Shown here: positions 1 to 64,000 of the stretch, one piece after another
How the letters are laid out: every line of letters starts with the position of its first letter
Position numbering within the stretch: position 1 is the first letter of the stretch
Assembly: GCA_030619885.1 (NCBI GenBank)
Contig: JAUXAN010000004.1
Coordinates: 12,575-76,574 of the forward strand
Direction: 5' to 3'
DNA length: 64,000 nucleotides
From: a bacterium
GTDB lineage: Bacteria > Hydrothermota > DG-26 > JAUXAN01
Translations under genes and position numbers: made by a program
The notes under the pieces: generated by a model
Database searches by the model: none
Told to the model about the DNA's origin: nothing
The model's input: the letters and a program-made list of their open reading frames with translations, nothing else

Positions 1-88
1 ACTATGTTATAGTGCGAGGATGAATTTCGAAATTTGAATCGAGAGGAGGTAGAAAATAGAAAGCGATACTCAACCATAGGGATGTATT

Positions 89-114
89 CCGCACTTATGC
101 ATAAGTGTGGGATG
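89..114. repeat. Palindromic repeat CCGCACTTAT-N2-ATAAGTGYGGGATG (second copy at 51298-51326)
   Basis: ccgcacttatgcataagtgtgggatg read directly; near-identical hairpin 51 kb away. Confidence 0.6.
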
Positions 115-323
115 ACTCCAAAATGGGACAAGAAGAAGTTCGTATATAACAGGTTAGCCGAAATAAGCCCAATTTTATCAATGTTAAAAAAGATAGCCGT
201 GAATACGGGTATTATATTGGTGAAAATATTTGTTTTACTGACTCCTAATTCTCGAATTGCTACTGTAATTAGCATAAATGCTAAAGATGAACAAAAAATT
301 GAAAGAAAAATACGGGAGGAAAG

Positions 324-2894
324 ATGTTCAAAAATCGTTGGTTTTTAATAGTGTTTTCAGTATTCTTCTGGCAGGCATTTGTTTTAGCAGAAGAGAGTTC
401 TATCCCGGTTATCAACGCCGTTCGAACAGAAGAAGAAATCATTATTGATGGCCGTTTGAATGAATCTGTATGGCAAGGAGAAGGATATTCCGCACTTATT
501 CAGAAAGAACCCATAGAAGGTGCAGAACCAACAGCAAAAACAAACGTTTTAATTGCATATAATGAAAAGGGAATTTTTATTGCAGCAAGATGTTATCATA
601 CTGGTACCGATTCTATTATCGGAGGAATTGCCAGAAGAGATGAAATGGTTCAGTCCGATTGGTTCTGGTTCTGGATAGATCCTAATAAGGACGGTCATAA
701 TGGGTTTGGTTTTGCTGTCAATCCTGATGGCTCTATTATCGATAAAAAGCTTTATCAGGATATTTTAGACGATGAGGACTGGGATGGAGTTTGGGAAGCT
801 GCTGCAAAGAAATATAAAGATCATTGGACAGCGGAAATGTTTATACCCTATACCCAACTCCGGTTTGATAAAAAAGATGAATACGTAATGGGAATTAATT
901 TTATGCGCTATATTATTAAAAATGCTGAAGATGATTATTTTGTTATGGTACCCAAAAAAGAAACCGGCTTTGTTTCCAAATTCGGCTTTCTTGAAGGCAT
1001 CAAAGGAATTGAACCTCCATCAAGATTTCAAATTATGCCATATACTATGGCAAAAGCCAACGATATATCTGAAGGTAAAGACAGCCCTTTTTATGATGAT
1101 AATAAATATATGCAGAATATCGGTATTGATTTAAAATACGGATTAACAGGGAATTTAACCTTAGATTTGACCATGAATCCTGATTTTGGCCAGGCGGAAG
1201 TAGACCCGGCTGAGATTAATCTTTCTGCATTTGAAACTTATTATTCTGAAAAAAGAACTTTTTTTATTGAAGGTTCGGACATTTTCTCTTTTGGGGACAA
1301 TCCAGCCGGAGGGTTTTGGGGATGTTACTGGACTGGCCCGCAAATTTTCTACAGTAGAAGAATCGGAAGAAAACCTAAAGGGGATGCCTCTCATAGCGGA
1401 TTTGTAGACAAACCGGAGCAGACAACTATTTTGGGAGCTGCAAAAATAAGCGGCAGGATAGGAAATTGGTCGGTTGGTAGTATCAGTGCTGTTACCGATC
1501 GAGAATTTGCCAGAATTGATTCTTCCGGGATAAGATTTAAAGAGGAAATAGAACCTCTTACTTACTATGGGGTTTTAAGAAGCAGTAAAGAATTTGATAA
1601 AGGAAATCAGGGACTGGGGTTTATTCTGTCAGGACTCACAAGAGATTTAAGAACTCAGGGCCTAAAACAGATTTATAACCGGGATGCATTAGTTTTTGGA
1701 ATGGATGGATGGTCGTTCCTGAATAAAGAGAGAGAATGGGCGTTCATGGGAAAGTTCGCTTACTCTTATGCGGATGGGACAAAGGAAAGAATTCTGAACT
1801 TACAGCAGGAGTCAGTGCATTATTATCAAAGGCCTGATTTTGACTATGTTACTTTAGATTCTAACCGGACTTCACTATCCGGATATATGACAAGGGCTGG
1901 TCTGAAAAAAACAAAAGGGAATATTTCTTTTCAAACAGCTCTGGGAATCATTTCTCCCGGTTTTGAAACAAATGATTTAGGATTTACCTCGCGTACAAAT
2001 GTGATCAACATGCATGTTGTAGGAGGATATAACTGGTTTCAGCCCACTAAATGGTTCAGAAGGTCCAGTCTTTCTTTAATGACTTCAAGAAATTATGATT
2101 TCGAAAGGAATAGATTGTTTCAACAATATTATATTACGGGAGATATTACTTTTCTTAATTACTGGAGTATTAACTCCTGGTTACAAATTACACCAGATGG
2201 GTTGGACTTGTTTGAAACACGAGGCGGACCGGCTGTTGCATATCATGGATATAAGGATATTTATTTTGGAATCGGGTCAGACGACAGAAAAAAAATTAGA
2301 GTAAATGGAGGTATGCGTTATCAACTTGTTAATGATGGAGGATATTATAGAAGTTTCAATCTTGATTTTATTTATAACCCTTTCCCTTCCATAAAGTTGA
2401 CTCTTTCCGCTAACCTTGATAGAATGCTTACACATCAGCAATGGGTGACTAACCTTCCGGATTCCTCTGCGGTTTCTACTTATTACACAAAATATATTTT
2501 TTCAGACTTGGACCAAAAACGAAACTCAGGCACAATCCGACTTGATTGGGGATTCACTCCTAAAATATCATTTCAAATGTATATTCAACCTTATATTGCA
2601 GTAGGACAGTACTCTCATTTCAAGGAATTAACGGAAGAGGGCACCTATCATTTTAAAGAATATGATTATCAAGAGTCTAATCCGGATTTTAATTTTAAAT
2701 CTTTTAAGGCGAATATTGTTTTACGTTGGGAATATCGTCCCGGTTCTTTGATCTATTTAGTATGGACACAAAACCGGGAGAATTATGACAAACCCGGAGT
2801 TTATAATTTAAAGGATGATATCCAGTCTCTTTTAAAAGAAGATTCTGACAATATATTCCTGATTAAATTAACCTATTTATTCACTTTCCATTAA
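324..2894 (+). CDS. DUF5916-family exported protein with N-terminal CBM9-like domain; probable outer-membrane beta-barrel
   Basis: 856 aa, GGAGG RBS, signal peptide, IIIDGRLNESVW / NPDFGQAEVD / ETYYSEKRTFFIEG motifs, C-terminal KLTYLFTFH barrel-type end. Confidence 0.75.
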   Translation: MFKNRWFLIVFSVFFWQAFVLAEESSIPVINAVRTEEEIIIDGRLNESVWQGEGYSALIQKEPIEGAEPTAKTNVLIAYNEKGIFIAARCYHTGTDSIIGGIARRDEMVQSDWFWFWIDPNKDGHNGFGFAVNPDGSIIDKKLYQDILDDEDWDGVWEAAAKKYKDHWTAEMFIPYTQLRFDKKDEYVMGINFMRYIIKNAEDDYFVMVPKKETGFVSKFGFLEGIKGIEPPSRFQIMPYTMAKANDISEGKDSPFYDDNKYMQNIGIDLKYGLTGNLTLDLTMNPDFGQAEVDPAEINLSAFETYYSEKRTFFIEGSDIFSFGDNPAGGFWGCYWTGPQIFYSRRIGRKPKGDASHSGFVDKPEQTTILGAAKISGRIGNWSVGSISAVTDREFARIDSSGIRFKEEIEPLTYYGVLRSSKEFDKGNQGLGFILSGLTRDLRTQGLKQIYNRDALVFGMDGWSFLNKEREWAFMGKFAYSYADGTKERILNLQQESVHYYQRPDFDYVTLDSNRTSLSGYMTRAGLKKTKGNISFQTALGIISPGFETNDLGFTSRTNVINMHVVGGYNWFQPTKWFRRSSLSLMTSRNYDFERNRLFQQYYITGDITFLNYWSINSWLQITPDGLDLFETRGGPAVAYHGYKDIYFGIGSDDRKKIRVNGGMRYQLVNDGGYYRSFNLDFIYNPFPSIKLTLSANLDRMLTHQQWVTNLPDSSAVSTYYTKYIFSDLDQKRNSGTIRLDWGFTPKISFQMYIQPYIAVGQYSHFKELTEEGTYHFKEYDYQESNPDFNFKSFKANIVLRWEYRPGSLIYLVWTQNRENYDKPGVYNLKDDIQSLLKEDSDNIFLIKLTYLFTFH

Positions 2895-3471
2895 TGTAAT
2901 GAATAATCATTTCCACTCATTAAGAGGACTTTGAATATTCAAAAGAATATGATTCAAACGATTTTCTGGCAAATAGACATAAATATGCGAGGAATGTATA
3001 ACTTGGATTTTTGAGAGATTTAACTGGAATAATCCTCCAAGAGGTGTAATCCAAGAAATACAAAAGAAGTTTTTAGAAAAAAGAATATAGAATTACGTCG
3101 GCTAACGCCATTCAGAATTATTTTCTACTGAAAAAACTCCGACAGTCTTTATTGGAATGGAATATGCTCACTCTCACTTTAGCGTAGACCATCATGTAGA
3201 TATAGTGGGTGGAGATGTTCATTTTTTTCCAGTCGTCAAATTGACTATCTTGGGTGGTATTTCAAATTAAATATTCATTGCCCTTTCTCGAGAAATTTTG
3301 GTTATGGTTACACCCTGACTCTCGGTTACAAGACCACCAAACTTATCAACTCCTCCTCAAGTTATGAAGTGGAGGAAGGTGTTGAACTTTGGAAAATTAC
3401 ATAAAATGCTTGGGGAATTCTATTTTGGGGTTTCGTTTTTCAGTTAAATAAATCGAAGGGAGGTATGAAAA

Positions 3472-3606
3472 ATGAAAACTTTTTATAAATATATTCAATT
3501 ATTTACTATAGTTCCGTTGATTATCCTTGCTGAAGGAAGAGCGAATGGGCTTTTGCAATGCTCTAACCATCTCCGAGAGGATATATCCACTTTGCTGAAA
3601 TGTTGA
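3472..3606 (+). pseudogene. 44-aa ORF with strong RBS and signal-peptide-like start; likely 5' remnant of an exported-protein gene
   Basis: gggaggtatgaaaaATG then MKTFYKYIQLFTIVPLIILAEG...; translated by hand, below the ORF-track cutoff. Confidence 0.3.
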
Positions 3607-3691
3607 GTGAAGAATGAAGCTTTGAACCTAATTTATGTTTACTAACTCTATTGACAATCTTTAGTCTATTTATATCTTAAAAATTGAGCGA

Positions 3692-5971
3692 ATGAAGAGT
3701 TTTTTATCCACAATTAGAAGAAGAGTTGTAGTCTTCGACAGTCCGGTCCATACCCAATACAAAAGATATGGATTTCAGACTCTTCCCGATTCTCTCAACC
3801 TAACTCACCCCTCTTTTGTAAAGAAGATTCATACCGAATATTTAAAAGCGGGATGCGATGTGATTACTACAAATACCTTCAACAGTAACAGGGTCAAATT
3901 ATCAGAATTCAAACTGCAAGGGAGATTTGAAAAAATCAATAGAGAGGGCGTAAGACTTGCTAAAGAGGCTGCTAAGACTAAATTTGTTGCTGCATCTGTT
4001 GGTCCCACTGGAAAAGTGATTACCGATTCAGCAAAGAATGTCTACAAAGCCTTTGCTGAACAGGTGAAGATTTTTCAATCCGAAGATGTGGATGCGATCA
4101 TAATAGAAGCGATGGAGGATATAGTTGAGTTAAAAACCGCCATACTCGCATCAAAAGAGAACTCGACACTTCCAATAGTAGCCACGTTCTATTTTGAAAA
4201 AGCAGCAACTACCCCGGAAGTTGTGGCAGTAGTCACAGAGTCTATGGGAGTAGACGGAGTGGGTGTGGATTTTGAAGGGGATATAAATACTGCAAAAAGA
4301 ATACTTTCAAAGCTAATCCAATTTACTACCCTTCCCATACTCATTCGATTCGATTGGGAGAGGCTCTCTGTATCTGATTTGATAGACACTGGTGCAAATA
4401 TGATTGGGGGATGGTATGGCACCACCCCTGAACAGATCAGGAGCATCAAACCGAATATCCCTACAGGGAGAATAAAAAAGCGCACCCTCCCTTCTTGTAC
4501 ATATGTGAGTTCAAGAAAAAAGGTCGTCAAGATTGGTGATTTCCCAGTAGTCATCGGTGAGTCTATCAATCCGAGTGGCAAGAAAAGATTGCAGAAAGCG
4601 ATAAAAGATGGCGATTTCTCTCACATCGTTCAGCTTGCTGTTCGTGAGGCAAAAACAGGTGCAGATATACTCGATGTAAATTTGAGCGTTCCATCTACTG
4701 ATGAAACAGCAATTATGCCGAAAGTGGTTTCACTCCTGTCCAATTCAGTAGACCTTCCGCTATCCATCGATACGACCTCTATTAGAGTACTCGAGCAGAC
4801 GCTTCCTTTATATCCCGGTAAACTTCTGGTAAATTCCACCACCGGTGAAGAGAAAAAACTGAAAAGAATCCTTCCACTGATAAAAAGGTATGGTTCAGCC
4901 TTGATAGGATTAACCATAGATGAAGAAGGCATTCCGAAGAATGCAAAAAAGAGGGTTCAGATCGCAAAAAAAATCATAGAATGGTGTGCTGAGTATGGCA
5001 TCTCCAAATCGGATATAATAATCGACCCACTAACTTTAAGTATATCAACAGATACAGAAGCGGTTATGCAGACACTCGATGCCTTAAAAGAGATAAAAGA
5101 CAAATTATCTGTAGCCACAGTTCTTGGAATAAGCAATGTCTCCTATGGCTTACCGAATAGGAAGCTTCTAAACTCTATCCTCTTATCTATGGCAATTTCC
5201 CGTGGACTGGATGTTGCGTTTATGGACCCATTTGATAAAGCCATGTGGAACACCCTCTACTCCTCTGCCTTGCTCGCAAACAAAGACCCACACGTAAAGA
5301 GATTCCTCACATACTTTCAGCTCCTCTCTGTAAAAGAAACACACCACAGTCTGTACGATATAATTATCGAAGGGGATAAGGGGAAAGTACCATCTTTAGT
5401 AGAAGCATCACTCAAAGAAATGGAGCCCTTCTCTGTGGTGGATAAGGTGATTACACCCGCCTTAAAAGAGGTTGGCGAAAGATTCAACCGCGGTGAAGTT
5501 TTTATACCCCAGTTAATGCTATCGGCAGAGTCTGCAAAGATTGCTACAAACATAATCAGGGAAGAAATGGGTATGCACAGAGATAGTCTTTTTAATAAAG
5601 GAAAGATCGTATTTGCTACCGTGAGGGGAGACCTGCATGACATCGGGAAGAATATAGTGATTGCTGTGTTAGAAAATCACGGGTATGAGGTCATCGACCT
5701 TGGAAAAGATATCCCCTCGAAAAAAATCATCGAAGAAGCAATCTCAAGGAGAGCAGACATAATTGGACTTTCTGCTCTGATGACCACCACAATGTTGGAG
5801 ATGAAAAACCTGATCGAGGAGTTGCATAGGAGGAAAATCAATCTAAAGGTGCTGATTGGGGGCGCATGTGTTACCAGAAAATATGCAGACTCCATCGGTG
5901 CCAATGGCTACGCTAATGATGCGGTTGAGGCTGTAAAGATTGTTGAAAAACTGTTGGGGAGGAATGTATGA
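3692..5971 (+). CDS. metH: Cobalamin-dependent methionine synthase-like protein (degenerate Hcy-binding domain + pterin-binding MeTr domain + B12 cap/B12-binding domain; no reactivation domain)
   Basis: ASVGPTG, IGESINPSGKK, ISNVSYGLP, GDLHDIGKNIV (DxHxxG), SALMTTTM; the Zn-ligand Cys positions read GVDF and GGWYGTTP. Confidence 0.8.
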   Translation: MKSFLSTIRRRVVVFDSPVHTQYKRYGFQTLPDSLNLTHPSFVKKIHTEYLKAGCDVITTNTFNSNRVKLSEFKLQGRFEKINREGVRLAKEAAKTKFVAASVGPTGKVITDSAKNVYKAFAEQVKIFQSEDVDAIIIEAMEDIVELKTAILASKENSTLPIVATFYFEKAATTPEVVAVVTESMGVDGVGVDFEGDINTAKRILSKLIQFTTLPILIRFDWERLSVSDLIDTGANMIGGWYGTTPEQIRSIKPNIPTGRIKKRTLPSCTYVSSRKKVVKIGDFPVVIGESINPSGKKRLQKAIKDGDFSHIVQLAVREAKTGADILDVNLSVPSTDETAIMPKVVSLLSNSVDLPLSIDTTSIRVLEQTLPLYPGKLLVNSTTGEEKKLKRILPLIKRYGSALIGLTIDEEGIPKNAKKRVQIAKKIIEWCAEYGISKSDIIIDPLTLSISTDTEAVMQTLDALKEIKDKLSVATVLGISNVSYGLPNRKLLNSILLSMAISRGLDVAFMDPFDKAMWNTLYSSALLANKDPHVKRFLTYFQLLSVKETHHSLYDIIIEGDKGKVPSLVEASLKEMEPFSVVDKVITPALKEVGERFNRGEVFIPQLMLSAESAKIATNIIREEMGMHRDSLFNKGKIVFATVRGDLHDIGKNIVIAVLENHGYEVIDLGKDIPSKKIIEEAISRRADIIGLSALMTTTMLEMKNLIEELHRRKINLKVLIGGACVTRKYADSIGANGYANDAVEAVKIVEKLLGRNV

Positions 5972-6600
5972 TTGTAACAATAGAGAAAGATTTTGCAGAA
6001 GTCTTGAAAGTAACAAAAGAAGAAGATAACCTCTTTATATTTGGATGTGCAGGATGTGCTACACTATGTCAGACAGGGGGAGAAAAACAGGTGAAAGAAC
6101 TCGGAGTAAAATTGGAAAGCGAAGGTAAGGAGATCATCGGTTATTCAGTCTTGGATGTACCCTGTGATGAAAGAATAGTGCGAAAGGAGTTCAGAAATAA
6201 TAGTTCTATTCGGAATGCAGACTCTATTATTATAATGGCTTGCGGAGCAGGTATTCAATCTGTCCAGAAATTTTCTCCTATTCCAATCCATCCTGTGCTC
6301 GATTCTCTGTTTTTAGGCACCATAGAGAGGATAGGCAAATTTTATAACTACTGCTCCATCTGCGGTAACTGTGTGCTTGAAGATACGCAAAATCTCTGTC
6401 CTATTACCAGATGTGCTAAAGGTCTTTTAAACGGCCCATGCGGGGGTATGAATGAGGGAAAGTGTGAAGTAAATAGTGAATTAGATTGCGTATGGGTACT
6501 CATATACGAAGCGATGGAGAAAAAAGGTAATGTGAACAATCTAAAACTTTTCAGAGAACCGAGAAATTGGGTACAATCTTTCGTATTTAAATCTGAATGA
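5968..6600 (+). CDS. metV: Methylenetetrahydrofolate reductase Fe-S/Zn partner subunit (MetV, MTHFR C-terminal-like)
   Basis: GCAGCATLCQTGG, MACGAGIQ, CSICGNC...CPITRCAKGLLNGPCGG motifs; overlaps metH stop and metF start. Confidence 0.85.
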   Translation: MIVTIEKDFAEVLKVTKEEDNLFIFGCAGCATLCQTGGEKQVKELGVKLESEGKEIIGYSVLDVPCDERIVRKEFRNNSSIRNADSIIIMACGAGIQSVQKFSPIPIHPVLDSLFLGTIERIGKFYNYCSICGNCVLEDTQNLCPITRCAKGLLNGPCGGMNEGKCEVNSELDCVWVLIYEAMEKKGNVNNLKLFREPRNWVQSFVFKSE

Positions 6601-7448
6601 AATTTTGTGATATATTAAAGAGAAAAGAATTCGTTGTAACCTGCGAATTCTGTCCCCCTAAGGGAACGGATCTCACAGAAATGTTACAAAAAACAGAACT
6701 CGTTCGACCTTATGTAGACGCAATAAATGTAACTGACAATCAGAGAGCTCGACTTTACCCCTCATCCCTGGCAGTATCCCGCATCTTAAAAGAAAGAGGA
6801 TTTGAAGTTATCTGTCATCTAACCTGTCGTGATAGGAACAGGCTCTCCTTACAGTCAGACCTGCTCGGTGTTCATATTTTAGGGATAGAAAATATACTAT
6901 TTTTAAGTGGGGATCACCCCCTTTTAGGAGACCATCCCGAGTCTAAGCCTGTATATGACCTCGATGTCTCCCAATTGCTCCGCACAGCAAGCCATCTCAA
7001 GGAAGGGAAGACCCTGTCGGGAAAGAAATTGCAAAATAAGATCAGTCTTTGCACTGGTGCTGTGGTGAATCCAGAGGCAGAACCTCAGGAACTCCAGATT
7101 TTGATGATGGAAAAGAAGATAGTACTGGGTGCAGAGTTTTTTCAGACACAGCCGGTCTTTGATGTAGACAAGTATAGGAAATTCTATGATAGAGTGAAGG
7201 GGTTTGGTGCAAGGGTGTTGCCGAGCGTCCTGGTGATAAAATCGGCGAAATTTGCGAAAAATATGAGCAAGGTTCCAGGCATAAAAATCCCTGAAAAGTA
7301 TATAAAAAGATTGGAAAGAGCCCAAAACCCTTTAAAGGAAGGGCTAAAAATTGCAGATGAGATAATATTGGCTTTAAAAGAATTCAGCGGTGGAATTCAC
7401 ATAATGGCTCCTGGGATTGAGGAGAATATTCCACAACTTAAAATCTGA
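6597..7448 (+). CDS. metF: 5,10-methylenetetrahydrofolate reductase
   Basis: EFCPPKG, AINVTDNQ, HLTCRDRNRLSLQSDLLG, LSGDHP, FFQTQPVFD. Confidence 0.9.
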   Translation: MKFCDILKRKEFVVTCEFCPPKGTDLTEMLQKTELVRPYVDAINVTDNQRARLYPSSLAVSRILKERGFEVICHLTCRDRNRLSLQSDLLGVHILGIENILFLSGDHPLLGDHPESKPVYDLDVSQLLRTASHLKEGKTLSGKKLQNKISLCTGAVVNPEAEPQELQILMMEKKIVLGAEFFQTQPVFDVDKYRKFYDRVKGFGARVLPSVLVIKSAKFAKNMSKVPGIKIPEKYIKRLERAQNPLKEGLKIADEIILALKEFSGGIHIMAPGIEENIPQLKI

Positions 7449-7456
7449 ATTATGAC

Positions 7457-7771
7457 CTACAGAAGTTCCTCAGGGTCTATTAGTGCCTCTGTTCCATGCC
7501 TTATATCGGCAGGTTCGAGTTTAAACTTTCCCTGTTCCCATGATAAAATATGGCGGACAGTAGACTTTAACTTTTCTATAGTACTCTCATTTTGGCTCTC
7601 CGGAAGTGATCCCGATGGAACAGTGACAGATACTATCATCCCTCTTTTAAAAGTCACGCTCCCATGACCCATAGGGCTATCTATCGTTAATATCCCTGAA
7701 CGCTCGATTCTCTTGAGAAACTTTAAGAGGTCAAAATTTTTCATATCACGAAGATCTCCAACTAATGGCAT
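7457..7771 (-). CDS. DUF4388-like small protein
   Basis: GDLRDM...LK...RSGILTI...G.VTFKRGMIV...ILSWEQGKFKLEP pattern; GGAGG RBS. Confidence 0.65.
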   Translation of the reverse strand: MPLVGDLRDMKNFDLLKFLKRIERSGILTIDSPMGHGSVTFKRGMIVSVTVPSGSLPESQNESTIEKLKSTVRHILSWEQGKFKLEPADIRHGTEALIDPEELL

Positions 7772-7959
7772 AGGTATCCTCCAATACTACTTACGATTAT
7801 ACCTGGTGCTTTTTTCACCTTATCAACTATCGAAGAGAGACGGAATGGTTTCTCGAAGTATGCCAACGAACTCTTCTTAAAAAGCCCTTTTTATCAAGCA
7901 TTTTTCACCCTTTTTGGACAGCCCATACTTCTTTGTCCATTTTTATATGAAAATTTTTT

Positions 7960-9957
7960 CTATGTTGCTGTTGTTGTTCTATTTCTGAGTTCCTTCGATT
8001 TGTAGAGGGCATTGTCCGCCTTTTCTATCAAAGTTGACTTGTCGACCGCATCTTCTGGATAGGATGCAACACCTCCACTTATAGTGACTCTTATTTTTTT
8101 CGAATCTATCTTGAACCGTTTTTTCTCTACATCTTCTCTTGTTCTCTCGGCAAGGTTGGCTCCCCTCTCTTTTGAAAATCCAGGTAGTACCACGGCGAAT
8201 TCTTCACCCCCATATCTCACTGCAAAACCCATCCCTTTTGTCCATTTTTCTAGTATCTCTGCAATGCCCTTCAATATCACATCACCAGCAGGATGTCCAT
8301 AATTGTCATTCAATTCTTTGAAATGGTCTATGTCGAACATTACCAGAGAGAGGGATTTCCCCTTTGAGATTTCAGAAGATAGAATCTCCTGAAATCTTCT
8401 ATGATTAAAAAGCCCTGTAAGTCCATCTTTTATCGCTTGTTCTTCAACCTTTTCGTAACTCAACGCCTTCTCAATCGCTATACTTGCAAGGGAACCGATG
8501 GCAGAGAGTATCTCTCTGTCGCTGTCTCTGTATTTTGAAGAAAGTTTTGACTCAATCGTTAATGCACCAAAGACCCTTTCTTCATTTAGAAGTGGAACAC
8601 CTAAGAATGATTTAAATCTTCCTCCACCGAGATTGCCAAAGATATTTATGAATTTTTCCCTCTTTGTAAGATCGGTAAAATGTATAGAATTTCTGCTCTT
8701 TACTAAAACACCGATGAGACTTTCTTCCAGCGAGAAAGTAGCATTTTCCTCAAATACCCCTTCACCCTCACACCTTTGAATAGAGCCAAATCTGCCTTCT
8801 TCATCTATGAAGGATATGCAAATTCTGTCAAATGCAAAGATCTTCCCTATTGTATTGATTAGGAAATCAAAAATTTCTTTTTTCTTCAGTTTCTTATACA
8901 TCGTATTCGAGAGTTCATAAAGGGTGGATAGGTAAGATGCTGTGAGGTTCGATTGTATCCGAGCCCTTGCATAACTTAAAATAAAAGAGATCTGCCGAGA
9001 GAATCCCGAAAGCCTCTCCTTGTCGAGATACACAAATGCATCAGTCTCTTTGCTGTCTATAGCAAGAACACCTTCGCAGATGTCATTTATTCTCACAGGG
9101 GAAGCGAGGACTGAACCAACCTTCTCATTCAATGAATAATATCCTAACCCCTGTGAGCCTTCGGAGAAATTATTGTAAAGAATCGGTTTCTCAGTTTTAC
9201 CAACCCAGCCAACGAGAGTTCCTTCAGATATTAAAGTGCCGTCCTGTTTCATTTCCACTCTATCCGTTTTGTGCATTTTGAGTCTCAAGTTACCCTCTTC
9301 TTTAAGAAATAGACCGACTGTGTTACACCTGAAAGATTGATATACGAGATTTAAGAGTGTGCCCACAGCACTCTCGAAGGTATAGAATTCATCATGACTC
9401 GCTCCTTTCTCTTTAACAGACTTCAACAAAGCATCCTTATCAATATCGAATGGCTGTGGTCTTAAAATTTTTGTTCTCATCTTCATTGTGGAAATATGCT
9501 CAGTTTTATCCCTTCCTTTTAACATTCTCTCAAAAATGACTGTGAAAAACCCAAGTCCCGCTAATTTTAGAATAGGCATGAAAAGGTGTGTAGAATCGCG
9601 AGCAAATTGGGAAAGAAGTTCACAGGCTATGACGAGCGCAAAGATTCCAAAACCAATTTTAGAATTGGATAAAATAAATGTGAAAAGCATCAGGATGAAG
9701 TAAAATGGAAAAAGTTCTCCACCCGAGAGTTGTGTGAAGATAACGGTGAAGGTTGTCAGGATTAAGGGCAGTTTTATACCCACTTTAGTCCGTTCTCTAA
9801 TCAGTGATACATAGACCCCAGAATAGGTAGCAAAAAGTATAAAAAATGGGATGAAAGCTGGTTTGGCTGTGGTTTTGTAAAAAAGTCCAAAACAGGCAAG
9901 GACGAGGATAAGCAAGATTACGGAATAGAAGATCACATTGAACAATTTTTTTTTCAT
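7960..9957 (-). CDS. Membrane-anchored GAF-GAF-GGDEF diguanylate cyclase
   Basis: N-terminal TM helices, two GAF-like segments, DGLTGLFNHR, DIDHFKELND.YGH..GD, RYGGEEF. Confidence 0.92.
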   Translation of the reverse strand: MKKKLFNVIFYSVILLILVLACFGLFYKTTAKPAFIPFFILFATYSGVYVSLIRERTKVGIKLPLILTTFTVIFTQLSGGELFPFYFILMLFTFILSNSKIGFGIFALVIACELLSQFARDSTHLFMPILKLAGLGFFTVIFERMLKGRDKTEHISTMKMRTKILRPQPFDIDKDALLKSVKEKGASHDEFYTFESAVGTLLNLVYQSFRCNTVGLFLKEEGNLRLKMHKTDRVEMKQDGTLISEGTLVGWVGKTEKPILYNNFSEGSQGLGYYSLNEKVGSVLASPVRINDICEGVLAIDSKETDAFVYLDKERLSGFSRQISFILSYARARIQSNLTASYLSTLYELSNTMYKKLKKKEIFDFLINTIGKIFAFDRICISFIDEEGRFGSIQRCEGEGVFEENATFSLEESLIGVLVKSRNSIHFTDLTKREKFINIFGNLGGGRFKSFLGVPLLNEERVFGALTIESKLSSKYRDSDREILSAIGSLASIAIEKALSYEKVEEQAIKDGLTGLFNHRRFQEILSSEISKGKSLSLVMFDIDHFKELNDNYGHPAGDVILKGIAEILEKWTKGMGFAVRYGGEEFAVVLPGFSKERGANLAERTREDVEKKRFKIDSKKIRVTISGGVASYPEDAVDKSTLIEKADNALYKSKELRNRTTTAT

Positions 9958-9959
9958 CT

Positions 9960-11204
9960 TCAGCAGCCAATAATGTAGGCGTAGGGTGGGGTATCCATAC
10001 TTTCTCTGTCAAGAATCTTCAAAAAGGCGGCTACTACCTCAGGGTCAAACTGCGAACCTGAATTGTTTTTCAATATATTTTTTGCTTCGGCTCCAGATAC
10101 ACTGTCCCGAAATGCCCTCTTTTTTGTCATCGCATCGAATGAATCTGCAACGGTCAATATCCTCGCTTCAAGGGGTATGTTTTTTCCTTTTAGACCATCA
10201 GGAAATCCAGTTCCATCATAATATTCATGGTGGTGGCGCACCGCATTGGAAATTTCCCTGAGGAATCCTGTATCTTTTGTAATCTTCTCAGAGATTACCG
10301 CATGCTGTTTTATCTCTAAATACTCATCGTAACTCAGTCCATCTTTTTTTCGCAGTACAGACCTTTCCACATACATCCTTCCAAGGTCATGCAATTGTGA
10401 TGCAAAAGCAATCCTCTCTGCAAAAGAGGGTGGCAGGTTCAGCTCTTTTACCAACGCTATCCCATATCTTTTTACAGATTCGGAACGGCCCTTTGTAAAC
10501 TCATCTCTCGCATCCACCGCTTTGGTAAATGATGAGATCAAGCGATATTGAGCTATTTTGGTTCCGTTCACAGTGAGCAGAACTGTATGGTAAGCAAGTA
10601 TCAAAACAGAGGCGAAAACTGTTTCCATAAAGGAGAAGTTCACTGTAACGATGCAAAGAATGAATGCGAGAAGGGTGAAGATAATATATCTGGTTAACAG
10701 TTCAGTTGATATTTTGAGCCAGAATTTCAACTTGTTCTCTCTCATCAAAAAGAGCATATTGAAGGTACCAATAATGACATCTATGACTAAAAAAACTAAT
10801 AATGCGAGGAAAAATATGGCTGAATTATGTAAAAAACCATCTAACTTAAAATTTGGTTTCAATAGATACGAGGTAATACCAACTATGAAATATAATATGA
10901 GCATCTCAGACAATTTTCTATCTAAAAATTTTGTCTCTCTCTTAATAAGACTGACCACTCCTATAAGAATTACTGCAACTGAAGAGAAAATTGGACCAAA
11001 CAGAAGACTACCTGCAAAGATTGGGATAAAACTCGAATGGATTTTTCTATCAACGAAAGCTAATATAGGGAAAATTTCCATACAGAGGGCGAGTACAATG
11101 AATAGGGAAAAGGTATACATATTCTCTACTATCTGGAAATCATTGTAGAATGGGATAGAAAAAATCAGCGAAGCGACACCCAAGATTATAAGAACTGCCC
11201 TCAT
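9960..11204 (-). CDS. Membrane-anchored HD-GYP-type cyclic-dinucleotide phosphodiesterase
   Basis: multiple TM helices then LHDLGR, HHEYYDGTGFPDGLKG, ARILTVADSFDAM. Confidence 0.85.
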   Translation of the reverse strand: MRAVLIILGVASLIFSIPFYNDFQIVENMYTFSLFIVLALCMEIFPILAFVDRKIHSSFIPIFAGSLLFGPIFSSVAVILIGVVSLIKRETKFLDRKLSEMLILYFIVGITSYLLKPNFKLDGFLHNSAIFFLALLVFLVIDVIIGTFNMLFLMRENKLKFWLKISTELLTRYIIFTLLAFILCIVTVNFSFMETVFASVLILAYHTVLLTVNGTKIAQYRLISSFTKAVDARDEFTKGRSESVKRYGIALVKELNLPPSFAERIAFASQLHDLGRMYVERSVLRKKDGLSYDEYLEIKQHAVISEKITKDTGFLREISNAVRHHHEYYDGTGFPDGLKGKNIPLEARILTVADSFDAMTKKRAFRDSVSGAEAKNILKNNSGSQFDPEVVAAFLKILDRESMDTPPYAYIIGC

Positions 11205-11238
11205 TGCTATAATCTATTATATAAATTATTAAAAGATG

Positions 11239-12417
11239 TCAATATATTTTTTTCACTCTTGTGCCTTTATAATAGTGGCGGAGTATATTTTGATATTTAT
11301 ATCCACTTTTTGCCATCACGATTGCACCCCACTGGCACATCCCTATACCATGTCCATAACCTTTCCCTCTAATCTTGGCATAATTCGACCTCTTTATTAT
11401 CTCGAAATTTGTGCTCGGCAGTGAAAAAAGTCTTCTCATATCACTGCCAGATATTTCGTATGCACCACTTTCAGTTTTTATGGCCAAGTCCAATATCCTG
11501 CCTGTTCTACTTCTTTTGTTTATTTTTATTGTCCTTATTGCACCTACACTGTCAGGATGGATATTGAAGAAGTAGGATATACCATTTGTTAGGATTTCAT
11601 TAAAGGTCTTCAATATCCATAATCTCCTCCACACATACCACGGGGATTTAAAACAGAAAGGTTTACTGCTTCTAAAGAGTTTCCTTTTATTATCGCGAAC
11701 AGAGGTGAGGTAAGGAACCTTTTTATTAGTGAATCGGAAATGTATATCTTCAGTCTTCCCTCCGCAGGTTGAATGATACATCGCATTTATAATTTTCCCT
11801 TTATACATCAAAACCATTCCGGAAGTCTCTTCACATGCCTTATTGGTCAATTCCCTCTCGGCTTCTACGCCTCTGTATACCTGATCTTGAGAACTCGATT
11901 CAAGGTCATAACCTCTGCTCTTGTGTTTACCCAGGTTACTGATGGCATAAGTCCTTGCCGCAACTGCCTGTGCCTTTATCGCCTCGATTCTATTCTTGGA
12001 CAGACCACCGATTTCACAGGCGACGACGCCCTTTAGATAATCCTCAAGGTTCACTTCATTGACCGCAAGGTATCCATTTGATGTTTTATGTATACTTAAC
12101 GTTCCTCTGTATTCTCTGCCATTTATGAAAAATGTCTCTTTCGGAATAACAACCAATGGAAAGGAGATGTCTCTAATAAGTTTGTTCTCTTCTCTGTCTA
12201 CGAGTTTATCATCTAACAGTGTCCACTCTTTAAGGCTGGACTCATATTTTCCTTTACCACCCGATCTTAAAAGATATGGGTCAGGGGAGGATATTCTGAT
12301 CTCTTTTGCACCACTCAAAATTGCAACCTTTACCGTTGGGATTTCTTTTGGAGGTGGTATGTAGACATATCTTGCACAAGAACAGATTAAAAAAATGAGC
12401 AGGCAATTTTTTTTCAT
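11239..12417 (-). CDS. SpoIID/LytB-domain lytic transglycosylase-like lipoprotein
   Basis: lipobox-like LICSC; YLKGVVACE, EAIKAQAVAARTYA, YHSTCGG, GYGHGIGMCQWGA; ATG start taken one codon after the track's TTG. Confidence 0.85.
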   Translation of the reverse strand: MKKNCLLIFLICSCARYVYIPPPKEIPTVKVAILSGAKEIRISSPDPYLLRSGGKGKYESSLKEWTLLDDKLVDREENKLIRDISFPLVVIPKETFFINGREYRGTLSIHKTSNGYLAVNEVNLEDYLKGVVACEIGGLSKNRIEAIKAQAVAARTYAISNLGKHKSRGYDLESSSQDQVYRGVEAERELTNKACEETSGMVLMYKGKIINAMYHSTCGGKTEDIHFRFTNKKVPYLTSVRDNKRKLFRSSKPFCFKSPWYVWRRLWILKTFNEILTNGISYFFNIHPDSVGAIRTIKINKRSRTGRILDLAIKTESGAYEISGSDMRRLFSLPSTNFEIIKRSNYAKIRGKGYGHGIGMCQWGAIVMAKSGYKYQNILRHYYKGTRVKKIY

Positions 12418-12475
12418 CAAATAGAGTTATAAAAAAGATTTAACACAAGTCAAGAAAAAATTAACCACATATTAA

Positions 12476-12499
12476 TAGGGGCAACCCTTGTGGTTGCCC
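12476..12499. repeat. REP-like hairpin (T)AGGGGCAACC-CTTGT-GGTTGCCC
   Basis: gggcaacc/ggttgccc arms read directly; resembles GTAGGG-type REP palindromes. Confidence 0.55.
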
Positions 12500-12559
12500 A
12501 AAACATAAATGGTTTTTAAACACAAATGTTGAAACTCGATCCCCAAACGGCCCCTGTAT

Positions 12560-12583
12560 GTCATTGCGAGCCGAAGCAATCTC
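12560..12583. repeat. Shortened GTCATTGCGAG...GAAGCAATCTC-type intergenic repeat
   Basis: gtcattgcgagccgaagcaatctc; the family is recognised from memory, single copy in window. Confidence 0.4.
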
Positions 12584-12648
12584 TGATATAATAAAAGTTT
12601 TTCCACGATGTCAACAAGTTTTGGATTTTGGATGACTGAACTTCCCAT

Positions 12649-14589
12649 TTATTTGATTATCTTTTTTGCTGAACTTTTGTTGTCAAATAAATCCTCACCC
12701 TTTATGACTAATAGATTTTCACCCTTCCTACCTGATAGGTCGATCTTGAAGGAAAATTTCTCCTCTTTCGAATCGAATATATTGTCTTTAGGCGCCAGCA
12801 CCTGCCATATTCCCGCATTTATTGAATATTCGCAACTCTTTATGATACTTCCTCTGTCAGAAATAGTCGCCTCAATTAAAAATATATCCCCATCCATCTT
12901 CTTAATCTTTGAAATCTTTACATCTGGTGGTGTATTATCTATCTGAAAAACTTCACTTATCTTCTCTGCCTTCTGTGCCAGATTCACGGGGTTTGAAGGG
13001 ATATCGCTGGCAGTAACTTTTATTCTATATTTACCATCCGGGAAGAAATTCGTATCCAATGGATACTCGCTTTCAGTCAGTTTCTCCTTGAAAAGTTTCC
13101 AGTTCTTCTCATCTTCACCCTTGAAATAGAGGTTAAAGATGAGAGAGTCTCCATTCTCGTCAACCGCTTCCCAGACTATTTTTTTTATCCCTTTTTCCAA
13201 ATTTTTTTGTTGAAAAGGCTCTTCGTTATCGCCGGAGTTATCTATTTTGATGTAATTTATTATGGGTTTGAGATTCGTTTGGAGGTAGGCTATAGAAACT
13301 CTGTCCAAAACAGCCGTTTTTTTTCCATTCGATGAAAGCATAGCTTTCCACTGTATGAACCTTGCAGAGGGGGATTTTACAGACTCTCCTTTTTTATATC
13401 TGGATGACCATCCGCTCCATGTGTTATCAATAGATTCTGAATTACCCGTTCTCGTTGTGAATTCCATATCAGTTCCAGCAGGCAGAGCCGCATCCCAGTC
13501 GATCTTTCCCCATCTGGAGACAGTTTTAGTATCGTATGGCTTTGAAATTGTCTCACCACTGCGACTATACCCTTTTGATAGAAGATATACCCTTCCCGAA
13601 TTACCAGTTGAGAAGATGATCTCCTCCTTTGACTTCAATATAGAGAGTATCTCTTTTTCTTCACATCTATTCAGAAATGTGACATCGCCGTTTTCTGTAA
13701 GTTGATAGAGATTGCCTTTACTCCCTGTCCCAAGTATCAAACTACCATCTGAACCAAGTTCCATCGATAGAATCAGAGAATCTGGGACAGTCCATAATAT
13801 AGAAGCAACTCCTGTGCTGTCTATCTTATAGATGGACGGCATACCCTTTTTTTCTGATGGGTTTGCACCAACATATACGACCCCCTTTCTGTCAACCACC
13901 ATAGCCGCAATCTCTTCTTCGTCACAATCGTATATCACCCTTCCTTCTGCATTCTGTGATATTTTATAGACGAGCCCATTCCCTGAACTTCCTGCATAGA
14001 AATTTCTGTCGTGCAGAATTAGATGCGTTATATGGGGCTCGTCTGAATCATACCAGATAGTTCCCTCACCATTTTTATCTATCTTATAGATTTTCCCTCT
14101 ATCACCTGTGGCGGCATAAAGGTATCCATACCTATCGAATAGCAGACTCCAAACATAGTGGTCTTCCGTCTTGAAAAATTCTGTAGCCTTCCCCTTTCTA
14201 TCTATTTTATAGATGATTCCATTGGGTGATGTTCCTGCGAAGAGATTATTATTTTTGTCCAGAACTAAAGATTGTATCCCAACTTCCTCAGAGTCGTAAA
14301 GTAGGTCGATTTTTCCTTTTCGATCGACTTTAAAGACCTTCCCTTCGTTTCCACTCCCTACATAGATATTCTTAGCCTTATCCTGCGTAAGACTCCACAA
14401 GAATAACTCGTCTGTTTCACATAAAAGTTTCATCTCTGAAGATAGCCTCACTTCTCCTTCTGCGCTGACAGAGATATTCTTCAATTCACCTGCGAGAAAA
14501 TCCTGTTGACTCTTCAGTTCCCATATCCGAGTGGTAGAAGCAAAGAGCAGTACTGGAAAGAGGAGAATGCATACTAAAATATTTCTCAT
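12649..14589 (-). CDS. Secreted beta-propeller repeat protein with C-terminal Ig/FN3-like domains
   Basis: signal peptide; about 7-8 repeats of L..D..GN.Y.G.G..G.(V/I)YKI; beta-rich C-terminus (FPDGKYRIKVTASD, IDNTPP). Confidence 0.7.
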   Translation of the reverse strand: MRNILVCILLFPVLLFASTTRIWELKSQQDFLAGELKNISVSAEGEVRLSSEMKLLCETDELFLWSLTQDKAKNIYVGSGNEGKVFKVDRKGKIDLLYDSEEVGIQSLVLDKNNNLFAGTSPNGIIYKIDRKGKATEFFKTEDHYVWSLLFDRYGYLYAATGDRGKIYKIDKNGEGTIWYDSDEPHITHLILHDRNFYAGSSGNGLVYKISQNAEGRVIYDCDEEEIAAMVVDRKGVVYVGANPSEKKGMPSIYKIDSTGVASILWTVPDSLILSMELGSDGSLILGTGSKGNLYQLTENGDVTFLNRCEEKEILSILKSKEEIIFSTGNSGRVYLLSKGYSRSGETISKPYDTKTVSRWGKIDWDAALPAGTDMEFTTRTGNSESIDNTWSGWSSRYKKGESVKSPSARFIQWKAMLSSNGKKTAVLDRVSIAYLQTNLKPIINYIKIDNSGDNEEPFQQKNLEKGIKKIVWEAVDENGDSLIFNLYFKGEDEKNWKLFKEKLTESEYPLDTNFFPDGKYRIKVTASDIPSNPVNLAQKAEKISEVFQIDNTPPDVKISKIKKMDGDIFLIEATISDRGSIIKSCEYSINAGIWQVLAPKDNIFDSKEEKFSFKIDLSGRKGENLLVIKGEDLFDNKSSAKKIIK

Positions 14590-15617
14590 TTCAACCTCTC
14601 CTTCAAATAGTCTATTCTTTTTATCTCTGTTGGGTCTTTTTTGTTCAATATTGCAAGATAGAAACTGACCCAGTCACCCAGATAGATCAGAGAGAAGAGT
14701 TTTGAAAGGGCCGTCTTTCCCTTACTCCACACTTCAGTAATTCCAGAAACGAAAGGGAGTATGATCTCCTTTGTAATCTCGTATCTCTTCTGAATTCTAT
14801 CGAGGTCATATCTGTCCCTCAATAATATAACCTCACATAATTTGGAAACTTCGACAGGGGTTCCAATGCCAACAATCTCATTGTGGTCGAGTTCTGGTAG
14901 AATATTTATATGAGCCAACACTTCACTGTTCTCATTGAGCTGTGTCCTCCATCTATTTGCAACGAAATCGAGGGGATAAGAAGTATAAATGAGAGGAAAT
15001 TTACCGAATAGTTTGCTCGCAATCTTCTTTGCCTCATTCTTTCCTATTTCTCTATTTGGCGATAATTCTTTCTTCATCTCTTTTAAAAGATTTACCGTAT
15101 TTTCTAAATCTCTGTGGAGGTCAACTATTCCAAGTTTCTTCAATATGATAAAAAGAGGGGTTGAGAGATATCCGATAGCGCATCTTGGCTGCATTCCACC
15201 CGGTATCTGCACGAGGGGGAGTCTATCTTTTTGGGCGAATTCAGAAAGTTTACCACCACTTGAGATACAGAATATATTCGCATTCCGCTTTTTGGCATCC
15301 TCATAACTGGCAAGGGTCTCCTCAGTATTTCCAGAGTGACTTATAACGAAAAGCAGTGTTTTTGAACCTACAAATTCAGGTAGACTGTAGTACCTGTTCA
15401 CATAGACAGGCAGTTTCGATAAAGTTGCACGGAGTATATCCCCACCTATAGCAGACCCACCCATACCAGTAACTACTATATTATCTATTTCGAAGTTGGT
15501 TTTTATCTCTATTCTCTCTGTAATCTTTTTCGCCTCACTTATACTCTGGGGCAAGTTGAGTATGATGTCAACCATTCTGCTCTTATCAAAACTCTCTAAA
15601 TTAGTTATTTCTTTCAT
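14586..15617 (-). CDS. Bifunctional phosphoglucose/phosphomannose isomerase (SIS family)
   Basis: GMGGSAIGGD, ISHSGNTEET, RWRTQLNENS, PELDHNEIVG. Confidence 0.9.
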   Translation of the reverse strand: MKEITNLESFDKSRMVDIILNLPQSISEAKKITERIEIKTNFEIDNIVVTGMGGSAIGGDILRATLSKLPVYVNRYYSLPEFVGSKTLLFVISHSGNTEETLASYEDAKKRNANIFCISSGGKLSEFAQKDRLPLVQIPGGMQPRCAIGYLSTPLFIILKKLGIVDLHRDLENTVNLLKEMKKELSPNREIGKNEAKKIASKLFGKFPLIYTSYPLDFVANRWRTQLNENSEVLAHINILPELDHNEIVGIGTPVEVSKLCEVILLRDRYDLDRIQKRYEITKEIILPFVSGITEVWSKGKTALSKLFSLIYLGDWVSFYLAILNKKDPTEIKRIDYLKERLK

Positions 15618-15720
15618 TTCACTCCTCCTAAAATCCTATTAGATACAGTCAAATTTAACCATAGAGATTATTTAACATTATGGACTTGTGAGATATTTCA
15701 ATCTTTCCTCTCTGTGACCT

Positions 15721-15738
15721 CCCCTACGGGTCGTATGA
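15721..15738 (+). repeat. 18-bp unit 'A' (CCCMTACGGGTCGTATGA) inserted in a CTCTGTG...CTGTGG 9-mer repeat
   Basis: ctctgtgacct[cccctacgggtcgtatga]ctgtggtt. Confidence 0.6.
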
Positions 15739-15773
15739 CTGTGGTTTCTTTCATACTATTTTTGACATTACCT

Positions 15774-17534
15774 CTAATCGCATGCAAGTGTTTCGCTAAG
15801 ATGAGGAAGACGTTTTCTGATATCCTTTTTCATATGTTCCCTTATTTCTACTACCGTATTTAGATAAAACACTTTTTTCACAATCTCTTTTGCCTCTTTC
15901 ATACTCAAAGATCTTATTATATCTTTGGTTTGTAATAGCATTGAAGGACTGGTAGAGAGTTCATCTACTCCAAGTCCTATGAGGACAGGCACAGCAAGTG
16001 GATCACTTGCCATCTCCCCGCATACACCTACCCATATATTATTTTTATGTGCTTCATCTATAACCATTCTTATCAACCTCAATACTGCAGGATGTAAATG
16101 GTCGTATAGATTTGCAACCAGTTTATTTCCTCTATCCACAGCGAGTGTATATTGAGTCAGATCATTAGAACCGATACTGAAAAAATCTACCTCCTTTGCC
16201 AGAACTGGTGCAAGGATAGCGGCAGAAGGGATTTCGACCATCACCCCAACTTCGATACCCTCATCAAAACTTGTGCCTCTTTTCCGAAGATCTTGTTTTA
16301 CAGACTCTAAAATCTCTTTTGCCATTTTAACCTCTTCCACCGTAGATATCATTGGAAACATAATTTTAACATTCCTTTTTGAAGTTGTTCTGAGAATTGC
16401 TTTGAGTTGTGTCTTAAACTGGTCTTTTTTGTCAAGGGAAGATCTGATTGCTCTCCATCCTAAAAACGGATTAGATTCTTCTATTTTTTCCCCAGGGTAG
16501 AGTTTGTCACCACCGAGGTCAACAGTTCTTATAATTACAGGTTTAGGGTAGATACTATCTACTACATTTTTATAAAAATTGAACTGTTCATCCTCACTGG
16601 GTTCACCATCTTTGATCAAAAATATGAATTCTGTTCTGAAAAGTCCTATCCCTTCAGCACCGTGTGATTTCACGGATTTAATCTCTTCTGTGAATTCGAT
16701 GTTTGCTGAAAGTTCAATAGTATGACCATCAACCGTTGTAGTTGGCAAGTCTTTCAAGGCACAGAGTTGGCTAACAAGTTGCTCATACCTTATCTTTTCC
16801 GCCTCGTATGTACGGAGGGTTGACTCATCTGGATTGACAACTACAATCCCCTTTCTCCCATCGATGATTACGGTATCCCCATCTTCCACAGTTGTGGTCA
16901 AATTTTCAACTCCGACCACTGCAGGAATCTCGAGTGCCCTCGCCATTATTGATGTATGGGAAGTCTTGCCGCCTAAATCTGTTGCAAACCCGAGTAGATT
17001 ATCCTTCCTCATTTCCGCTGTATCGGATGGGGTAAGGCGGTGAGCTATTATGATTACTCTCTCACTCAATTCAGGAAGAGACGATGGATGTCCTGCAAGG
17101 TTTTTTAACAGCCTGCTCCTCACATCTTTAACATCTATGATTCTTTCTCTCAAGTAGGGATTTTCGATCTTCTCAAGGGTTCTCAGAAACTTTTCGGTGG
17201 TGAGTTGAAAAGAAGATTCTGCGCTTAGTTTTTTCCTCTTTATTATATCTTTTGTCTCTTCTATTATCCTGTCCTCTAGCAATAGAATTTGGGCATCTAA
17301 AAATCTCGCATGTTCATTTCCAACTTCCTGAGATAGTTTCTTTTTAATCTCTTCCACTTCCATTCTCGTGCGTTCGCACGCCTGTTCAAATCTTTCAATT
17401 TCAGTGGCCACTTCTTTGGTGTGCAAGAGTTTGTGTGTTATCGGATATTCGGCACTGATGAAAAAGAGCGCTTCACCAACTGTAATACCAGGTGAAGCAG
17501 GAATTCCCCTTAAAAAGATATTCTCACTCTTCAT
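15774..17534 (-). CDS. ptsI: Phosphoenolpyruvate-protein phosphotransferase (PTS enzyme I)
   Basis: GIPASPG, GGKTSHTSIMAR (phospho-His), GIGLFRTEF, NPFLGWRAIR, SIGSNDLTQY. Confidence 0.97.
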   Translation of the reverse strand: MKSENIFLRGIPASPGITVGEALFFISAEYPITHKLLHTKEVATEIERFEQACERTRMEVEEIKKKLSQEVGNEHARFLDAQILLLEDRIIEETKDIIKRKKLSAESSFQLTTEKFLRTLEKIENPYLRERIIDVKDVRSRLLKNLAGHPSSLPELSERVIIIAHRLTPSDTAEMRKDNLLGFATDLGGKTSHTSIMARALEIPAVVGVENLTTTVEDGDTVIIDGRKGIVVVNPDESTLRTYEAEKIRYEQLVSQLCALKDLPTTTVDGHTIELSANIEFTEEIKSVKSHGAEGIGLFRTEFIFLIKDGEPSEDEQFNFYKNVVDSIYPKPVIIRTVDLGGDKLYPGEKIEESNPFLGWRAIRSSLDKKDQFKTQLKAILRTTSKRNVKIMFPMISTVEEVKMAKEILESVKQDLRKRGTSFDEGIEVGVMVEIPSAAILAPVLAKEVDFFSIGSNDLTQYTLAVDRGNKLVANLYDHLHPAVLRLIRMVIDEAHKNNIWVGVCGEMASDPLAVPVLIGLGVDELSTSPSMLLQTKDIIRSLSMKEAKEIVKKVFYLNTVVEIREHMKKDIRKRLPHLSETLACD

Positions 17535-17790
17535 AGAATTTATCCTGTATCAATTTCTCCAATGCAGTAGCAGCCTCTCGTTCGTCCTCTCCTTCTGTTC
17601 TTATAGTTACTTCAGAACCTGGCTCACACGCCAATATCATAATATCCATTATACTCTTCCCATTCACTTCCATCCCGTCCTTTACGACAACTACATCGGA
17701 CTTGAACTTTGAGGCAGTCTGGACAAAGAGTGAAGCAGGACGTGCGTGAATGCCGAGTTTGTTCACTATCTTCGCTGTCACTTCAACCAT
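17524..17790 (-). CDS. ptsH: Phosphocarrier protein HPr
   Basis: GIHARPAS (His15 motif), NGKSIM (Ser46 motif). Confidence 0.97.
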   Translation of the reverse strand: MVEVTAKIVNKLGIHARPASLFVQTASKFKSDVVVVKDGMEVNGKSIMDIMILACEPGSEVTIRTEGEDEREAATALEKLIQDKFYEE

Positions 17791-17915
17791 TGTAACACTT
17801 GTATTGTACTAATACTATTATAAATAATTAAGATAATGTCAATAAAAAATTTGTTTTGCGATTTAGAGAAGGTCTCTGAAAAACCACAGAGATGATAAAA
17901 AGAGATTCACAGTCG

Positions 17916-17953
17916 CCCATACGGGTCCATACGGATCCGTATGGATCGTATGA
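17916..17953 (+). repeat. Nested repeat: 20-bp palindrome 'B' inserted in 18-bp unit 'A'
   Basis: cccatacgggt[ccatacggatccgtatggat]cgtatga. Confidence 0.7.
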
Positions 17954-17998
17954 CAGACCTGTATGGGGGAACTTTTTCAGATCTCTTCAGACAGGGTC

Positions 17999-18026
17999 TT
18001 GACAAACTATTAAATTTTTATTTAAT
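17999..18026 (+). promoter_or_regulatory. Putative sigma70 promoter of mtaB (near-leaderless)
   Basis: TTGACA-16nt-TTTAAT, ATG 6 nt downstream, no SD. Confidence 0.45.
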
Positions 18027-18032
18027 AGTTTT

Positions 18033-19340
18033 ATGAACACAGTTTCTTTTCATACGATAGGTTGCAAGCTGAACCAGTATGAGACCCAGACCCTGATCGA
18101 CACATTCCGTTCTGCTGGATTTTGCATCAAATCTCCAAAAGAAGTTGCCGATGTGTGCATCATCAATACCTGTTGCGTCACACACACAGCCGAACAGACA
18201 GCCAGAAATCTTGTAAGGAGAATAGTTAGATTATATCCGAAACCTTATGTGGTAGTGACAGGGTGTTATGCCAGATTGGACCACTCCTCTATAAAAAAAA
18301 TCAGAGGCGTTGACCTCATCGAGTATGACAAAGAGAAAATTTGCAGAGATATGATAAATGTAGGTTTAAAACCAACTATATCGAGTTTTTCAGGGCACAC
18401 ACGCGCTTTCGTGAAGATTCAGGATGGGTGCAACAATTTCTGCTCTTTCTGTATACTCCCATTTGTAAGGGGAAAACCGTTCTCGAGACCGCATAAGGAG
18501 ATATTACAGGAGGTGGAGACGATTGCGGAGCGAGGATACATGGAAGTGATTCTGACAGGTATTAATCTTGGAGATTATAGAGACAATGGATGCACTTTGA
18601 CAGATCTTTTACGTTCGATTGAAGTTCTTCCTGACTTGTACAGGTTAAGGATTAGTTCTATAGAACCACACAGCATAGGCGAACAGTTTGTAGACTTTCT
18701 TAAGGGTTCAAAAAAAATCTGCCGCCATCTTCACATTCCTCTACAGAGTGGAGATGATGAAATACTTAAAAAGATGAGAAGAAGGTATACCACAGAACAA
18801 TATGCAAGGATGATATCTCTCTTGAAGAGATCTATTTCAGATCTTACAATAGGCGCGGATGTGATCGTAGGTTTCCCTGGTGAAAGTGAGGAAAATTTTC
18901 AACGAACTTGCGATTTTATCCGACAGATACCCCTTTCGTATCTACACGTCTTCAGATATTCCACTCGTCCACGAACAGAAGCAACTACATTTAGACCTAA
19001 TGTATCTGAAGAAGTGAAGAAGATACGAAGTGGGAAGTTACGAGAGATAGGAAAGAAGAAATGGAGAGAATACAGAACTCGATTTCTTGGGAAGACACTC
19101 CAATGCCTCGTTGAAAATAAAAGAGATAGGGAGAGTAAAAAACTCGTTGGTATATCGGATAATTATATAAAGGTCCTTTTTGAAGGACAGGATTCCCTTA
19201 TGGGAGAGTTCGTTCCGATTCAAATAGAGAACATAACCGATAAATTTTGCATTGGAACCCTTGACAAGAGAAAAGAAACCACAGAGAACACAAAGTTAAC
19301 ACAGAAAAAAAGAAAAACCCAACCACCCGCCGGTCTGTGA
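18033..19340 (+). CDS. mtaB: tRNA N6-threonylcarbamoyladenosine methylthiotransferase (radical SAM)
   Basis: HTIGCKLNQYET, INTCCVT, VKIQDGCNNFCSFC (CxxxCxxC), HIPLQSG, TRAM-like C-terminus. Confidence 0.9.
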   Translation: MNTVSFHTIGCKLNQYETQTLIDTFRSAGFCIKSPKEVADVCIINTCCVTHTAEQTARNLVRRIVRLYPKPYVVVTGCYARLDHSSIKKIRGVDLIEYDKEKICRDMINVGLKPTISSFSGHTRAFVKIQDGCNNFCSFCILPFVRGKPFSRPHKEILQEVETIAERGYMEVILTGINLGDYRDNGCTLTDLLRSIEVLPDLYRLRISSIEPHSIGEQFVDFLKGSKKICRHLHIPLQSGDDEILKKMRRRYTTEQYARMISLLKRSISDLTIGADVIVGFPGESEENFQRTCDFIRQIPLSYLHVFRYSTRPRTEATTFRPNVSEEVKKIRSGKLREIGKKKWREYRTRFLGKTLQCLVENKRDRESKKLVGISDNYIKVLFEGQDSLMGEFVPIQIENITDKFCIGTLDKRKETTENTKLTQKKRKTQPPAGL

Positions 19341-19462
19341 ACGAATACCTATCTGCAAAAAATGGTTGACAAGGAACTTTTTATTTGTTAAATTATTATG
19401 GATGAAAGAATAACCGTATACGGAATCTGCATGAGTTCGTGTCCCAAAAGGGGGTGAATGAG

Positions 19463-19651
19463 ATGAAGATAGTATTTAAAATAATCTTTGTAATTGCGAT
19501 GGGCTCACTTTTTTTCGGCACCTTGATGAGAGCAGGAGTTATGCCCTGTTTTATCTTTGGACTCACACCGAGTGCGTATCTACGATTTACAAATACTGCA
19601 CTGTTGATTATAATTGCACTGTGGGTAATGAAGAAGGAGATGAAGGGCTAA
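19463..19651 (+). CDS. Small two-TM membrane protein of unknown function (62 aa)
   Basis: GGGGTG RBS before ATG at 19463; stop abuts the glycosyltransferase start. Confidence 0.55.
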   Translation: MKIVFKIIFVIAMGSLFFGTLMRAGVMPCFIFGLTPSAYLRFTNTALLIIIALWVMKKEMKG

Positions 19652-20770
19652 ATGGATCTAAAAGTTGCGATAGTTCACGACTATCTCAATCAGTATGGTG
19701 GTGCGGAAAGAGTTTTAGTAGAGGTCCATTCAATCTTTCCGAAAGCGCCGATTTATACGCTCATTTATGATAGAAAAAAGATGCCAAGGCGATTTGCAGA
19801 ATGGGATATACGCACATCTTTTCTGCAAAAGATGCCTCTTGTGAGGAGACATTATGAGAAATATTTCTTGCTGATGCCCATGGCAGTTGAGCAGTTCGAT
19901 CTTTCAGATTATAACCTCGTTTTGAGTCTCTCGAGTGCATGGGCGAAAGGGGTGTTGACTTCAATGAATGTCTGCCATATCTGTTACTGCCACAACCCGA
20001 TGCGATTTGCATGGGAAGATTTCTACAACAGATTGCAAAGGGAGAAAAACCCAATCTACAAACTTGGCCTCAGGTTCTTTTTACATAATATAAGAATCTG
20101 GGATACGGTCAATTCGAATAGGGTTGATTATTTCATAGCGAACTCCACTCGCGTGAAAAACAGGATCAGGAAATACTACGGGAAGGAGGCGGAAGTAATT
20201 CCTCCACCCTGCAAGTGTGATTTCTTCTATCCAGAAGATAATGTTAGAGACGATGGTTTCTACCTTACCGTATCCAGATTGAGACCCTATAAGAGAATAG
20301 ACCTCGCTATAAAGGCTTTCAATAGGCTTGATCAACCACTTGTAATAATCGGTGATGGAGATGAAAGAGAAAGACTCGAAGCTATGGCGAATGAGAATAT
20401 AAAATTCTTGGGGAGGTTATCAGATACCCAAATTAGAGATTATTATCAGAGATGCAAGGCATTTATCTTTCCATGTCTTGAAGATTTTGGCATCGCTCCG
20501 ATAGAAGCGCAGTCCTGTGGAAAGCCTGTAATTGCCTACAGCAAAGGGGGAATAAGAGAATCGGTTATAGACGGGGAGACAGGTGTTCTTTTCTATCTTC
20601 AAACTGAGCAGGCATTAATTGACGCTGTGTTAAAATTCGAGCAGAAAAAATTCAATCCCCAAAACATACGACAAAATGCGATGAGATTTTCAGAACAAAG
20701 ATTTAGAGAGAGACTGTTAAGTTTTGTGCACAAATGTGCAAATGAATACTTTGGAGTGATGGATGCTTAG
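19652..20770 (+). CDS. Glycosyltransferase family 4
   Basis: HDYLNQYGGAERV, YCHNPMRFAW, VSRLRPYKRIDLAI, EDFGIAPIEAQSCGKPVIA. Confidence 0.92.
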   Translation: MDLKVAIVHDYLNQYGGAERVLVEVHSIFPKAPIYTLIYDRKKMPRRFAEWDIRTSFLQKMPLVRRHYEKYFLLMPMAVEQFDLSDYNLVLSLSSAWAKGVLTSMNVCHICYCHNPMRFAWEDFYNRLQREKNPIYKLGLRFFLHNIRIWDTVNSNRVDYFIANSTRVKNRIRKYYGKEAEVIPPPCKCDFFYPEDNVRDDGFYLTVSRLRPYKRIDLAIKAFNRLDQPLVIIGDGDERERLEAMANENIKFLGRLSDTQIRDYYQRCKAFIFPCLEDFGIAPIEAQSCGKPVIAYSKGGIRESVIDGETGVLFYLQTEQALIDAVLKFEQKKFNPQNIRQNAMRFSEQRFRERLLSFVHKCANEYFGVMDA

Positions 20771-22145
20771 AGAAAGAGCACATATTTTTAAAAATTTTGA
20801 CCGCGCAGCGGATGGAGTTGTAATTATAATTTCCTATCTTCTTGCCTACATAATAAGAGCGAACCTTCCAAGTCTTTCGAGCCTTTCCCCTCTCATCTAT
20901 TACCTGTGGCTGCTCGTTCTTATCGTTCCGATATGGCTCGTCCTTTTTACCCATTTTGGACTATATGAATCTCAAAGAATGAAATCTATATCCGACCAGT
21001 TTGTCTCTGTCTTAAAAGGCGTACTTATAGGTGGAGTCGCGGTGGTGTCTATTTTCTTCCTTTTCAAATATACCAGAATATCGAGAATTTTTCTTTTTAT
21101 CTTTCTGTTTTTAGATATAACCTTTTTATGGATCGAAAAGGCTATTGTTAGAGAATGTTTATGGAGAATAAGGAGGAGGGGGCGTAATTTCAGAAATATT
21201 TTTTTGGTGAGTGAAGGAGATGATAAGGGGTCTTTCTACAATTTAGTTGAAAAACATCCTGAATGGGGACTAAAAGTAGTTCATAGATTGAGATTCAATC
21301 CAGATTCTAAGAAGATAACTAAAAAATTTACCCGTTATTTAAAAGAAAATGTGGTTGATTCTGTCTTTTTTGACCTTTCATCTGAGAATCTGGGAAAGAT
21401 AGCACCAATGCTCCAATTTTGTGAGGAGATGGGGATCGAGTCGCATACCCTCGTTGATATTCATACCCCTGTAATTGCCAAACCTTATGTAGAGAATTTT
21501 TTCGATATGCCGGTGATTACATTCTCCACCACTACCCAGCGATTTATCCCACTCCTTGTGAAAAATATCTCTGACAGAATTTTATCTCTCTTTAGTTTGG
21601 CCATCTTATCTCCACTCTTTATTTTAATTTCTATCCTTATTAAGGTCACATCCAGAGGACCGGTTCTATTCAGACAGAAACGCGTGAGTAAAAATGGTAG
21701 AATTTTTACTTTCTATAAATTCAGGACTATGGTTGAGGATGCCGACAAGATAAAGGATAACTTCGAGCATCTTGATGAGACAATAGGTCCCATTTTTAAA
21801 ATAAGGCGAGACCCGAGGGTAACAGAGGTCGGGCGAATTTTGAGAAGATTTTCTCTCGATGAGCTACCCCAGTTATTCAATGTTATAATTGGTGATATGA
21901 GTATTGTCGGCCCACGCCCGCCAATACCGGAGGAAGTAGAACTTTACAAGACATGGCAGAGGAGAAGACTCTCAATGAAGCCCGGTATCACATGCCTGTG
22001 GCAGGTAAGTGGAAGAAGCAGCTTAGATTTCGAGAATTGGGTAGAACTCGACCTCTGGTATATAGATAACTGGTCTTTGAGCATCGATTTGGAAATACTA
22101 TTAAGAACTATTCCTGCTGTGCTGACAGGGAAAGGAGCATGGTAA
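20763..22145 (+). CDS. Polyprenyl-phosphate sugar transferase (WcaJ/CpsE-like priming glycosyltransferase)
   Basis: N-terminal TM helices; KFRTM, DPRVTEVGRILRRFSLDELPQLFNV, SIVGPRP, KPGITCLWQVSGRS. Confidence 0.92.
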   Translation: MLRERAHIFKNFDRAADGVVIIISYLLAYIIRANLPSLSSLSPLIYYLWLLVLIVPIWLVLFTHFGLYESQRMKSISDQFVSVLKGVLIGGVAVVSIFFLFKYTRISRIFLFIFLFLDITFLWIEKAIVRECLWRIRRRGRNFRNIFLVSEGDDKGSFYNLVEKHPEWGLKVVHRLRFNPDSKKITKKFTRYLKENVVDSVFFDLSSENLGKIAPMLQFCEEMGIESHTLVDIHTPVIAKPYVENFFDMPVITFSTTTQRFIPLLVKNISDRILSLFSLAILSPLFILISILIKVTSRGPVLFRQKRVSKNGRIFTFYKFRTMVEDADKIKDNFEHLDETIGPIFKIRRDPRVTEVGRILRRFSLDELPQLFNVIIGDMSIVGPRPPIPEEVELYKTWQRRRLSMKPGITCLWQVSGRSSLDFENWVELDLWYIDNWSLSIDLEILLRTIPAVLTGKGAW

Positions 22146-22777
22146 TGAAAGATTACTATTCGATTCTTGGGGTGGAGAGAGAGGCGAGTAAATCGGAGAT
22201 CAGAGCTTCGTATATAAGACTGGCAAGACTTTACCATCCTGATAAACAAGCCAAGGTTGGCAACTGGAAGATTACGAACGAACGATTTTCTGCTATTACA
22301 GTTGCCTACAGGACACTTGTAGACGATAAAAAGAGACAAGATTACGACAATAAACTACGCACTGGATGGGTTGAGGAGGTGGATGCCAAAAATATTCAGT
22401 CCGAGAATATATTCAAACTCGGCATCGAGGCATATAGAGAGAAGAATTATCGCAGGGCGATGAGTTATTTTAGGTCTGCATGTAAATTGAGGCCGAAGGT
22501 GGCCAAATACTACAGTTTTTTGGGCCTCGCTGCTTCCAATCTTGACAATTTAGAGATGGCAGAATTCAACTGTAAAAAGTCTATCGAACTTGAACCGAAC
22601 AAACCTGACTTTTATATAAATCTCGGTATAGTTTATAAAAATGGAGGGAAGGAAACTGAATCGAGGAGACAGTTTAAGAAAACCCTCAAGTTGGATCCGA
22701 AGAATTTGAAGGCAAGAAAATTGTTAGATATGTCAGGTTCGAAAAAAGGGTTCTTCAGTTCACTATTTAAAAAGTGA
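22139..22777 (+). CDS. DnaJ-domain / TPR-repeat protein
   Basis: DYYSILGV, YHPD J-domain motif, following TPR helices. Confidence 0.85.
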   Translation: MVMKDYYSILGVEREASKSEIRASYIRLARLYHPDKQAKVGNWKITNERFSAITVAYRTLVDDKKRQDYDNKLRTGWVEEVDAKNIQSENIFKLGIEAYREKNYRRAMSYFRSACKLRPKVAKYYSFLGLAASNLDNLEMAEFNCKKSIELEPNKPDFYINLGIVYKNGGKETESRRQFKKTLKLDPKNLKARKLLDMSGSKKGFFSSLFKK

Positions 22778-22779
22778 AT

Positions 22780-23052
22780 CTATTTTACAAGATCTTTGAA
22801 TTCCTGTCCTGGAACAAAAATGGGAACCCTTTTTGCAGGAATACTTATAAGATCACCTGTTTTAATATTGTGAACTTTCCTTTCCTTTCTATTTTTGGTC
22901 AAAAAGGTCCCGAATTTCGACAATTTCACCTGGTCCCCGTTCTTCAACGCAGTTTTGATTATACTCAAAAAACAGTTAATGGAGCGGCCTGCTTGAACTT
23001 TTGGCAAATCTAATGCCGTGGCTAATTCTTCTATAATATCCTGTCTATTCAT
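22780..23052 (-). CDS. HU/IHF-family histone-like DNA-binding protein
   Basis: MNRQDII, KFGTF...RKERKVHNIKTG..I.IPAKRVP.F.PG; AAGGAGGT RBS. Confidence 0.92.
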   Translation of the reverse strand: MNRQDIIEELATALDLPKVQAGRSINCFLSIIKTALKNGDQVKLSKFGTFLTKNRKERKVHNIKTGDLISIPAKRVPIFVPGQEFKDLVK

Positions 23053-23171
23053 ATCCCCTTACCTCCTTAGATATTATATGAATTATCAAAAAATACAAAG
23101 AAAATGTCAAGGAAAAAATTAACCACAGAGAACACAAATTAATACACAAGAGAATTTTTCCCTTTCTCATT

Positions 23172-23191
23172 TCCATACGGATCCGTATGGA
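23172..23191. repeat. Perfect 20-bp palindrome 'B' TCCATACGGATCCGTATGGA
   Basis: read directly; identical copy at 17926-17945. Confidence 0.75.
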
Positions 23192-23272
23192 CGGATCTGC
23201 GACCTGCGGAAAATTTATACTTCCTTATAGATCAAGAAAAAAACTACAGTCATACCCTACGGATAATAATCT

Positions 23273-24295
23273 TTACAGACCCAATCCGTAGAGAATGCCT
23301 CCTAAAGTTAATCCAATTACAAGATTTAATGTTTTGATGAGAATAGAATCCTTTACCGTATAAGATAAAAGAGGAAGCATCCCATGTCCATCCTGCACTA
23401 TGGAAGAGGTGAGGAGTACAGAAAATGGGACGAGACCTCTGGCAAACATTGTTACGAAAATAAAATGCGGTCCTGATTCTGGAATTATACCGATGAAACC
23501 GCTGAGTAGAAGCACCCAGATTATATGGACTTTGACAAAACCCTCTAAATTCCAGTATTTCAATCCAATGTGGATGAAAAGAAGGGCAAAGAATGTCCAC
23601 AGGAATACTCGCCATATATGCTCCTTGACTATGTGATTGAAGATATGCTCTTTAAGGTAGTGCTGTGGGACCGTGGCAATGATATATATAGTGATTATGA
23701 GGAGCGTGAAGAGTGTGGTTCTTGCCCAGCCCCAGGTATGCGGCCCAAGTATACCTGTACCGATGATAACTATGAGTGCAACGAGTGAAAGCAGCAGAAT
23801 GTATCTCATTGATGATATGTGTGGAAACTTTTTCCAGACCATAGCATCGAAACACCGACATTTCTCATCGTCGGGGTGGAGAGGGCTCAATTCACACTCT
23901 GCACAGGGCACTATCCTTAAAAGAGGAACAATCTTATCGGTTATCCATGCAAAGATTACCCCAATGATGAAGAGGAGTCCGAAAAGTAAGAGGGCGGTCC
24001 TGGGAAAAAGGGCAATCATCACATATGCCTCGTCACCGGATGTGGCAATCATACCACCAACCATTGCACCGAAACTAAGCAATCCACGCACATAAAAGGA
24101 GACATTCATAAATGCACCAAGACATCCAGGTGTGGCGCCCAACAGGGAGGCTATACTGTACTGTCTCCACCTTCCACCTCTGATTAAAGTTGTTAGCTTA
24201 CCCCTGCTCAATACATTGATGTAATCGGTGATGAGCATCATTACAAAAACAAATAGAGTGATTTCTACTGAATAGACCAATACACTCGCTATCAT
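23273..24295 (-). CDS. Putative manganese/metal transporter (DUF2899-like)
   Basis: LLGATPGCLGAF, IATSGDEA, GIIPESGPH, QDGHGMLPLL; multi-TM; downstream of feoB. Confidence 0.75.
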   Translation of the reverse strand: MIASVLVYSVEITLFVFVMMLITDYINVLSRGKLTTLIRGGRWRQYSIASLLGATPGCLGAFMNVSFYVRGLLSFGAMVGGMIATSGDEAYVMIALFPRTALLLFGLLFIIGVIFAWITDKIVPLLRIVPCAECELSPLHPDDEKCRCFDAMVWKKFPHISSMRYILLLSLVALIVIIGTGILGPHTWGWARTTLFTLLIITIYIIATVPQHYLKEHIFNHIVKEHIWRVFLWTFFALLFIHIGLKYWNLEGFVKVHIIWVLLLSGFIGIIPESGPHFIFVTMFARGLVPFSVLLTSSIVQDGHGMLPLLSYTVKDSILIKTLNLVIGLTLGGILYGLGL

Positions 24296-24321
24296 AATAT
24301 ATTACTCTTTCTGAAGATTAT

Positions 24322-24490
24322 TTGACAGGATTAACAGGATTTTTATTCAATAGGACGTAGATTTCCGCCTATATGGGTCGTACGACAGATAACCGCAGAT
24401 TTAGTAGGGAACAGGCATGCCTGTTCCCTACATTTTCATAATATTTAATCCTGTTCATCCTGTCAAATGTTCAATCCTGTCTATCCTGTC
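24322..24490. repeat. Composite intergenic repeat: GACAGGATT/ATCCTGTC inverted 9-mer arms enclosing a CGCAGAT tract, unit 'A' (24368-24385) and a REP hairpin
   Basis: gacaggattaacaggat ... atcctgttcatcctgtc; gatttccg[cctatatgggtcgtacga]cagataaccgcagattt. Confidence 0.65.
24404..24431. repeat. Perfect 28-bp REP-like palindrome GTAGGGAACAGGCATGCCTGTTCCCTAC
   Basis: read directly; identical copy inside hdrA at 46573-46600. Confidence 0.8.
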
Positions 24491-24493
24491 AGA

Positions 24494-26215
24494 TTACTTC
24501 AGAATTGAATTCAGTATTCCTCCTACTAAGATTGCAGAAGCGACCATAATCACCGCTGATTTCAACATATCCTTCACACCGAGTTCTTTTACCAGAATTG
24601 CAAATGTAGCCACACAGGGGAAATACATCGTTAAAACTACCGATGCCACAACAAGTTGATTCATTGAAAGACCGAGAGGCGAAAGCATACCCACTGCCAC
24701 ATCTTTGCGTAAAAATCCAATTATCAAAGCACTCACCGCTTCTTTTGGAAGCCCGAGGATACCCCTTACAACCGGTGCAGCAAGTTTGCCAATGAACTCG
24801 ATTATATGGAGTGCATAGAGAATATTTACGATGAGGACACCAAGTAAAACATAGGGAACAGCTTCTTTCAGAAATCCTAAAGTCCTCATCCACAACTTTT
24901 TGAGAAGTGCTCCAAAATAGGGGAGACGGTAGGGTGGAATCTCAACGAATATCTCAGGACTCTCTCCTTTTAAAATAAGGTTCAGAAGGATTCCAATCGC
25001 TATCCAGACAATAAATAGTGTTCCGAAAACGAGCCAAAGTCCTCTTGCCCCAGCTTTTCCAACAAGTCCTACGATCATCGCAATCTGTGCCATACAGGGA
25101 ACCGCTATCGCCATCAATGTTGCCCCAATGAACCGTTCTCTCCTTGTTTCTAATACCCTCGTTGCCAGTGCTCCTGGTACATTACAACCAAGACCCAATA
25201 GCATCGGAATTATTGCCAGACCATGCAGACCCACCTTATGCATCAGATTGTCTATCAATATACCGAGTCGCGGTAGATACCCTGAATCTTCAAGAAAACT
25301 CAGCACCAAATAGAAGGCAAATACATAAGGCAAGACCATAGCAAAGGGAACGAATAAGCCCGTGGTTAAAAGCCCCATCGATTCTACAAAATCTATCTCC
25401 CCATCTACCAGTTTTCCAATCAATATATTATGAACGAGTCCTGAAGAACCTAATAGCGAAGAACCTTTCATCATCAAATTTGCCCATAAATCGAATATAG
25501 GTTCAAAGACATACCCGATGAGTCCTTCCCCAACAAATCTTATGAGTTTGAAAGTGAGATACATAATTCCAACAGCGATAGGGACCCCGGTCAGTGGTCT
25601 TATCGAAGCATCCCCAAGTCTCTCAAGGAATGTATGATGGCGATGGGTTACTTTCTGTACCTTCTCTACAATCCTACCTATCTCATGCCACCTCTCTTCT
25701 TCTTCGTATTGGTAAGTATTCGCCCTTGCATCTTTTAATCTCGAGATGAGTCTTCTAATTCCCTCACCAGTTATGGCACAGGTGGGAACAACCGGTATAC
25801 CCAAGATTTCCTCTAATCTTTTCACATCTATCTCGATTCCAGTATGCTTTGTCTCGTCGTAGAGGTTCAAACATACAACGACCGGTATACCTTTTTTGAG
25901 TAACTGTAGTGTCAAATTGAGGTTGCGCTCTAAATTTGTAGCGTCTACGATATTTACAACTAAATCCCCTTCTTCCTTTATAGCCTCGGTCAACATTTCC
26001 ATCGCTACTTCTTCAGCCCTCGAGGTCGGCTCAAGGGTATAGGTGCCAGGGACATCGATTATCTCAAATTTTTCTTCGCCCAATCTCATATACCCCTTGA
26101 TGAACTCTACTGTTGTTCCGGGATAGTTTGAAGCGATAACATGGACACCTGTCAACCTCGAAAAAACTACGCTCTTTCCCACATTTGGATTTCCCATCAA
26201 AAGTATCTTATTCAT
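24494..26215 (-). CDS. feoB: Ferrous iron transporter B
   Basis: GNPNVGKS, NYPGTTVE, DVPGTY, DATNLERNL, EDSGYLPR, GLGCNVPG. Confidence 0.95.
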   Translation of the reverse strand: MNKILLMGNPNVGKSVVFSRLTGVHVIASNYPGTTVEFIKGYMRLGEEKFEIIDVPGTYTLEPTSRAEEVAMEMLTEAIKEEGDLVVNIVDATNLERNLNLTLQLLKKGIPVVVCLNLYDETKHTGIEIDVKRLEEILGIPVVPTCAITGEGIRRLISRLKDARANTYQYEEEERWHEIGRIVEKVQKVTHRHHTFLERLGDASIRPLTGVPIAVGIMYLTFKLIRFVGEGLIGYVFEPIFDLWANLMMKGSSLLGSSGLVHNILIGKLVDGEIDFVESMGLLTTGLFVPFAMVLPYVFAFYLVLSFLEDSGYLPRLGILIDNLMHKVGLHGLAIIPMLLGLGCNVPGALATRVLETRRERFIGATLMAIAVPCMAQIAMIVGLVGKAGARGLWLVFGTLFIVWIAIGILLNLILKGESPEIFVEIPPYRLPYFGALLKKLWMRTLGFLKEAVPYVLLGVLIVNILYALHIIEFIGKLAAPVVRGILGLPKEAVSALIIGFLRKDVAVGMLSPLGLSMNQLVVASVVLTMYFPCVATFAILVKELGVKDMLKSAVIMVASAILVGGILNSILK

Positions 26216-26456
26216 TAGCGACTCCTTTGCATTCTACTATGACCTTTCTCGCCATCCCAAAGCCCAAAGCCACTTCTGTATTACCTACCCTGATGGTTAC
26301 CGGACCACGCATAAACTGGGCAGAGATTTTTTTAGCAGATACACCCACTCTGAGCCCTAACGATTCTAATTTCCTCAAAAGACCATGTCCCCCATAGATA
26401 TCCACGACTATCCCTTCTTCTCCTTCTCTCATTTGAGTTAAATCTATCCTTTCCAT
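26208..26456 (-). CDS. feoA: Ferrous iron transport protein A
   Basis: 82 aa, RKLESLGLRVG...GPVTIRVGNTEVALG..MA..V.V. Confidence 0.92.
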   Translation of the reverse strand: MERIDLTQMREGEEGIVVDIYGGHGLLRKLESLGLRVGVSAKKISAQFMRGPVTIRVGNTEVALGFGMARKVIVECKGVANE

Positions 26457-26458
26457 TT

Positions 26459-26911
26459 TTACCTCTCTTTCTTTCTACATTTGTCGCAATATCCATACAA
26501 TTCCAGTTTATGCCTTATGATTCTGAAATTGTATTTCCTTCCAACCTGTTGTTGAAGTTTTTCTATCTGGTCGTTCGTAAACTCGATGATTCTACCGCAT
26601 TTAATACATATAAGATGGTCATGATGTTCTTCAGGATGGATAGGTTCAAACCTGGCACTTTTATCTCCAAATTTGCGTTCAGTTGCCAGTCTTGCATCCA
26701 CAAGTAATTTCAAGGTACGGTAAACCGTGGAATAACCTATCTCTGGGTTGGTTTCTTTTATCTCTCGGTACAATTCATCGACACTGAGATGCAGGTCTTT
26801 TTTCAAGAAAAACTTCACGATGGCTCTCCTCTTTTTGGAATGCTTCAATCCCTTTGCTCTGATGTAATCCGTAAATTTTCTGCTGTCTAATTTTTTGACT
26901 TTGCATTTCAT
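26459..26911 (-). CDS. fur: Ferric uptake regulator family repressor
   Basis: IGYSTVYRTLKLL, HHDHLICIKCG, GYCDKC; ATG at 26911 preferred over the track's TTG. Confidence 0.93.
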   Translation of the reverse strand: MKCKVKKLDSRKFTDYIRAKGLKHSKKRRAIVKFFLKKDLHLSVDELYREIKETNPEIGYSTVYRTLKLLVDARLATERKFGDKSARFEPIHPEEHHDHLICIKCGRIIEFTNDQIEKLQQQVGRKYNFRIIRHKLELYGYCDKCRKKER

Positions 26912-26918
26912 ATTCAAA

Positions 26919-26946
26919 ATTGTAGGAAAGTATTTTCGCTTGTCAA
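26919..26946 (-). promoter_or_regulatory. Putative sigma70 promoter of fur-feoAB (leaderless)
   Basis: minus strand TTGACA-16nt-TACAAT-7nt-ATG. Confidence 0.6.
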
Positions 26947-26974
26947 GAGAAATCGACCTAATGGTCAGATTTTC

Positions 26975-27011
26975 TCCATACGGATCCCATACGGGTCTAC
27001 GACCGTATGGA
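26975..27011 (+). repeat. Nested repeat: 17-bp unit 'A' variant inserted at the centre of palindrome 'B'
   Basis: tccatacggat[cccatacgggtctacga]ccgtatgga. Confidence 0.7.
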
Positions 27012-27196
27012 CTGACACCGAGTCTTATAGTTCTTTGATGGGGTCAAGAAAAAAGTGTGGAGTACTTATACTTTTATAAGGAAAATCGTCTTAAAAATAA
27101 GATTGCACTCTGTAAATACGTAAATATGGGAAGGTGAATATTGAGGGCGCTGAAAAGGTGGATTTGTCAGTTTTTAAATAATACATTTTAATTTTT

Positions 27197-28123
27197 TTAG
27201 ATTAGGAAAAAATCTCTTATCAGGTCTTTCCATTCCTTTTCATCAATTTTTCGGAGTGTGCGTATAAGAGTGACATAACAACCTACTGAAACCCCGAGAT
27301 CACTCTCAATTCTGTGTGATAATCTATTTACTTCCTCCATAAGCCAATCCTTGGCTTTGTTTCCTTTCAAAAGCCCCTCCAAATCAACTTCAATATTAAA
27401 TGACTTTAATTCAAGGACCCACCCTTTCCCATAAGGGTCGGCATTTAATAAAGAACTGTCCTTGGAAAGCTCCTTGTTCATCTTCTTCACTGTACCATCG
27501 ATTGGAGAAAGTAGTTGAGCATTTCCCATCTTGCTCCTGACTTCCCAGCCAATTTCTCCTCGCTTCACTTCTTCTTTATGAACAAACTCTATCCCTTTTA
27601 TCTTCCCTAACAACCGTTGAGCAAAGTCATCCAATCCTATCCTCACAGTGTCTTCGTTTATTCTTCTAACCCAAGTGTGTTTCTTGTAAAAGTAGAGAGA
27701 ACCCGAAATTAAGAAACCATTCACTTTTATCCGGTTTACTTTTGTCATTTGAGCCAAAACTTTTGGATGCCCATAAATAGCATCTTGCATCATTTGGTCA
27801 TACTCACAGGAACCGCATTGATAGTTATTGGGGCAGAGTTTATAAGATACCTCTCCAACCAACATATATCTACACTTTCGTTCCAAAGCTGGCAGATTTC
27901 TCAACCGAGTAATAATATTAAACATCTCTGGTGTTTCCGCATATTTACCATTCACATCCATCAGAGATTGATTAAATTGGCACTTGGCACAATTGTAATT
28001 GAGAGTGCAAAGGCGATAAGAGATCACACCCAGCTTTACCCATATACATAGGCGTTCTTTACCAGGAAGCTCTTTCATTGTCTCCTTCATTGCTTTTATA
28101 TCTTCCTCTTTTGCAACAGTCAT
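27197..28123 (-). CDS. GcvH-like protein with two N-terminal Cys-rich repeats; lipoyl-Lys position not conserved
   Basis: 2x C-x12-C-x5-C-x2-C, then HTWV...VRIGLDDFAQRLLG...LSPIDG...NADPYGKGW. Confidence 0.8.
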   Translation of the reverse strand: MTVAKEEDIKAMKETMKELPGKERLCIWVKLGVISYRLCTLNYNCAKCQFNQSLMDVNGKYAETPEMFNIITRLRNLPALERKCRYMLVGEVSYKLCPNNYQCGSCEYDQMMQDAIYGHPKVLAQMTKVNRIKVNGFLISGSLYFYKKHTWVRRINEDTVRIGLDDFAQRLLGKIKGIEFVHKEEVKRGEIGWEVRSKMGNAQLLSPIDGTVKKMNKELSKDSSLLNADPYGKGWVLELKSFNIEVDLEGLLKGNKAKDWLMEEVNRLSHRIESDLGVSVGCYVTLIRTLRKIDEKEWKDLIRDFFLI

Positions 28124-28256
28124 TTTTTACTCACCTCCTTTGATTATTATTCATCTTCTTTCGCAACACTTCGGTACTGAAAACACTTAACAAAATCATC
28201 GCCTAATAAGAAAATAGCGTCTCCACAAAACATCCTTCTTACGATACTATGTAATG

Positions 28257-29200
28257 TCACTTTTTCCCCTGTCCAAATTCAAAGGTATCGATCGCATTTT
28301 TGACCACTGAAGCAGAGCGATCGAATGCTTCTTTCTCCTGTAAGGTAAGTTCGAGTTCGATGACTTTTTCTATTCCTTTGACTCCCAATTGTACTGGAAC
28401 ACCGAGACAGATATCTTTGTGTCCATACTCACTGTTTATATATGCAGGGCAGCATATAATCCTGTGGTCATTTCTGACTATAGCCTCAACCATCTCTGCG
28501 ACAGAGGCTGCAGGGGCACAGGATGCACTTCCGGTTTTCAAGTCCGCAACGATTTCTGCGCCTGCATTTCTCGTCCTCTCTATCAATTTATCTATCTTTT
28601 CTTTTGGGAGAAGTTCTGTTATAGGGATACCCTCTACCCTTGCATATCTCGGCAGAATGACCATATAGTCATGATGCCCTCCGAGAACAATTGCCGTAGT
28701 ATTGGCTGTAGAAACATTCAACTCCTCGGCGATGAATTCGCGTAGACGTGTAGAATCGAGGACACCAGCTACTCCCATAACTTTCGGGTTTGAAACCACT
28801 TGTCTTCAGCGTATAATAAGTAAGTGAATCAACAGGTTCGGTAAGAATTATGATAATCGAATTGGGTGCATTAGTGACTATTTCTTTGACGATTGAGCCT
28901 ATCACTTTAACATTTAGTTCGAGCAGGTCAAGGCGCAACATCCCTGGTCTTCTCATCTTTCCTGCCGCTATGGCCACAATTTTAGAACCTTTCGTATCTT
29001 TGTAATCATTCGAACCCTCAATAACTATCTATGTCATAACCCCTTATAGGTGCTGCTTCCATAAGGTCCAATGCCTTCCCCCTCGCTTTCCCCTTCACAT
29101 TATCAATCAACATCACATTGGCGAGTTTCTTCTCTGCTATATAGAAGGCTGTATCTGTTCCAACATTCCCTGCCCCTATTAAACTTACTTTCTCCATCAT
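28257..29200 (-). pseudogene. mdh: Malate dehydrogenase (LDH-like MDH) broken by two frameshifts
   Basis: three track ORFs join up: IGAGNVG; AGKMRRPGMLRLDLL; GVLDSTR, GGHHD, LKTGSA; ATAG duplication near 29025 and ~2-nt deletion near 28785. Confidence 0.85.
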
Positions 29201-29262
29201 CCACCTCCTGAGTTCTTTTTTATCTCTTCTATTGCAACCATCTTACCTCTCCCACACCAAAC

Positions 29263-32200
29263 TTACGATACTAAGCATGCTTTGACCATTTCAGAGATTT
29301 GTTTTGATTTAAATCCGAGTTGTTGCATTGCTCCTGATGGACAGGCACCCACACAACTCCCACAACCTTTACATAATGCTTTGTTGACCTGTGAAACTCT
29401 TTTCCTATCTTTTATAACAATCTCTAAAGCACCATAAGCACATACACTCTCACATACTCCACAACCTGAACAAATGTCTTCATTTACACTCGCAACAATG
29501 GCTTCTGCCTCGTACTTATCTTTTGAGATAATGGTACAAGCCCTTGAAGCTGCAGCGCAGGCTTGTGAAATTGTTTCATCGATAGTCTTTGGTGAGTGTG
29601 CCATTCCTGCTACGAATATTCCTTCTGTGGCAAAATCCACAGGCCGCAGCTTCACATGTGCTTCAAGGAAGAAGTTGTCGCTCCCTAAAGGCACTTTAAG
29701 TAATTTGGCAATCTCTTCATTACCGTGCTCTGGATGGATGCCTGCACTCAGGACGAGGAGATCCGCATCAATAATTAGCTGCTCCTTGAGAATTGGGTCA
29801 AGAAGGGATACTTTAATTGAACCATCTTGGACTATAAGCTCAGGTTTTTGATTCTCATCATAGCGGATGAAAGTAACCCCTCTGTCACGTGCTTCCCGAT
29901 AATAAATTTCACGCGTTCCGTAAGTCCTGATATCACGATATAAGATAAATATGTTAACTTGAGGATTGAGTTCAAGCAACTTGAGTGAATTTTTTATTGC
30001 CTGAGTGCAACATACCCTACTACAATAAGGATGTTCATTATCCCGTGAACCCACACACTGAATCATCACCACAGATTGGTAATTGTTGATTGGTGATTGG
30101 TGATTAGAAAGGAGTTCTTCCAGTTCGTGTTGTGTTATTACCTGGGTGTGCTTGTCATATAAATATTCATTGGGCTTGTATTCACGGGCTCCTGTAGCTA
30201 CAATTACAATACCGTGCTCTAATTCGTTATTCGTTATTCGTGATTCGTGATTCGTAGTGATACTGGTTTTGTAGTTTCCAATGTAGCCCTCGATGTTCTC
30301 AATACTTGTTCCTTTGTAAACTTTGATTCGTGGATGATTTTCTACCGCATCAATTAATGAGTCCAGGTATTTTTGAACATTCTCACCTTTGATTGTATAG
30401 TGCAGATTTCTCAGGTTTCCGCCAAGTTCAGATTCTTTCTCAACAAGAAACACTTCAAATCCTTGATTGGCAATGGATAAAGCAGAAACCACCCCAGCAA
30501 GTCCACCACCAATAATTAATCCCTTTTGTATCACATCAAGTTCTATTGTAGGCAGCGGTTCTAATAGTTTTACCTTGGCAACTGCCATTCTTACTAAATC
30601 TTTTGCCTTTCTGGTAGCTTCTTCTGGTTCATTCATATGAACCCAGGAGCATTGGTCTCTAATGTTTGCCATCTCAAAGAGATGTGGATTTAGACCTGCT
30701 TCCCTTATCGTTTCCTGGAACAGAGGCTCGTGGGTTCTTGGTGTACAGGAGGCAACAATTACTCGGTTAAGGTTATGCTCTTTTATTTTCTCCACAATTT
30801 TTCTCTGTGTATCTTGTGAGCAGGTAAACAGGTTTTCCTCTGCATATACGACATTGGGCAGAGTTTTTGCATACTCGACTACCAATGGCACATCTACATA
30901 AGCACCTATGTTAATACCACATCTACAGATAAAGACACCAATTCTTGGTGGTTTTCCTGTAACATCAATCTCCTCTGGGTATTCCTTCCTGGTTATCAAA
31001 GTATTTCTTGCAACTGCAAGTAGCGAAGCAACCTCGGATGCTGCACCTGATGCCTGAGTTACTGTCTCGGGTATGTCCTTGGGTCCCTGAAATACACCTG
31101 AGACAAATATACCCGGTCTTGAAGTCTGCGTGGGATGAAATTCATCAGTTTCACAGAAACCGTATTCATTCAGGTCAATACCTATTCTTTTACTCAACTC
31201 CATTGCTTCTTCTGATGGGACAAGTCCTACAGAAAGAACTACAAGATGAAATTCTTCTTGCTTAAGTTCTCCTTCTTCGGTTTCATACTTTAGATAAAGG
31301 TTATGGGTTTCTGGGTCTTCTTCTATAGATGAGATTCTTGCCCGTATATATCTCACTCCATATTCACTTTTTGATCTTTCATAGTATTTATCGAAATCTT
31401 TGCCATAAGCTCTCATATCCATAAAGAATATTGTGGGATCAACTTCTGGTGAGTGCTCTTTTGTAATTATTGCCTCTTTTGTAGCATACATACAACATAC
31501 TGATGAGCAATACGGCTTGCCTTTTCTATTTTCTCTTGAGCCAACACATTGGATCCAGGCGATCCTTTTCGGTGGCTTCTTATCCGAAGGTCTCAGTGTA
31601 TGTCCTTCATATGGACCTGCTGCTGATAGAATGCGCTCAAATTGCAAAGATGTGATAACATTTGAAAAGCGTTTGTATCCATATTCGCCTTTAATTTCAG
31701 GCGAGAATATTTGTGAGCCAAGCGATAGAAGAACTGCTCCTACTTCAATTTCCATGTCTTCTTCTACCATATCATGCAAGATTGCATCTGCTTCGCAATT
31801 CTTGACGCATTGGAGACATTCAGAACATACTCCACAATTAAGACATCTTTCTGCTTCTTTAATTGCTGTCTCTTTACTTTCATAGCCTAATTCAACCTTT
31901 TCCCAATCTTTGCGCCTTACATCGGGTGGCCGTTTTGGTAAATCAATCCTTTTCTCTTTCTTGACTTCCTTCTCTGGGAGTTCTGCTACCTTTACCTCTT
32001 TTTTTTCTCTATCAACCTTTATGTCTATTCCTTGGAGATACCTATCTATAGAGATAGCCGCCTCATGAGCCTGTCCTACTGCTTCAACTACTGAAGCAGG
32101 ACCCTTTACAATATCACCACCTGCAAAGACCCACGGAATATTTGTCTGAAGAGTAATTTCATCAACTTTGAATGTCTTCCATGAAGTGGTCTCCAGTTTT

Positions 32201-33711
32201 TCAAATCCAGTGAAATCTGGCTCCTGCCCTATAGCAATTATAATTGTATCTCCATTTAGGGTGGCATCTGTGCCTTCCTCAAGTTTTGGCCTAAATCTAC
32301 CTTGGGCATCAAACACAGAAGAGCACACCAATGTCTCGAGTCCTACAACCTTTCCGTCCTCACTAAAAATTCTCTTCGGGCCTCGACAAGGATGAAAAAT
32401 TACCCCTTCCTCATCTGCCTCTTCAATCTCCCAATTATGGGCAGGCATCCTATCTTTAGAAGATAAATCCCTTGTTTCAAGGCAGACAAGATGAACTTCT
32501 TTAGCACCCAATCTGAGGGAACTTTTTGCACAATCGATCGCTACATTACCACCTCCTATAACTATTACCTTCTCACCAATTCTTACTTCTTGCTTTGCCT
32601 TTACTGACTTCAGGAATGGAATCCCGTAGAGCACTCCATCGGCATCTGTGCCTTCAATAGGTAATCGTTTTGGATTCTGTGCCCCAATAGCAACAAAAAC
32701 TGCTTTGTATCCTTGATTTTTTATATCCTCCAGAGATAAGTTTCTTCCAATGGTAATGCCTGTTTTTAGTTCTATGCCGTGAGCAAGCATTCTCTCGATA
32801 TCATATTTTGCAATATCTTCAGGGATTCTATATTCTGGTAAGCATGATGTAATCATCCCTCCTGGTTTGCCCATTGATTCGAAGACAGTGACTGGGTAGC
32901 CTATTTTTAAAAGTTCAAGTGAACAGGCGAGTCCAGCAGGTCCAGCTCCGATGATTGCTATTTTCTCTTTCTTGTCAGGCTTTATTGGATTTACTGGCTC
33001 ATCTCCTTCGGTTCTTGCCCAATCACTCACAAACCTTTTTAATAGTCTGATTGCGATAGGTTCATCAATTTCTTTACGGTTACATTCTTCCTCACACGGG
33101 TGATGACATGCTCTTCCACAAACAGAGGGGAGCGGCATGTTTTCCCTTACGAGTTCTATAGCCTCTTTGAACTTTCCTTGTGAAATTAGTGCTACATAAC
33201 CTTGCGTATGGACTCTTGCTGGACAAGCATTTGTGCAAGGTGGCACCCCTGCTTTTTCTATAGCAAAGGCATTTGGCACAGCTTGTGGGTATAGCTTATA
33301 TATTGCCTTTCTCGTTGTAAGCTCTTGTTCGTATTCGTTCAACACCTCTACAGGACAAGACTCAACACATTCACCACAACCTGTACATTTGTTTATATCA
33401 ATATATCTGGGGTGTTTCTTTAACTTGGTTTTGAAATTACCTGCCTCTCCTGTTAGTTCTTCTACTTCTGCATTGGTTATGAGTTCAATGTTTGGATGTC
33501 TACCTGTGGCTACTAACTTTGGTGCAAGAATGCACATAGAACAGTCGTTGGTAGGAAAAGTTTTATCCAGTTGCGCCATTACACCACCAATGCTGGGATT
33601 CTTGTCCACAAGATAGACCTTGAAACCTGAGTCTGCCAAATCCAGAGATGCTTGAATGCCGCCTATCCCACCGCCGACGACTAATACGGCACCAACTTTT
33701 TTATTATCCAT
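29263..33711 (-). CDS. hdrA: Large HdrA-like flavoprotein (HdrL type: HdrA module + NfnB/GltD-like NAD(P)H module + second HdrA module)
   Basis: GGGIGGIQASLDLA, LDKTFPTNDCSMC, CGRACHHPCEEEC, IIGAGPAG, IQCVGSR, CSSVCC, LRPVDF, terminal ferredoxin motifs. Confidence 0.92.
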   Translation of the reverse strand: MDNKKVGAVLVVGGGIGGIQASLDLADSGFKVYLVDKNPSIGGVMAQLDKTFPTNDCSMCILAPKLVATGRHPNIELITNAEVEELTGEAGNFKTKLKKHPRYIDINKCTGCGECVESCPVEVLNEYEQELTTRKAIYKLYPQAVPNAFAIEKAGVPPCTNACPARVHTQGYVALISQGKFKEAIELVRENMPLPSVCGRACHHPCEEECNRKEIDEPIAIRLLKRFVSDWARTEGDEPVNPIKPDKKEKIAIIGAGPAGLACSLELLKIGYPVTVFESMGKPGGMITSCLPEYRIPEDIAKYDIERMLAHGIELKTGITIGRNLSLEDIKNQGYKAVFVAIGAQNPKRLPIEGTDADGVLYGIPFLKSVKAKQEVRIGEKVIVIGGGNVAIDCAKSSLRLGAKEVHLVCLETRDLSSKDRMPAHNWEIEEADEEGVIFHPCRGPKRIFSEDGKVVGLETLVCSSVFDAQGRFRPKLEEGTDATLNGDTIIIAIGQEPDFTGFEKLETTSWKTFKVDEITLQTNIPWVFAGGDIVKGPASVVEAVGQAHEAAISIDRYLQGIDIKVDREKKEVKVAELPEKEVKKEKRIDLPKRPPDVRRKDWEKVELGYESKETAIKEAERCLNCGVCSECLQCVKNCEADAILHDMVEEDMEIEVGAVLLSLGSQIFSPEIKGEYGYKRFSNVITSLQFERILSAAGPYEGHTLRPSDKKPPKRIAWIQCVGSRENRKGKPYCSSVCCMYATKEAIITKEHSPEVDPTIFFMDMRAYGKDFDKYYERSKSEYGVRYIRARISSIEEDPETHNLYLKYETEEGELKQEEFHLVVLSVGLVPSEEAMELSKRIGIDLNEYGFCETDEFHPTQTSRPGIFVSGVFQGPKDIPETVTQASGAASEVASLLAVARNTLITRKEYPEEIDVTGKPPRIGVFICRCGINIGAYVDVPLVVEYAKTLPNVVYAEENLFTCSQDTQRKIVEKIKEHNLNRVIVASCTPRTHEPLFQETIREAGLNPHLFEMANIRDQCSWVHMNEPEEATRKAKDLVRMAVAKVKLLEPLPTIELDVIQKGLIIGGGLAGVVSALSIANQGFEVFLVEKESELGGNLRNLHYTIKGENVQKYLDSLIDAVENHPRIKVYKGTSIENIEGYIGNYKTSITTNHESRITNNELEHGIVIVATGAREYKPNEYLYDKHTQVITQHELEELLSNHQSPINNYQSVVMIQCVGSRDNEHPYCSRVCCTQAIKNSLKLLELNPQVNIFILYRDIRTYGTREIYYREARDRGVTFIRYDENQKPELIVQDGSIKVSLLDPILKEQLIIDADLLVLSAGIHPEHGNEEIAKLLKVPLGSDNFFLEAHVKLRPVDFATEGIFVAGMAHSPKTIDETISQACAAASRACTIISKDKYEAEAIVASVNEDICSGCGVCESVCAYGALEIVIKDRKRVSQVNKALCKGCGSCVGACPSGAMQQLGFKSKQISEMVKACLVS

Positions 33712-33713
33712 GG

Positions 33714-34631
33714 CTAACTGCTAAACTTACACTGCTCATTTTGCATTGATTTCGTTTCTATCCTTTCAAGCAGGCTATCTGCTTTTACTTTGTTGAGATT
33801 AAATCCGAGTAGCTTTCGGTTGATTCCAAGTGCCAACCCCAGAAGCTGTGGATAATAAAGTACAGGTAAGTTGTAACTTGTTTGAAACTTTGTTCCAATT
33901 CGCTTTTGGTTTTCATCATACATTGCACCACAAAATGGACACATAAGGACAATTGCATCTGCGCCACTTACTTTCACACTATCCAACTTCTTTTGTGCTA
34001 TAGAGAGGGCGATATCTTCATTTATGGCTAACACACCAGCTCCACAACAATGTTCCTTTTCCAGATAATCAATAGACTTGGCAGCCGTTATTTCAATGAG
34101 TTCATCAAGTGAATGAGGGTTTTCAGAGTCATCATAATTGTCATATATATCTGATGGTTTAAGGTAATGGCATCCATAATGAGGTGCAACAGTGATACCA
34201 GATAGTTTCCTTTTTATCTTTGAACTTATCTTTTCGGATCCCAAATCTTCATGCAAAATCCTGATCAAGTGTTTTACTTTGATATTTTGGGCGAACCCAT
34301 ACTTGCCATCTTCCTTGCCCAATTTTGACAGTACTTTCTGTCTTGCCTTATCATTGCTTGCAAGATAGCGACTGACCTCTACTAAGGTCCCAGCACAGGC
34401 ACTGCAAAGCACACAGATATTAAGACCAGCATCTTCAGCAGCAATAAGGTTACGAGCTGCTATAAGAATGAAACTTTCATAATGCACGGATTTCACAGGA
34501 AAGCCACAACACTCAAACTCAGGTAAGTCAATAAGTTCGATTCCAATAGCTTCAGCTACCCTGCGGGTTGATAGCTCATAATTTCTTGCTTTAGTTGGTG
34601 CTGTACAGCCTAAGAATAGAGCATATTTCAT
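33714..34631 (-). CDS. hdrB: Heterodisulfide reductase subunit B-like (two CCG domains)
   Basis: FLGC, CCGFP, CSAC, HYGCHYLKP, CCGAG, CPFC. Confidence 0.9.
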   Translation of the reverse strand: MKYALFLGCTAPTKARNYELSTRRVAEAIGIELIDLPEFECCGFPVKSVHYESFILIAARNLIAAEDAGLNICVLCSACAGTLVEVSRYLASNDKARQKVLSKLGKEDGKYGFAQNIKVKHLIRILHEDLGSEKISSKIKRKLSGITVAPHYGCHYLKPSDIYDNYDDSENPHSLDELIEITAAKSIDYLEKEHCCGAGVLAINEDIALSIAQKKLDSVKVSGADAIVLMCPFCGAMYDENQKRIGTKFQTSYNLPVLYYPQLLGLALGINRKLLGFNLNKVKADSLLERIETKSMQNEQCKFSS

Positions 34632-34638
34632 ATTAAAT

Positions 34639-35961
34639 TTATTTCTTCAGAATATCCAGTAGTCCTGAAGTCTCAAATATTTTGGCCGCTGATCCTTCAC
34701 CGGTCCATAATTTAGGCAAACCAAGTTTTTCCCTTCTGCGATTATCAAACTCATCTATCTCATATAGCCTACCGTGTTTTGCTAATAAATCTACTTGAGC
34801 AGTAAAGACTGGGTGAGTGTAGCCCTCTTTGACAGCTATATTTTTAATGGCATTGACAATGTTAGTGAACTTCACATCCTGGGGACAGCGCTCAGTGCAA
34901 GCATAACAGGTTGAACATAGCCAGATGAAGTCACTCTTAAGAATCCTTTCCTTCATACCAAGCAATGCCATACGGATAATTTTTCTTGGATTGTATTTAC
35001 TGTCTATTTCCCTTACAGGACAGGTAGCAGTGCATATACCACAACCAAAGCAGACCTTAATATTTTCGCCACCGGGCTCTCTGGCTATCTCGTGCTTAAA
35101 ATTTGGATTAAGTGCACTTATTTGGACGTATCTGTCAGTTTTCCGTTCCACTATTTCGCGCCTGAGCCACCACCTTATCATTGCATCACCAGATAGTAGA
35201 TTGGCAAGTTCTTTGGCAAAGTCAGAGGTTCTAATTCTAGCAATCCAGCCTTTACCATACGGGTCACTATTCAACAAAGAACTATCTTTTTTTAGCAATT
35301 CATTAACCTCTGCGATCTGTCCATTTACAGGTGCCAATAACTTGTATACACGCCCTGCTGCGCCATAAATTTCAGCACAAGGATTACCTTGCTCAATTAT
35401 AGTGTCTTTTGATGGGATCTTTATATCAGTTATAACACCGATGGTTTTCTGAAAAACATCGTCTATTCCAATATCTACTGTATTTTCAGTCACCACTTTT
35501 ACCCAACTGTGTTCTGGCAGATAATAAAGGTCGGCTGGCATATTGTATTCAAAGGCGACACGATTTTTTGTAGCTCTCAATCTCTCTTCACGGAGAAGTC
35601 TGCGACGCTCAATTGCCCTATCCACAACGCTACGAAGCTCATCTGGGGTAAATGGTTTGGATATGTAATCAAAAGCACCGAGCTTCATTGCCTCAACTGC
35701 GGTCTGAACCGTGGCATAACCGGTAATCATTATTATATCTGTCTCAGGTTCTTTATCTTTCACAATTTTCAATAGTTGAATCCCACTCAAACCGGGTAGC
35801 TTGAGGTCAGTTACTATAGCATCGTATCTGCCTGCCTCTATCTTATCGAGAGCCTCTTCTGCATTCAGGGTTGTTTCCACTTCATAGCCAGTTTTTGTCA
35901 AAGTTGCTTCACACCCATCAAGCACAACAGGCTCATCGTCAACAACTAAAATACAAGACAT
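34639..35961 (-). CDS. hdrC: Fusion: response-regulator receiver + GcvH-like domain + HdrC (2x[4Fe-4S])
   Basis: VVDDE...DLKLPG...KPF; HSWV...IGIDD...NSDPYGKGW; CFGCGICTATCP...CSTCYACTERCP. Confidence 0.88.
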   Translation of the reverse strand: MSCILVVDDEPVVLDGCEATLTKTGYEVETTLNAEEALDKIEAGRYDAIVTDLKLPGLSGIQLLKIVKDKEPETDIIMITGYATVQTAVEAMKLGAFDYISKPFTPDELRSVVDRAIERRRLLREERLRATKNRVAFEYNMPADLYYLPEHSWVKVVTENTVDIGIDDVFQKTIGVITDIKIPSKDTIIEQGNPCAEIYGAAGRVYKLLAPVNGQIAEVNELLKKDSSLLNSDPYGKGWIARIRTSDFAKELANLLSGDAMIRWWLRREIVERKTDRYVQISALNPNFKHEIAREPGGENIKVCFGCGICTATCPVREIDSKYNPRKIIRMALLGMKERILKSDFIWLCSTCYACTERCPQDVKFTNIVNAIKNIAVKEGYTHPVFTAQVDLLAKHGRLYEIDEFDNRRREKLGLPKLWTGEGSAAKIFETSGLLDILKK

Positions 35962-35990
35962 AAGTTAAAAATCAAAATGAATATAAAATT

Positions 35991-36419
35991 CTATTTCTTC
36001 TTCTCCACCTCTTTTATCTTCTGTTTAAGCCATGGTTCAACTGCATCACCATGATATAACTTTTTAAGCTCTTCCTCTAATTTAGATAGTTTCACAATCA
36101 TTATCCAACCTTCTCCATAAGGGTCTTTGTTTATAAGTGTGCAGTTATCCTCGAGTTTCTCGTTTACTTCAACTATATTGCCTGATACAGGTGAGACAAA
36201 TTTTCCAACCCACTTGGCAGATTGAATCTTACCACAAGTCTCTCCTTGTACTATCTTATCTCCTTCAAATGGTAAATCAACATAAGTTGTATCTCCTGCT
36301 AACTTCTGATAGAAGTCAGTCATCCCAACCCTAACATTGTCACCCTCTACTTTTACCCATGTATCTTCTTCATGGTAGTAGAGTTCATCTGGCATGTTAT
36401 AATCTTCTATCACTGCCAT
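35991..36419 (-). CDS. gcvH: Glycine cleavage H-family lipoyl carrier (LbpA-like SAKWVG motif)
   Basis: EDTWV...VGMTDF...IQSAKWVGKFVSPVSG...NKDPYGEGW; Lys at the canonical lipoylation position. Confidence 0.88.
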   Translation of the reverse strand: MAVIEDYNMPDELYYHEEDTWVKVEGDNVRVGMTDFYQKLAGDTTYVDLPFEGDKIVQGETCGKIQSAKWVGKFVSPVSGNIVEVNEKLEDNCTLINKDPYGEGWIMIVKLSKLEEELKKLYHGDAVEPWLKQKIKEVEKKK

Positions 36420-36442
36420 AATACCTCCTTTCCATTTACCTC

Positions 36443-37492
36443 CTATTTTGCTATCACAATTGCATTTGTGAAATCCTCAGGCTCTACTTTAGGGGTCTCT
36501 ATTTTGTGCTTATCGTAAAACTTTTCAATTTTTAGATTTATTAGACTATCTTTGCGTTTTGTATTTGCGAGGTTTTGCTCCATAGCCTCAAGTTCAGCCT
36601 TTGGATAGAACTGGAAATCGCCAGATATGATAATATCTTCAATTATCTCTTCTTCTACTTCCTGCGAAGTTCGTATAAGCCCTCCATGGGCTTTGTATAT
36701 ACTATACAAGATCTCAACACCTTCCTTTATCCTTACTCCTTTCGGGATTCTTGGTGTCTTTTTAAATAAAAACTCTTTAGATGTAAACCATCGCTCAAGT
36801 TCAAACATCTTATTTAAAGTCTCAGATGTTAAACTAATGAGATCTAACTTGCCAAGTATCTTTTCGTATTTTTCAACAAGAACCTTCACAATGGATTCGC
36901 TTTCTGGAACAGTACCAAGTTCGCGCTTCATAGTAGTCAAGTTTTCTTTCATTGACTTGTAAATCTTATCTCTGAATTTTTCATCAGGCACTTTAAGTAT
37001 TTTGCCCATAGTTTCATAATCAAAATCCATTAGTATTCCACCAACAAGTACCATTGAATCTTCAATATCGCCGCCTCCTTCTCCTGCAATTTTTTTGCCT
37101 TCTCTTGTCACTATGTCATTTGCAGGTCTGAAATATGTATCTATGCCAAACTCTTTGTAAGTATCGCAAGGTGGCTGAGAGAGAAATTCAAATATTTCCG
37201 TAACTTTTTTAGGGAATTTAGGATTTCTTTTTTTCCATATAACTTGATAGAAGATTTGGTTTTTATCAAGATATGTTGCACCACCACCTACTTCACGACG
37301 CATAATGGGGATGCCTGCCTTTTTACAGTAGTCCAAATCTATTTCCTTTTCTGCGTCCTGAAAATATCCTACCGATGCCAGTGGAATTTTTGGTGATACA
37401 ATCACAAGCCCTTCAAATCCAAGTCTTGCGAGTGCGTGGAACCCGAGCATTGATTGCTGACCGGGAAGTTTGCCAAGATTTAGAATCTGCAT
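36443..37492 (-). CDS. lplA: Lipoate-protein ligase family protein (catalytic + C-terminal accessory domain)
   Basis: RREVGGGATYLD, RPANDI...KKIAG, KAHGGLIR...ISGDFQFYP; start refined after GGGGGAG RBS. Confidence 0.85.
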   Translation of the reverse strand: MQILNLGKLPGQQSMLGFHALARLGFEGLVIVSPKIPLASVGYFQDAEKEIDLDYCKKAGIPIMRREVGGGATYLDKNQIFYQVIWKKRNPKFPKKVTEIFEFLSQPPCDTYKEFGIDTYFRPANDIVTREGKKIAGEGGGDIEDSMVLVGGILMDFDYETMGKILKVPDEKFRDKIYKSMKENLTTMKRELGTVPESESIVKVLVEKYEKILGKLDLISLTSETLNKMFELERWFTSKEFLFKKTPRIPKGVRIKEGVEILYSIYKAHGGLIRTSQEVEEEIIEDIIISGDFQFYPKAELEAMEQNLANTKRKDSLINLKIEKFYDKHKIETPKVEPEDFTNAIVIAK

Positions 37493-37503
37493 TTCTCCCC
37501 CTT

Positions 37504-38562
37504 TCACTTTATTGCCTTCCAGATAAGGTCACTTATATTTCTCACTGTAATACTTCCATTACCACTTTCCGAGGCTGATGCAGCAGCTTTTTTAAGCACC
37601 TGTTCACAGGTTGGACACGGAGTTACAAGCATAGAGACTCCGATATCTATCGCCTGATGGATTCTTGTTTTGCCTAACTCATCTGAGAGTTCAATATCTG
37701 ACATAAGAATTCCACCTCCACCACCACAACATTGAGATTCTTTCTTGTTTCTTTCCATTTCCACAATCTCAACACCAATCTTTTTTAGAATCTCGCGTGG
37801 CTCCTCAATTATATTCATAACACGGGAAAGGTCGCATGGGTCATGATAAGTAGCCTTTATACCAAGATTTGCCGTAGGGAGATGCTCCATGATGGTCTGT
37901 GTCATATGCGTAACCTTTTTACCATATCCTTCATGCAAGAAAGCGGCACAAGTGGGACAAAGAGCCATAATTTCTTTATAGGGGAAAATCTCAAGGAACT
38001 TCTCTTTCCATTGGGCAAGTTCTTTTCTAAACCCAAGTGCATACAGTGGGAATCCACAACATATTTCTTCCTTGATTAACGGCTTTACACCGAGTTTCTC
38101 AAGGATTCTTATGTAGAGTTTTGTCTGATTGGGTCTGGCAAGATACTGGCATCCTATAAATACAGGCATTTCACCTTCCTGAATAGGTACTTTCACTTCT
38201 TCGTCTCCAAAGATATTACCCGTTCTCTTAACATTTTCTACTATAGTCTTATGTGTATCATAGGCGAAACCAGATTTAACAAGGTCTGCTCTTGCAGCAG
38301 AGATGACTCCTGGGATATCAACGTTGGCTGAACATCGTTCAACACAATCCCTGCAATAGGTACACTGAAACATACTATCTGCAATACGCTGGGAAGGCTT
38401 AAGTTCACCCGTGAGTAATCCATAAGAAAGGACGAGTTTTCCTCTGGCAGTATCAGATTCCCAACCAAGTTGTTTAAAAACAGGACAGCCTTCAAAACAA
38501 TAAGCACATCTTATGCATATACTTAACTCAGTTTCCCATTCCTTTAAATATTTGGTTTCCAT
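37504..38562 (-). CDS. Fe-S oxidoreductase with 2x[4Fe-4S] and two CCG domains (GlpC/HdrD-like)
   Basis: CIRCAYCFEGCP, CTYCRDCVERC, CCGFP, YHDPCDLSR, CCGGGGG, CPTC. Confidence 0.85.
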   Translation of the reverse strand: METKYLKEWETELSICIRCAYCFEGCPVFKQLGWESDTARGKLVLSYGLLTGELKPSQRIADSMFQCTYCRDCVERCSANVDIPGVISAARADLVKSGFAYDTHKTIVENVKRTGNIFGDEEVKVPIQEGEMPVFIGCQYLARPNQTKLYIRILEKLGVKPLIKEEICCGFPLYALGFRKELAQWKEKFLEIFPYKEIMALCPTCAAFLHEGYGKKVTHMTQTIMEHLPTANLGIKATYHDPCDLSRVMNIIEEPREILKKIGVEIVEMERNKKESQCCGGGGGILMSDIELSDELGKTRIHQAIDIGVSMLVTPCPTCEQVLKKAAASASESGNGSITVRNISDLIWKAIK

Positions 38563-38573
38563 TTTTCCTCCAA

Positions 38574-38607
38574 GATTAAGAATTAAGCATTAAGGATTAA
38601 GAATTAG
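38574..38607. repeat. Heptamer tandem tract (NATTAAG)x5
   Basis: gattaag aattaag cattaag gattaag aattag. Confidence 0.7.
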
Positions 38608-38611
38608 ATAA

Positions 38612-39400
38612 CTATATATACTGTTGTATCTTTTTTAACAGATGTTCAGGCTTTATAGGCTTAGTAATGAACTCATCCACTTTGTGCGTATCTGCCATAG
38701 TACGGGCAAAATTTTGCTTTCTAAATTGCTTGTCAAGTGCTGTTACCATAAGAATGGGTATATTGTATGTCTGAGCATCTGTTTTCAATTCACGAGATAC
38801 CGTAAAACCATCTTTGTCGGGAAGTATAGCATCCATCACAATAAGATCAGGAGACATTGCCTTTACCATTCTAATTCCGCCTTTTGCAGTATCTGTAGTT
38901 TGCACTTCATACCCGTTTGATTCCAATACCTGTCGCATTGAACGTACGAAATCCCAATCGCTATCAATAATAAGGACTTTCTTCTTCTTTGTCGGTTCAG
39001 AAACAGTGAATTTTCTGCGAGTAATCAATCCATAGACCCTGGCAAGCAACTCCTTGGGTTCAATAGGCTTCTCTGCATAGTCGTCTGCTTTGTGATGAAG
39101 AGCAATCTTCTGTGCATATTTATCCTTAGCAGTTTCAGCACTGACAGAAGTTAAGACAAGAATGGGTATATCGAAAAAGTTAGTTCTTTCCTTGAACTCA
39201 CTACAGAGTGAAAACCCATCCTGCCCAGGAAGCATTATATCCAGAATAATTAGGTCGGGTTTTTCCTTTTTAAAACTCTGTCTTGCTTCTCTGCTGTCAG
39301 ATGCTGTAACTACTTCATATCCCTTACTTTTCAATATCTTAGTTGTGGCTTTGCAGAAATCGGCATCATCGTCTACAAGTAAAATCTTTGCTCTTTCCAT
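38612..39400 (-). CDS. Tandem receiver (REC-REC) protein with no output domain
   Basis: LLVDDD...ILDIMLPG...EKP and LIIDSD...VMDAILPD...TKP. Confidence 0.88.
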   Translation of the reverse strand: MERAKILLVDDDADFCKATTKILKSKGYEVVTASDSREARQSFKKEKPDLIILDIMLPGQDGFSLCSEFKERTNFFDIPILVLTSVSAETAKDKYAQKIALHHKADDYAEKPIEPKELLARVYGLITRRKFTVSEPTKKKKVLIIDSDWDFVRSMRQVLESNGYEVQTTDTAKGGIRMVKAMSPDLIVMDAILPDKDGFTVSRELKTDAQTYNIPILMVTALDKQFRKQNFARTMADTHKVDEFITKPIKPEHLLKKIQQYI

Positions 39401-39474
39401 TTCTTACCTCCTGTTTTAGCCACGGAATACACAGATTTTTCCAAGTTCTTAAAATATCAGTGTTAATCTCTATG

Positions 39475-40602
39475 TTAATCCGTGTAATCTGTGGCTTCAT
39501 TTCTAAACACCTCTTTGGGTAGAAGCACTGTAAAGGTGCTTCCTTTTTCAGTTTCACTTGTCACTCTGATAGTGCCAGAGTGTGCATCTACTATCTTCTT
39601 TACAATTGATAAGCCCAGACCTGTACCATCAATTCCTTGTGTTTTCTTATTCTTGATTTGATAAAATTGCTCAAAGATGAAAGGCAACTCCTCTTTTGGA
39701 ATCCCTATCCCTGTATCAGAAATATCCACCGCTACATACCCATCTTCTGCTTTTGCCTTTACTGTGATACTCCCTCCGTTTTTATTATACCTTATCCCAT
39801 TGTCCAGCAGGTTTAAGAACGCCTGTTCCAGAGTTTCCTTATTACCAAGAATCATTGGTAAATTCTCAGGGATATCCGTTTTCAAGGTAATATTTTTTTG
39901 TTTCGCCAATGTCTGCATCAAATCTGAAGTCTTAGTGATAATCTCGGTTAAACTTATCGGCTTTAATTTATTTACAATCTTGTCAGCATCTATTTTAGAT
40001 AGGTCGAGCCAATCCTTGATTAATCTCAAAAGTTCATCAATGCGAGTTTTTGACCGCTCCAGCATTTTCCTTTGTTCTTCCGTAACTTCTCCCGCCAACC
40101 CTTCCAGAATTACCTCGAAATATTCCTGGACAGCAACAAGTGGCGTTCTAAGTTGATGCGACACCATACTGATGAAATTTTCTCTCATCTTATCCTTCTC
40201 TTGTCGCAGACGATTGGATTCGATAATCAATCTCCTTCTCTCGAGGGCTCTTTTTGTGATTAGTCTGAGTTCATCAGGTGTAAATGGTTTGGGTAAAAAA
40301 TCGTATGCACCATTTTTCATTGATTCCACTGCTGAGTCTATCGTCCCATAACCTGTTATCACCACAGAAATAATATTTGGATCAATCGTTTTAATCTCTT
40401 CAAGAACTTCCATACCACTCATCCCTGGCATTTTGAGGTCAACAAGTACAAGGTCTGGATTTAGTTCTTTTACCTTTTGCAAGCCAGTGGCCCCATCTCT
40501 CGCAATATCTACTCTATAACCGTCTTTAGCATATACCTTACAACATGAGTCACACATAAATTCTTCATCATCAATTACCAGTATAGTAACAAGTTTTGCC
40601 AT
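39475..40602 (-). CDS. Receiver-histidine kinase (REC-HisKA-HATPase)
   Basis: VIDDE...DLKMPG; SHQLRTPL, NLLDNGIRYN, DTGIGIP, GTGLGLSIVK; ATG at 40602 preferred. Confidence 0.92.
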   Translation of the reverse strand: MAKLVTILVIDDEEFMCDSCCKVYAKDGYRVDIARDGATGLQKVKELNPDLVLVDLKMPGMSGMEVLEEIKTIDPNIISVVITGYGTIDSAVESMKNGAYDFLPKPFTPDELRLITKRALERRRLIIESNRLRQEKDKMRENFISMVSHQLRTPLVAVQEYFEVILEGLAGEVTEEQRKMLERSKTRIDELLRLIKDWLDLSKIDADKIVNKLKPISLTEIITKTSDLMQTLAKQKNITLKTDIPENLPMILGNKETLEQAFLNLLDNGIRYNKNGGSITVKAKAEDGYVAVDISDTGIGIPKEELPFIFEQFYQIKNKKTQGIDGTGLGLSIVKKIVDAHSGTIRVTSETEKGSTFTVLLPKEVFRNEATDYTD

Positions 40603-40738
40603 TTTTACACCTTTACTCAAATCCTTCAATTAGACACAGATTAACACAGATATTCGTTGATTTTAAACCTCTATTGAATTTAAGAAATGTTCTATTTTTC
40701 ATAATCTGTGGCATCTGGGTAACTCGATGTTTTTATTT

Positions 40739-41908
40739 CTAAACAGCCTCCGATTTGGAGTATATCCTCTCCAGAGGATTTTCTTCATCAATAATTTTAC
40801 TCAGTCTTTCTTCTCCTCTCTTCCTTTTTCTTTCCGCAAATGCTTCGATTAGTGATAGCAGTCTTGATTTTTCAGCTTTACTCTTCCCGATAGTTTTTTC
40901 GACCTTTTTCTCAAGGTAGCCCTGGCGTAATGCTTCAGTATATATTCTCTTTCCCTGAATAGTTCTTATCAAAACCGTAGTGTATACGTCTGGAGAACCA
41001 AGTCCACCCACTGAAATATCAGCGTAATTATTAGCAAAGTCTTCACAGGCTAAACACGCCGGTCTTGCTATTTCTTCGATCTCTTCCATGGGAATGTGCA
41101 CGGTTATGCCGGAATTCTTAGTAAGAATGAAATCCTCCTTAACATTTAATTTCACAATATCTTTCAAATTTATCTGATGTTTTTTGGTAAACTTTTTCTT
41201 CATAAGGTCGTCAAGAGCAAAACTCTGCATGCAAAATAAACCAATAGTAAATGTAATTACATCTGCTGGTAAGATCTTCAATATTTGCATTTTTCTGATG
41301 GCTTCAATTTGACACGGTGTTCCTACTAGAGCTAATCTGAGAAAAGATTTTGGGGCGTATTCTCTAATTATTGGTATCGTAGGAACGAATGTTGTATATT
41401 CAGCACCCATTTCTTGAAGATGGGAAGACTCTGAAAATTGAGAGCCAGCAGCTTGCATAAGTTCGCTGCGAGCAGTAGCTACTATCGGCTTACGGCTAAA
41501 TAAACCCACCCTTTTAGAAACAACTGCTCCATCAATAAGGTTGTTTTCCAACATATATAAAAGAAGTGAAGTTACTACACCACCATCAGTGCAGACTTTC
41601 AAAATTTCCTCATCTGTTGTCCTTGCTGAAAAAATGTCCTGGTAACGTCCTATCGGGGGGCGCCATCCAAATTCCTCTCTCACCTCTTCTTTAAGGATAG
41701 AGGTTTGGGGGCATATAAGGTAACATATTCCGCACTCCAGGCATTTTTCTTTATCAGCATATCTTGGAAAGTTATCTTCTCCTATTTCTAACGCTCCGAT
41801 TCTATCTGCTGAACAGAAGGATACACATCCTCCGCATCTGTTACAGAGCCCTTTTTCTATCACTTCTTGCACAAGGTTATCGAAACTCGTCTTTTCTTTT
41901 AATTTCAT
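40739..41908 (-). CDS. Coenzyme F420 hydrogenase/dehydrogenase beta-subunit-like (FrhB/FdhB) Fe-S flavoprotein
   Basis: CNRCGGC..FC / CLECGIC..ICP, DGGVVTSLL, VGTPCQI, IGLFC, CLACEDF...ADISVGG; GGAGG RBS before ATG at 41908. Confidence 0.85.
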   Translation of the reverse strand: MKLKEKTSFDNLVQEVIEKGLCNRCGGCVSFCSADRIGALEIGEDNFPRYADKEKCLECGICYLICPQTSILKEEVREEFGWRPPIGRYQDIFSARTTDEEILKVCTDGGVVTSLLLYMLENNLIDGAVVSKRVGLFSRKPIVATARSELMQAAGSQFSESSHLQEMGAEYTTFVPTIPIIREYAPKSFLRLALVGTPCQIEAIRKMQILKILPADVITFTIGLFCMQSFALDDLMKKKFTKKHQINLKDIVKLNVKEDFILTKNSGITVHIPMEEIEEIARPACLACEDFANNYADISVGGLGSPDVYTTVLIRTIQGKRIYTEALRQGYLEKKVEKTIGKSKAEKSRLLSLIEAFAERKRKRGEERLSKIIDEENPLERIYSKSEAV

Positions 41909-41981
41909 CTGTTTATCCTCCATGGCCCAAGACAGTATCTCCTCGCAGTGATAGCGGCTTTGATACCTGCCTTTGACTATT

Positions 41982-42350
41982 CTACATATCTGTTGTATTA
42001 AGCATTTGATTGTCAATGTAACACACGAAGTTATTCTGCTTTAGTTCTTCCACCAATTTTCTGGTCTTCTCTTTTGAGTACCATGAGAGTCTGACTGGGA
42101 GATTCTTCAAATCCTTGCCAAGTTCCCTCTCAATTTCCCATACTGTCGGCTCTTTACCATCAAGAAGAAGTGCAGAATAACAGTTGGTTGTCTCTCTGAT
42201 TTTGAAAATTATAACTTTTGTGTCATCTTTTATCTCCATTTTTTCCTTATTAGCTTTTATTTCAGCGAAGATACGTAAAGAAGGGGGCAGGTCCTGTATC
42301 TCTGAAAAGGCAGCTAAATCTGCCGTATATGTATGTGAAAAGTTCTCCAT
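41982..42350 (-). CDS. Hypothetical protein, paralogue of 47328-47693, directly after mvhD
   Basis: 122 aa, AGAGGTG RBS; shares TADL.AF.E.QDLPPSL...DDTK...FKIR with its paralogue. Confidence 0.8.
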   Translation of the reverse strand: MENFSHTYTADLAAFSEIQDLPPSLRIFAEIKANKEKMEIKDDTKVIIFKIRETTNCYSALLLDGKEPTVWEIERELGKDLKNLPVRLSWYSKEKTRKLVEELKQNNFVCYIDNQMLNTTDM

Positions 42351-42352
42351 TT

Positions 42353-42778
42353 TTACACCTCTCCATACGGATATTGAGACTGAGGCCCAAGTTTTGTGAT
42401 TTCATCAATGAAATTATTTATAGTTTGCTGAAACTTTGTAGCCTCACTCGCTGAGATCCATTCTAACCTTAATCTTTGTGGATTTATACCAAGTTGTGCA
42501 ATCATTTGTTTGAGAAGGAGATAGCGTCTTCTCGTCTTATAATTGCCGTTAATGTAATGACAATCTCCCGGGTGGCAGCCCGCTATCATAACTCCATCTG
42601 CCCCTTTAGTAAACGCATTAAGCACAAATTCTGGGTCAACTCTGCCAGAACACATCGTCCGAATTACCCTAAAATAAGGCTTCATCTGCAATCTTGATAC
42701 TCCAGCAAGGTCTGCTCCCGCATAAGAACACCAATTGCAACAAAAGACTATAATTTTAGGTTTAAAATCCTTGTTCAT
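42353..42778 (-). CDS. mvhD: Methyl-viologen-reducing hydrogenase delta subunit ([2Fe-2S])
   Basis: FCCNWCSYAGADLAG, MCSGRVDP, GCHPGDCHY, WISASE. Confidence 0.95.
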   Translation of the reverse strand: MNKDFKPKIIVFCCNWCSYAGADLAGVSRLQMKPYFRVIRTMCSGRVDPEFVLNAFTKGADGVMIAGCHPGDCHYINGNYKTRRRYLLLKQMIAQLGINPQRLRLEWISASEATKFQQTINNFIDEITKLGPQSQYPYGEV

Positions 42779-43314
42779 TTTAGTGCTGCATCTGTCATTG
42801 CAAAAAGTTGCTGGGATTTAAATCCGAGTTGCTGCATTGCTCCTGATGGGCAAGATGATACACAACTCCCACAACCCTTGCAAAGTGCTTCGTTAACCTG
42901 AGAAATTCTCTTGCCTTCTTTTAAAACGATTTCTGGTGCACCATAAGCACAAACACTCTCACATACTCCACAGCCTGAACAAATGTCTTCATTTACACTC
43001 GCAATAATGGCTTCTGCTTCATACTTATCTTTTGAGATAATTGTACACGCCCTTGCAGCAGCAGCTTTAGCCTGAGAAATACTTTCGTCAATAGTCTTTG
43101 GCGAATGTGCCAGACCTGCCAGGAAAACACCTTCTGTGGCAAAATCGACCGGTCTTAACTTAACATGTGCCTCTAAGAAAAATTTATTCTCATTCAAAGG
43201 AACCTTTAGCATTTGCGATATCTGGGGAGCATCAGTTCGAGGAACCATTGCAGGTGAGAGCACAACAAGATCTGGATTTATTACAAGATGGCGGTTTAGA
43301 ATTGGGTCTTTCAC
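42775..43314 (-). CDS. hdrA: C-terminal fragment of the frameshifted HdrL-type hdrA (continues 43323-47327)
   Basis: DPIL...DLVVLS...FFLEAHVKLRPVDF...CSGCGVCESVC; collinear with the C-terminus of 29263-33711. Confidence 0.85.
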   Translation of the reverse strand: MKDPILNRHLVINPDLVVLSPAMVPRTDAPQISQMLKVPLNENKFFLEAHVKLRPVDFATEGVFLAGLAHSPKTIDESISQAKAAAARACTIISKDKYEAEAIIASVNEDICSGCGVCESVCAYGAPEIVLKEGKRISQVNEALCKGCGSCVSSCPSGAMQQLGFKSQQLFAMTDAALK

Positions 43315-43322
43315 TTTTACAA

Positions 43323-46300
43323 CTAAATTGGTTTTTGATTTTTGGTTTTCGACGATAGCCGATCACCGATAACGGCTCGACTGAGCTCGCCGAAGTCCGA
43401 TAACCGACTTACAATTGGTTTTTCATCTTTTTCGTATCTAATGAAAATAATTCCATCATCTCGTGCCTTCTGATAATACTTTTCAAAAAATCCATAAGTC
43501 CTGACATCTCTGTGTAATATGTATATACTTACTTCAGGATTAAGTTCTTCCAATTTAAGTGCATTCTTAACAGCTTCCTGGCAACATACTCTTGAACAAT
43601 ACGGATGTTCATCATCTCTTGAGCCAACACACTGAATCATAACCACGGATTTCAGTTTTTGGATCTGAGATACAGGCTTCTTACCTTTTATTTCTAGAAT
43701 CTTCTCAGCTTCTACGAGTCTTTTTCCCAGCTCAAGCTGTGTTATTACTCTTGCATCCTCTCCATAGAGATATTCTTTTGGTTTTGATTCTTCTGCCCCA
43801 GTAGACACGATTACAATACCGTGCTCTAATTCGTTATTCGTTATTCGTGATTCGTGATTCGTAGTGATACTGGTTTTGTAGTTTCCAATGTAGCCCTCAA
43901 TATTTTCAATATTTGCTCCTTTATATACTTTGATTCGTGGATGATTTTCTACTTTCTCAATTAGCGAGTTTAAATATTCCTGTACATCATCTCCTTGTGT
44001 GGTGTAGTAAAGATTTCTTAGGTTTCCACCGAGTTCTTGTTCCCGCTCAACAAGTGTAACCTCAAATCCCTGGCGAGCAATGGAGAAGGCGGAAACCATT
44101 CCTGCAAGTCCACCACCAATAACTAATGCTTTTTGTATAACCGGAAGCTCTATCTTGGGTAATGACTCTAATAATCTTGCTTTTGTAACAGCCATCCTGA
44201 CAAGTTCTTTTGATTTTCTTGTAGCTTCCTCGGGCTCATTCATATGAACCCAACTGCACTGGTCTCGTATATTTGCCATCTCAAATAGATAAGAATTTAG
44301 TCCTGATTCCCTCAAAGTTTCTTGAAACAATGGTTCATGAGTTCTTGGCGAACAGGATGCAACTACTACTCGATTTAAATTATGCTCTTCTATTACTTGT
44401 TTCATACGCTCTATTGTATCCTGTGCACAGGTGAAGAGATTATCTTCTACATTTACTACATCAAGCAATGTTTTGGCATAAGCCACCACCTGTGGAACAT
44501 CTACAACACCCGCAATATTTATTCCACAGTGGCACACGAATACACCGATCCTTGGAGGCTCGTCGTTAACATCCCGTTCCGGTGGATATACCTTTTCAAT
44601 GACCTCTGTTCCCCGGACATCTGAAAGCAGTTCAGCTGCCGAGGCTACTGCCCCAGATGCCTCCATTACTGTTTCCGGAATGTCTTTTGGACCCGATGCA
44701 GGTCCACAGACAAATATTCCTGGAAGGGTTGTTTGTAGGGGAGAGAATACAGAAGTTCGGAAGAATTCATGGGCGTTCAACCTAATTCCAAGCTTGTCAG
44801 AAAGATCCGCAATTTTTTGTGAAGGCTTTAACCCAACGGAGAGAACTACAAGATCGAACTCATCTGCTAACTGTTTCCCATCTTCTGTAGTATAGTAAAC
44901 TAAAAGATTATTAGAATCTTCTACTTCTTCAATTTTCCCCACTCTTGATCTGATGAACCTTACACCATATTCTTGTTCTGCTCTTTCATAATATTTGTCA
45001 AAGTCCTTTCCATAAGCTCGAATATCCATAAAAAATATGCTGGATTCAATATCCTTTACATGTTCTTGGGTAATTATCGCTTCTTTTATAGCATACATAC
45101 AACAGACAGAGGAGCAGTAAGTACTATTCGATTCTTCGTCTCTTGAACCAACACACTGAATCCATGCTATTCTCTTTGGTTCTTTACTATCCGATGGTCG
45201 TAATATATGTCCCTGATATGGGCCTGAAGGAGCTAAAATTCGTTCAAACTGAATACTGGTAACAACATTTGGATATTTTTTATATCCAAACTCATACTTC
45301 ATTGATGGATCAAATTTATCTAATCCAGGGGCTAAGATAATGGAGCCGACATCGATATTTAGATGTTCACCAACCATTGAATGGGAAACTGCATCAGCTT
45401 CACATACTCTTACGCATTCCATACATTCAGAACAGAGGCCACATTCAAGACATCTCTTTGCCTCCTCCACTGCCATTTCTTCTGTAAATCCTAAATCAAC
45501 TTCTTCAAAATTCTTTATCCGTTCTTCCACGGCCAGCGTGAGGATAATCTGTCTCTCTTTTCTTTCTACAAATTCAGGGAACTGTTTTGGAGGAAGTTCA
45601 TCAATTTCCAATTCTCTTCCCTCTTTAAGGTCTTCGCCTCTTATGTATCTATCAATTGATATAGCAGTCTTGCGTCCAGTAGCTATAGCTTCAATCACTG
45701 TTGCCGGGCCACTCTCCACATCTCCACCAGCAAAGATACCTGACTCATCTGTTTCAAAAGTTTTTTTATTCGCTTTAATGGTCCCCCATCTTGTGACTTC
45801 AATGTTCTTATTACCTGAAATAAAAGATATATTCGGTTTTTGAGTTATTGCGTAAATCAATGCATCACGTTCTATTAAAAAATCTGAACCTTCTATCGGA
45901 ACTGGTCGCCTTCTTCCACTTGCATCAAGCTCACCCAGTTTCATTTTCGTACATTTAATGCATTTTACTCTCCCATTTTCACATACAATTTCACTGGGAT
46001 TAACGAGAAATATGGTATCAACCCCTTCTTCGAGAGCATTTTCAACTTCTCTATCCTCTGCAGGCATTTCTACTTTCGTCCTTCTATATAGGAGGGTCAC
46101 TTCACAACCCATCCTCTTCGCTGTTCTCGCAGCATCAATCGCCGTGTTTCCTCCTCCCACAACTGCTACTTTTTTACCCAGCTCAACTTTTTTCCCAAGA
46201 TTAACAGACCTCAAAAAGTCCACAGCATCCACTACTCCAATTCCATCGCATCCAGGTATGTCTGGTTTCACTCCTATATGCGCTCCCGTTGCAATATATA

Positions 46301-47327
46301 TCGCATCGTATCCCTCTTGTTTAAGGCGACCAATGCTATCTACACAAGTATTTGTTCTAATTTCCACCCCAGCTTTTTCGATTGCCTTGATTTCGTAATC
46401 AAGAATATCTTTCGGTAGTCTATATTCTGGTATTCCCACAGCAAGCATCCCACCTGGAACTGGTAGTTCTTCAAAAACGGTAACTCGGTAGCCCATTTTT
46501 GCTAAGAAATAGCCTGCTGTTAATCCAGAGGGTCCAGAACCTATAATAGCAACTTTCTCTTTTTTGGGTTCTGTAGGGAACAGGCATGCCTGTTCCCTAC
46601 CTTCGAATTCATCTTTATGTTGTATAACATAATCGGCAATAAATCTTTTCAGGTCTTTTATAGCAACAGGGCTATCATACTCTCCCCTTCTGCAATTTTG
46701 TTCACATGGATGAGTGCATATTCTTCCACAAACCGAAGGAAAGGGATTATTTTCTCTTATTAAATCATAGGCTTCCTTATATTTCTTTTCTTTTATGAGA
46801 GCAATATAACCCTGGACATGTACTCCTGCGGGACATGCTTGCTGACAGGGTGGCCTTTGTTTTTTGTCTATAGCAAAAGCATTAGGATAGGCTTGTGCGA
46901 AAGGTCTATATACTGCTTTTCGCTCTACGAGTCCCTCATTAAATTCAGAAACTGCTTCAATTGGACATACCTTTTCGCATTCACCACAGCCTGTGCACTT
47001 ATCGAGGTCGATAAATCTCGGGTGTTTAAAGACTCTTACATTAAAGTTTCCCGGTTTACCACTTACTTCTTCTATTTCAGAACAAGTTAAAAGTTCAATA
47101 TTGGGATGTCTTCCGCATTCAACTAATTTAGGCGCCATAATACACATTGCACAGTCGTTGGTTGGAAAAGTTTTATCAAGTTGTGCCATAGTTCCACCAA
47201 TAGCAGGAGAGTTTTCAAGAAGGTAAACCTTATATCCTGAATTTGCTAAATCGAGTGATGCCTGGATTCCTGCTATCCCGCCACCAATGATAAGGACGCT
47301 GCCAATTTTATGATTATTCTTTTCCAT
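43323..47327 (-). CDS. hdrA: Second HdrL-type HdrA, N-terminal 1334 aa, ending at a repeat-associated frameshift
   Basis: same domain order as 29263-33711; homology stops after FIRYEKDEKPIVS and a repeat-derived tail follows. Confidence 0.88.
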   Translation of the reverse strand: MEKNNHKIGSVLIIGGGIAGIQASLDLANSGYKVYLLENSPAIGGTMAQLDKTFPTNDCAMCIMAPKLVECGRHPNIELLTCSEIEEVSGKPGNFNVRVFKHPRFIDLDKCTGCGECEKVCPIEAVSEFNEGLVERKAVYRPFAQAYPNAFAIDKKQRPPCQQACPAGVHVQGYIALIKEKKYKEAYDLIRENNPFPSVCGRICTHPCEQNCRRGEYDSPVAIKDLKRFIADYVIQHKDEFEGREQACLFPTEPKKEKVAIIGSGPSGLTAGYFLAKMGYRVTVFEELPVPGGMLAVGIPEYRLPKDILDYEIKAIEKAGVEIRTNTCVDSIGRLKQEGYDAIYIATGAHIGVKPDIPGCDGIGVVDAVDFLRSVNLGKKVELGKKVAVVGGGNTAIDAARTAKRMGCEVTLLYRRTKVEMPAEDREVENALEEGVDTIFLVNPSEIVCENGRVKCIKCTKMKLGELDASGRRRPVPIEGSDFLIERDALIYAITQKPNISFISGNKNIEVTRWGTIKANKKTFETDESGIFAGGDVESGPATVIEAIATGRKTAISIDRYIRGEDLKEGRELEIDELPPKQFPEFVERKERQIILTLAVEERIKNFEEVDLGFTEEMAVEEAKRCLECGLCSECMECVRVCEADAVSHSMVGEHLNIDVGSIILAPGLDKFDPSMKYEFGYKKYPNVVTSIQFERILAPSGPYQGHILRPSDSKEPKRIAWIQCVGSRDEESNSTYCSSVCCMYAIKEAIITQEHVKDIESSIFFMDIRAYGKDFDKYYERAEQEYGVRFIRSRVGKIEEVEDSNNLLVYYTTEDGKQLADEFDLVVLSVGLKPSQKIADLSDKLGIRLNAHEFFRTSVFSPLQTTLPGIFVCGPASGPKDIPETVMEASGAVASAAELLSDVRGTEVIEKVYPPERDVNDEPPRIGVFVCHCGINIAGVVDVPQVVAYAKTLLDVVNVEDNLFTCAQDTIERMKQVIEEHNLNRVVVASCSPRTHEPLFQETLRESGLNSYLFEMANIRDQCSWVHMNEPEEATRKSKELVRMAVTKARLLESLPKIELPVIQKALVIGGGLAGMVSAFSIARQGFEVTLVEREQELGGNLRNLYYTTQGDDVQEYLNSLIEKVENHPRIKVYKGANIENIEGYIGNYKTSITTNHESRITNNELEHGIVIVSTGAEESKPKEYLYGEDARVITQLELGKRLVEAEKILEIKGKKPVSQIQKLKSVVMIQCVGSRDDEHPYCSRVCCQEAVKNALKLEELNPEVSIYILHRDVRTYGFFEKYYQKARDDGIIFIRYEKDEKPIVSRLSDFGELSRAVIGDRLSSKTKNQKPI
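46573..46600. repeat. 28-bp REP-like palindrome inside the hdrA reading frame
   Basis: identical to 24404-24431; translated as GREQACLFPT. Confidence 0.8.
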
Positions 47328-47693
47328 TTAATGTCTATATGGATACTTTTCGTTGTTGACTTTATGGTTCAGGAAATATGCAAATTCTCCCCGGCGAAAT
47401 TTCTCAAGAAGTTCTTTTAAAGTTTTTCTTGTTTCGTTTGAAAGTCTAATAGGTCCTAAATCTTTCTGGATTTTGTTTTCGACTTGCTCTATGTTCATAG
47501 CGTGATTAATAATAATTGCATGGCAGGAGTCTACTGTTCCCCTGATTTTGAAAACTATAAACCGTGTGTCTATTTCTACCTTAGTATCATCTTTCCAGCT
47601 TGCTGACTTGACAAATGAATATAAAGAGGGGGGTAAATCCTGTTTCTCTACGAAAGCAACAAGGTCAGCAGTAAATATATAATTATTGTCCAT
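47328..47693 (-). CDS. Hypothetical protein, paralogue of 41982-42350, directly after mvhD
   Basis: 121 aa; FTADLVAFVEKQDLPPSL...KDDTK...FKIRGT. Confidence 0.8.
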   Translation of the reverse strand: MDNNYIFTADLVAFVEKQDLPPSLYSFVKSASWKDDTKVEIDTRFIVFKIRGTVDSCHAIIINHAMNIEQVENKIQKDLGPIRLSNETRKTLKELLEKFRRGEFAYFLNHKVNNEKYPYRH

Positions 47694-47700
47694 TACTGAT

Positions 47701-48117
47701 CTATACTTTTAACTTTCCAAGTGAGCGTACCTCTTCAATAAACTCATCCATCACCTGCGTAAATCTTTTCCCCTCACTCGCGGAAATCCACTCGAGCCTT
47801 AATCGCTCGGGTTCAATCCCAAAATCTTTCAGTACTTGCTTCAAAAGAAAAACTCTTCTCCTCGTCTTATAATTCCCACTCTGATAATGGCAATCACCAG
47901 GATGACACCCACCAATAAAAACACCATCTGCACCTCGCTTGAACGCCCAAAGGACATGTTCTGGGTCTACCCTTGATGAGCACATAACGCAGATGGGGAT
48001 ACCATTTGGCAAATATTGCATCCTCGATGTCCCAGCAAGGTCAGCACCTGCAGAGGTACACCACTTACAGAAAAAGCAGACAATCCTGGGCTCGAAAATA
48101 TTAGATATTTTAGCCAT
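47701..48117 (-). CDS. mvhD: Second MvhD [2Fe-2S] subunit
   Basis: FFCKWCTSAGADLAG, MCSSRVDP, GCHPGDCHY, WISASE; ATG at 48117 preferred. Confidence 0.93.
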   Translation of the reverse strand: MAKISNIFEPRIVCFFCKWCTSAGADLAGTSRMQYLPNGIPICVMCSSRVDPEHVLWAFKRGADGVFIGGCHPGDCHYQSGNYKTRRRVFLLKQVLKDFGIEPERLRLEWISASEGKRFTQVMDEFIEEVRSLGKLKV

Positions 48118-48124
48118 ATTTTTA

Positions 48125-50086
48125 CTATGAGAGTATTGCATCTACCATCTTAAATATTTGGTTATCCTTGAAATTTCTCTGTTGGACTGCCGCTGACGGA
48201 CAAGCGGATATACATGAGCCACAACCTTCGCATAAAATCTCATTTACTTTTGCTATTCTCTTTTCATCTTTTATTTCTAATTCTCTGGCATCATAAGGGC
48301 ACAGTGGAACACATATACCACAGCCGCTGCACAAATCTTCATCTACAGCTGCTACTATGGGCTCATGTTTCAACTCCTCTTCAGCAAATAAATCAGTAAC
48401 CTTCGATGCTGCCCCAGATGCTTGAGCCACAGTCTCAGGAATATCCTTAGGAGCCTGTGTACATCCAGCAAGATAGAATCCAGCTGATATACTCTCTACT
48501 GGCCTTAATTTTGGATGTGCCTCATTCACAAATCCATACGCATCAGAGGGAATTTTCAGCTTACTGATTAAATCTTTAGCTCCATTACTTGGAACCATTG
48601 CCATCGAAAGAACTACCATATCGCATTCAACTTCAACCTGCTTTCCCAGAAGTGTATCTGCACCCCAGACAATAAGTTTGCCGTTACCATTTTTGAAAAT
48701 CTTTGATGCCTTTCCTCGGATATAGATTACTTTGTCTTCTTCTTGAGTTCTTGTAACGAATTCCTCATATCCTTTTCCTCCTGCTCTTGTATCGATATAG
48801 AATACTATAGCTTCACCGTCAGGAACTTTGTGTTTATATAGCATTGCGTGCTTTGCCATATACATACAGCATATCTTTGAGCAGTATGGGAGATGATGCT
48901 CTGTATCCCTTGACCCAACACAACTGACAAAGACTACTCTTTTTGGTACTTTATTATCAGAGAGTCTCCTGACCTCGCCACCAGTGGGACCAGTTGCAGA
49001 CAAAAGACGCTCAAATTGCATTCCATCCATTACATCCTCATATTTCCCGTTTCCATATTCGCCAATGTTCTTTGGGGAATACAAATCGTATCCTGTTGCC
49101 ACCACAATAGCTCCTACTTTTTCTTCTATTATTTCAGGCCTCATATCAAAGTCTATAGCCTGTGGTTCACAAACATCTGCACATTTACCACAGGCTATGG
49201 GTAAAAATCCTGGGCAGTGTTCAATATCTATTGTGTAAGTAGCTGGAATCGCTTGAGGAAACGGTAAATATATAGCCTTGCGGGCTGCAAGATTGTTGTC
49301 AAACTCACTGGGTGCTGCTACAGGACATACATCAACGCATTTTCCACAGAGATTGCACTTATCCTCAATTACATATCTTGGTTTTTTGAGAATCTTTACA
49401 TTGAAGTTACCTACATAGCCTGATATTTCCTGAACTTCGCTATACGCCAGAACTCGTATTTTTGGATGCCGTGATACTTCTACCATTTTGGGAGTCAAAA
49501 TGCATTGCGAACAGTCGAGAGTAGGAAAGGTTTCAGATAACTGAATCATATGACCACCTATTGATGGATTCCTTTCAACAAGTAAGACTTCGTATCCTGC
49601 ATTTGCAATATCTAATGATGCCTGTATCCCAGCTATTCCTCCACCTATAACAAGAGCTTGTCTGGTGACAGGAGTGCTGATCGGCTCGAGAGACTCGTTT
49701 TGATTTGCTTTCTCAACTATGGTTCTTATTATCTTTATAGCCTTGCGTGTAGCTTCTTCCTTGTTATCCTTATGAACCCAGCTACACTGCTCTCGGATAT
49801 TCGCAATCTCACATTGATATGGATTAAGCCCGGTTAACCGAGATAGGTCTCGAAAAGTAGTCTCGTGCAAGGTAGGAGAACAACAAGCGATGACTAGACT
49901 ATCTAATCTCTTCTCTTTGATAGTCTCCTGGACCAACTTCTGTCCTGGGTTAGAGCACACAAATATATAATCTTCTGCATGTGCAACTCCCGGGTATTTC
50001 TTAATAACTTCTACTACTTTTTTTACATCCACTGTTTCCGCAATATTTGAGCCGCACCAGCAGACAAAGACACCTATTCGTTTCAT
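48125..50086 (-). CDS. hdrA: Standard-size heterodisulfide reductase subunit A
   Basis: GVFVCWCGSNI, ACCSP, NIREQCSWVH, GGGIAG, ETFPTLDCSQC, CSKICC, HPKLRPVE. Confidence 0.95.
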   Translation of the reverse strand: MKRIGVFVCWCGSNIAETVDVKKVVEVIKKYPGVAHAEDYIFVCSNPGQKLVQETIKEKRLDSLVIACCSPTLHETTFRDLSRLTGLNPYQCEIANIREQCSWVHKDNKEEATRKAIKIIRTIVEKANQNESLEPISTPVTRQALVIGGGIAGIQASLDIANAGYEVLLVERNPSIGGHMIQLSETFPTLDCSQCILTPKMVEVSRHPKIRVLAYSEVQEISGYVGNFNVKILKKPRYVIEDKCNLCGKCVDVCPVAAPSEFDNNLAARKAIYLPFPQAIPATYTIDIEHCPGFLPIACGKCADVCEPQAIDFDMRPEIIEEKVGAIVVATGYDLYSPKNIGEYGNGKYEDVMDGMQFERLLSATGPTGGEVRRLSDNKVPKRVVFVSCVGSRDTEHHLPYCSKICCMYMAKHAMLYKHKVPDGEAIVFYIDTRAGGKGYEEFVTRTQEEDKVIYIRGKASKIFKNGNGKLIVWGADTLLGKQVEVECDMVVLSMAMVPSNGAKDLISKLKIPSDAYGFVNEAHPKLRPVESISAGFYLAGCTQAPKDIPETVAQASGAASKVTDLFAEEELKHEPIVAAVDEDLCSGCGICVPLCPYDARELEIKDEKRIAKVNEILCEGCGSCISACPSAAVQQRNFKDNQIFKMVDAILS

Positions 50087-50853
50087 TTATCTACAAATCT
50101 CCCCATTATGATTTTATCCTGAAGCCTGATATCTAAATTCTCTGTGGGTTCGCCATGTTTTATTACTGTGTTATTATGAAAGAATCTCATCCTATCTATC
50201 GTTTCCCCAATTTTCCCATCAGTTGCATAATACATTAAGCAAGGCGAAATGACTTCAATCACAGCAAGGCCCGGGTTTTCAAGAGCATCAGTTATAGAAT
50301 ACATTAACCTTCGGACATGGAGTGTTGTCCATCTTGCTACATACCGGGCACCACATAATTTTGCCAGATGAGGAATATTAAATGGCAGTTCAAGATTTTC
50401 ATCATCTAAAGTTCTTACAAATGGAGTTGTCGGGGTGACTTTACATTCCGAGATTATATAAATAAAGTTATTGATATATATCACAAGAAGCTCTACCCCC
50501 TTTTTCCCTGCTTCAATAAAATCATCTGCTCCGGATGCAATGAAATCAGCATCATTCAAGAAGACAACCACCTTTGTCTCTGGATTTTCAAGCTTAAACT
50601 TTACTGCACACTTAATTGCATTGTCATGACTCTCGTTGCAGCAATTAATCTTTAAGTAATCAGCAACTTTTCCTGTGCAACCAATTCCTGAACTGACGCA
50701 TACTTTGCCTAAATCAATCTTTACTTTCTCGAGCGTTTCAACAAAAGTATTGACGACTGTTCCAATCCCACACCCTGGACACCAAACAAAAGGGATTGAT
50801 CCTTCGCGAAGCAAAGAATCGATTGGATGAGTTCCTTCAATATTTTCTATCAT
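50083..50853 (-). CDS. 2-oxoacid:ferredoxin oxidoreductase beta-subunit-like protein with degenerate TPP motif
   Basis: WCPGCGIG, SSGIGCTG, INNFIY, PTTP, EVISPC kept; GDGD reads NDAD, GMTGGQ reads IISECK. Confidence 0.8.
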   Translation of the reverse strand: MIENIEGTHPIDSLLREGSIPFVWCPGCGIGTVVNTFVETLEKVKIDLGKVCVSSGIGCTGKVADYLKINCCNESHDNAIKCAVKFKLENPETKVVVFLNDADFIASGADDFIEAGKKGVELLVIYINNFIYIISECKVTPTTPFVRTLDDENLELPFNIPHLAKLCGARYVARWTTLHVRRLMYSITDALENPGLAVIEVISPCLMYYATDGKIGETIDRMRFFHNNTVIKHGEPTENLDIRLQDKIIMGRFVDK

Positions 50854-50889
50854 TTCTTCTTTTCTATCCCCGCCATAGGCGGGAGGGTT

Positions 50890-51159
50890 TTAGGTTAAAA
50901 CTTCAATTACTTCTTTCTCTTCTTTTAAAGTAGACCAAATTGCAAAATCTGGGCAAAGCATCTCGCATAATCCACAATTAATACAATTTTCTGGATTTTT
51001 AACCTCAGGAAAATGATATCCCTTAGTATTAAACTCATCAGACAACTCCAAAACATCCATCGGGCAATATGTTACACAGAAACCACATCCCTTACACCTA
51101 TCCTTTACTATGTGGATTTCCCCACACGGGGTTTTCATTCCATTATTAAAGAACTTCAT
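50890..51159 (-). CDS. 2x[4Fe-4S] ferredoxin (OFOR delta-subunit-like)
   Basis: CKGCGFCVTYCP and CINCGLCEMLCPDFAI; AGGAGG RBS. Confidence 0.9.
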   Translation of the reverse strand: MKFFNNGMKTPCGEIHIVKDRCKGCGFCVTYCPMDVLELSDEFNTKGYHFPEVKNPENCINCGLCEMLCPDFAIWSTLKEEKEVIEVLT

Positions 51160-51265
51160 CTCTCCTCCTATTTTTTTTTGGCGCCTCAGTCTTATAATTT
51201 TCTTTATATTTAAAATCCTGCAAATCTGCGTTCCTATTTTTAAAATGACTTACATATTACCTAAT

Positions 51266-51281
51266 AGCAGAATCTATGCCA
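51266..51281 (-). promoter_or_regulatory. Sigma54 (-24/-12) promoter for the hdr/lipoate gene run
   Basis: minus strand TGGCATAGATTCTGCT with exact GG-N10-GC spacing, next to a sigma54 activator gene. Confidence 0.75.
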
Positions 51282-51283
51282 AA

Positions 51284-51331
51284 TAAAAAAACAGCCACCC
51301 CGCACTTATACATAAGTGCGGGATGGTTGTT
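51284..51331 (-). terminator. Intrinsic terminator after the histidine kinase/bEBP genes
   Basis: minus strand stem ccatcccgcacttat/ataagtgcggggtgg followed by a T7 tract. Confidence 0.65.
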
Positions 51332-51397
51332 ATTCAATAACTTGCTTCAGGAAATTTTTATTGTAAGGGTAGTTTTTGGTTAGCGGGTTTTATTCAA

Positions 51398-52786
51398 TTA
51401 TGGAGAGTTTTTCGCCAGGTGTGGGGAATTATTCCCCAGTTCTATTCCGTATTTTTTCATCTTTGTACGAAGGGTTTTACGGTCAATTTTGAGTAATCTT
51501 GCTGCCTTACTTTTATTCCAATTGCACTTCTTCAGAGTTCTAATTATATGCTCTCTTTCTGCCGATGTTAGAGTGAAGTCTACCTCGTACATAGAAGCAC
51601 TCTCCCTATCTACAGGTGAGTAGCAAGGAAAATCAACGGGTTCAACAACATTTCCCTTTGCCAGCACCACTGCACGCTCTATTGCATTTTGCAATTCTCT
51701 CACATTACCTGGCCAGTCATATTCAATCAGTCCTTGCATCGCCTTTTCAGAGATAGCTTTTATTCTTTTGTTCCTCTTCCGATTATATTTGTCCAGAAAG
51801 TAGTTTGCTAATATGGGTATATCATCTCTCCGCTCTCGGAGTGGAGGGAGGTGAATGGGTATCACGCTCAATCGGTAAAATAGGTCTTCACGAAATGTCC
51901 CGTCACTTGTACCTTTTACGAGATCCTTATTCGTAGCGGAGATAATCCTGACATCCACCTTAATCGTCTTTGTGCTCCCAACTTTTGTTATCTCCCGTTC
52001 CTGTATTGCACGCAGTAGTTTGCCCTGAATGTTTATTCCGATATTTGCTATTTCATCAAAGAATATGGTCCCACTGTTGGCAAGTTCAAACTTCCCGTGT
52101 CTGGTAGTAATTGCGCCTGTGAAAGAACCCTTAACATGCCCGAACAGTTCACTCTCAAAAAGATTTTCTACAAGACTGCCGCAGTCTACAGTGACGAAAG
52201 GTTTGTCTTTTCGATCACTATAGCGATGAATCGCCCTCGCTACAAGTTCTTTTCCTGTGCCACTTTCACCTGAAATTAGAATAGTACTGTCTGTAGGACC
52301 TACCCTTCTTATCAACTCCTTTATCTTTATCATTGGTTCACTTTCACTAATTATCTCGTCCATCCCTAAATATTTATTTAACTGTTCACGAAGGTAGATG
52401 TTTTCCATTGTCAATTTTCTTCTCTCTTTTGCCCGCTGGATAATTGCACGCAGCTCATCCGGAGTAAAAGGCTTTGGAACAAAGTCGTATGCTCCTAACT
52501 TCATTGCCTCAACAGCCGACTCAACAGTTGCATATCCAGTGATGACAATCACAATAGTTTCGGGGGTGTCACTTTTTATCTTCTTCAAGACCTCCATACC
52601 GCTTATGTCGGGCATTTTCAAATCCAGAAGCACTATATCAAAATTTCCATCTTTTACAAGTTCAAGTCCCTTATACCCATCTTCGGCAACCGCTACATTA
52701 TATCTACTTCGAGAAAGTATCTGGTGGCAAGAATCACGCATAGCCTCTTCGTCATCAATGACCAATATGTTTAAATTTTCGACCAT
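51398..52786 (-). CDS. Sigma54-dependent NtrC-type response regulator (REC-AAA+-HTH)
   Basis: DLKMPD, GESGTGKELVA, ESELFGHVKGSFTGA, FFDEIA, WPGNVRELQN, C-terminal HTH. Confidence 0.96.
   Translation of the reverse strand: MVENLNILVIDDEEAMRDSCHQILSRSRYNVAVAEDGYKGLELVKDGNFDIVLLDLKMPDISGMEVLKKIKSDTPETIVIVITGYATVESAVEAMKLGAYDFVPKPFTPDELRAIIQRAKERRKLTMENIYLREQLNKYLGMDEIISESEPMIKIKELIRRVGPTDSTILISGESGTGKELVARAIHRYSDRKDKPFVTVDCGSLVENLFESELFGHVKGSFTGAITTRHGKFELANSGTIFFDEIANIGINIQGKLLRAIQEREITKVGSTKTIKVDVRIISATNKDLVKGTSDGTFREDLFYRLSVIPIHLPPLRERRDDIPILANYFLDKYNRKRNKRIKAISEKAMQGLIEYDWPGNVRELQNAIERAVVLAKGNVVEPVDFPCYSPVDRESASMYEVDFTLTSAEREHIIRTLKKCNWNKSKAARLLKIDRKTLRTKMKKYGIELGNNSPHLAKNSP
51401..51438. 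promoter_or_regulatory. Tandem 17-bp dyad sites; candidate upstream activator sequences
   Basis: tggagagtttttcgcca and tggggaattattcccca, 21 bp apart, 120-160 bp upstream of the sigma54 site. Confidence 0.55.
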
Positions 52787-52978
52787 TTAAAAATCCTCAA
52801 CCACAGATGAACACAGATTTTCATCTCAAGATCCGTATGGACAAGATATTGAAAAATAGAATGTCAGAACATCAGCAAATTAGAATGAGATTTCAGACAT
52901 CAGAGTACCAAATATATGTGCTTCTGACTTCTGATATCTGACTTCTCCATCTGGTAATCTGATATCCGCTTATCTGTG

Positions 52979-54952
52979 TTAATCTCGTGTAATCTTGTGG
53001 TTTGTGCTTTCATAATCTGCTGGCAATCTTATTGTAAAAGTAGACCCTTTCCCAACTTCACTATTTACATTTATCTCGCCATTATGCTTCTTGATGATTC
53101 CATAACTTATTGCCAAGCCAAGCCCTGTCCCATGACCTGTCTTTTTATTTGAAAAAAATGGTTCAAACAGTTTCCCCACGTTCTCTTCAGAAATGCCGCA
53201 ACCTGTATCGGTAAATTTTGTCTCAACAAATTTTTCGTCAGATGAAGTTTCAATGGTCAATTCACCCTGCCCATCCATCGCCTCAGCTCCATTCAGAATA
53301 ATATTCATAAATACCTGCTGAATTTGAGCCTTGTCCAGCATAACCGGAGGAAGGGGTTGAGAAATTTTTTTGGTTATTTTAATATTCTGAAAAATCGCCT
53401 GGTTTTCAATAAGTGATAGAACCTCATCAACTATTTTATTTATATCTGAGACTTTTATCTCAGGCTCAGTTTGACGAGCGAAATCGAGAAGTCCTTTTAC
53501 TATTTCCTTACACCGGGTTGCTTGATTAACTATTTTCTCCAAATTTTCTCTACGAGGATCTTTTTCTTCTAAATCCTCAAGCAGAAGGTGGCTGTATATC
53601 AAAATGCCCCCAAGCGGATTATTTATTTCATGAGCAACACCTGCTGCAAGTTGTCCTATTATAGCCAACCTCTCTGACTTCATTATTTCCTGCTGTGCGT
53701 ATTCTTTCAGTCTTTCGTCTCTCTTCTTTATTGAATCTGCCATATAGTTAAAGGTCCTTCCTAACTCACCAATCTCGTCTTTGGTTCCATATTCAACCCT
53801 CTGCTCCAAGTCTCCCTTTGCTAATTTATTAGAGGCAGAGACAAGAGAGCGAATAGGTTTTACTATGCTATTCCCAAGGATGTATGAAATAACAAAAGCA
53901 ATAGCCATTCCAGCAAGTGTTATCCCCAAAAATGTCCATAAAGTCTGTCTTTTCATATCCACAAATTTCTCTTCAAGGATTCCAACATATAGAATACCGA
54001 TGACTTCATCTTTGATATTTCTTATCGGTTCATAGGCTGTTATATACCAATCGTTGACTACAAATGCTCTATCGACCCAGGGTTTCCCTTTTGCCAATAC
54101 TTGATTGTTTACTTCTTTGGATACCCGTGTCCCAATGGCTCTATTTCCATCCTTTGTCTTTACATTAGTTGAGATACGCAAATCACCTTGAAAAATGGTG
54201 GCAGTGCCAATGTCTTTTCCCTTGTATGTTTCTCCCCTATATACTATATCCTTTATCTTATCAACAATTTCATAGTTTCTGTTGAGCAGAATTCCGCCAT
54301 ATAATACACCGATTAAGTTACCATTGCGATCAAGGACAGGCGCTGCTGCTTTTATCATCATTCCTGAGATCTCCTCTTTTTCAGGCCTAAGTTTTGCTTT
54401 AGGGGTCGGAATAAACTTTATATGAGCTTGTTCAGCAAGGTCTTCTCCTTCTTTCACTAATTCATCTCTTACAACTATCTGAGTTGATGCTACTATTACT
54501 TTTTGGAGTGCAGTATCCGTGATACTGCGTGCATTGACGCGGTCAATGCACGCCATAACCAGTTCATCATCCACTTGGTGGTCTCCAAAAACTGCAGGAT
54601 TTCGCGCTCTAACAAGAACTATACCATTCCTGTCAGTGAGAGTGAGTATATCCAGTGATTCTCTTTCTCTTACTTTTCTTAGTTCTGGTTTCAGGTTCTC
54701 TATATTATTTTTCAAGATTGCGTCTTTCAAAAAGAACCTCAAAGCAGTCAAACGTGTACAAGTCCTGACTTCTCTGATTCTCTCTCTGTATATCTCTCTC
54801 GCTGAATTAAGGTCCAATTTTACCTTCTCCTGAGCTTGCTTCACTATTCTATCGCCAATTAAGTGTACCCCTACTATAGTGACTGTAATGCCAGCAATGG
54901 CAATTACTGATAGAAAGCTCAGGATCAACTTCAATCTTAGTGAACTCTTCAT
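52979..54952 (-). CDS. Sensor histidine kinase (periplasmic Cache-like domain, HAMP, HisKA, HATPase)
   Basis: two TM helices, ATIFQGDLRISTNV...RAIGT, AHEINNPL, NIILNGAEAM, GTGLGLAISYGII. Confidence 0.94.
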   Translation of the reverse strand: MKSSLRLKLILSFLSVIAIAGITVTIVGVHLIGDRIVKQAQEKVKLDLNSAREIYRERIREVRTCTRLTALRFFLKDAILKNNIENLKPELRKVRERESLDILTLTDRNGIVLVRARNPAVFGDHQVDDELVMACIDRVNARSITDTALQKVIVASTQIVVRDELVKEGEDLAEQAHIKFIPTPKAKLRPEKEEISGMMIKAAAPVLDRNGNLIGVLYGGILLNRNYEIVDKIKDIVYRGETYKGKDIGTATIFQGDLRISTNVKTKDGNRAIGTRVSKEVNNQVLAKGKPWVDRAFVVNDWYITAYEPIRNIKDEVIGILYVGILEEKFVDMKRQTLWTFLGITLAGMAIAFVISYILGNSIVKPIRSLVSASNKLAKGDLEQRVEYGTKDEIGELGRTFNYMADSIKKRDERLKEYAQQEIMKSERLAIIGQLAAGVAHEINNPLGGILIYSHLLLEDLEEKDPRRENLEKIVNQATRCKEIVKGLLDFARQTEPEIKVSDINKIVDEVLSLIENQAIFQNIKITKKISQPLPPVMLDKAQIQQVFMNIILNGAEAMDGQGELTIETSSDEKFVETKFTDTGCGISEENVGKLFEPFFSNKKTGHGTGLGLAISYGIIKKHNGEINVNSEVGKGSTFTIRLPADYESTNHKITRD

Positions 54953-55090
54953 AAGTATTCAGAAGAAATTGCGAACTAAGGTAGTCCTCTCATTTTAAAA
55001 CTCATCTACAGTAAATATAATGAAAAAATTTTGTCAAGGAGAAAAATGCAAATGCAGAGAACGCAGAGTTCACAGAGAAAAGCACAGAAG

Positions 55091-55127
55091 TCCCTACGGA
55101 TTCCATACGGGGATTAGACCGTATGGG
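55091..55127 (+). repeat. Nested repeat: 17-bp 'A'-like unit at the centre of a 'B'-like palindrome, inside CACAGA 9-mer arms
   Basis: tccctacggat[tccatacggggattaga]ccgtatggg; half-B at 55162-55175. Confidence 0.6.
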
Positions 55128-55212
55128 CAAGTTTTAGGGATTCCCTGTTCTGTGTTTATCCGTCCATACGGATCCTGAGATGTCAGCATCCGTGGTACTC
55201 CATGTTTTTCTC

Positions 55213-55240
55213 TTGACCTTTCTCTTTTTTTCATTAGAAT
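55213..55240 (+). promoter_or_regulatory. Putative sigma70 promoter of ispA (near-leaderless)
   Basis: TTGACC-16nt-TAGAAT-8nt-ATG. Confidence 0.5.
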
Positions 55241-55248
55241 ATTATTCG

Positions 55249-56130
55249 ATGCGAGTTGACAAATATCTTTCAGAAAAGAAGAAACTAATTGAAAAAAAAC
55301 TGGATACGCTTCTCCCTCCGGAGAGTGAATATCCTGAAATAATTCATCGTGCTATGAGATATAGCGTCTTTGCTGGGGGAAAGAGGATAAGACCTATTCT
55401 TGCAATTGCCGGGTTCGAGGCATGCGGAGGTAAAACGCTGAATCGTATTTTGCCCTGCGCATGTACAATAGAACTAATTCATACATTCTCTTTTATTCAC
55501 GATGACCTCCCCTGTATTGATAATGATGACTATAGAAGAGGTAAACTCACTTCTCATAAGGTCTTTGGCGAGGCGATTGCTGTGCTCACCGGTGATGCGT
55601 TGTTGAATCTATCCTTCGAAATTATAGCCAATACTAATTTAAAAGTTAGGACAAAAGTCGATATCTTGAAAGAGATAACAAAAGCCATAGGAACTGACGG
55701 CGTATTGGGAGGAGAGGTTGTTGATATAATATCAGAAGGAAAAAAGTTAGACCCAGAAAAGTTAGAATATATCCATACCAAAAAGACGGGCGCCTTGATA
55801 AGTGCATCGTTGAAAATAGGTGGATTATGTGCAGAGGCATCTCCAAAGAAATTAAAGGCATTGAAAGATGCAGGGTCCAAACTCGGATATGCATTTCAGA
55901 TAGTTGACGACATACTCGATGTTGAAGGGGATGATAGCAGAGTTGGTAAAAAGACCGGAAAAGATGCAGAGAGTGGAAAGATTACTTATCCGGGTCTGTA
56001 TGGTATAGAAGGGTCGAAGAGTAAGGTAAAAGAACTTTGCAGTGGTGCAAAGGGAATTTTTGATAGGTTTGGCGTCAAAGGAGAGATACTAAAAGATATA
56101 ACAGATTTCATCGGAGAAAGAACTTGGTAG
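55249..56130 (+). CDS. ispA: Polyprenyl diphosphate synthase (FPP/GGPP synthase)
   Basis: GGKRIRP, HDDLPCIDNDDYRRG, KTGALI, FQIVDDILD; ATG 55249 preferred because the track's start lies in repeat DNA. Confidence 0.92.
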   Translation: MRVDKYLSEKKKLIEKKLDTLLPPESEYPEIIHRAMRYSVFAGGKRIRPILAIAGFEACGGKTLNRILPCACTIELIHTFSFIHDDLPCIDNDDYRRGKLTSHKVFGEAIAVLTGDALLNLSFEIIANTNLKVRTKVDILKEITKAIGTDGVLGGEVVDIISEGKKLDPEKLEYIHTKKTGALISASLKIGGLCAEASPKKLKALKDAGSKLGYAFQIVDDILDVEGDDSRVGKKTGKDAESGKITYPGLYGIEGSKSKVKELCSGAKGIFDRFGVKGEILKDITDFIGERTW

Positions 56131-56286
56131 CAGATATACACGGATTCGGATTCGTTAAAAGTTTAACGGTAACGAAGCCTGTATCGTGGAGCGGTTAACG
56201 GTTACGGACCCCATTACCGAAGGACGAAACGGGCATTGTAACCGATTAATATAAACGAGCGACTGTTATCTGCGTCCTATTAAATT

Positions 56287-58140
56287 ATGGGTCTAAAAAG
56301 AGAACTTGGTCTTATTGATGTCTTTTGCATAGCATCGGGTGCTATGATAAGTTCTGGACTGTTCATTTTGCCCGGACTCGCATACGCCAAGGCAGGGCCC
56401 GCAGTAATCTTCTCATATATCCTGGCAGGTATCTTGGTTATACCCGCTATGCTTTCCAAGGCCGAACTTACTACCGCTATGCCAAAGGCAGGAGGAGTTT
56501 ACTTTTTCATTGAACGGAGTATGGGGGCTCCTTCGGGGGTTTTAGGTGGGTTTGCGGCTTGGTTTTCGCTCAGTTTTAAGACTGCATTCGCCCTTGTAGG
56601 AATGGGAGCATTCGCAGTACTGCTCAGCCCGGATATTACTCCCATACAGATGAAACTGATCGCAGTTGGATGCTGCCTCTTCTTTATGTGGGTCAATCTC
56701 GCTGGCGTTAAACTTGCAGGGAGGTTCCAGGTATCTCTGGTTCTCTTTCTTTTATCTATACTCATTTTATATATCTTTCGAGGTTCTCTCTCTATTCAAC
56801 CCGAAAGGTATACTCCTTTTATGCCTTTTGGTGCTGGTTCGGTCCTTGCAACGGCAGGTCTTGTCTTCGTCTCCTACGGTGGGCTGACAAAGGTTGCGAG
56901 TGTTGCTGAAGAGGTAAAGAATCCAGGACGTAATATCCCGTTAGGGATGTTTCTTGCCTTCGGCGTTATACTGTTGCTCTATATTATGGTTATCTTTACA
57001 ACCATAGGGTTGGTCACTCCTCAAGAACTTTCAAACTCACTCACCCCAATCTCACTTGGAGCCAGCAGTTTCTTTGGAACTCCCGGAATTATATTGATGG
57101 CAGTCGGTGCACTCCTGGCATTCATCTCTACCGCAAATGCAGGAATTATGGCAGCCTCTCGTAACCCGATGGCTATGAGCAGGGACCGACTTCTCCCTTC
57201 TTTCTTTCAAAAAGTGAATTCCAAATTTGGCACACCACATTTTTCTATAATTTTCACCACTGCTTTTATGATTTGCGTTATCCTATTTTTAGACCTTGAA
57301 AATCTGGTCAAGACCGCCTCAACTTTGAAGATTCTCCTTTTTACATTTGCAAATCTTTCCGTTATCATTATGCGAGAGAGTAGGATACGGAGTTATCAGC
57401 CAAAATTTCGTTCTCCCCTCTATCCATGGATTCAGATTATTGGAATAGTTGGATATGGATTCCTCATCTTTGAAATGGGCACAGTCCCAATTATGATAAC
57501 TACCGTATTCATTATTTGTGGCTTGGGTTGGTATCTCGCTTATGTTCGGATTGGTGTTACAAGAAAATCTGCTATCGTACATATCGTTGAGAGGGTTACG
57601 GATAAAAAACTGGCTACCGATTCTCTCGGAGAAGAGTTGAAGGGAATTTTAAGAGAGCGGGACGATATTATTGAAGATAGGTTCGACCATTTGATAAAAG
57701 AATCCAAGGTTCTCGACCTTAAAGGACAGCACTCGCTTGACAAGTTTCTTAAAATAGCCTCAGAGACCCTGTCTAAACGGCTGGATGTTAGTGCAGAGGA
57801 GCTTTTCAATCTATTCGTAGAGCGGGAAAAGGAGTCCACTACAGCCCTCCATCCAGGGCTTGCAATTCCACACATTATCGTTGATGGGAAGGGTAAATTT
57901 GAAATTCTTTTGGTCAGGTGTAAAGAAGGTATCATTTTCTCTTCCTCAGTTCCGCCTGTTAATATCGTATTTGTGCTCGCTGGTACGAGGGATGAGAGAA
58001 ATTTTCATCTCCGCAGTCTTATGTCAATTGCCCAGATTGCACAAGAGGTTGATTTCGATAGGCATTGGTTAGAAGCCAGAAATACTGAAGAACTGCGAGA
58101 TATCGTCTTATTGGCTAAAAGAAAGCGTGATATAGGATGA
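56287..58140 (+). CDS. APC-family amino acid permease fused to a C-terminal PTS EIIA-type domain
   Basis: GAMISSGLFILPG, PKAGG, SYGG..KVASVAEE; C-terminal TTALHPGLAIPH...HLRSLMSIAQ. Confidence 0.9.
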   Translation: MGLKRELGLIDVFCIASGAMISSGLFILPGLAYAKAGPAVIFSYILAGILVIPAMLSKAELTTAMPKAGGVYFFIERSMGAPSGVLGGFAAWFSLSFKTAFALVGMGAFAVLLSPDITPIQMKLIAVGCCLFFMWVNLAGVKLAGRFQVSLVLFLLSILILYIFRGSLSIQPERYTPFMPFGAGSVLATAGLVFVSYGGLTKVASVAEEVKNPGRNIPLGMFLAFGVILLLYIMVIFTTIGLVTPQELSNSLTPISLGASSFFGTPGIILMAVGALLAFISTANAGIMAASRNPMAMSRDRLLPSFFQKVNSKFGTPHFSIIFTTAFMICVILFLDLENLVKTASTLKILLFTFANLSVIIMRESRIRSYQPKFRSPLYPWIQIIGIVGYGFLIFEMGTVPIMITTVFIICGLGWYLAYVRIGVTRKSAIVHIVERVTDKKLATDSLGEELKGILRERDDIIEDRFDHLIKESKVLDLKGQHSLDKFLKIASETLSKRLDVSAEELFNLFVEREKESTTALHPGLAIPHIIVDGKGKFEILLVRCKEGIIFSSSVPPVNIVFVLAGTRDERNFHLRSLMSIAQIAQEVDFDRHWLEARNTEELRDIVLLAKRKRDIG

Positions 58141-59201
58141 AGCTCCTCCATACAGCAGACATACATTTAAGGGAATACGGGGATGAAAGGTGGGAAGCCC
58201 TCCAGAAACTGATTGAAATCGGTAAGAATGAAAAAATCACTTATTTTATAATAAGCGGTGACCTCTTCGATAGTGGTATCGATGCTGAAACCCTCCGTCC
58301 CCAGATACGGGATGCATTCTCAAATAATGGCTTTAAAATTTTTATAATTCCCGGGAATCATGATAAGGACTCGTATGGAAGCGGATTGTATTTTGGTGAT
58401 GATACGGTCATTTTAAACGACCCATCGCCTTTTGAGTATGAAAATATAAGGATTGTTGGATTGCCTTTTGAAGATATAGAAGGGGAAGAGATTCTTAATA
58501 AATTGCACTCGCTTAAAAAAGTCTTCTCTCCTAACAAAAAGAATATCCTGCTATACCATGGAGAATTGCTCGATGCCTTCTTTTCGAGAAAGGATTTTGG
58601 TGATGAGGAAGAGAAGAGATATATGCCTATCAGACTCTCTTACTTTGATGATTTGAATATCAACTATGTGCTTGGAGGACATTTCCATTCCAACTTCGAT
58701 CTGAGGAGATTAAAAAACGGCGGATATTTTGTCTATCCTGGCTCACCTGTTTCGATTACTAAAAGAGAGATAGGGGAGAGGAAGGTCAATATTTTTGAAG
58801 TTGGCAAACCACCAAGAGAATATCCACTCGATACCCCTCATTTTGAAGAGATAACCGTAGGACTCGACCCATTCAAAGCCACAGACCCTCAAAAACTTGT
58901 AAAAATGCATTTTGAAAAACTCCATCCACAAGCGAAAGCCATTCTAACCGTTACAGGGTATATCAATGGTAAAGAGATTAACGAGACCGAACTCAAAAAT
59001 CAGATAAAAAAAATAATTAAAAGTAGATGTGCTGAAGAAGATTACCATTACCTTATCAGTGACATTCAGGCAGTCCTCGAAGACGACCTGTTCAAAAGTT
59101 TTATGCAGAAACTCGAGGGAAGGTATGATAAAGAGAAGAAGAATTCGATGCGAACCATTGCAATCAAAGCAATGATGAAAACAAGTTATGAGAATAGATG
59201 A
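58137..59201 (+). CDS. Mre11/SbcD-like metallophosphoesterase (YhaO-like)
   Basis: HTADIH, SGDLFD, PGNHD, LYHG, LGGHFH, YPGSP. Confidence 0.9.
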   Translation: MKLLHTADIHLREYGDERWEALQKLIEIGKNEKITYFIISGDLFDSGIDAETLRPQIRDAFSNNGFKIFIIPGNHDKDSYGSGLYFGDDTVILNDPSPFEYENIRIVGLPFEDIEGEEILNKLHSLKKVFSPNKKNILLYHGELLDAFFSRKDFGDEEEKRYMPIRLSYFDDLNINYVLGGHFHSNFDLRRLKNGGYFVYPGSPVSITKREIGERKVNIFEVGKPPREYPLDTPHFEEITVGLDPFKATDPQKLVKMHFEKLHPQAKAILTVTGYINGKEINETELKNQIKKIIKSRCAEEDYHYLISDIQAVLEDDLFKSFMQKLEGRYDKEKKNSMRTIAIKAMMKTSYENR

Positions 59202-61518
59202 ATTTTCGATAAGGCGTTACGGACCCCTAAAAGATACAGGAAAGATTAAACTTGGTGATTTCACGCTATTTTTCGGAAGAAATGAAGAGGGCAAGACACT
59301 CACCATAGATGCGATGGTAAAGTTATTGTTGGGACGGAATTTGAAGGGTCTGCGTAACATAGATAGGGTAGAGGAGAATCCAGATGGGTACTTGATCATA
59401 AAATCTGACGAAGGGAAAGGGATAAAACTTCCAGAGAAAGGGAATTTAACGAAAATTGCCGATACAAGTCCATCGGAGTGTCGTAATATATTCATAATAA
59501 GAAATAGCGACCTATCCATTGAAGGTGAGAGTGAATTTTACCGAGATGTAACGGATCGGCTCACAGGATTAAAAAGCAAAACAATCCTTTCTGTAAAAAA
59601 AGAACTTCACAATATAGGAAAGATCACCCCTACCGGTGAATTTATTGATACAAAACCAGAAAAGATAAAGACGAGAATAAAATCTGCAGAGGAATTAGTT
59701 AAGAAAATTGCTAATTTGAACAAAAAAATCAAAGCCGAGAATCTTGATAAGATAGAAGAAGAAATTTCCCAAAAAAGAGAAGATATAGTGGAAGTTGAGA
59801 ACAAACTCAATAAGCTTGACCTTGCGCGGAAAAGGAAGAAATACGAAGAAGGGGAGAGGGCTCTAAAATCCATCGAATCCGCACTGAAAGAACTGAAGGC
59901 ATTGGAGGTGTACACAGAAGAGAATGAACAGGCATGGAGGGATTGCGAAAGGGATATTAAAACCGGTGCAGAACAGAGGGAAAAACTTTCATTAGAAGTT
60001 GATAGGAAGGAGAAAAGATTTGTGATGGAAGGAGGAGAACTTAAGAAAAAGGGGAGGGATTTTAACCTTCTTAAAGAGAGAAAAACAAAGTTAGATGAGG
60101 AATTGAAACCTGAAATAAAGAACTATACAAAGTTAGAAAAAGATTTGGCATCTAAAAAAGGCAAAGACAGATTCTATACATACACTACAATAATTTTGGC
60201 AATCTTATTGGCAATCTCTCTGTTTGGATATGTCGTAAGACCGTCTTCTCTATTTATTACATTCTCCATAATATTTGCAGTCTCGGCAGCCATTTCAACA
60301 ATACTCAAATTTCTCTTTGCGAGGGAAAAAGCCAAATCTGCAAGGCTATTTGAGTGGATTAAGCTAAACAGTTCAAGATTTGAACTGGCTGGAGAGAGTA
60401 TTGAAGAAGTTTTAGCAAATATCGAAAAATTCAACGAGGATTATTCTAAAAAGGAAGAAGAGTTGAAGGAACTCGAAAAAGATGTGACCGTATTGGAAAG
60501 CAGCATCGAAGACATACAAAGAAAAAGATTGCCTGAGATAGCAGACAAAATTAACAATGCTGAAAGGAAAGTAGAAAGTTTAAAAAGAAAATCAATGGTA
60601 GAGACCATCAAGGAATACACATCGAAGTTAAAGTTAAAACTCAAGTATGAAAAGTCGATAAAAGAACAGGCTGGTATATTGAAGAGCCATTTCGGCACGG
60701 ATACGAAAACATTGGAAGGAAATGTATTGCACTGGAGCAAGGAAGTGGGTGCACTAAAAGAATATGAGGGCAAAGCTAAAGAGATAGAGTATGACGAAAA
60801 AACTGTTACTCGATTGAAAGGGAAACAAAAATCGTTCTCAATTGAGGAAGAAGAAATGAGAAAAAAGATGGTTGGTCTCCGTGATGAATTAAAAGCCATA
60901 GAAAGAAGGGCAAACAATATTTTACGATTGCCCGAGAGGGAGGAAGATTATTTGCACTGCGATACATCTGTAGATTTAGACGCAATTAAAAATAAACTGC
61001 GAGACTTTGGCAAGGAAATGAACGACAAAAAGGACGATGTTATAGAAGTAATTAAAATTTTTGAAGAACTCGAGAGAGAAGAGGAAGAAAAAGTTTCGAG
61101 TCTTTTTGGTAAAGAGAGTTCTGTATCAAAATATTTTTCTGAGGTAACGGGTGGTATTTATGAGAAAATAGAATTTCTATCCGATGAGAAGAAGATAAAG
61201 GTTCACTTAAAAGATGGAGGTACTCTGGATGCTGAAAAACTATCCGGTGGTGCGTATGACCAGTTATATCTCTCCATTCGGCTCGCACTTGGAGAAAAAC
61301 TTTTGAAAGGGGAGAAGGGGTTTTTCATTATGGACGACCCGTTCATAAAATCTGATATAGAAAGGTTGAAAAGGCAACTTGTCATATTAAAAAGAATCGC
61401 TAAATTGGGCTGGCAGATTATATACTTCACAGCAAAAGATGAGGTAAAGGATATTTTAAAAAGGGATATAGAAAGCCGCAAAGTCAACTATACTGAAATT
61501 CACGCCATATTCTCTTAA
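59188..61518 (+). CDS. Rad50/SbcC-like coiled-coil ABC ATPase (YhaN-like) with two central TM helices
   Basis: GRNEEGKT Walker A, long coiled coil, LSGGAYDQLYLSIRLA signature, MDDPF Walker B. Confidence 0.88.
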   Translation: MRIDEFSIRRYGPLKDTGKIKLGDFTLFFGRNEEGKTLTIDAMVKLLLGRNLKGLRNIDRVEENPDGYLIIKSDEGKGIKLPEKGNLTKIADTSPSECRNIFIIRNSDLSIEGESEFYRDVTDRLTGLKSKTILSVKKELHNIGKITPTGEFIDTKPEKIKTRIKSAEELVKKIANLNKKIKAENLDKIEEEISQKREDIVEVENKLNKLDLARKRKKYEEGERALKSIESALKELKALEVYTEENEQAWRDCERDIKTGAEQREKLSLEVDRKEKRFVMEGGELKKKGRDFNLLKERKTKLDEELKPEIKNYTKLEKDLASKKGKDRFYTYTTIILAILLAISLFGYVVRPSSLFITFSIIFAVSAAISTILKFLFAREKAKSARLFEWIKLNSSRFELAGESIEEVLANIEKFNEDYSKKEEELKELEKDVTVLESSIEDIQRKRLPEIADKINNAERKVESLKRKSMVETIKEYTSKLKLKLKYEKSIKEQAGILKSHFGTDTKTLEGNVLHWSKEVGALKEYEGKAKEIEYDEKTVTRLKGKQKSFSIEEEEMRKKMVGLRDELKAIERRANNILRLPEREEDYLHCDTSVDLDAIKNKLRDFGKEMNDKKDDVIEVIKIFEELEREEEEKVSSLFGKESSVSKYFSEVTGGIYEKIEFLSDEKKIKVHLKDGGTLDAEKLSGGAYDQLYLSIRLALGEKLLKGEKGFFIMDDPFIKSDIERLKRQLVILKRIAKLGWQIIYFTAKDEVKDILKRDIESRKVNYTEIHAIFS

Positions 61519-61576
61519 TAGGACGCAGATTTAACCTATATTATGCGTTAATCTGGGAAATCCCTGAAATTACAGC

Positions 61577-61605
61577 TTGACAAATCCAATTCTATACTTT
61601 ATAAT
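61577..61605 (+). promoter_or_regulatory. Consensus sigma70 promoter of the abiE module
   Basis: TTGACA-17nt-TATAAT. Confidence 0.8.
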
Positions 61606-61645
61606 CATTTCTGTAAATCTTGGAAAAGGAAGAATTACAGAAATG
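61606..61645. promoter_or_regulatory. 16-bp inverted repeat; candidate AbiEi operator
   Basis: catttctgtaaatctt-ggaaaagg-aagaattacagaaatg (1 mismatch); covers the TSS region, RBS and ATG. Confidence 0.6.
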
Positions 61646-62278
61646 AAATATTTGGAGTTTAAAGATATTTTTGCCGAGTTTCCTCTTATTTCGTCGAGCC
61701 ACATTTTTAATGTTACTTCAAAACCCCATGCTCTAAGAGATCGCCTGACCGTGTGGCAGAAAAGAGGACTAGTTATTAAGCTAAGAAAAGGACTGTATAT
61801 TTTAAATGAAAAGGACAGAAAAATTCACCCATCCAGAATTTTTTTAGCCAACTCACTATATTCTCCTTCTTATGTAAGCACTGAATATGCTCTTGGCTAC
61901 TATGATTTAATTCCTGAAAAGGTTGAGGATGTCACATCTATTACTACAAAAAAGACTGCTAAATTTACGAATTCTTTTGGTACATTTCTTTATCAGCATC
62001 TGAAGACCAGTTTATTTTTTGGCTTCACAGAGATAGAAGATGAAAATGAGCTTCCAGTATTCGTTGCAGAACCCGAGAAAGCAGTGCTTGACTTTATTTA
62101 CTTGAATTTACAAGATCTTAAGGATAAAGGGAAGGACATTTTTAGTCTATCATATCGGTTTCAAAATCTGGATATCTTGAAAAGGAAAAAACTAACTGAT
62201 TATGCCAGAAAATATGAAAACAAAAGATTTGCTGATGTGGTGTCGAACTTGATAAGCTTTATAAAAGAATGGAGATAA
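61643..62278 (+). CDS. abiEi: AbiEi-like type IV antitoxin / transcriptional regulator
   Basis: LTVWQKRGLVIKLRKGLY, PSYVSTEYALGYYDLIPE, AEPEKAVLDFIY; the track's TTG start is the -35 box. Confidence 0.85.
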   Translation: MKYLEFKDIFAEFPLISSSHIFNVTSKPHALRDRLTVWQKRGLVIKLRKGLYILNEKDRKIHPSRIFLANSLYSPSYVSTEYALGYYDLIPEKVEDVTSITTKKTAKFTNSFGTFLYQHLKTSLFFGFTEIEDENELPVFVAEPEKAVLDFIYLNLQDLKDKGKDIFSLSYRFQNLDILKRKKLTDYARKYENKRFADVVSNLISFIKEWR

Positions 62279-62282
62279 TTCC

Positions 62283-63074
62283 ATGTTGAATTTGATTAAA
62301 AAAACTATTTCAAAAATCCCGAGCCATGAAGCAAAGATCCATACTACGAGAGAATTTCTACAATTACTTATATTGAAAATTCTCTATGACAAGGGTTATT
62401 TTAAAAATCTCTCTTTTGTTGGAGGAACAGCATTAAGATTTCTATACGGCTTACGAAGGTTCTCAGAAAATCTTGATTTTTCACTCATTAATAGAGAGAG
62501 CTATGAGTTTGATGTTTTTTTAAAGAGGGTAGTTTACGAGTTAGAAAAGAGGGGATTTTCTTTACAAGTTAAAAAGAGTATAGAGAAACCTATCCAATCG
62601 GGTATGTTTAAATTCAAGGATATTTTATTTAACTCGGGGCTATCTAATCAAAGAAGCCAAAAACTCTTTATCAAAATTGAGGTAGATTCAAAGCCACCAA
62701 AAGGGTGGAATACAGAAATTTCTTTAGTGAACAAGCATTTTGTTTTTACCGTAACGCATTTTGACATTCCCTCTCTTTATGCTACGAAACTCCACGCTTG
62801 TTTTTTTAGAAAATACACTAAAGGAAGAGACTTTTACGACCTTCTATGGTATCTCGGAAAAAAGGTACTTCCCAATTTTAAACTTCTCAATAATGCTATA
62901 AAACAGACAGAGTATAAGAAAGCAAATGTAGATGCGGAAAACTTCAATGACTTTTTAAGAGAAAGATTATTCACCATTGATTTTGTAAAAGTCAGAAAAG
63001 ATGTGGAGAGGTTTATAGAAGACAAGAACGAACTCAAACTGCTGGATAAGGATTTGATTCTGAAACTTGTCTAA
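62283..63074 (+). CDS. abiEii: AbiEii-family nucleotidyltransferase toxin (first catalytic Asp appears as Asn)
   Basis: FVGGTALRFLYGLRRFSENLDF, KLHAC, KGRDFYDL. Confidence 0.88.
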   Translation: MLNLIKKTISKIPSHEAKIHTTREFLQLLILKILYDKGYFKNLSFVGGTALRFLYGLRRFSENLDFSLINRESYEFDVFLKRVVYELEKRGFSLQVKKSIEKPIQSGMFKFKDILFNSGLSNQRSQKLFIKIEVDSKPPKGWNTEISLVNKHFVFTVTHFDIPSLYATKLHACFFRKYTKGRDFYDLLWYLGKKVLPNFKLLNNAIKQTEYKKANVDAENFNDFLRERLFTIDFVKVRKDVERFIEDKNELKLLDKDLILKLV

Positions 63075-63121
63075 ATGTTTAACCCCATTGGATGGATACC
63101 GTTGAGACATTGGTCTCAATT

Positions 63122-63277
63122 TTACTTTTCTATTTCGTATACCTTGGTGAAGGCATATTTGGTGCAGAGCGGACCCACAAGTTCATATACGACTGTGCAG
63201 CCTATTATCACCGATAGAATGGTGGCACCTGCTTCTACAAAAGTCAAGATTGGGATCAGGTCTTGAATCGTGCTTAA
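63122..63277 (-). pseudogene. 3' remnant of a cation:proton antiporter-like gene
   Basis: hand translation: ...GATILSVIIGCTVVYELVGPLCTKYAFTKVYEIEK*; in-frame stop upstream, no start. Confidence 0.55.
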
Positions 63278-63457
63278 CTACAGAATTCTTATTTAATAGA
63301 ACGCAGATTTACGCAGATAACCACAGATTTATTCAATACTTTCAAGAACCGTCCCCAATGGCCGTCTCATATTTCATATTTGATACTGATTAGATGTTTT
63401 GATAATTATCTAAATGTCTAACAGCAGAACCTGATTCCAACCTTGTCTTCAAATATT

Positions 63458-64000
63458 TCAATAATATTTTTCAAAAACCTTTCGAAAATGGAAACCATAA
63501 ATCGTAAGTGTTATTGCCAGTGGGAAAAGTCGCGGGCGTGTGAACATAGTCTCAAAAAAGAGTCTCCAATAATGAAACCTTTCTTTTTCTATTATACCTA
63601 AAAACAATATAGATATAAAGAATGCCACAAGATGGCTGAAACGGAATCGCTTTCCTTTTTGTAACGGCTTATAATTTTTTAGAAACCCCCTAACCCGTTC
63701 ATAATAATAGTCGGGAGAATAGATTGTTTTGAGAATCTTTTTATATCCGTCGATAAGTGTTTTATAACGCATTTTAGGGATAAAGTTGATTGAACAGTCT
63801 GTGTTATCACCAGAAATATCTTTCAGCAATCGATTCTCTTTTTCAAGACGCTGGTGCAATCTTGTGCCACGGAGAGCATTTAATAGACCAACCATAGCAG
63901 TGACAATTCCACTTTTTTGAATGAACTTAATTTGTGTTTCAAAAATTGAAAGTGGATCGTTATCAAAACCAACAATAAATCCTCCCTGCACCTGCAAGCC
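63458..64000 (-). CDS. B12-binding radical SAM protein with DUF4070-like C-terminus (5' part outside the window)
   Basis: GGFIVGFDND, AMVGLLNALRGTRLHQRL, NFIPKM, IYGFHFRK. Confidence 0.8.
   Translation of the reverse strand, partial: GLQVQGGFIVGFDNDPLSIFETQIKFIQKSGIVTAMVGLLNALRGTRLHQRLEKENRLLKDISGDNTDCSINFIPKMRYKTLIDGYKKILKTIYSPDYYYERVRGFLKNYKPLQKGKRFRFSHLVAFFISILFLGIIEKERFHYWRLFFETMFTRPRLFPLAITLTIYGFHFRKVFEKYY

Follow-up and report, generated by a model that had tools for sequence, protein, structure and literature searches.

MetH, the textbook modular methionine synthase, shuttles one cofactor among its active sites by large domain motions. The locus described here raises the question of whether a MetH-derived protein without the cysteines that activate homocysteine (Hcy) can still belong to methionine synthesis and, if so, which protein methylates homocysteine. 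The gene, P0001, lies in the first part of the window (the whole 64,000-nucleotide stretch of DNA that was analyzed) and is followed by metV and metF. The features of the locus are as follows.

3692..5971, + strand: P0001, MetH-derived gene, 759 amino acids (open reading frame and translation; Pfam and NCBIfam domains)
3692..4546, + strand: degenerate Hcy barrel and linker, residues 1–285 ((βα)8 barrel still predicted)
3734..3754, + strand: FDSPVHT, residues 15–21, in place of the FDGAMGT loop after strand β1 (alignments)
4262..4282, + strand: GVDFEGD, residues 191–197, in place of G-x-N-C-S-x-G (alignments)
4346..4357, + strand: RFDW, residues 219–222, at the QPNAG site, with a 16-residue deletion next to it (alignment)
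4406..4423, + strand: GGWYGT, residues 239–244, in place of GGCCGT (alignments)
4547..5326, + strand: pterin-binding (methyl-THF:corrinoid methyltransferase) barrel, residues 286–545, intact (PF00809, PRK07535)
5327..5968, + strand: cap and B12-binding domain, residues 546–759, intact (PF02607, PF02310)
5627–5653, + strand: GDLHDIGKN, residues 646–654, B12 motif
5968..6600, + strand: metV, DUF5981, zinc-ribbon subunit of a MetVF-type MTHFR (PF12225, 108.8 bits)
6597..7448, + strand: metF, MTHFR catalytic subunit (PF02219, 130 bits)

The P0001 product starts with the Hcy barrel, which is followed by the folate (MeTr) barrel, the cap and the B12 domain, and a Pfam domain search of all 759 residues found no activation domain. 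The S-methyl_trans profile matched residues 31–253 only partially (140 bits), and the TIGR02082 score of 417.7 bits was under the model cut-off of 1010.85. When P0001 was aligned to Thermotoga maritima MetH(1-566), F194 occupied the position of the first zinc ligand, Cys207 (GVDFE compared with GINCS), and W241 and Y242 occupied those of the second and third, Cys272 and Cys273. Alignment with 18 homologues showed that FDGAMGT has become FDSPVHT, TNTFGGN has become TNTFNSN, and QPNAGLP has been reduced to RFDW followed by the 16-residue deletion. The initial annotation had picked out the zinc-cysteine substitutions, FDSPVHT and the missing PNAGLP segment, and had suggested a dead or repurposed N-terminal barrel; both alignments bear out the losses, with all three zinc cysteines and the DGxxGT and PNAG loops gone. 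Across the barrel, 21 of 54 family-conserved positions have been lost, compared with six of 54 in the intact sister protein P0003. Despite its predicted fold, then, the barrel is without the Cys3 zinc site that characterizes MetH (C247, C310 and C311 in E. coli).

Such a loss is rare. G.NC and GGCCG are kept in 119 of the 119 other best N-terminal homologues, and among the best 150 representatives from 1.84 billion clusters the triad was missing only from P0001's own cluster and from an unrelated protein, P0143. The MetH of one relative, G010, reads GGCYGT at the second motif, where one cysteine is gone. In E. coli MetH, a single cysteine-to-alanine or cysteine-to-serine change at 247, 310 or 311 abolishes zinc binding and Hcy methylation. 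Judged from its residues, the P0001 N-terminal barrel cannot bind zinc and homocysteine in the canonical manner, and the Hcy half-reaction is predicted to be impossible in cis.

The remainder of P0001 is well preserved. Pterin_bind (PF00809) matched residues 290–509 with 97 bits, the MeTr/AcsE-type NCBIfam model PRK07535 scored 265.8 bits (over its cut-off of 259), and B12-binding_2 (PF02607) and B12-binding (PF02310) were located at residues 552–621 and 637–748, respectively. Conserved columns are retained at 46 of 55 positions in the MeTr barrel (46–47 of 55 in P0003) and at 44 of 48 in the cap and B12 domain, the same number as in P0003. Every invariant column of the two modules is kept: D328, N330, D360, N381, D445, N482 and R490 in the pterin barrel and, from an alignment of 38 sequences, D647, H649, G652, S694, L696 and G724 in the B12 module, together with the nearly invariant G723. 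The SALMTTT and GG motifs are also intact, as are S694-x-L696 and G723-G724, so that P0001 has the folate-binding pterin barrel and the cap plus Rossmann B12 domain (DxHxxG, SxL, GG) expected of a MetH. The pterin barrel superimposed on 2YCK, 2E7F and 4O0Q with TM-scores of about 0.9. The earlier reading of an intact MeTr domain and GDLHDIGKN motif agrees with these column counts, and its description of the remainder as a methyl-THF:corrinoid methyltransferase with a B12 module is supported by the domain matches and the retained invariant columns.

P0001 is sister to intact MetH in a phylogenetic tree (support 100/99), in which its barrel has a branch length of 0.92 compared with 0.23 and 0.33 for two sisters. 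Barrel identity to 35 outgroup sequences was 32.7% for P0001 and 42.2% for P0003, and every one of the 35 was farther from P0001 than from P0003; identities to the outgroups were alike for the MeTr barrel (41.1% and 40.9%) and for the cap and Cob domains (42.4% and 40.2%). A pattern scan of the genome-contig collection with P0001 produced no relatives, and close relatives came from protein databases only. The gene was found with the same synteny in five metagenome contigs, its 759-codon frame is open and free of frameshifts in each assembly, and the dead motifs are fixed in all seven protein variants, which derive from several metagenomes. An assembly or sequencing artefact was therefore rejected; the initial annotation had proposed to look for orthologues with the same substitutions, and these variants, within one species-level lineage, share them, so the changes are not unique to one assembly.

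Purifying selection on the Hcy domain, also proposed as a check, was detected. Polymorphic amino acid sites are not in excess in the barrel (8 of 285 residues, compared with 12 of 260 in MeTr), and comparison with a second strain gave 11 synonymous and four non-synonymous barrel changes (pN/pS 0.11, binomial p = 4.7e-5), an estimate that consists of just 15 substitutions between two close strains. Over the whole of P0001, pN/pS was 0.21. In the AlphaFold2 model (pLDDT 88.2), whose fold is driven by the alignment of intact homologues, the Hcy barrel has eight strands and is packed on the folate barrel, with block-mean pLDDT values of 72–97 that are mostly 80 or higher. The two-barrel half of the model superimposed on T. 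maritima MetH(1-566) with TM-scores of 0.82–0.85 and rmsd values of 3.2–3.5 Å. The pN/pS of the barrel and its predicted (βα)8 fold speak against free decay. P0143, from a Geopsychrobacteraceae contig, is an independent case in which a dead Hcy barrel is joined to a folate barrel that is intact, with replacement residues quite different from those of P0001, which fits a scaffold role for the Hcy barrel.

The downstream genes are coupled to P0001 as originally described: the metV ATG at 5968 overlaps the P0001 stop codon ending at 5971, and the metF ATG at 6597 overlaps the metV stop ending at 6600, both as ATGA. This coupling had been taken as a clue to a different partner, but the nearest intact relatives have the identical operon. 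Both P0003, where the genes overlap, and P0004, where an activation gene stands in front, share metH-metV-metF (loci L048 and L069), so the arrangement is ancestral and says nothing about a new partner. No activation-gene remnant was found in the 800-bp gap upstream of P0001.

The genome, a 97%-complete draft, was searched for Hcy methyltransferases. Only two proteins matched PF02574, P0001 itself and a stand-alone protein of 314 amino acids (HcyMT), although a draft in 86 contigs may lack another Hcy methyltransferase gene that the organism has. The two additional features are given below.

C57:27589-28533: stand-alone Hcy methyltransferase (HcyMT), 314 amino acids (PF02574)
C57:26863-27498: activation protein, PF02965-like, 211 amino acids; the sole MetH-type activation gene in the genome

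HcyMT scored 231 bits across the full PF02574 profile and has intact FDGGMGT, TNC, QPNAG and GGCCGT motifs; the genome therefore has an Hcy methyltransferase with intact zinc motifs encoded apart from the corrinoid module, as in a split synthase. The activation gene lies directly downstream in the same operon, and the pair is also present on an independent contig. The search for another Hcy methyltransferase that had been recommended yielded exactly one, intact and beside an activation gene. The activation protein, which would provide the AdoMet-dependent reactivation module of MetH as a separate polypeptide not fused to P0001, shares 36% identity (110 bits) with its counterpart upstream of an intact short metH, but only 30% (75 bits) with the type found in MttB clusters. 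A corrinoid-independent MmuM/BHMT-type function for HcyMT is less likely, both because its counterparts in eight relatives are always in an operon with corrinoid and activation genes and because of the activation gene directly downstream here.

P0001 has the only MeTr-type pterin barrel in the genome. MetE and core-MetE (PF01717) are absent from the genome, as are RamA/RACo-type activases and acetyl-CoA synthase, and the lack of the last led us to reject the participation of the MeTr module in a Wood-Ljungdahl pathway. The genome encodes AdoHcyase and a MetY-like enzyme, which indicates that homocysteine is made. No SAM, B12 or other riboswitch was found upstream of P0001, the HcyMT-activation pair, the corrinoid-protein gene or mttB; the only matches in that search were sub-threshold PYLIS_3 hits that reflect mttB coding homology.

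Because MetE is lacking, a single stand-alone HcyMT stands beside the activation gene and homocysteine-producing enzymes are present, P0001 most likely still takes part in methionine synthesis, with the thiol step performed in trans. The original verdict, "probably not a methionine synthase", thus holds for the polypeptide alone, with its dead Hcy site, and most likely does not extend to the pathway, in a genome with no MetE and a stand-alone HcyMT. Between them, the P0001 locus and the HcyMT-activation locus encode each of the four functional modules of MetH, and the explanation we favor, with somewhat better than even confidence, is that the synthase is functionally split and the pseudo-enzyme barrel is kept as a scaffold. 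P0001 would have originated as a short (Thermotoga/Clostridia-type) cobalamin-dependent methionine synthase whose Hcy barrel turned into a pseudo-enzyme, and the presence of HcyMT, a second Hcy-methylating module, may have made the active site in cis dispensable. The folate barrel would methylate P0001's own cob(I)alamin domain using methyl-THF supplied next door by MetVF, and the dead barrel would be retained by purifying selection as its structural partner. The zinc enzyme HcyMT would then move the methyl group from methyl-cobalamin to homocysteine, and the co-transcribed activation protein would restore oxidized cobalamin. Both the interaction of HcyMT with P0001 in trans and the direction of flow, from methyl-THF to homocysteine, are inferred from this gene content.

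The genome holds further corrinoid genes that bear on these assignments. Williams et al. (2022; PMC9324843) described a four-gene MttB/activation/corrinoid/HcyMT cluster, with function put forward as a hypothesis only, which occurs beside an intact multi-domain MetH. All four gene types are present here and resemble cluster genes, but they do not form one operon: a non-pyrrolysine, orphan MttB-family gene (486 amino acids, 297 bits) lies on contig C53 a free MtgC-like corrinoid protein is encoded at C40:25601-26254 and the HcyMT-activation pair is on C57, each among unrelated genes. MttB, the corrinoid protein and HcyMT are the best matches to their counterparts in the clusters of eight same-phylum relatives (48–50% identity for MttB, 37–43% for the corrinoid protein and 39–41% for HcyMT), the activation protein is 26–35% identical to its cluster counterparts, and a tree places HcyMT in the clade of the cluster HcyMTs (93/97). 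The acceptor module in the MttB operon was HcyMT, and not a pterin methyltransferase, in all eight of these relatives. HcyMT, the activation protein, the free corrinoid protein and MttB could make up a complete methionine synthase without P0001, which would then have a different task.

One such task would be mainly the reverse reaction, in which P0001 unites a corrinoid protein and a methyl-corrinoid:THF methyltransferase in one chain (the MtgC plus MtgA/MtgD role) with the MttB-family enzyme as its partner. Methyl groups would pass from a quaternary or methylated amine to the B12 domain and on to THF for oxidation by MetVF; without an Hcy site they would not leak to methionine, for whose synthesis MttB, the free corrinoid protein and HcyMT would be responsible. 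The MttB-family gene, the free MtgC-like protein and the pterin module's score over the PRK07535 cut-off are in keeping with this, as is the bidirectional pterin methyltransferase of Ruegeria, which is followed by a metF paralogue for methyl oxidation (PMC12478193). We nevertheless regard it as rather unlikely, given that HcyMT and not a pterin methyltransferase is the acceptor in the MttB operons of all eight relatives, the metH-metV-metF operon was inherited from intact methionine synthases, RamA-type activase and acetyl-CoA synthase are both missing, and the genome's own MttB gene is isolated from the others. It is also compatible with a functionally split synthase and does not exclude it: the P0001 B12 domain may be an open methyl-exchange hub, visited in trans by both HcyMT and the MttB-family amine methyltransferase, an arrangement we consider possible, if doubtful.

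The other alternatives concern the barrel itself. MetH could be redundant beside the MttB/corrinoid/HcyMT system and on its way to loss, the barrel first; the restriction of the change to one species-level lineage, the redundant methionine route in the genome and the cysteine also gone from the G010 MetH (GGCYGT) agree with this, but the frame open in all assemblies, the pN/pS values of the barrel (0.11) and of the whole gene (0.21), MeTr and B12 domains conserved as in the intact sister and the retained coupling to metVF make it improbable. It is very improbable that the barrel has been repurposed, with H20, D193, E195, D197, W241 and Y242 forming a new metal or substrate site for a new methyl acceptor or donor. 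Several potential His, Asp and Glu ligands are on its C-terminal face, and the replacements are fixed in seven of seven variants of a barrel under purifying selection; a scaffold role explains that selection equally, however, the PNAG substrate loop was deleted and not remodeled, P0143 has quite different replacements, and the P0001 residues are found in no other lineage, so a new site would be without family-level conservation. Least credible is that P0001 remains a methionine synthase in its own right and activates homocysteine with no Cys3 zinc site. The overall MetH architecture is all that speaks for it, and three ligands and the DGxxGT and PNAG loops are gone when single cysteine mutations are already known to abolish E. 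coli MetH activity.

A functionally split synthase has partial counterparts elsewhere. The short MetH of T. maritima (TM0268; PDB: 1Q7M, 3BOF) has the same four-domain order with the activation domain unfused, and activation is performed there (TM0269) as here by a separate protein of about 200 amino acids. P0001 differs from it in lacking the zinc triad and the DGxxGT and PNAG loops, and the activation gene is beside the stand-alone HcyMT, unlike in T. maritima-type systems; relatives of P0001 with intact genes have act-metH-metV-metF operons. Price et al. (2018; PMC5764234) gave genetic proof of a three-part split MetH in Phaeobacter inhibens, and Mausz et al. (2025; PMC12478193) described an MtgBCDE hub in Ruegeria pomeroyi. 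Both resemble the present case in having a separate Hcy methyltransferase that acts (here by prediction) on the corrinoid module of another locus, a pterin methyltransferase followed by metF and an MttB-family enzyme in the same genome. In P0001, by contrast, the pterin and corrinoid modules are fused with a vestigial Hcy barrel attached, a MetH-type AdoMet domain would carry out reactivation in place of RamA/DUF1638, and the split would have come about as one domain decayed, rather than through a separate gene for each module. The genome departs from the cluster of Williams et al. in having its four genes on three contigs instead of in one operon, an activation gene that follows HcyMT and resembles the MetH-linked type, and an accompanying MetH without its own Hcy site. 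The active parts of P0001 have the same chemistry as AcsE/MeTr of Moorella and the MtgA/MtvA-type MT2 enzymes of O-demethylases, with a built-in corrinoid domain; unlike AcsE/MeTr, P0001 is phylogenetically a MetH, keeps the dead Hcy barrel and occurs in a genome without acetyl-CoA synthase.

Automatic annotation would name P0001 "methionine synthase" and pathway tools would score a normal MetH, a call that is wrong for the polypeptide taken alone. P0001 is a natural MetH with a catalytically dead yet selected Hcy module, the only live Hcy module being a separate protein, and it is a natural experiment that asks if the folate half-reaction and docking of the B12 domain depend structurally on the Hcy barrel. 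It also ties canonical MetH to the widespread MttB/corrinoid/HcyMT cluster, with five small genes as a minimal set for testing function. If the methyl-exchange hub is true, methyl groups could flow between amine, THF and homocysteine, the structural role of the MetH Hcy barrel would be separable from catalysis, and an anaerobe lineage would have independently reinvented the Ruegeria MtgBCDE logic with the ancestral fused enzyme still recognizable. For the MetH family, P0001 would illustrate a route from a fused enzyme to a split system, by complementary loss once a paralogous module has appeared.

P0001, the MetH-like protein encoded at window positions 3692-5971 (+), is read from a single open frame of 759 codons, and no activation domain was found among its Pfam matches, which are as follows.

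Pfam domains of P0001
Residues 31-253, homocysteine S-methyltransferase (Hcy) domain, 140 bits, partial profile match
Residues 290-509, pterin-binding domain (folate barrel)
Residues 552-621, B12-binding cap
Residues 637-748, B12-binding domain

P0001 scored 417.7 bits against the NCBIfam MetH equivalog, below the cut-off of 1010.85, and 265.8 bits against PRK07535, a model of the methyl-THF:corrinoid methyltransferase (MeTr) type, above the cut-off of 259. To map the zinc-ligand positions, P0001 was aligned residue by residue with T. maritima MetH(1-566), in which Evans and co-workers reportedly identified Cys207, Cys272 and Cys273 as the ligands in 2004. All three are replaced in P0001: Cys207 (GINCS) corresponds to F194 (GVDFE), and Cys272 and Cys273 (GGCCGT) to W241 and Y242 (GGWYGT). 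In the multiple alignment, FDGAMGT has become FDSPVHT, and QPNAGLP is replaced by RFDW, after which 16 residues are deleted. The B12 motifs and every invariant folate-barrel column are retained, and ATGA overlaps join the gene to metV and metV to metF. The initial annotation had described the residue losses, the intact MeTr and B12 motifs and the metVF overlaps, and it was right in every element. Zinc-independent methionine synthesis by P0001 in cis is very unlikely. The 800-bp gap upstream of the gene (window 2895-3691) contains no long ORF and no Rfam match. In two population variants, P0271 and P0274, the called protein is longer by 19 aa at its N-terminus (MFTNSIDNIHSIYILKIER), but an in-frame TAG breaks this extension in the window strain, which makes the ATG common to all at 3692 the probable start.

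The same substitutions occur beyond this assembly. The gene for P0002, a 99%-identical twin, was found as identical DNA with the same neighbors on five contigs from five samples, and the 90% cluster of P0001 comprises seven distinct protein variants, all of which carry FDSPVHT, GVDFEGD, RFDW and GGWYGT. G-x-N-C and GGCCG are kept by all of the best 120 N-terminal homologues (drawn from 5.8 billion proteins) except P0001 and P0002. Of the 150 top-ranking cluster representatives (from 1.84 billion clusters), only those of the P0001 cluster and one unrelated protein lack the triad. The five contigs, seven variants and homologue surveys rule out chance or artefact as the source of the dead motifs. 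These sequence surveys place the dead-barrel variant in a single species-level lineage, with one further, independent case.

An AlphaFold2 model of P0001 (38-sequence alignment; pLDDT 88.2, pTM 0.81) has eight β-strands alternating with helices at residues 13-255, and the half that comprises both barrels can be superposed on T. maritima MetH(1-566) with TM 0.82-0.85 and rmsd 3.2-3.5 Å, an outcome favored by an input alignment of intact homologues. The window and a second strain differ at 35 nucleotides in the gene. Within codons 1-285, which encode the Hcy barrel, 11 differences are synonymous and four non-synonymous (F>L, Q>E, L>I, V>I), giving a pN/pS of 0.11 from as few as 15 substitutions; approximately 11.6 of the 15 would be non-synonymous under neutrality (binomial p = 4.7e-5), so the N-terminal domain is under purifying selection. 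P0001 and its intact sister P0003 were also compared with 35 outgroup MetH proteins.

Mean identity to outgroups and conserved columns lost (P0001 vs P0003), and amino-acid polymorphic sites among the seven variants
Hcy barrel: 32.7% vs 42.2%, P0001 more distant in 35/35; 21/54 vs 6/54 lost; 8/285 polymorphic
Folate barrel: 41.1% vs 40.9%; 9/55 vs 8/55 lost; 12/260 polymorphic
Cap and B12 domain: 42.4% vs 40.2%; 4/48 lost in both; 4/214 polymorphic

The outgroup comparison shows acceleration in P0001 to be limited to the Hcy barrel. A maximum-likelihood tree placed this barrel as sister to those of P0003 and a second intact protein, P0122 (support 100/99), on a branch of 0.92 vs 0.23 and 0.33. 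The gene is, on this evidence, alive and its predicted dead barrel maintained by selection; plain decay of P0001 is contradicted by the selection data.

The window genome (2.46 Mb, 86 contigs, a draft 97% complete) has only two PF02574 matches, P0001 and a stand-alone homocysteine methyltransferase (HcyMT) with intact FDGGMGT, TNC, QPNAG and GGCCGT motifs.

Methyl-transfer genes elsewhere in the window genome
C57:27589-28533 (-), HcyMT, 314 aa, whole PF02574 profile, 231 bits
C57:26863-27498, equal to L001:718-1353 (-), PF02965-like activation protein, 211 aa, 90 bases downstream of HcyMT
C40:25601-26254, free MtgC-like corrinoid protein, 217 aa, among unrelated genes
C53:9754-11214, non-pyrrolysine MttB-family methyltransferase, 486 aa, among unrelated genes

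The activation gene is the only one in the genome and its product has a C-x2-C-x4-C tail; the HcyMT-activation pair was also present on an independent contig. MetE or core-MetE, acetyl-CoA synthase and RamA are absent from the 97% complete draft, and P0001 is its sole MeTr-type pterin barrel, the other match resembling FolP. The genome also encodes a MetY-like enzyme and S-adenosylhomocysteinase; therefore, homocysteine is made and needs remethylation.

Two loci jointly hold the four predicted functional modules of MetH, with the folate barrel and B12 domain in P0001 and the Hcy and reactivation modules in the C57 operon. In the simplest reading, MetVF would make methyl-THF, the P0001 folate barrel would methylate its own cob(I)alamin, the zinc HcyMT would use this methyl group in trans to methylate homocysteine, and the activation protein would rescue cob(II)alamin. 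The lost residues, selection on the barrel, predicted fold and gene inventory are results of this analysis; from them we infer both the interaction of HcyMT with P0001 and the direction of methyl flow. The active site in cis may have come under weaker selection through the presence of a second Hcy-methylating module. An Hcy module that works in trans has two precedents: the three-part MetH of Phaeobacter, for which there is genetic proof (PMC5764234), and MtgBCDE in Ruegeria (PMC12478193).

The metVF coupling had been taken as a hint of a different partner, which was not borne out. P0003, the nearest intact relative (motifs intact, 42-46% identity over the barrel), is encoded in the same overlapping metH-metV-metF operon, and the locus of another, P0004, reads activation gene, metH, metV, metF. 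The coupling is ancestral and, because intact relatives share it, no pointer to a new partner. MetVF-type MTHFR associates with Hdr/MvhD proteins in Moorella.

Eight genomes of this phylum (L055-L062), which represent four or more families, each have one tight operon for a non-Pyl MttB homologue, an activation protein (~245 aa), a corrinoid protein (~212 aa) and an HcyMT (~300 aa). The window genome's HcyMT groups with the cluster HcyMTs (support 93/97), and its MttB shares 48-50% identity with the cluster MttB homologues, but its genes are dispersed, with the activation gene now directly after HcyMT. By overall similarity, its activation protein fits the MetH-linked type better (36% identity, 110 bits; cluster type, 30% and 75 bits). 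It nevertheless has a cluster-like Cys tail and looks like a mosaic or intermediate of the cluster and tail-less MetH-linked forms; Ser follows the conserved Tyr (PGYSSW), whereas cluster versions have Cys (PGYCGW). Williams et al. noted this cluster in Ca. Electryoneota and "diverse bacteria" in 2022 and put forward the hypothesis that its product is methionine, formed with an as yet unknown methyl donor (PMC9324843). Relatives with the cluster also hold intact MetH, usually adjoining a YitJ-type Hcy+MTHFR fusion, whereas the window genome has separate metV and barrel-less metF. In G004, G010, G031 and G001 (L070, L071, L074 and L075, respectively), MetH lies directly downstream of such a fusion (~600-616 aa, intact CC motif), so some genomes hold three intact Hcy barrels. 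G035 further carries another corrinoid-protein gene and a 361-aa ORF immediately upstream of mttB. Sub-threshold Rfam PYLIS_3 matches (L049:1863-1962 (-), L059:2537-2640 (+)) lie inside non-pyrrolysine mttB homologues without an in-frame stop and most probably stem from homology of the coding sequences rather than from a functional PYLIS element.

P0001 could possibly act instead as a fused corrinoid protein and MT2 serving the MttB-family enzyme, with methyl-THF passing to MetVF for oxidation. This is compatible with methyl transfer to homocysteine in trans, but in relatives the MttB operon invariably has HcyMT as its acceptor, and the metH-metVF operon goes back to true methionine synthases. 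The barrel may alternatively have acquired a new site (H20, D193, E195); however, its substrate loop is deleted and family-level conservation is lacking.

The components and split-MetH logic are not new, and the hypothesis on the companion cluster dates from 2022; our literature search turned up no earlier account of a MetH whose Hcy barrel is catalytically dead yet under selection. P0143 (589 aa; L063:4273-6042; ENA ERZ24842246, contig labelled Geopsychrobacteraceae) has an independently degenerate Hcy barrel (LDGKMAS, GINGDLG, TYAE, and GGCCGT reduced to G-GGA) fused to an intact pterin barrel without a B12 domain, and its replacement residues differ from those of P0001. A 187-aa ORF without a Pfam match lies downstream. 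In the same phylum, the 790-aa MetH of G010 (L071:6227-8599) reads GGCYGT, with one of three zinc Cys replaced and NC and PNAG intact; the replacement may reflect the same relaxation at an early stage, or an error in the sequencing. G010 also holds the MttB operon and a YitJ-type fusion. The dead P0143 barrel and the lost G010 Cys support the reading that the P0001 barrel survives as a packing partner of the folate barrel, and they point to recurrent relaxation of this kind and to a tendency for even a dead barrel to be retained.

Follow-up and report, generated by a model that had tools for sequence, protein, structure and literature searches.

Active SDR-like micro-elements of 17-20 nt in a genome of the phylum Hydrothermota and a GIY-YIG nuclease as their candidate driver

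The spacers of the DNA studied here contain very short sequences that lie inside one another and inside other repeats, and this raises the question of what these units are, whether they move and which enzyme might move them. In a preliminary description of the window (the whole stretch of 64,000 nucleotides that was analyzed), two such units, A and B, had been distinguished. All A, B and nested copies named there were found at their positions (Table 1), and some of them required a new reading. Unit B at 26975-27011 is indeed split, but by U1, a 17-nt sibling, and not by the 18-nt unit A. Of three supposed partial copies, the one at 23247 is a degenerate fragment, while the other two (52830 and 55162) proved to be full-length U3 units of 18 nt. 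The count of two unit types had to be abandoned, as the family comprises at least seven two-module types of 17-20 nt, A and B among them.

Table 1. Units, composites and an adjoining repeat in the window
Feature	Position	Strand	Remarks
Lone unit A variant CCCCTACGGGTCGTATGA	15721-15738	+	18 nt; host is array sequence ctctgtgacct^ctgtgg
Composite, unit A (17916-25 + 17946-53) holding unit B (17926-45)	17916-17953	+	38 nt; CCCATACGGG-B-TCGTATGA; B at GGG^TCG
Lone unit B TCCATACGGATCCGTATGGA	23172-23191	.	Perfect 20-nt palindrome
Degenerate family fragment tcataccctacggata	23249-23264	.	>3 mismatches from every unit consensus
Diverged unit A CCTATATGGGTCGTACGA	24368-24385	+	Site CCG^CAG in CGCAGATnnC decamer array
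REP-like palindrome GTAGGGAACAGGCATGCCTGTTCCCTAC	24404-24431	.	28 bp; separate repeat family, adjoins unit A
Unit B (26975-85 + 27003-11) split by unit U1 CCCATACGGGTCTACGA (26986-27002)	26975-27011	+	17-nt U1 at GGAT^CC
Unit U3, complete	52824-52841	-	18 nt; reverse complement TCCATACGGATCTTGAGA
B-like unit TCCCTACGGAT...CCGTATGGG split by variant insert TCCATACGGGGATTAGA (55102-18)	55091-55127	+	Insert of 17 nt
Unit U3, complete TCCATACGGATCCTGAGA	55163-55180	+	18 nt; follows ...tatccg^

The units consist of two modules each, about 9-10 nt in length and shaped as mini-palindromic shells (for example TCC-ATAC-GGA, CCC-ATAC-GGG, TC-GTAT-GA, TC-TGC-GA and TGC-TGT-GCA). The window contains 15 occurrences of the core CCATACGG, where 0.69 would be expected, and none of 100 shuffles reached 15. 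In the 2.46-Mb genome as a whole 397 copies were counted, compared with about 41 expected. Unit A is present in about 57 copies with diverse flanks and U3 (TCCATACGGATCYTGAGA) in 33-34. The units reside almost solely between genes: only 21.7% of 516 half-sites fall within ORFs, which cover 85.7% of the genome, and the density of half-sites in spacers is about 1.15 per kb. Within the window, two core matches (34968 and 35255) are isolated 8-mers in coding sequence and look like chance, and a third (42363), where an ORF has its 3' end, is a U3-like sequence with two mismatches. Units A and B fold into hairpins (-3.9 and -6.3 kcal/mol, respectively) with an internal GTAG/GTAT, whereas U3, U4 and U5 fold no better than shuffled sequences and form no hairpin on their own. 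A search of the units against Rfam gave no family match, and a bias in their orientation relative to transcription was looked for and not found. The units often lie near promoter-like TTGACA arrays.

To follow the units through the phylum, 272 genomes were surveyed, i.e. the present one (G000) and 271 others. Unit B, with at most one mismatch, is found in 46 copies in G000, in 59 and 52 copies in G268 and G271, two species of a distant genus, in one to three copies in four more genomes and not at all in the remaining 265. Only the first three genomes carry many copies, and contigs of the G268 type exhibit the identical unit vocabulary. The units are thus common to two lineages that stand far apart within the phylum. 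The organism is no cyanobacterium: the relatives of its MtaB reach at most 52% identity, the best named ones being those of Gemmatimonadota, Zixibacteria, Latescibacterota and TA06 with 42-44%.

Movement of the units was apparent from two comparisons. An unbiased screen for inserts of 8-60 nt having paralogous empty sites peaked at 17-20 nt, and these peaks consist mostly of the present family. About 196 kb could in addition be aligned with strains of ~96-99% identity. Here, unit A at 15721 is lacking from five independent assemblies (L097, L098, L100, L101 and L102) as an exact 18-nt gap between identical flanks, with a boundary ambiguity of at most 1 nt and no target duplication; the filled allele was seen in this assembly only. 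Empty sites in relatives, which the preliminary description had foreseen as a check, therefore do exist. Units U1 at C48:3148, U4 at C19:3463, an 18-nt unit at C80:131869 and an A-type unit at C7:21046 are likewise present in G000 only, and at C7:27214 a unit B is found in the other strain only. Across these indels the boundary ambiguity is 0-2 nt, again without target-site duplication. Precise gain and loss of units without target-site duplication, and activity at the level of strains, are thus shown. MITEs are a different matter, as these have terminal inverted repeats, target-site duplications and a size of ~50-500 bp, and the units are 17-20 nt long and cause no duplication. The 17916 composite is kept in all five strain contigs, strains L094, L098 and L100 likewise have the lone B at 23172, and the composite at 26975-27011 is common to strain L098 except for one SNP, while the spacer around 24368 has been swapped whole for unrelated sequence in the latter strain. 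The unit A at 24368 has a paralogue with the same flanks at C51:26919, with seven empty sites, and two paralogous empty sites (listed as C11:67737) exist for the U3 copy at 55163.

The units land in unrelated intergenic sequences and show a target preference. For U3, rcA and rcU1 taken together, G stands at position -1 in 76 of 85 copies and C at -3 in 68 of 85; for U3 alone, the figure for G at -1 is 26 of 33. Insertion after CNG is preferred, e.g. at ATCTG^YG in decamer arrays and at CAG^ in tRNA-like stems. Further favoured sites are the centres of small palindromes and, within other units, the point directly 5' of CCGTATGG; U4 enters TCCAT^ACGGA. The point 5' of CCGTATGG, which is used at 26975, has received U1 or A variants in >20 further copies, and insertion points are recurrently used by different units. 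Due to this preference for unit-internal sites and palindrome centres, the units nest in one another, and once nested, the composites spread as units. Five composites genome-wide use the identical junction of the 17916 composite, and three paralogous A copies of the latter lack B; a host hairpin (GGTCAG...CTGAC) bears the composite at 26975-27011 at its tip. As the flanks of unit A are diverse and the A/C variant of an inserted unit does not follow the sequence of the adjoining target, the units are pre-formed and not copied from the target. Strain indels, paralogous empty sites and recurrent insertion points uphold the earlier notion of an active, site-preferring micro-insertion process as opposed to slippage. 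We consider it highly probable that the units are ultra-small, non-coding mobile DNA of 17-20 nt.

An immobile, regulatory role is conceivable, with the sequences conserved by selection as binding sites or hairpins (an operator, terminator or RNA element): they are intergenic and often close to TTGACA arrays, and B is a perfect palindrome of which the same 20-mer has been kept in two lineages. Such an explanation is very improbable given the precise presence or absence of units between nearly identical strains, the destruction of palindromes by nesting, the diversity of the neighbouring genes, the lack of orientation bias and of Rfam matches and the absence of the units from ~265 related genomes.

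A second possibility dispenses with a dedicated enzyme: the units could arise and spread via replication template-switching at hairpins combined with short-homology gene conversion between related repeat hosts, namely decamer arrays and other units. Many hosts are themselves repeats, so that filled copies with the same flanks could serve as donors (the U4 host, or C44:1241 for 15721), the modules have about the length of one helical turn and resemble array units, and entire spacers are exchanged between strains. However, identical units occur in many unrelated flanks, inserted variants differ from the adjoining complementary target and the 15721 copy is one base off C44:1241, its only same-flank paralogue. 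Copy numbers are, furthermore, high in two distant lineages and essentially nil in ~265 genomes that share ordinary replication and repair. We regard this route as unlikely.

If an enzyme is involved, a Y1 transposase comes to mind. REP/REPIN-RAYT systems and BIME mosaics are known from Enterobacteria and Pseudomonas (PMC3116915, PMC3479197), and the preliminary description had suggested a REP/RAYT-like process. In that case the units would be moved as single-stranded DNA by a RAYT or an IS200-type HUH enzyme, with insertion 3' of a short target and without duplication. Similarities are evident: both are short, high-copy extragenic palindromes forming motif mosaics without target duplication, Y1_Tnp matches are plentiful (15 each in G000 and G268), and the lack of duplication, the precise excision and the CNG^ preference fit IS200/IS605-style chemistry, although the site preference is loose and U4 enters TCCAT^ACGGA. 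Units A and B form hairpins, GTAG/GTAT is contained in the units, and copies (1+3) of the hairpin CCTGCCTACCGG-B-CAGGCAGG lie on either side of one small RAYT in G268. What defines such systems, namely a RAYT gene between its cognate REPs, is nevertheless lacking for the units in G000: none of its 15 Y1 genes has family units within 250-nt flanks, each having GGGGAC-type inverted repeats of its own. Genus g110 is represented by four genomes with ~25 examined Y1 genes, of which solely the RAYT at G268:C80 (L260) is directly flanked by half-sites. G000 lacks a homologue of this type (E<=1e-8) and that of G271 reaches only 28%, whereas genomes free of B encode homologues of 54-56%, and no unusually similar pair was found between the RAYTs of G000 and those of G268/G271 (best 53%). 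In G268, the hairpin may belong to the RAYT itself, with B as a mere passenger at its tip. The units are also half the size of REPs and nest in one another. REP/REPIN sequences are imperfect hairpins (~20-40 nt) whose 5' tetranucleotide is conserved and of the GTAG type; in A and B, which do fold, GTAG/GTAT is internal, and the hairpin that RAYTs need (PMC3479197) is absent from U3-U5. The suggestion of a REP/RAYT-like process is thus not borne out, and mobilization by a Y1 enzyme appears quite improbable.

The preliminary description was right in stating that the window encodes no cognate enzyme. A candidate is located on another contig, where an intact ORF (G000:C57:14537-14779) encodes a GIY-YIG nuclease of 81 amino acids that is essentially the catalytic domain alone (PF01541, E=3.9e-19, positions 2-74 of 78). 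The gene is part of a cassette hosted by a tRNA-Pro(UGG) gene and accompanied by broken tRNA copies stemming from partial duplication, in which TCCGTACGGA takes the place of the T-arm and GTCCGTATGGAC that of the anticodon arm. Among the 271 other genomes, the best two homologues are encoded by G271 (65%) and G268 (63%), exactly the two other unit-rich genomes, while the unit-poor congeners G269 and G270 have homologues of 44-50% only; the identity steps are modest (65/63% versus 58/55%). The G271 and G268 genes also reside in tRNA cassettes (Rfam tRNA match in L285; tRNA-Pro GGG by eye), and in the broken tRNA copy there, units have been inserted precisely behind CAG^. A 59% homologue is encoded by an ENA contig, together with five broken tRNA copies (Rfam tRNA match; tRNA-Gly by eye) in which TCCGTACGGA replaces the anticodon arm. 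In all four cassettes (G000, G268, G271 and the ENA contig), the broken tRNA copies hence bear units or the core TCCGTACGGA, and a 57% homologue from Ferruginibacter is associated with a similar arm swap involving a different palindrome.

Judged from this co-occurrence, the GIY-YIG nuclease may drive the units, a proposal to which we assign slightly less than an even chance. As G268 and G271 are congeners, the co-occurrence corresponds to about two independent lineages plus one ENA contig. Small GIY-YIG genes are common in genomes without units, and the units in broken tRNAs could be passengers in unconstrained, hairpin-rich DNA of unit-peppered genomes. In the mechanism that we propose, the 81-aa nuclease, originating from a selfish cassette in tRNA-Pro genes, would move units in trans. 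Its cuts would fall at stem-loops or CNG^ sites, with the installation or removal of a unit left to repair or ligation by the host; in the broken tRNA copies of the cassette, hairpin arms would have been swapped for the core TCCGTACGGA or units precisely inserted. As GIY-YIG enzymes only cut, installation of a unit would need a second step, and a purely structure-directed model is incomplete because U3, U4 and U5 are not hairpins. Mobile 17-20-nt units together with a GIY-YIG cassette driver form the best explanation as a whole, and its chances of being correct appear evenly balanced. A broader proposal is more tentative still: a nuclease consisting essentially of the catalytic domain only and a signature hairpin of ~10 nt (TCCGTACGGA and its two-module derivatives) might constitute a new kind of mobile system. 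Its gene would invade tRNA genes by homing and would, in trans, place hundreds of 17-20-nt units at hairpin or CNG sites and take them out again, and the system would have passed horizontally between distant lineages.

The closest parallel to the units themselves is provided by the small dispersed repeats of Nostocaceae (SDR4-6, notably SDR5), reportedly described by Elhai et al. in 2008 (Genome Res 18:1484). To our knowledge, precisely transposing elements of ~20 nt have been described only in this family. SDRs are portrayed, in part in PMC4390886, PMC5861425 and PMC13756078, as non-coding dispersed modules of 21-27 nt that form families SDR1-8 in heterocystous cyanobacteria, the 21-nt SDR5 inserting between the third and fourth base of HIP1. 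From 2008 to 2026 neither a mechanism driving them nor a function has become known (PMC13756078). The units resemble SDRs in being modules of ~20 nt too small to code, in their precise insertion into one another and into short repeats, for which empty sites are at hand, in nesting and in their narrow lineage distribution. They differ in that they are slightly shorter, at 17-20 nt on the same scale, consist of two modules, appear unrelated in sequence to SDR1-8, and occur in a non-cyanobacterial host of another phylum. SDRs use HIP1 or heptamer repeats as hosts, whereas the units use decamer arrays, other units and tRNA-like stems; strain-level activity, cross-lineage distribution and a co-occurring nuclease cassette are shown for the units. 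We classify the units as active SDR-like micro-elements, a non-cyanobacterial counterpart of SDRs.

Free-standing GIY-YIG homing endonuclease cassettes, e.g. those of the phage T4 Seg proteins, resemble the tRNA cassettes in that a small GIY-YIG ORF forms a selfish insert in a conserved neighbourhood, here a partially duplicated tRNA gene, with a patchy and seemingly horizontal distribution. The differences lie in the protein of only 81 amino acids and in the replacement of tRNA arms by a signature mini-hairpin, and homing endonucleases are not known to have a mini-hairpin family spread as hundreds of solo units. Further small elements, the mobile GC clusters and double-hairpin elements, occur in an organelle, as part of fungal mitochondrial DNA, and measure 30-80 nt. 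Palindromic repeats for comparison with these elements have been reported (PMC7218506). Like the units, the fungal elements are very small palindromes that enter spacers and one another, and their genomes contain many homing endonucleases; they have no sequence relationship to the units, and a link to tRNA cassettes is not known from them.

SDR-like behaviour is thereby extended to an unrelated, uncultured phylum and supplemented with strain-level polymorphism, a quantified target preference and a candidate enzyme. The latter is small, easily expressed and co-occurs with units in different tRNA-gene cassettes, so that the driver of such elements becomes directly testable. If the proposal is true, the nuclease and its signature hairpin would give SDR-type 'very small mobile elements' their missing mechanism. 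On a practical level, the units remodel promoter-proximal spacers and are usable as strain markers, and they break metagenome assemblies, with contig ends falling within units. The 28-bp REP-like family that adjoins unit A in the window is polymorphic as well, one copy (C5:19058) being present or absent between strains.

All of the features that the preliminary description had listed in the window for two short repeat units, A and B, were recovered in place. Of their core, CCATACGG, the window holds 15 copies where 0.69 would be expected, a number reached by no shuffle. A genome-wide count, proposed there for the units as a check, gave 397 copies of the core versus about 41 expected for the 2.46-Mb source genome (39.6% GC). 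With both half-site variants included (CC[AC]TACGG), 516 half-sites grouped in 403 clusters were counted; open reading frames of at least 120 aa span 85.7% of the genome yet hold just 21.7% of these. Isolated core 8-mers within coding sequence at window positions 34968 and 35255 look like chance matches, and a U3-like sequence with two mismatches, TCCATACGGATATTGAGA, at the 3' end of a minus-strand ORF (42362-42379 in ORF 42353-42778) may be an in-frame unit or chance.

We also performed an unbiased screen for inserts, which collected pairs of 11-mers that abut at one location and are separated by 8-60 nt at another, tandem duplications being excluded. The resulting distribution had its maximum at 17-20 nt, and a single family was dominant in those size classes. 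Seven unit types of this family are given in the table, a list that is not exhaustive as others exist. The units are built of two mini-palindromic shells, modules of about 9-10 nt each. As DNA, A and B form hairpins, and U3-U5 do not. The copies at 52830 and 55162, taken earlier for half or partial ones, do belong to the family and are both full U3 units; in the nested copy at 26975, the insert in B is U1, not A.

Unit types of the repeat family, and the RNase P RNA gene next to a small GIY-YIG gene (L278, locus from the source genome)
Feature	Sequence or position	Length or match
Unit A	CCCATACGGGTCGTAYGA	18 nt
Unit U1	CCCATACGGGTCTGYGA	17 nt
Unit U3	TCCATACGGATCYTGAGA	18 nt
Unit U4	TCCATACGGATGCTGTGCA	19 nt
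Unit U5	TCCATACGGATCCTGYGGA	19 nt
Unit B	TCCMTACGGATCCGTAKGGA	20 nt
Further unit, unlettered	TCCGCAGGATGCTGTGCA	18 nt
RNase P RNA	L278:1715-2104	Rfam RF00010, 230 bits

No species representative is close to the source genome, the nearest being two members of its class; strains about 96-99% identical to it are present in public assemblies and were used for comparison. The sample series that contains the species includes SRR148726xx, SRR309659xx and JGI 3300009150 and 3300028822. The search for empty sites in relatives succeeded for unit A at 15721-15738: five independent assemblies (JGI and Logan, two each; ENA, one) lack exactly this unit between identical flanks, the filled allele being known from one assembly. 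Further strain alignments, covering about 196 kb, showed indels of at least 13 nt that were mostly small palindromic units. Among them are clean indels, in both directions, of U1 (17 nt), the unlettered unit (18 nt), an A-type unit (18 nt), U4 (19 nt) and B (20 nt). The uncertainty in placing their boundaries is at most 0-2 nt, and no target duplication was found at them in the strain alignments. Because the flanks of about 57 A copies are very diverse, sequence comparison indicates that the units spread by dispersal and not solely by conversion among homologous hosts.

The insertion points are recurrent in sequence (^ marks the point). Among 85 copies of U3 and the reverse complements of A and U1, 76 have G directly before the TC... 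end and 68 have C at position -3, and their insertion often interrupts the decamer-array heptamer ATCTG^YG. Variants of A and U1 enter directly 5' of CCGTATGG, a point used in the centre of B and again in a GCAT^CCGTATGG host; this single site has received at least four different inserts, and empty copies coexist with them. U4 inserts at TCCAT^ACGGA; for B, the points are CCCG^TATGGG and the centre of A. Composites disperse as a whole, as seen for A[B] with five copies in the source genome and for CCTGCCTACCGG[B]CAGGCAGG with about 35 copies in a second organism. Local templated synthesis from an adjacent complementary half-site was considered as a source of the inserts and rejected, since the A/C variant of the insert is independent of the adjacent target. 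A function at the RNA level was also rejected: no bias in orientation of the units relative to transcription was found and an Rfam search with the units matched no family.

When 272 genomes of the phylum were surveyed for B with at most one mismatch, 46 copies were found in the source genome and 59 and 52 copies in G268 and G271, respectively, which are two species of one genus in another class. Four other genomes contain one to three copies and 265 contain none. Metagenome contigs identical to G268 use the same vocabulary (B, U3, U4 and U5) in differing hosts. Protein identity between the lineages of the source genome and of G268 and G271 is just about 45-60%, and the presence of identical 20-mers at this distance, together with their absence elsewhere, argues for horizontal spread of the system. 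In IMG/VR, searched for a phage vector, B was not found and A had two matches. No dense unit array, as expected of a master locus, surrounds any single gene of the source genome.

Linked RAYT genes had been suggested as a possible driver. The source genome and G268 each have 15 Y1 genes, and the 15 Y1/RAYT-type matches of the former (contigs C83, C67, C9, C37, C52, C48, C24 and others) include stop-codon-bearing fragments. None of the Y1 genes in the source genome has units in its flanks, contrary to the suggestion. Several full-length ones are flanked on both sides by their own short inverted repeats starting GGGGAC...; probably, this genome of 2.46 Mb holds several REP-RAYT pairs that are independent of each other. 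One small RAYT of G268 does have B-tipped hairpins on its flanks. This 179-aa protein is encoded inside an array of repeats of about 120 bp (L260, on G268 contig C80, 1300-2400), each of which includes a decamer run (GGAGTTAATCC) and the B-tipped hairpin CCTGCCTACCGG[B]CAGGCAGG. The RAYT type concerned has no match in the source genome (E<=1e-8) and at most 28% identity in G271, it occurs in B-free genomes, and no unusually similar RAYT pair was found between unit-rich genomes. Flanks, phyletic pattern, cross-genome similarity and the flanks in the genus of G268 thus gave one ambiguous association only, and RAYT was rejected as the driver.

Another candidate is a small GIY-YIG nuclease. An intact gene for an 81-aa GIY-YIG protein (C57:14537-14779) lies within a tRNA-Pro(UGG) cassette of the source genome. 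In the broken tRNA copies of this cassette, TCCGTACGGA, the family half-site in perfect-palindrome form, takes the place of the T-arm hairpin from exactly the base of that hairpin, and GTCCGTATGGAC takes that of the anticodon arm. Among the 271 other genomes, the top two homologues are those of G271 (65%) and G268 (63%), the sole other unit-rich genomes of the 272, and in G269 and G270, congeners poor in units, homologues reach just 44-50%, a phyletic pattern that fits a link to the units. The orthologous cassettes of G268 and G271 are each situated in a tRNA gene (Rfam tRNA match in L285; tRNA-Pro(GGG) as read by eye), and the broken tRNA copy has a precise 19-nt U5-type insertion following CCAG^. 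The G268 cassette additionally has an 18-nt two-module insertion following GCAG^. On an ENA contig that encodes a homologue at 59% identity, five broken tRNA gene copies (Rfam tRNA match; tRNA-Gly as read by eye) have the TCCGTACGGA of the C57 cassette in place of the anticodon arm. A Ferruginibacter genome with a 57% homologue shows the same kind of swap with another palindrome, which suggests a hairpin specific to every nuclease clade; the word-indexed database search with the 81-aa protein gave just four matches. The Ferruginibacter locus (JAXLUD010000007.1, L299, 800-1830) contains two tandem 82-aa GIY-YIG genes amid tRNA-Pro-like copies with CCCCGCCATTGGCGGGG in place of the D-arm, and this GC palindrome is also present in tRNA copies adjoining GIY-YIG genes of G265 and G268 (L279, L280). 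A second small GIY-YIG gene of the source genome (C36:37436-37639) is located directly upstream of a complete RNase P RNA gene, with family units about 100 nt upstream of it. In the 80 metagenome loci just one GIY-YIG gene was found, and it is unlinked. The link between nuclease and units is circumstantial: G268 and G271 belong to one genus, the broken tRNA copies are DNA free of constraint in genomes rich in units, and GIY-YIG enzymes do no more than cut. If it were true, units and nuclease would form a new class of mobile system.

The behaviour of the units matches that of the small dispersed repeats (SDRs) of Nostocaceae, modules of about 21 nt with precise insertion into HIP1; what they do and what moves them has yet to be established (PMC4390886, PMC13756078). 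Reports of SDRs are confined to Nostocaceae (PMC5861425), and the present units differ from them in four respects: phylum, sequence, size together with two-module build, and hosts. A cyanobacterium with SDRs was rejected as the source, the relatives being at most 52% identical and non-cyanobacterial. By the linkage criterion the units fall outside REP/RAYT elements, and by the MITE criteria outside MITEs.

Strain comparison also revealed larger changes. In L098, a contig of a 98.4% identical strain (JGI 3300028822), the spacer that separates the ArsP_2-like gene from feoB (16260-16440) is fully exchanged relative to the window (24316-24455, with unit A and a 28-bp palindrome) for unrelated repeat-rich sequence, and from such alignments spacers appear to be exchanged wholesale between strains. 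Its alignment to the window stops at 27115 and restarts at 42817, with a weaker 82% match at 29308-29661; either the Hdr-type gene run of this strain is shorter by about 15.7 kb (27116-42816) or paralogous copies were recombined in the assembly. Logan contig L094 begins within the A[B] composite (window 17928) and L099 at 17971, about 18 nt 3' of it, and short-read assemblies of the source species appear to be fragmented by repeat-rich spacers like this one. The 28-bp palindrome, GTAGGGAACAGGCATGCCTGTTCCCTAC (window 24404-24431 and 46573-46600), has 16 exact copies, seven of them in long ORFs, and the copy at C5:19058 differs in presence between strains; its sibling GTAGGGAACCCGTACGGGTTCCCTAC has the same arms and a family-like centre. 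Compared with L167, the source genome has a 43-nt hairpin indel at C5:46294 and, nearby at C5:42124, a 30-nt GC-rich hairpin of its own at the exact centre of the abundant palindrome CCCGCACTTATGCA^TAAGTGCGGGG; centre-nesting is also displayed by other repeat families.

Follow-up and report, generated by a model that had tools for sequence, protein, structure and literature searches.

The window analysed here, a stretch of 64 kb, carries a run of about 20 co-oriented genes on the minus strand (27197–51159) downstream of a single sigma-54 site, which appears to encode an Hdr-type flavin/iron–sulfur machinery for electron bifurcation (or confurcation), its cosubstrate being probably the lipoyl group of GcvH1, an H-type carrier loaded by the ligase LplA. 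A probability of roughly 55% may be assigned to this reading, which draws on the genes and motifs observed, on the conservation of their order and on the lack of alternative substrates, no DsrC having been found in the 97%-complete genome. That the dedicated carrier and its ligase are functionally tied to the HdrB/CCG enzymes is well supported by the gene neighbourhoods, since GcvH1 was never found beside GcvP or Lpd but beside genes for Hdr, MvhD and CCG proteins. Protein-bound lipoate thus becomes a candidate, open to testing, for the disulfide on which Hdr enzymes act outside methanogens. The GcvH lipoyl disulfide has been suggested in passing as a partner of HdrB for an archaeon (Kohtz et al. 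2022; PMC9723716), an idea missed by the preliminary description of this DNA.

Organization of the gene run

Pfam and NCBIfam scans recovered every gene named in the preliminary description, in the same order and all on the minus strand (Table 1), and the motif search confirmed the promoter in front of them; what that description had overlooked was the damage to hdrL1 and mdh and the loss of the lipoyl Lys from two of the three H domains. No convincing minus-strand terminator was found inside the run. The profile scans also bore out that the rest of the window contains no gcvP/T/L, hydrogenase or sulfur-oxidation genes. The source organism is an uncultured anaerobic bacterium.

Table 1 Features of the gene run and its upstream region (all on the minus strand)
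Feature	Position	Basis or remark
Sensor histidine kinase	52979..54952	Pfam; sCache_3 / Cache_3-Cache_2, HAMP, HisKA, HATPase
NtrC-type sigma-54 activator	51398..52786	Pfam; REC, Sigma54_activat, HTH_8
Intrinsic terminator of NtrC-type gene	51295..51326	14-bp stem + T run
Sigma-54 -24/-12 promoter, TGGCATAGATTCTGC	51267..51281	motif search
2x[4Fe-4S] ferredoxin	50890..51159	Pfam Fer4
OFOR-beta-like Fe-S protein	50083..50853	Pfam TPP_enzyme_C, 8e-11
HdrA, 653 aa	48125..50086	NCBIfam HdrA2, 826 bits; Pfam
MvhD, first copy	47701..48141	FlpD, 1e-51
DUF749 small protein, first copy	47328..47693	PF05370
HdrL1, HdrA-type + GltD/NfnB-like NAD(P)H insert, split	42775..47327	Pfam + sequence
MvhD, second copy	42353..42778	FlpD, 2e-56
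DUF749 small protein, second copy	41982..42350	PF05370
FrhB/FdhB-like flavo-Fe-S protein	40739..42016	FrhB_FdhB_N and _C
REC-histidine kinase	39475..40629	Pfam
REC-REC protein without output domain	38612..39400	Pfam
HdrD/TfrB/GlcF-like CCG protein	37504..38562	profile scans; Fer4_8, 2x[4Fe-4S] + two CCG domains
Dedicated lipoate-protein ligase LplA	36443..37507	Pfam/NCBIfam; LplA catalytic + LplB-like C-terminal domain
GcvH1, lipoyl carrier protein of H type	35991..36419	Pfam; Lys69 in QSAKWVGK
REC–H-protein fold without Lys–HdrC fusion	34639..35961	profile scans
HdrB	33714..34631	full-length match to 5odc_B, E 3.5e-67
HdrL2, 1482 aa, two HdrA-type modules + GltD/NfnB-like NAD(P)H insert	29263..33711	Pfam
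Malate/lactate dehydrogenase (mdh) pseudogene	28260..29197	read across three frames, two frameshifts
Cys-rich H-fold protein, 2 x Cys4, no lipoyl Lys	27197..28123	profile scans

Concerning the electron-transfer genes, HdrB has both CCG cluster motifs intact and keeps all cluster cysteines, and the CCG protein, scoring 173 bits with NCBIfam TfrB, shares 55% identity with the CCG half of a protein in which GlcD and CCG are fused (locus L055); its pairing with LplA is conserved among relatives. The OFOR-beta-like protein has a degenerate TPP motif (NDA replacing GDG) and reaches 148 bits against the NCBIfam OGOR-beta cut-off of 364; the trio of ferredoxin, OFOR-beta-like protein and HdrA adjoins GcvH1 in L070, L076, L078, L106 and L114. 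The FrhB/FdhB-like protein reaches 186 bits with NCBIfam frhB, short of the cut-off, and the first DUF749 protein has a weak PDB match to MTH1880 (1iqo).

The run contains three lesions. HdrL1 consists of two ORFs, one of 1334 aa (43323–47327) and a C-terminal piece of 179 aa (42775–43314), separated at about 43335–43412 by some 65 inserted nucleotides that shift the frame and whose 48-nt core is found again on contigs C60 and C5. Over its C-terminal 167 residues the mdh pseudogene shares 91% identity with an intact copy on contig C7, and of the N-terminal domain (60 aa) of the Cys-rich GcvH only an out-of-frame remnant with stop codons is left (28126–28221). This damage speaks against the preferred explanation, as it may mean that some of the genes no longer work or that the assembly contains errors.

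GcvH1 and its neighbourhood in other genomes

Among the three H-protein domains of the run, only GcvH1 has a Lys in the lipoylation position, so the other two cannot be lipoylated. This Lys aligns with that of GcvH from E. coli and M. tuberculosis and is invariant in 25 family members (mean column identity 80%) from bacteria and archaea, across which the subfamily is strongly conserved (61–85% identity).

The pairing with Hdr recurs among 87 other GcvH1-anchored loci, bacterial as well as archaeal, in which GcvPA and Lpd gave no match and are thus never adjacent to GcvH1. The neighbours are of three types: HdrA/HdrL-MvhD (sometimes with [NiFe] hydrogenase), the 2-hydroxyacid dehydrogenase genes LarA-GlcD-CCG, and OsmC. 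A gene of the Hdr family or of the lactate/malate module lies within 6 kb of GcvH1 in 70 of the 79 metagenome loci; where at least 4 kb is available on each side, an Hdr or dehydrogenase gene occurs within 8 kb in 17/17 loci (10 Hdr, 14 dehydrogenase), to be read against own-genome baselines of 15%, 6% and 18% and with the loci counted not being phylogenetically independent. The arrangement of GcvH1 with Hdr and CCG genes is shared by bacteria and archaea. The operon of L137 comprises REC-REC, REC-GcvH-HdrC, HdrB, HdrA with NuoEF-like part, MvhD, GcvH1, GlcD, FumAB, CCG and LplA, that of L052/L053 malic enzyme, CCG, LplA, HdrC, HdrB, OsmC, HdrL, MvhD and GcvH1, and L051 holds an archaeal version of the compact GcvH1-Hdr operon. 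Gene fusions point the same way, suggesting a carrier–Hdr/CCG link: GcvH1 stands directly upstream of hdrC in L010, and in the present run an H fold is fused to HdrC.

The conserved partner module of the relatives (LarA, GlcD, Ldh-Mdh, fumarase, malic enzyme) had escaped the preliminary description. In this genome GlcD (contig C58), LarA, Ldh/Mdh and fumarase are encoded on other contigs, and the dehydrogenase link is therefore drawn only by homology to the relatives.

Proposed function and alternative explanations

In the proposed mechanism, Lys69 of GcvH1 would be lipoylated by LplA, and the lipoyl disulfide/dithiol would be turned over directly at HdrB (with HdrC) and at the TfrB/HdrD-like CCG protein. 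HdrBC may then exchange electrons, in either direction, with the HdrA-type flavin of HdrL2, a protein with ferredoxin-type domains and an NAD(P)H module of the NfnB/GltD type; the ferredoxin/OFOR-beta-like/HdrA/MvhD and HdrL1/MvhD/FrhB-like sets could serve as extra modules for electron entry or exit. The CCG protein would join the carrier to the GlcD-type dehydrogenase, adjacent to it in relatives and presumably fed by LarA, Ldh/Mdh, fumarase and PEPCK. The net reaction, reversible and with lactate or malate as the putative organic acid, would read: lactate/malate + reduced ferredoxin + 2 NAD(P)+ <-> pyruvate/oxaloacetate + oxidised ferredoxin + 2 NAD(P)H. It would represent an Hdr-based counterpart of Ldh-EtfAB.

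The preliminary description had the HdrL/HdrBC complex bifurcating electrons of NAD(P)H to ferredoxin and to the GcvH lipoyl disulfide as the terminal high-potential acceptor. Its link between the lipoyl carrier and HdrB/CCG agrees with the data, and the GltD/NfnB-type insert in HdrL, the adjacency of the HdrB, HdrC, carrier and ligase genes and the lack of an encoded dehydrogenase partner within the window would all suit it; the energetics do not. NAD(P)H has a potential of -320 mV, so that against lipoamide at -290 mV almost no driving force is left for reducing ferredoxin, the average potential of ferredoxin and lipoamide lying below that of NAD(P)H. While the E0' of lipoamide is -290 mV (PMC6067878), known acceptors of such bifurcations lie at -200 mV or higher, e.g. 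CoM-S-S-CoB at -140 mV (PMC5861303), and lipoamide is thus too low for that role. With a GlcD/CCG or other dehydrogenase module consistently added in relatives, that scheme is unlikely, and a lipoyl-protein shuttle between HdrB and the TfrB/HdrD-like CCG protein seems the better reading, the partner module supplying a couple of -170 to -190 mV. It should be noted that lactate/pyruvate lies about 100 mV above the lipoamide E0', which makes electron transfer from dehydrogenase to carrier unfavourable, except where the potential is shifted by the protein or the steps are tightly coupled.

The OsmC and AhpD-like families include lipoyl-dependent peroxidases, Ohr/OsmC and AhpD being reduced by lipoylated proteins, and their presence near GcvH1 in relatives fits a redox-active carrier. 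The Hdr modules might accordingly be imagined to keep GcvH1 in the dihydrolipoyl form, using NAD(P)H, ferredoxin or H2, for the reduction of such peroxidases: of the 56 loci with enough upstream sequence, 15 have OsmC as the gene directly preceding GcvH1, and in 25/79 it lies within 6 kb; OsmC also separates hdrB from hdrL in L050 and L052, and an AhpD-like CMD gene stands between lplA and gcvH1 in L050, L058 and L059. This antioxidant role is nevertheless improbable here, as the OsmC/CMD queries used gave no match in this genome at E 1e-8, dehydrogenase genes accompany GcvH1 no less often than OsmC does, and 24 kb of bifurcating machinery controlled by a Cache kinase and sigma-54 suggests a catabolic role. 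Trafficking of sulfane sulfur or persulfides, handled by the carrier and processed by Hdr-like enzymes, is suggested by the sHdr system, which depends on a dedicated ligase and on LbpA in its lipoylated form (PMC6067878), and by DsrE-TusA-MvhD-HdrA clusters adjoining GcvH1 in L056, L074 and L110, with another on contig C29 of this genome; it is very unlikely, given that DsrE, TusA, rhodanese and the hdrC1B1A-hyp-hdrC2B2 layout are all absent from the window, that GcvH1, unlike LbpA, has no typical N- and C-terminal cysteines, and that MvhD and NAD(P)H modules are found here in an anaerobic, fermentative context.

Finally, the association could be a coincidence, GcvH1 and LplA serving glycine cleavage or general lipoylation and Hdr acting on another or no substrate, as in MetFV-HdrABC-MvhD, where bacterial Hdr modules can serve non-disulfide substrates (PMC5861303), the run then being patched together from separate units in partial decay. 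The three lesions would agree with this, as would the score of GcvH1 above the NCBI GcvH equivalog cut-off (TIGR00527), GcvP in 15/15 GcvH1-bearing genomes tested, and the many WOR-3-type relatives in which neither GcvH nor LplA lies close to the REC-HK/REC-REC/HdrCB/HdrL/MvhD core. GcvP is, however, near-universal in the phylum (140/151 genomes, with a GcvH1-like protein in 29/151), so its co-occurrence says nothing, and a separate canonical gcvH adjoins gcvPA away from the run. The conserved Hdr/CCG order around GcvH1, and the 0/87 loci with adjacent GcvP/Lpd, likewise make a chance association quite unlikely. Lpd and LipA are also encoded elsewhere in this genome, and a second ligase or transferase is found on contig C38.

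Promoter and regulation

The promoter is the sole match to TGGCA[CT]N5[TC]TGC[ATC] in the window, preceded by the NtrC-type gene and then its terminator, and rpoN is found in the genome. The Cache-type kinase and the NtrC-type activator may turn the run on via sigma-54, whereas the REC proteins within it, including the REC fused to HdrC, would probably tune its activity. Orthologues of the sensor histidine kinase flank Hdr clusters in related loci, and the REC-histidine kinase is the conserved first gene of such clusters in WOR-3-type loci. Similar sigma-54 sites occur upstream of Hdr clusters in L009, L014, L017 and L018, and the family of the Cys-rich H-fold protein adjoins HdrL-MvhD in L140.

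Organisation and regulation of the gene run

The minus strand between positions 27197 and 51159 holds every gene named in the preliminary description, and the comparison with Pfam and NCBIfam bears out both the gene list and its order, with corrections concerning hdrL1, mdh, the Cys-rich gene and the lipoyl lysine. Two regulatory genes precede the run, one for a histidine kinase with Cache and HAMP domains and one for a sigma-54 activator of the NtrC type; the activator gene ends in a strong hairpin terminator. The view that the run is driven by sigma-54 is likewise supported by the sequence: a promoter with the -24 GG and -12 GC elements, the adjoining enhancer-binding protein and a genomic rpoN are all present, the promoter site being the sole match to the strict -24/-12 pattern within the 64-kb window. 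In four related loci (L009, L014, L017 and L018), this pattern likewise separates the kinase/activator pair from the Hdr genes. Inside the run, neither a convincing terminator nor a second sigma-54 site was found, which makes a single long transcript over 24 kb plausible; the 109-nt and 74-nt gaps, searched for extra sigma-54 or sigma-70 promoters, revealed nothing convincing. The flanks of the window encode functions unrelated to the run. As far as rpoN itself is concerned (a 469-aa frame on contig C32, ~13300-15567), it ends at the start of lipA, i.e. the sigma-54 gene abuts the lipoyl synthase gene.

Features of the Hdr/MvhD/lipoate gene run in minus-strand order (window positions)
Feature	Position	Strand	Remarks
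Activator gene terminator	51326-51295		hairpin
Sigma-54 -24/-12 site	51267-51281	minus	TGGCATAGATTCTGC, directly after activator terminator
Ferredoxin		minus	
TPP_enzyme_C / OFOR-beta-like	50083-50853	minus	
HdrA		minus	653 aa
MvhD		minus	
DUF749	47328-47693	minus	
HdrL1	42775-47327	minus	split
Inserted repeat in hdrL1	43335-43412		splits gene, shifts frame
MvhD		minus	
DUF749	41982-42350	minus	
FrhB-like		minus	
REC-histidine kinase		minus	
REC-REC		minus	
CCG protein	37504-38562	minus	2x[4Fe-4S] + 2xCCG
LplA	36443-37507	minus	ligase
GcvH1	35991-36419	minus	142 aa, Lys-bearing
REC-GcvH-HdrC	34639-35961	minus	
HdrB	33714-34631	minus	
HdrL2	29263-33711	minus	1482 aa
Malate/lactate dehydrogenase (mdh)	28260-29197	minus	
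Cys-rich GcvH-fold protein		minus	
Remnant of N-terminal Cys domain	28126-28221		out of frame, with stops

Hdr, CCG and other electron-transfer proteins

HdrB aligns full-length (residues 1-291) with its Methanothermococcus counterpart (5odc_B; E 3.5e-67) and matches the Pfam CCG domain twice. Each half retains its Cys, CC and CxxC positions, so that the cysteines for the two non-cubane [4Fe-4S] clusters are in place. The HdrA2 model gave 826 bits, the HdrC model 117 bits, and the MvhD proteins matched FlpD with E-values of 1e-51 and 2e-56; since all of them score below the NCBIfam equivalog cut-offs, they are to be taken as divergent members. Both HdrL proteins contain, at residues ~155-550 amid HdrA-type domains, a Fer4_20 + Pyr_redox_2 insert resembling GltD/NfnB, and thus correspond to HdrL in the sense of an HdrA with an NAD(P)H module (Strittmatter 2009). 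The 352-residue CCG protein combines two ferredoxin-type cluster motifs with two CCG domains and has TfrB (thiol:fumarate reductase) as its best NCBIfam model, albeit with 173 bits against a cut-off of 385; its flavoprotein partner GlcD, adjoining or fused in relatives, is encoded here on another contig, at C58:6408-7832. From these features of HdrB and the CCG protein, two active sites that handle disulfides can be deduced around a single lipoyl carrier with its ligase.

Concerning the remaining parts, the cluster cysteines of the OFOR-beta-like protein are intact (WCPGC, GIGC, SPC), and NDA stands where the TPP/Mg motif has GDG; neither an alpha nor a gamma subunit is encoded near its gene, and a second copy set is located on C61. 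Each of the two mvhD genes is followed by a DUF749 gene, the two paralogues being 33% identical. The sole solved relative of DUF749, MTH1880 (1iqo), which presumably adjoins hdrCB in Methanothermobacter, is a weak match (E 0.09).

The predicted lipoyl carrier and its ligase

Among the H-type proteins of the run, the lysine expected to be lipoylated is found only in GcvH1. At that position, glycine stands in the domain fused to HdrC and methionine in the Cys-rich protein, the latter with a lysine one residue earlier; within both of these families, the lack of the lipoyl lysine is conserved. GcvH1 belongs to a subfamily with a mean column identity of 80% and an invariant Lys69 in the motif QS[AS]KWVGK (25 sampled members), originating from bacteria as well as Thermoplasmata-type archaea. 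Its profile scores exceed the curated GcvH cut-offs (TIGR00527, 122.5 vs 115.85; NF002270, 133 vs 117), its only cysteines are Cys62 and Cys93, and its pI is 4.8 (4.4 for the core). Six homologues labelled as Thermoplasmata, Euryarchaeota or Methanobacteriota (P0058, P0064, P0101, P0111, P0114 and P0116) share 67-73% identity with the bacterial GcvH1, a value that suggests strong constraint and/or inter-domain transfer.

The nearest protein relatives of the draft genome (2.46 Mb, 97% complete) carry the labels Candidatus Stahlbacteria, WOR-3 and TA06. On other contigs, this genome has a canonical gcvH directly adjoining gcvPA (C37), a bona fide dihydrolipoamide dehydrogenase (C28), a further gene of the LplA/LipB type (C38) and, in a search that covered canonical LipA, a lipoyl synthase (C32). 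The LplA-GcvH1 pair of the run is therefore an extra, dedicated set. Of the nine other genomes that encode an LplA orthologue with 45% identity or more, seven have a GcvH1-like match; this is an enrichment but weak evidence, since the LplA-type gene is a different, longer one in many of the genomes whose GcvH1 homologues are close. It should also be mentioned that a gene resembling REP-associated tyrosine transposases (C37:3995-4654) adjoins the canonical gcvH-gcvPA pair, that gcvT does not, and that a second GDC-P match, probably gcvPB, is on C36.

Neighbourhoods of GcvH1 in other genomes

Seven GcvH1 members from different lineages share a recurring set of neighbours, consisting of a GlcD-type FAD dehydrogenase (often with LarA, Ldh/Mdh, class-I fumarase, malic enzyme or PEPCK), the 352-aa CCG protein, LplA, HdrC, HdrB, sometimes OsmC, MvhD and GcvH1 itself, together with HdrL or HdrA bearing a GltD-like, NuoEF-like or [NiFe]-hydrogenase module. 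Nearly the whole set is found in one 16-kb operon of locus L137. In that close relative (L137:3360-9545), the place of HdrL's NAD(P)H module is taken by domains resembling NuoE, NuoF and the N-terminus of NuoG, which are fused to HdrA or flank it; in all else the operon is the same.

A scan of metagenome contigs, annotated by tblastn, yielded 80 loci anchored on GcvH1, 79 of them scorable. An Hdr-family or lactate/malate-module gene was located within 6 kb of GcvH1 in 70 of the 79, the commonest immediate neighbours being OsmC or MvhD upstream and LarA, GlcD or fumarase downstream. In 17 loci the sequence extends 4 kb or more to either side, and all of them have an Hdr (10) or dehydrogenase (14) gene within 8 kb, as compared with a baseline of only 15%, 6% and 18% of the own genome lying that close to such matches. 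The Fd/OFOR-beta-like/HdrA trio adjoins GcvH1 in five loci, one locus (L054) has the order FrhB-like-MvhD-OsmC-GcvH1, and in a Syntrophobacteraceae-type locus the Cys-rich H-fold family stands directly upstream of HdrL-MvhD, behind a kinase/NtrC pair. The preliminary description had treated the run as one system, and the Hdr/CCG/ligase/carrier order does recur in relatives. Two fusions point the same way as regards a predicted linkage of the carrier with Hdr and the dehydrogenases: GlcD and the CCG protein form a single 838-aa polypeptide in L055, the halves of which best match the GlcD of C58 and the CCG protein of the window (the latter with 55% identity), and the H fold is fused to HdrC in the run, while in L010 a Lys-bearing GcvH1 gene is positioned directly upstream of hdrC.

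That glycine cleavage genes elsewhere might fully account for the H protein had been named as a refuting condition, and the gene neighbourhoods speak against it: the canonical gcvH-gcvPA pair is elsewhere in the genome, and neither GcvPA nor Lpd had a match in 87 GcvH1 loci. When 151 genomes were sampled from the phylum, 140 had GcvP and just 29 a GcvH1-like protein, so that glycine cleavage needs no GcvH1. The idea that genomes bearing GcvH1 have no GcvP was found to be wrong (GcvP in 15 of 15); GcvP being near-universal in the phylum, its co-occurrence with GcvH1 is uninformative either way.

OsmC was seen directly beside GcvH1, or between hdrB and hdrL, in L050, L052-L054 and ~25 of the 79 metagenome loci, and an AhpD-like (CMD) gene in three loci; the present genome has no OsmC or AhpD-like match at E 1e-8. 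In three further loci (L056, L074 and L110), GcvH1 is adjoined by a DsrE-TusA-MvhD-HdrA cluster such as that present here on C29 at ~33900-35000.

Comparison with known systems

The sHdr-LbpA system is known from sulfur oxidisers, such as Hyphomicrobium denitrificans, Thioalkalivibrio, Aquifex and Sulfolobaceae (Cao et al. 2018, PMC6067878). It shares with the run an H-protein-like lipoyl carrier with a conserved lysine and a dedicated ligase, encoded with HdrB/HdrC/HdrA-like proteins, and with this genome a separate canonical lipoylation route and GcvH. The run has, however, one hdrCB pair instead of the hdrC1B1A-hyp-hdrC2B2 layout and is devoid of DsrE/TusA/rhodanese genes (DsrE-TusA being on C29). 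Its carrier has as partners MvhD, HdrL with the insert for NAD(P)H, FrhB-like proteins and modules for 2-hydroxyacid dehydrogenation, the host being an anaerobic organism of the WOR-3/Stahlbacteria type. GcvH1 was considered as an LbpA and rejected on its acidic pI, on its scores above the GcvH cut-offs and on the absence of the terminal cysteines characteristic of LbpA (PMC6067878). With the layout, the sulfur transferases and the LbpA cysteines all missing, the run is not an sHdr-LbpA system.

With the methanogen MvhADG-HdrABC and HdrA2B2C2 complexes (Wagner et al. 2017; Yan et al. 2017, PMC5296606), the run has HdrB, HdrC, HdrA and MvhD in common, and flavin-based bifurcation at HdrA is the chemistry to be expected, as in methanogen Hdr. 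It differs from them in having no hydrogenase (one is on C18), in the expansion of HdrA to HdrL, in the fusion of HdrC to REC and the H fold, and in the bacterial host. The run is neither a methanogen Hdr nor part of glycine cleavage. CoM-S-S-CoB is unlikely to be the Hdr substrate here, judged from the bacterial host and the lack of methanogenesis genes in the window.

The clusters of Desulfobacterota, such as those of Desulfobacterium autotrophicum (PMC2702500) and Syntrophobacter fumaroxidans (Sfum_0819-0824; PMC5947623), likewise combine MvhD, HdrBC and Fe-S partners with a large HdrL that has domains for NAD(P)H binding. They are uncharacterised; confurcation has been proposed for them, and DsrC as the disulfide of these organisms. 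DsrC, a usual candidate for the disulfide of bacterial Hdr, was not found in the 97%-complete genome, which has a lipoyl carrier and ligase instead. At least five further Hdr-type clusters are present, on C14, C18 (with [NiFe] hydrogenase), C29 (with DsrE-TusA), C60 and C61.

The 'lactate:heterodisulfide' modules of Bathyarchaeia, Methanomethylicia and Korarchaeia (PMC10667645) similarly place a GlcD-type flavoprotein and an HdrD-like CCG subunit beside HdrABC/MvhD, the disulfide of these GlcD/HdrD modules in non-methanogens having been called 'puzzling', and one paragraph of Kohtz et al. (2022; PMC9723716) raises the possibility that a GcvH in the Ehe-Hdr (Hdr-hydrogenase) cluster of Culexarchaeia holds the disulfide. 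In contrast to both, the carrier here and in ~90 loci has its own ligase, forms a distinct conserved subfamily and is also bacterial; in contrast to the former, GlcD is unlinked in this genome, where separate contigs carry the dehydrogenase genes (GlcD-PEPCK on C58, two Ldh/Mdh genes and LarA on C7, fumarase on C60). A literature search for a LarA/GlcD/Hdr/GcvH system returned no match, and no description of the carrier subfamily, its ligase or the conserved operon was found.

Proposed function and alternative explanations

The preliminary description had lipoamide as the acceptor in a coupling of NAD(P)H with ferredoxin. As stated, these energetics fail: lipoamide at -290 mV (PMC6067878) is barely more positive than NAD(P)H at -320 mV and far below the acceptors known to drive ferredoxin reduction, such as pyruvate (-190 mV) and CoM-S-S-CoB (-140 mV; PMC5861303). 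What survives of the lipoyl-Hdr interpretation is the link between carrier and Hdr, for which comparative genomics makes a strong case, and direct lipoyl turnover at the HdrB/CCG sites is likely; a bifurcation scheme requires an organic-acid couple. Once the conserved dehydrogenase module is included, the energy balance closes: lactate or malate (~-170 to -190 mV) and reduced ferredoxin (-420 mV or lower) would together reduce two NAD(P)+. Because lipoamide alone is too low and the balance closes with the dehydrogenase module, GcvH1 is read as a putative shuttle that links HdrBC-HdrL with a 2-hydroxyacid dehydrogenase via the latter's CCG subunit. The weakest point of this shuttle model is the step from dehydrogenase to carrier, uphill at standard potentials. 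The net reaction proposed here, lactate + reduced ferredoxin + 2 NAD+ -> pyruvate + 2 NADH, is that of the confurcating lactate dehydrogenase Ldh-EtfAB (LctBCD) of Acetobacterium woodii (Weghoff et al. 2015, in PMC5861303). The machinery of the latter is unrelated (Etf vs Hdr) and has no lipoyl carrier or CCG proteins, the likeness being functional only.

OsmC and AhpD-like families include lipoyl-dependent peroxidases, and their presence beside GcvH1 in relatives speaks for an antioxidant role of the carrier, one that could coexist with the shuttle but explains the conserved Hdr/CCG/ligase/carrier order less well. The same order weighs against an sHdr-like handling of sulfur, favoured by DsrE-TusA near GcvH1 in three loci, and against a mere coincidence of neighbourhood, both of which account for it less well than the shuttle does.

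Taken jointly, the data may be read, tentatively and with a probability of about 0.35, as follows: lipoyl-GcvH1, a swinging-arm carrier with its own ligase, would be the general protein-borne 'heterodisulfide' of non-methanogenic anaerobes, moving electron pairs between the CCG sites of HdrB-type bifurcating complexes (with NAD(P)H, hydrogenase or ferredoxin modules) and the HdrD/TfrB-type subunits of 2-hydroxyacid or fumarate oxidoreductases, and also feeding OsmC-type peroxidases, whereas the lysine-less H domain fused to HdrC behind a receiver would be a phosphorylation-controlled pseudo-substrate or docking module. Many bacteria and archaea that produce neither CoM nor CoB have genes of the HdrABC/MvhD and HdrD/GlcD types; as a thiol/disulfide partner for these enzymes, DsrC has been proposed for sulfate reducers only. 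A lipoyl carrier with its own ligase, encoded beside these enzymes in many phyla, is a concrete, expressible and assayable candidate, so that this variant of the known Hdr and lipoyl-carrier systems makes the question of the 'unknown heterodisulfide' directly testable. If the reading is true, lipoate biology would extend past 2-oxoacid dehydrogenases, glycine cleavage and sHdr; fermenters and syntrophs would have a new route of lactate or malate oxidation via ferredoxin-assisted confurcation; and 'glycine cleavage H protein' and 'heterodisulfide reductase' in metagenome annotations would need a different reading.

Lesions in the run

Three genes of the run bear lesions that may be either real decay or errors of the metagenome-assembled genome. 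In hdrL1, ~65 extra nt between conserved residues, relative to the paralogue, shift the frame, and the final 179 residues form a separate ORF with a GTG start. A copy of the 48-nt core of the insert (TCGGTTATCGG...GTGATCGG) with 96% identity is present on C60, while C5 has 26 nt of this core. An 87-nt interval flanked by AAAACCAATT was considered as the excised unit and dismissed, since 87 nt are in frame and excision between the two repeats leaves the frame unrestored.

The Cys-rich protein's closest homologues have a 60-aa N-terminal Cys domain, of which only the remnant is left here. For the fold of the Cys-rich N-terminal domain, the AlphaFold2 model gave pLDDT <50 over residues 1-116. Its C-terminal 'VGCYVT' differs from the family's 'VADGG', the distal end of the run (28126-29197) being decayed. 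As for mdh, it is spread over three frames, i.e. it has two frameshifts, its C-terminal 167 residues sharing 91% identity with the intact paralogue on C7, and the pseudogene looks like a relic of a linked arrangement as in L050.
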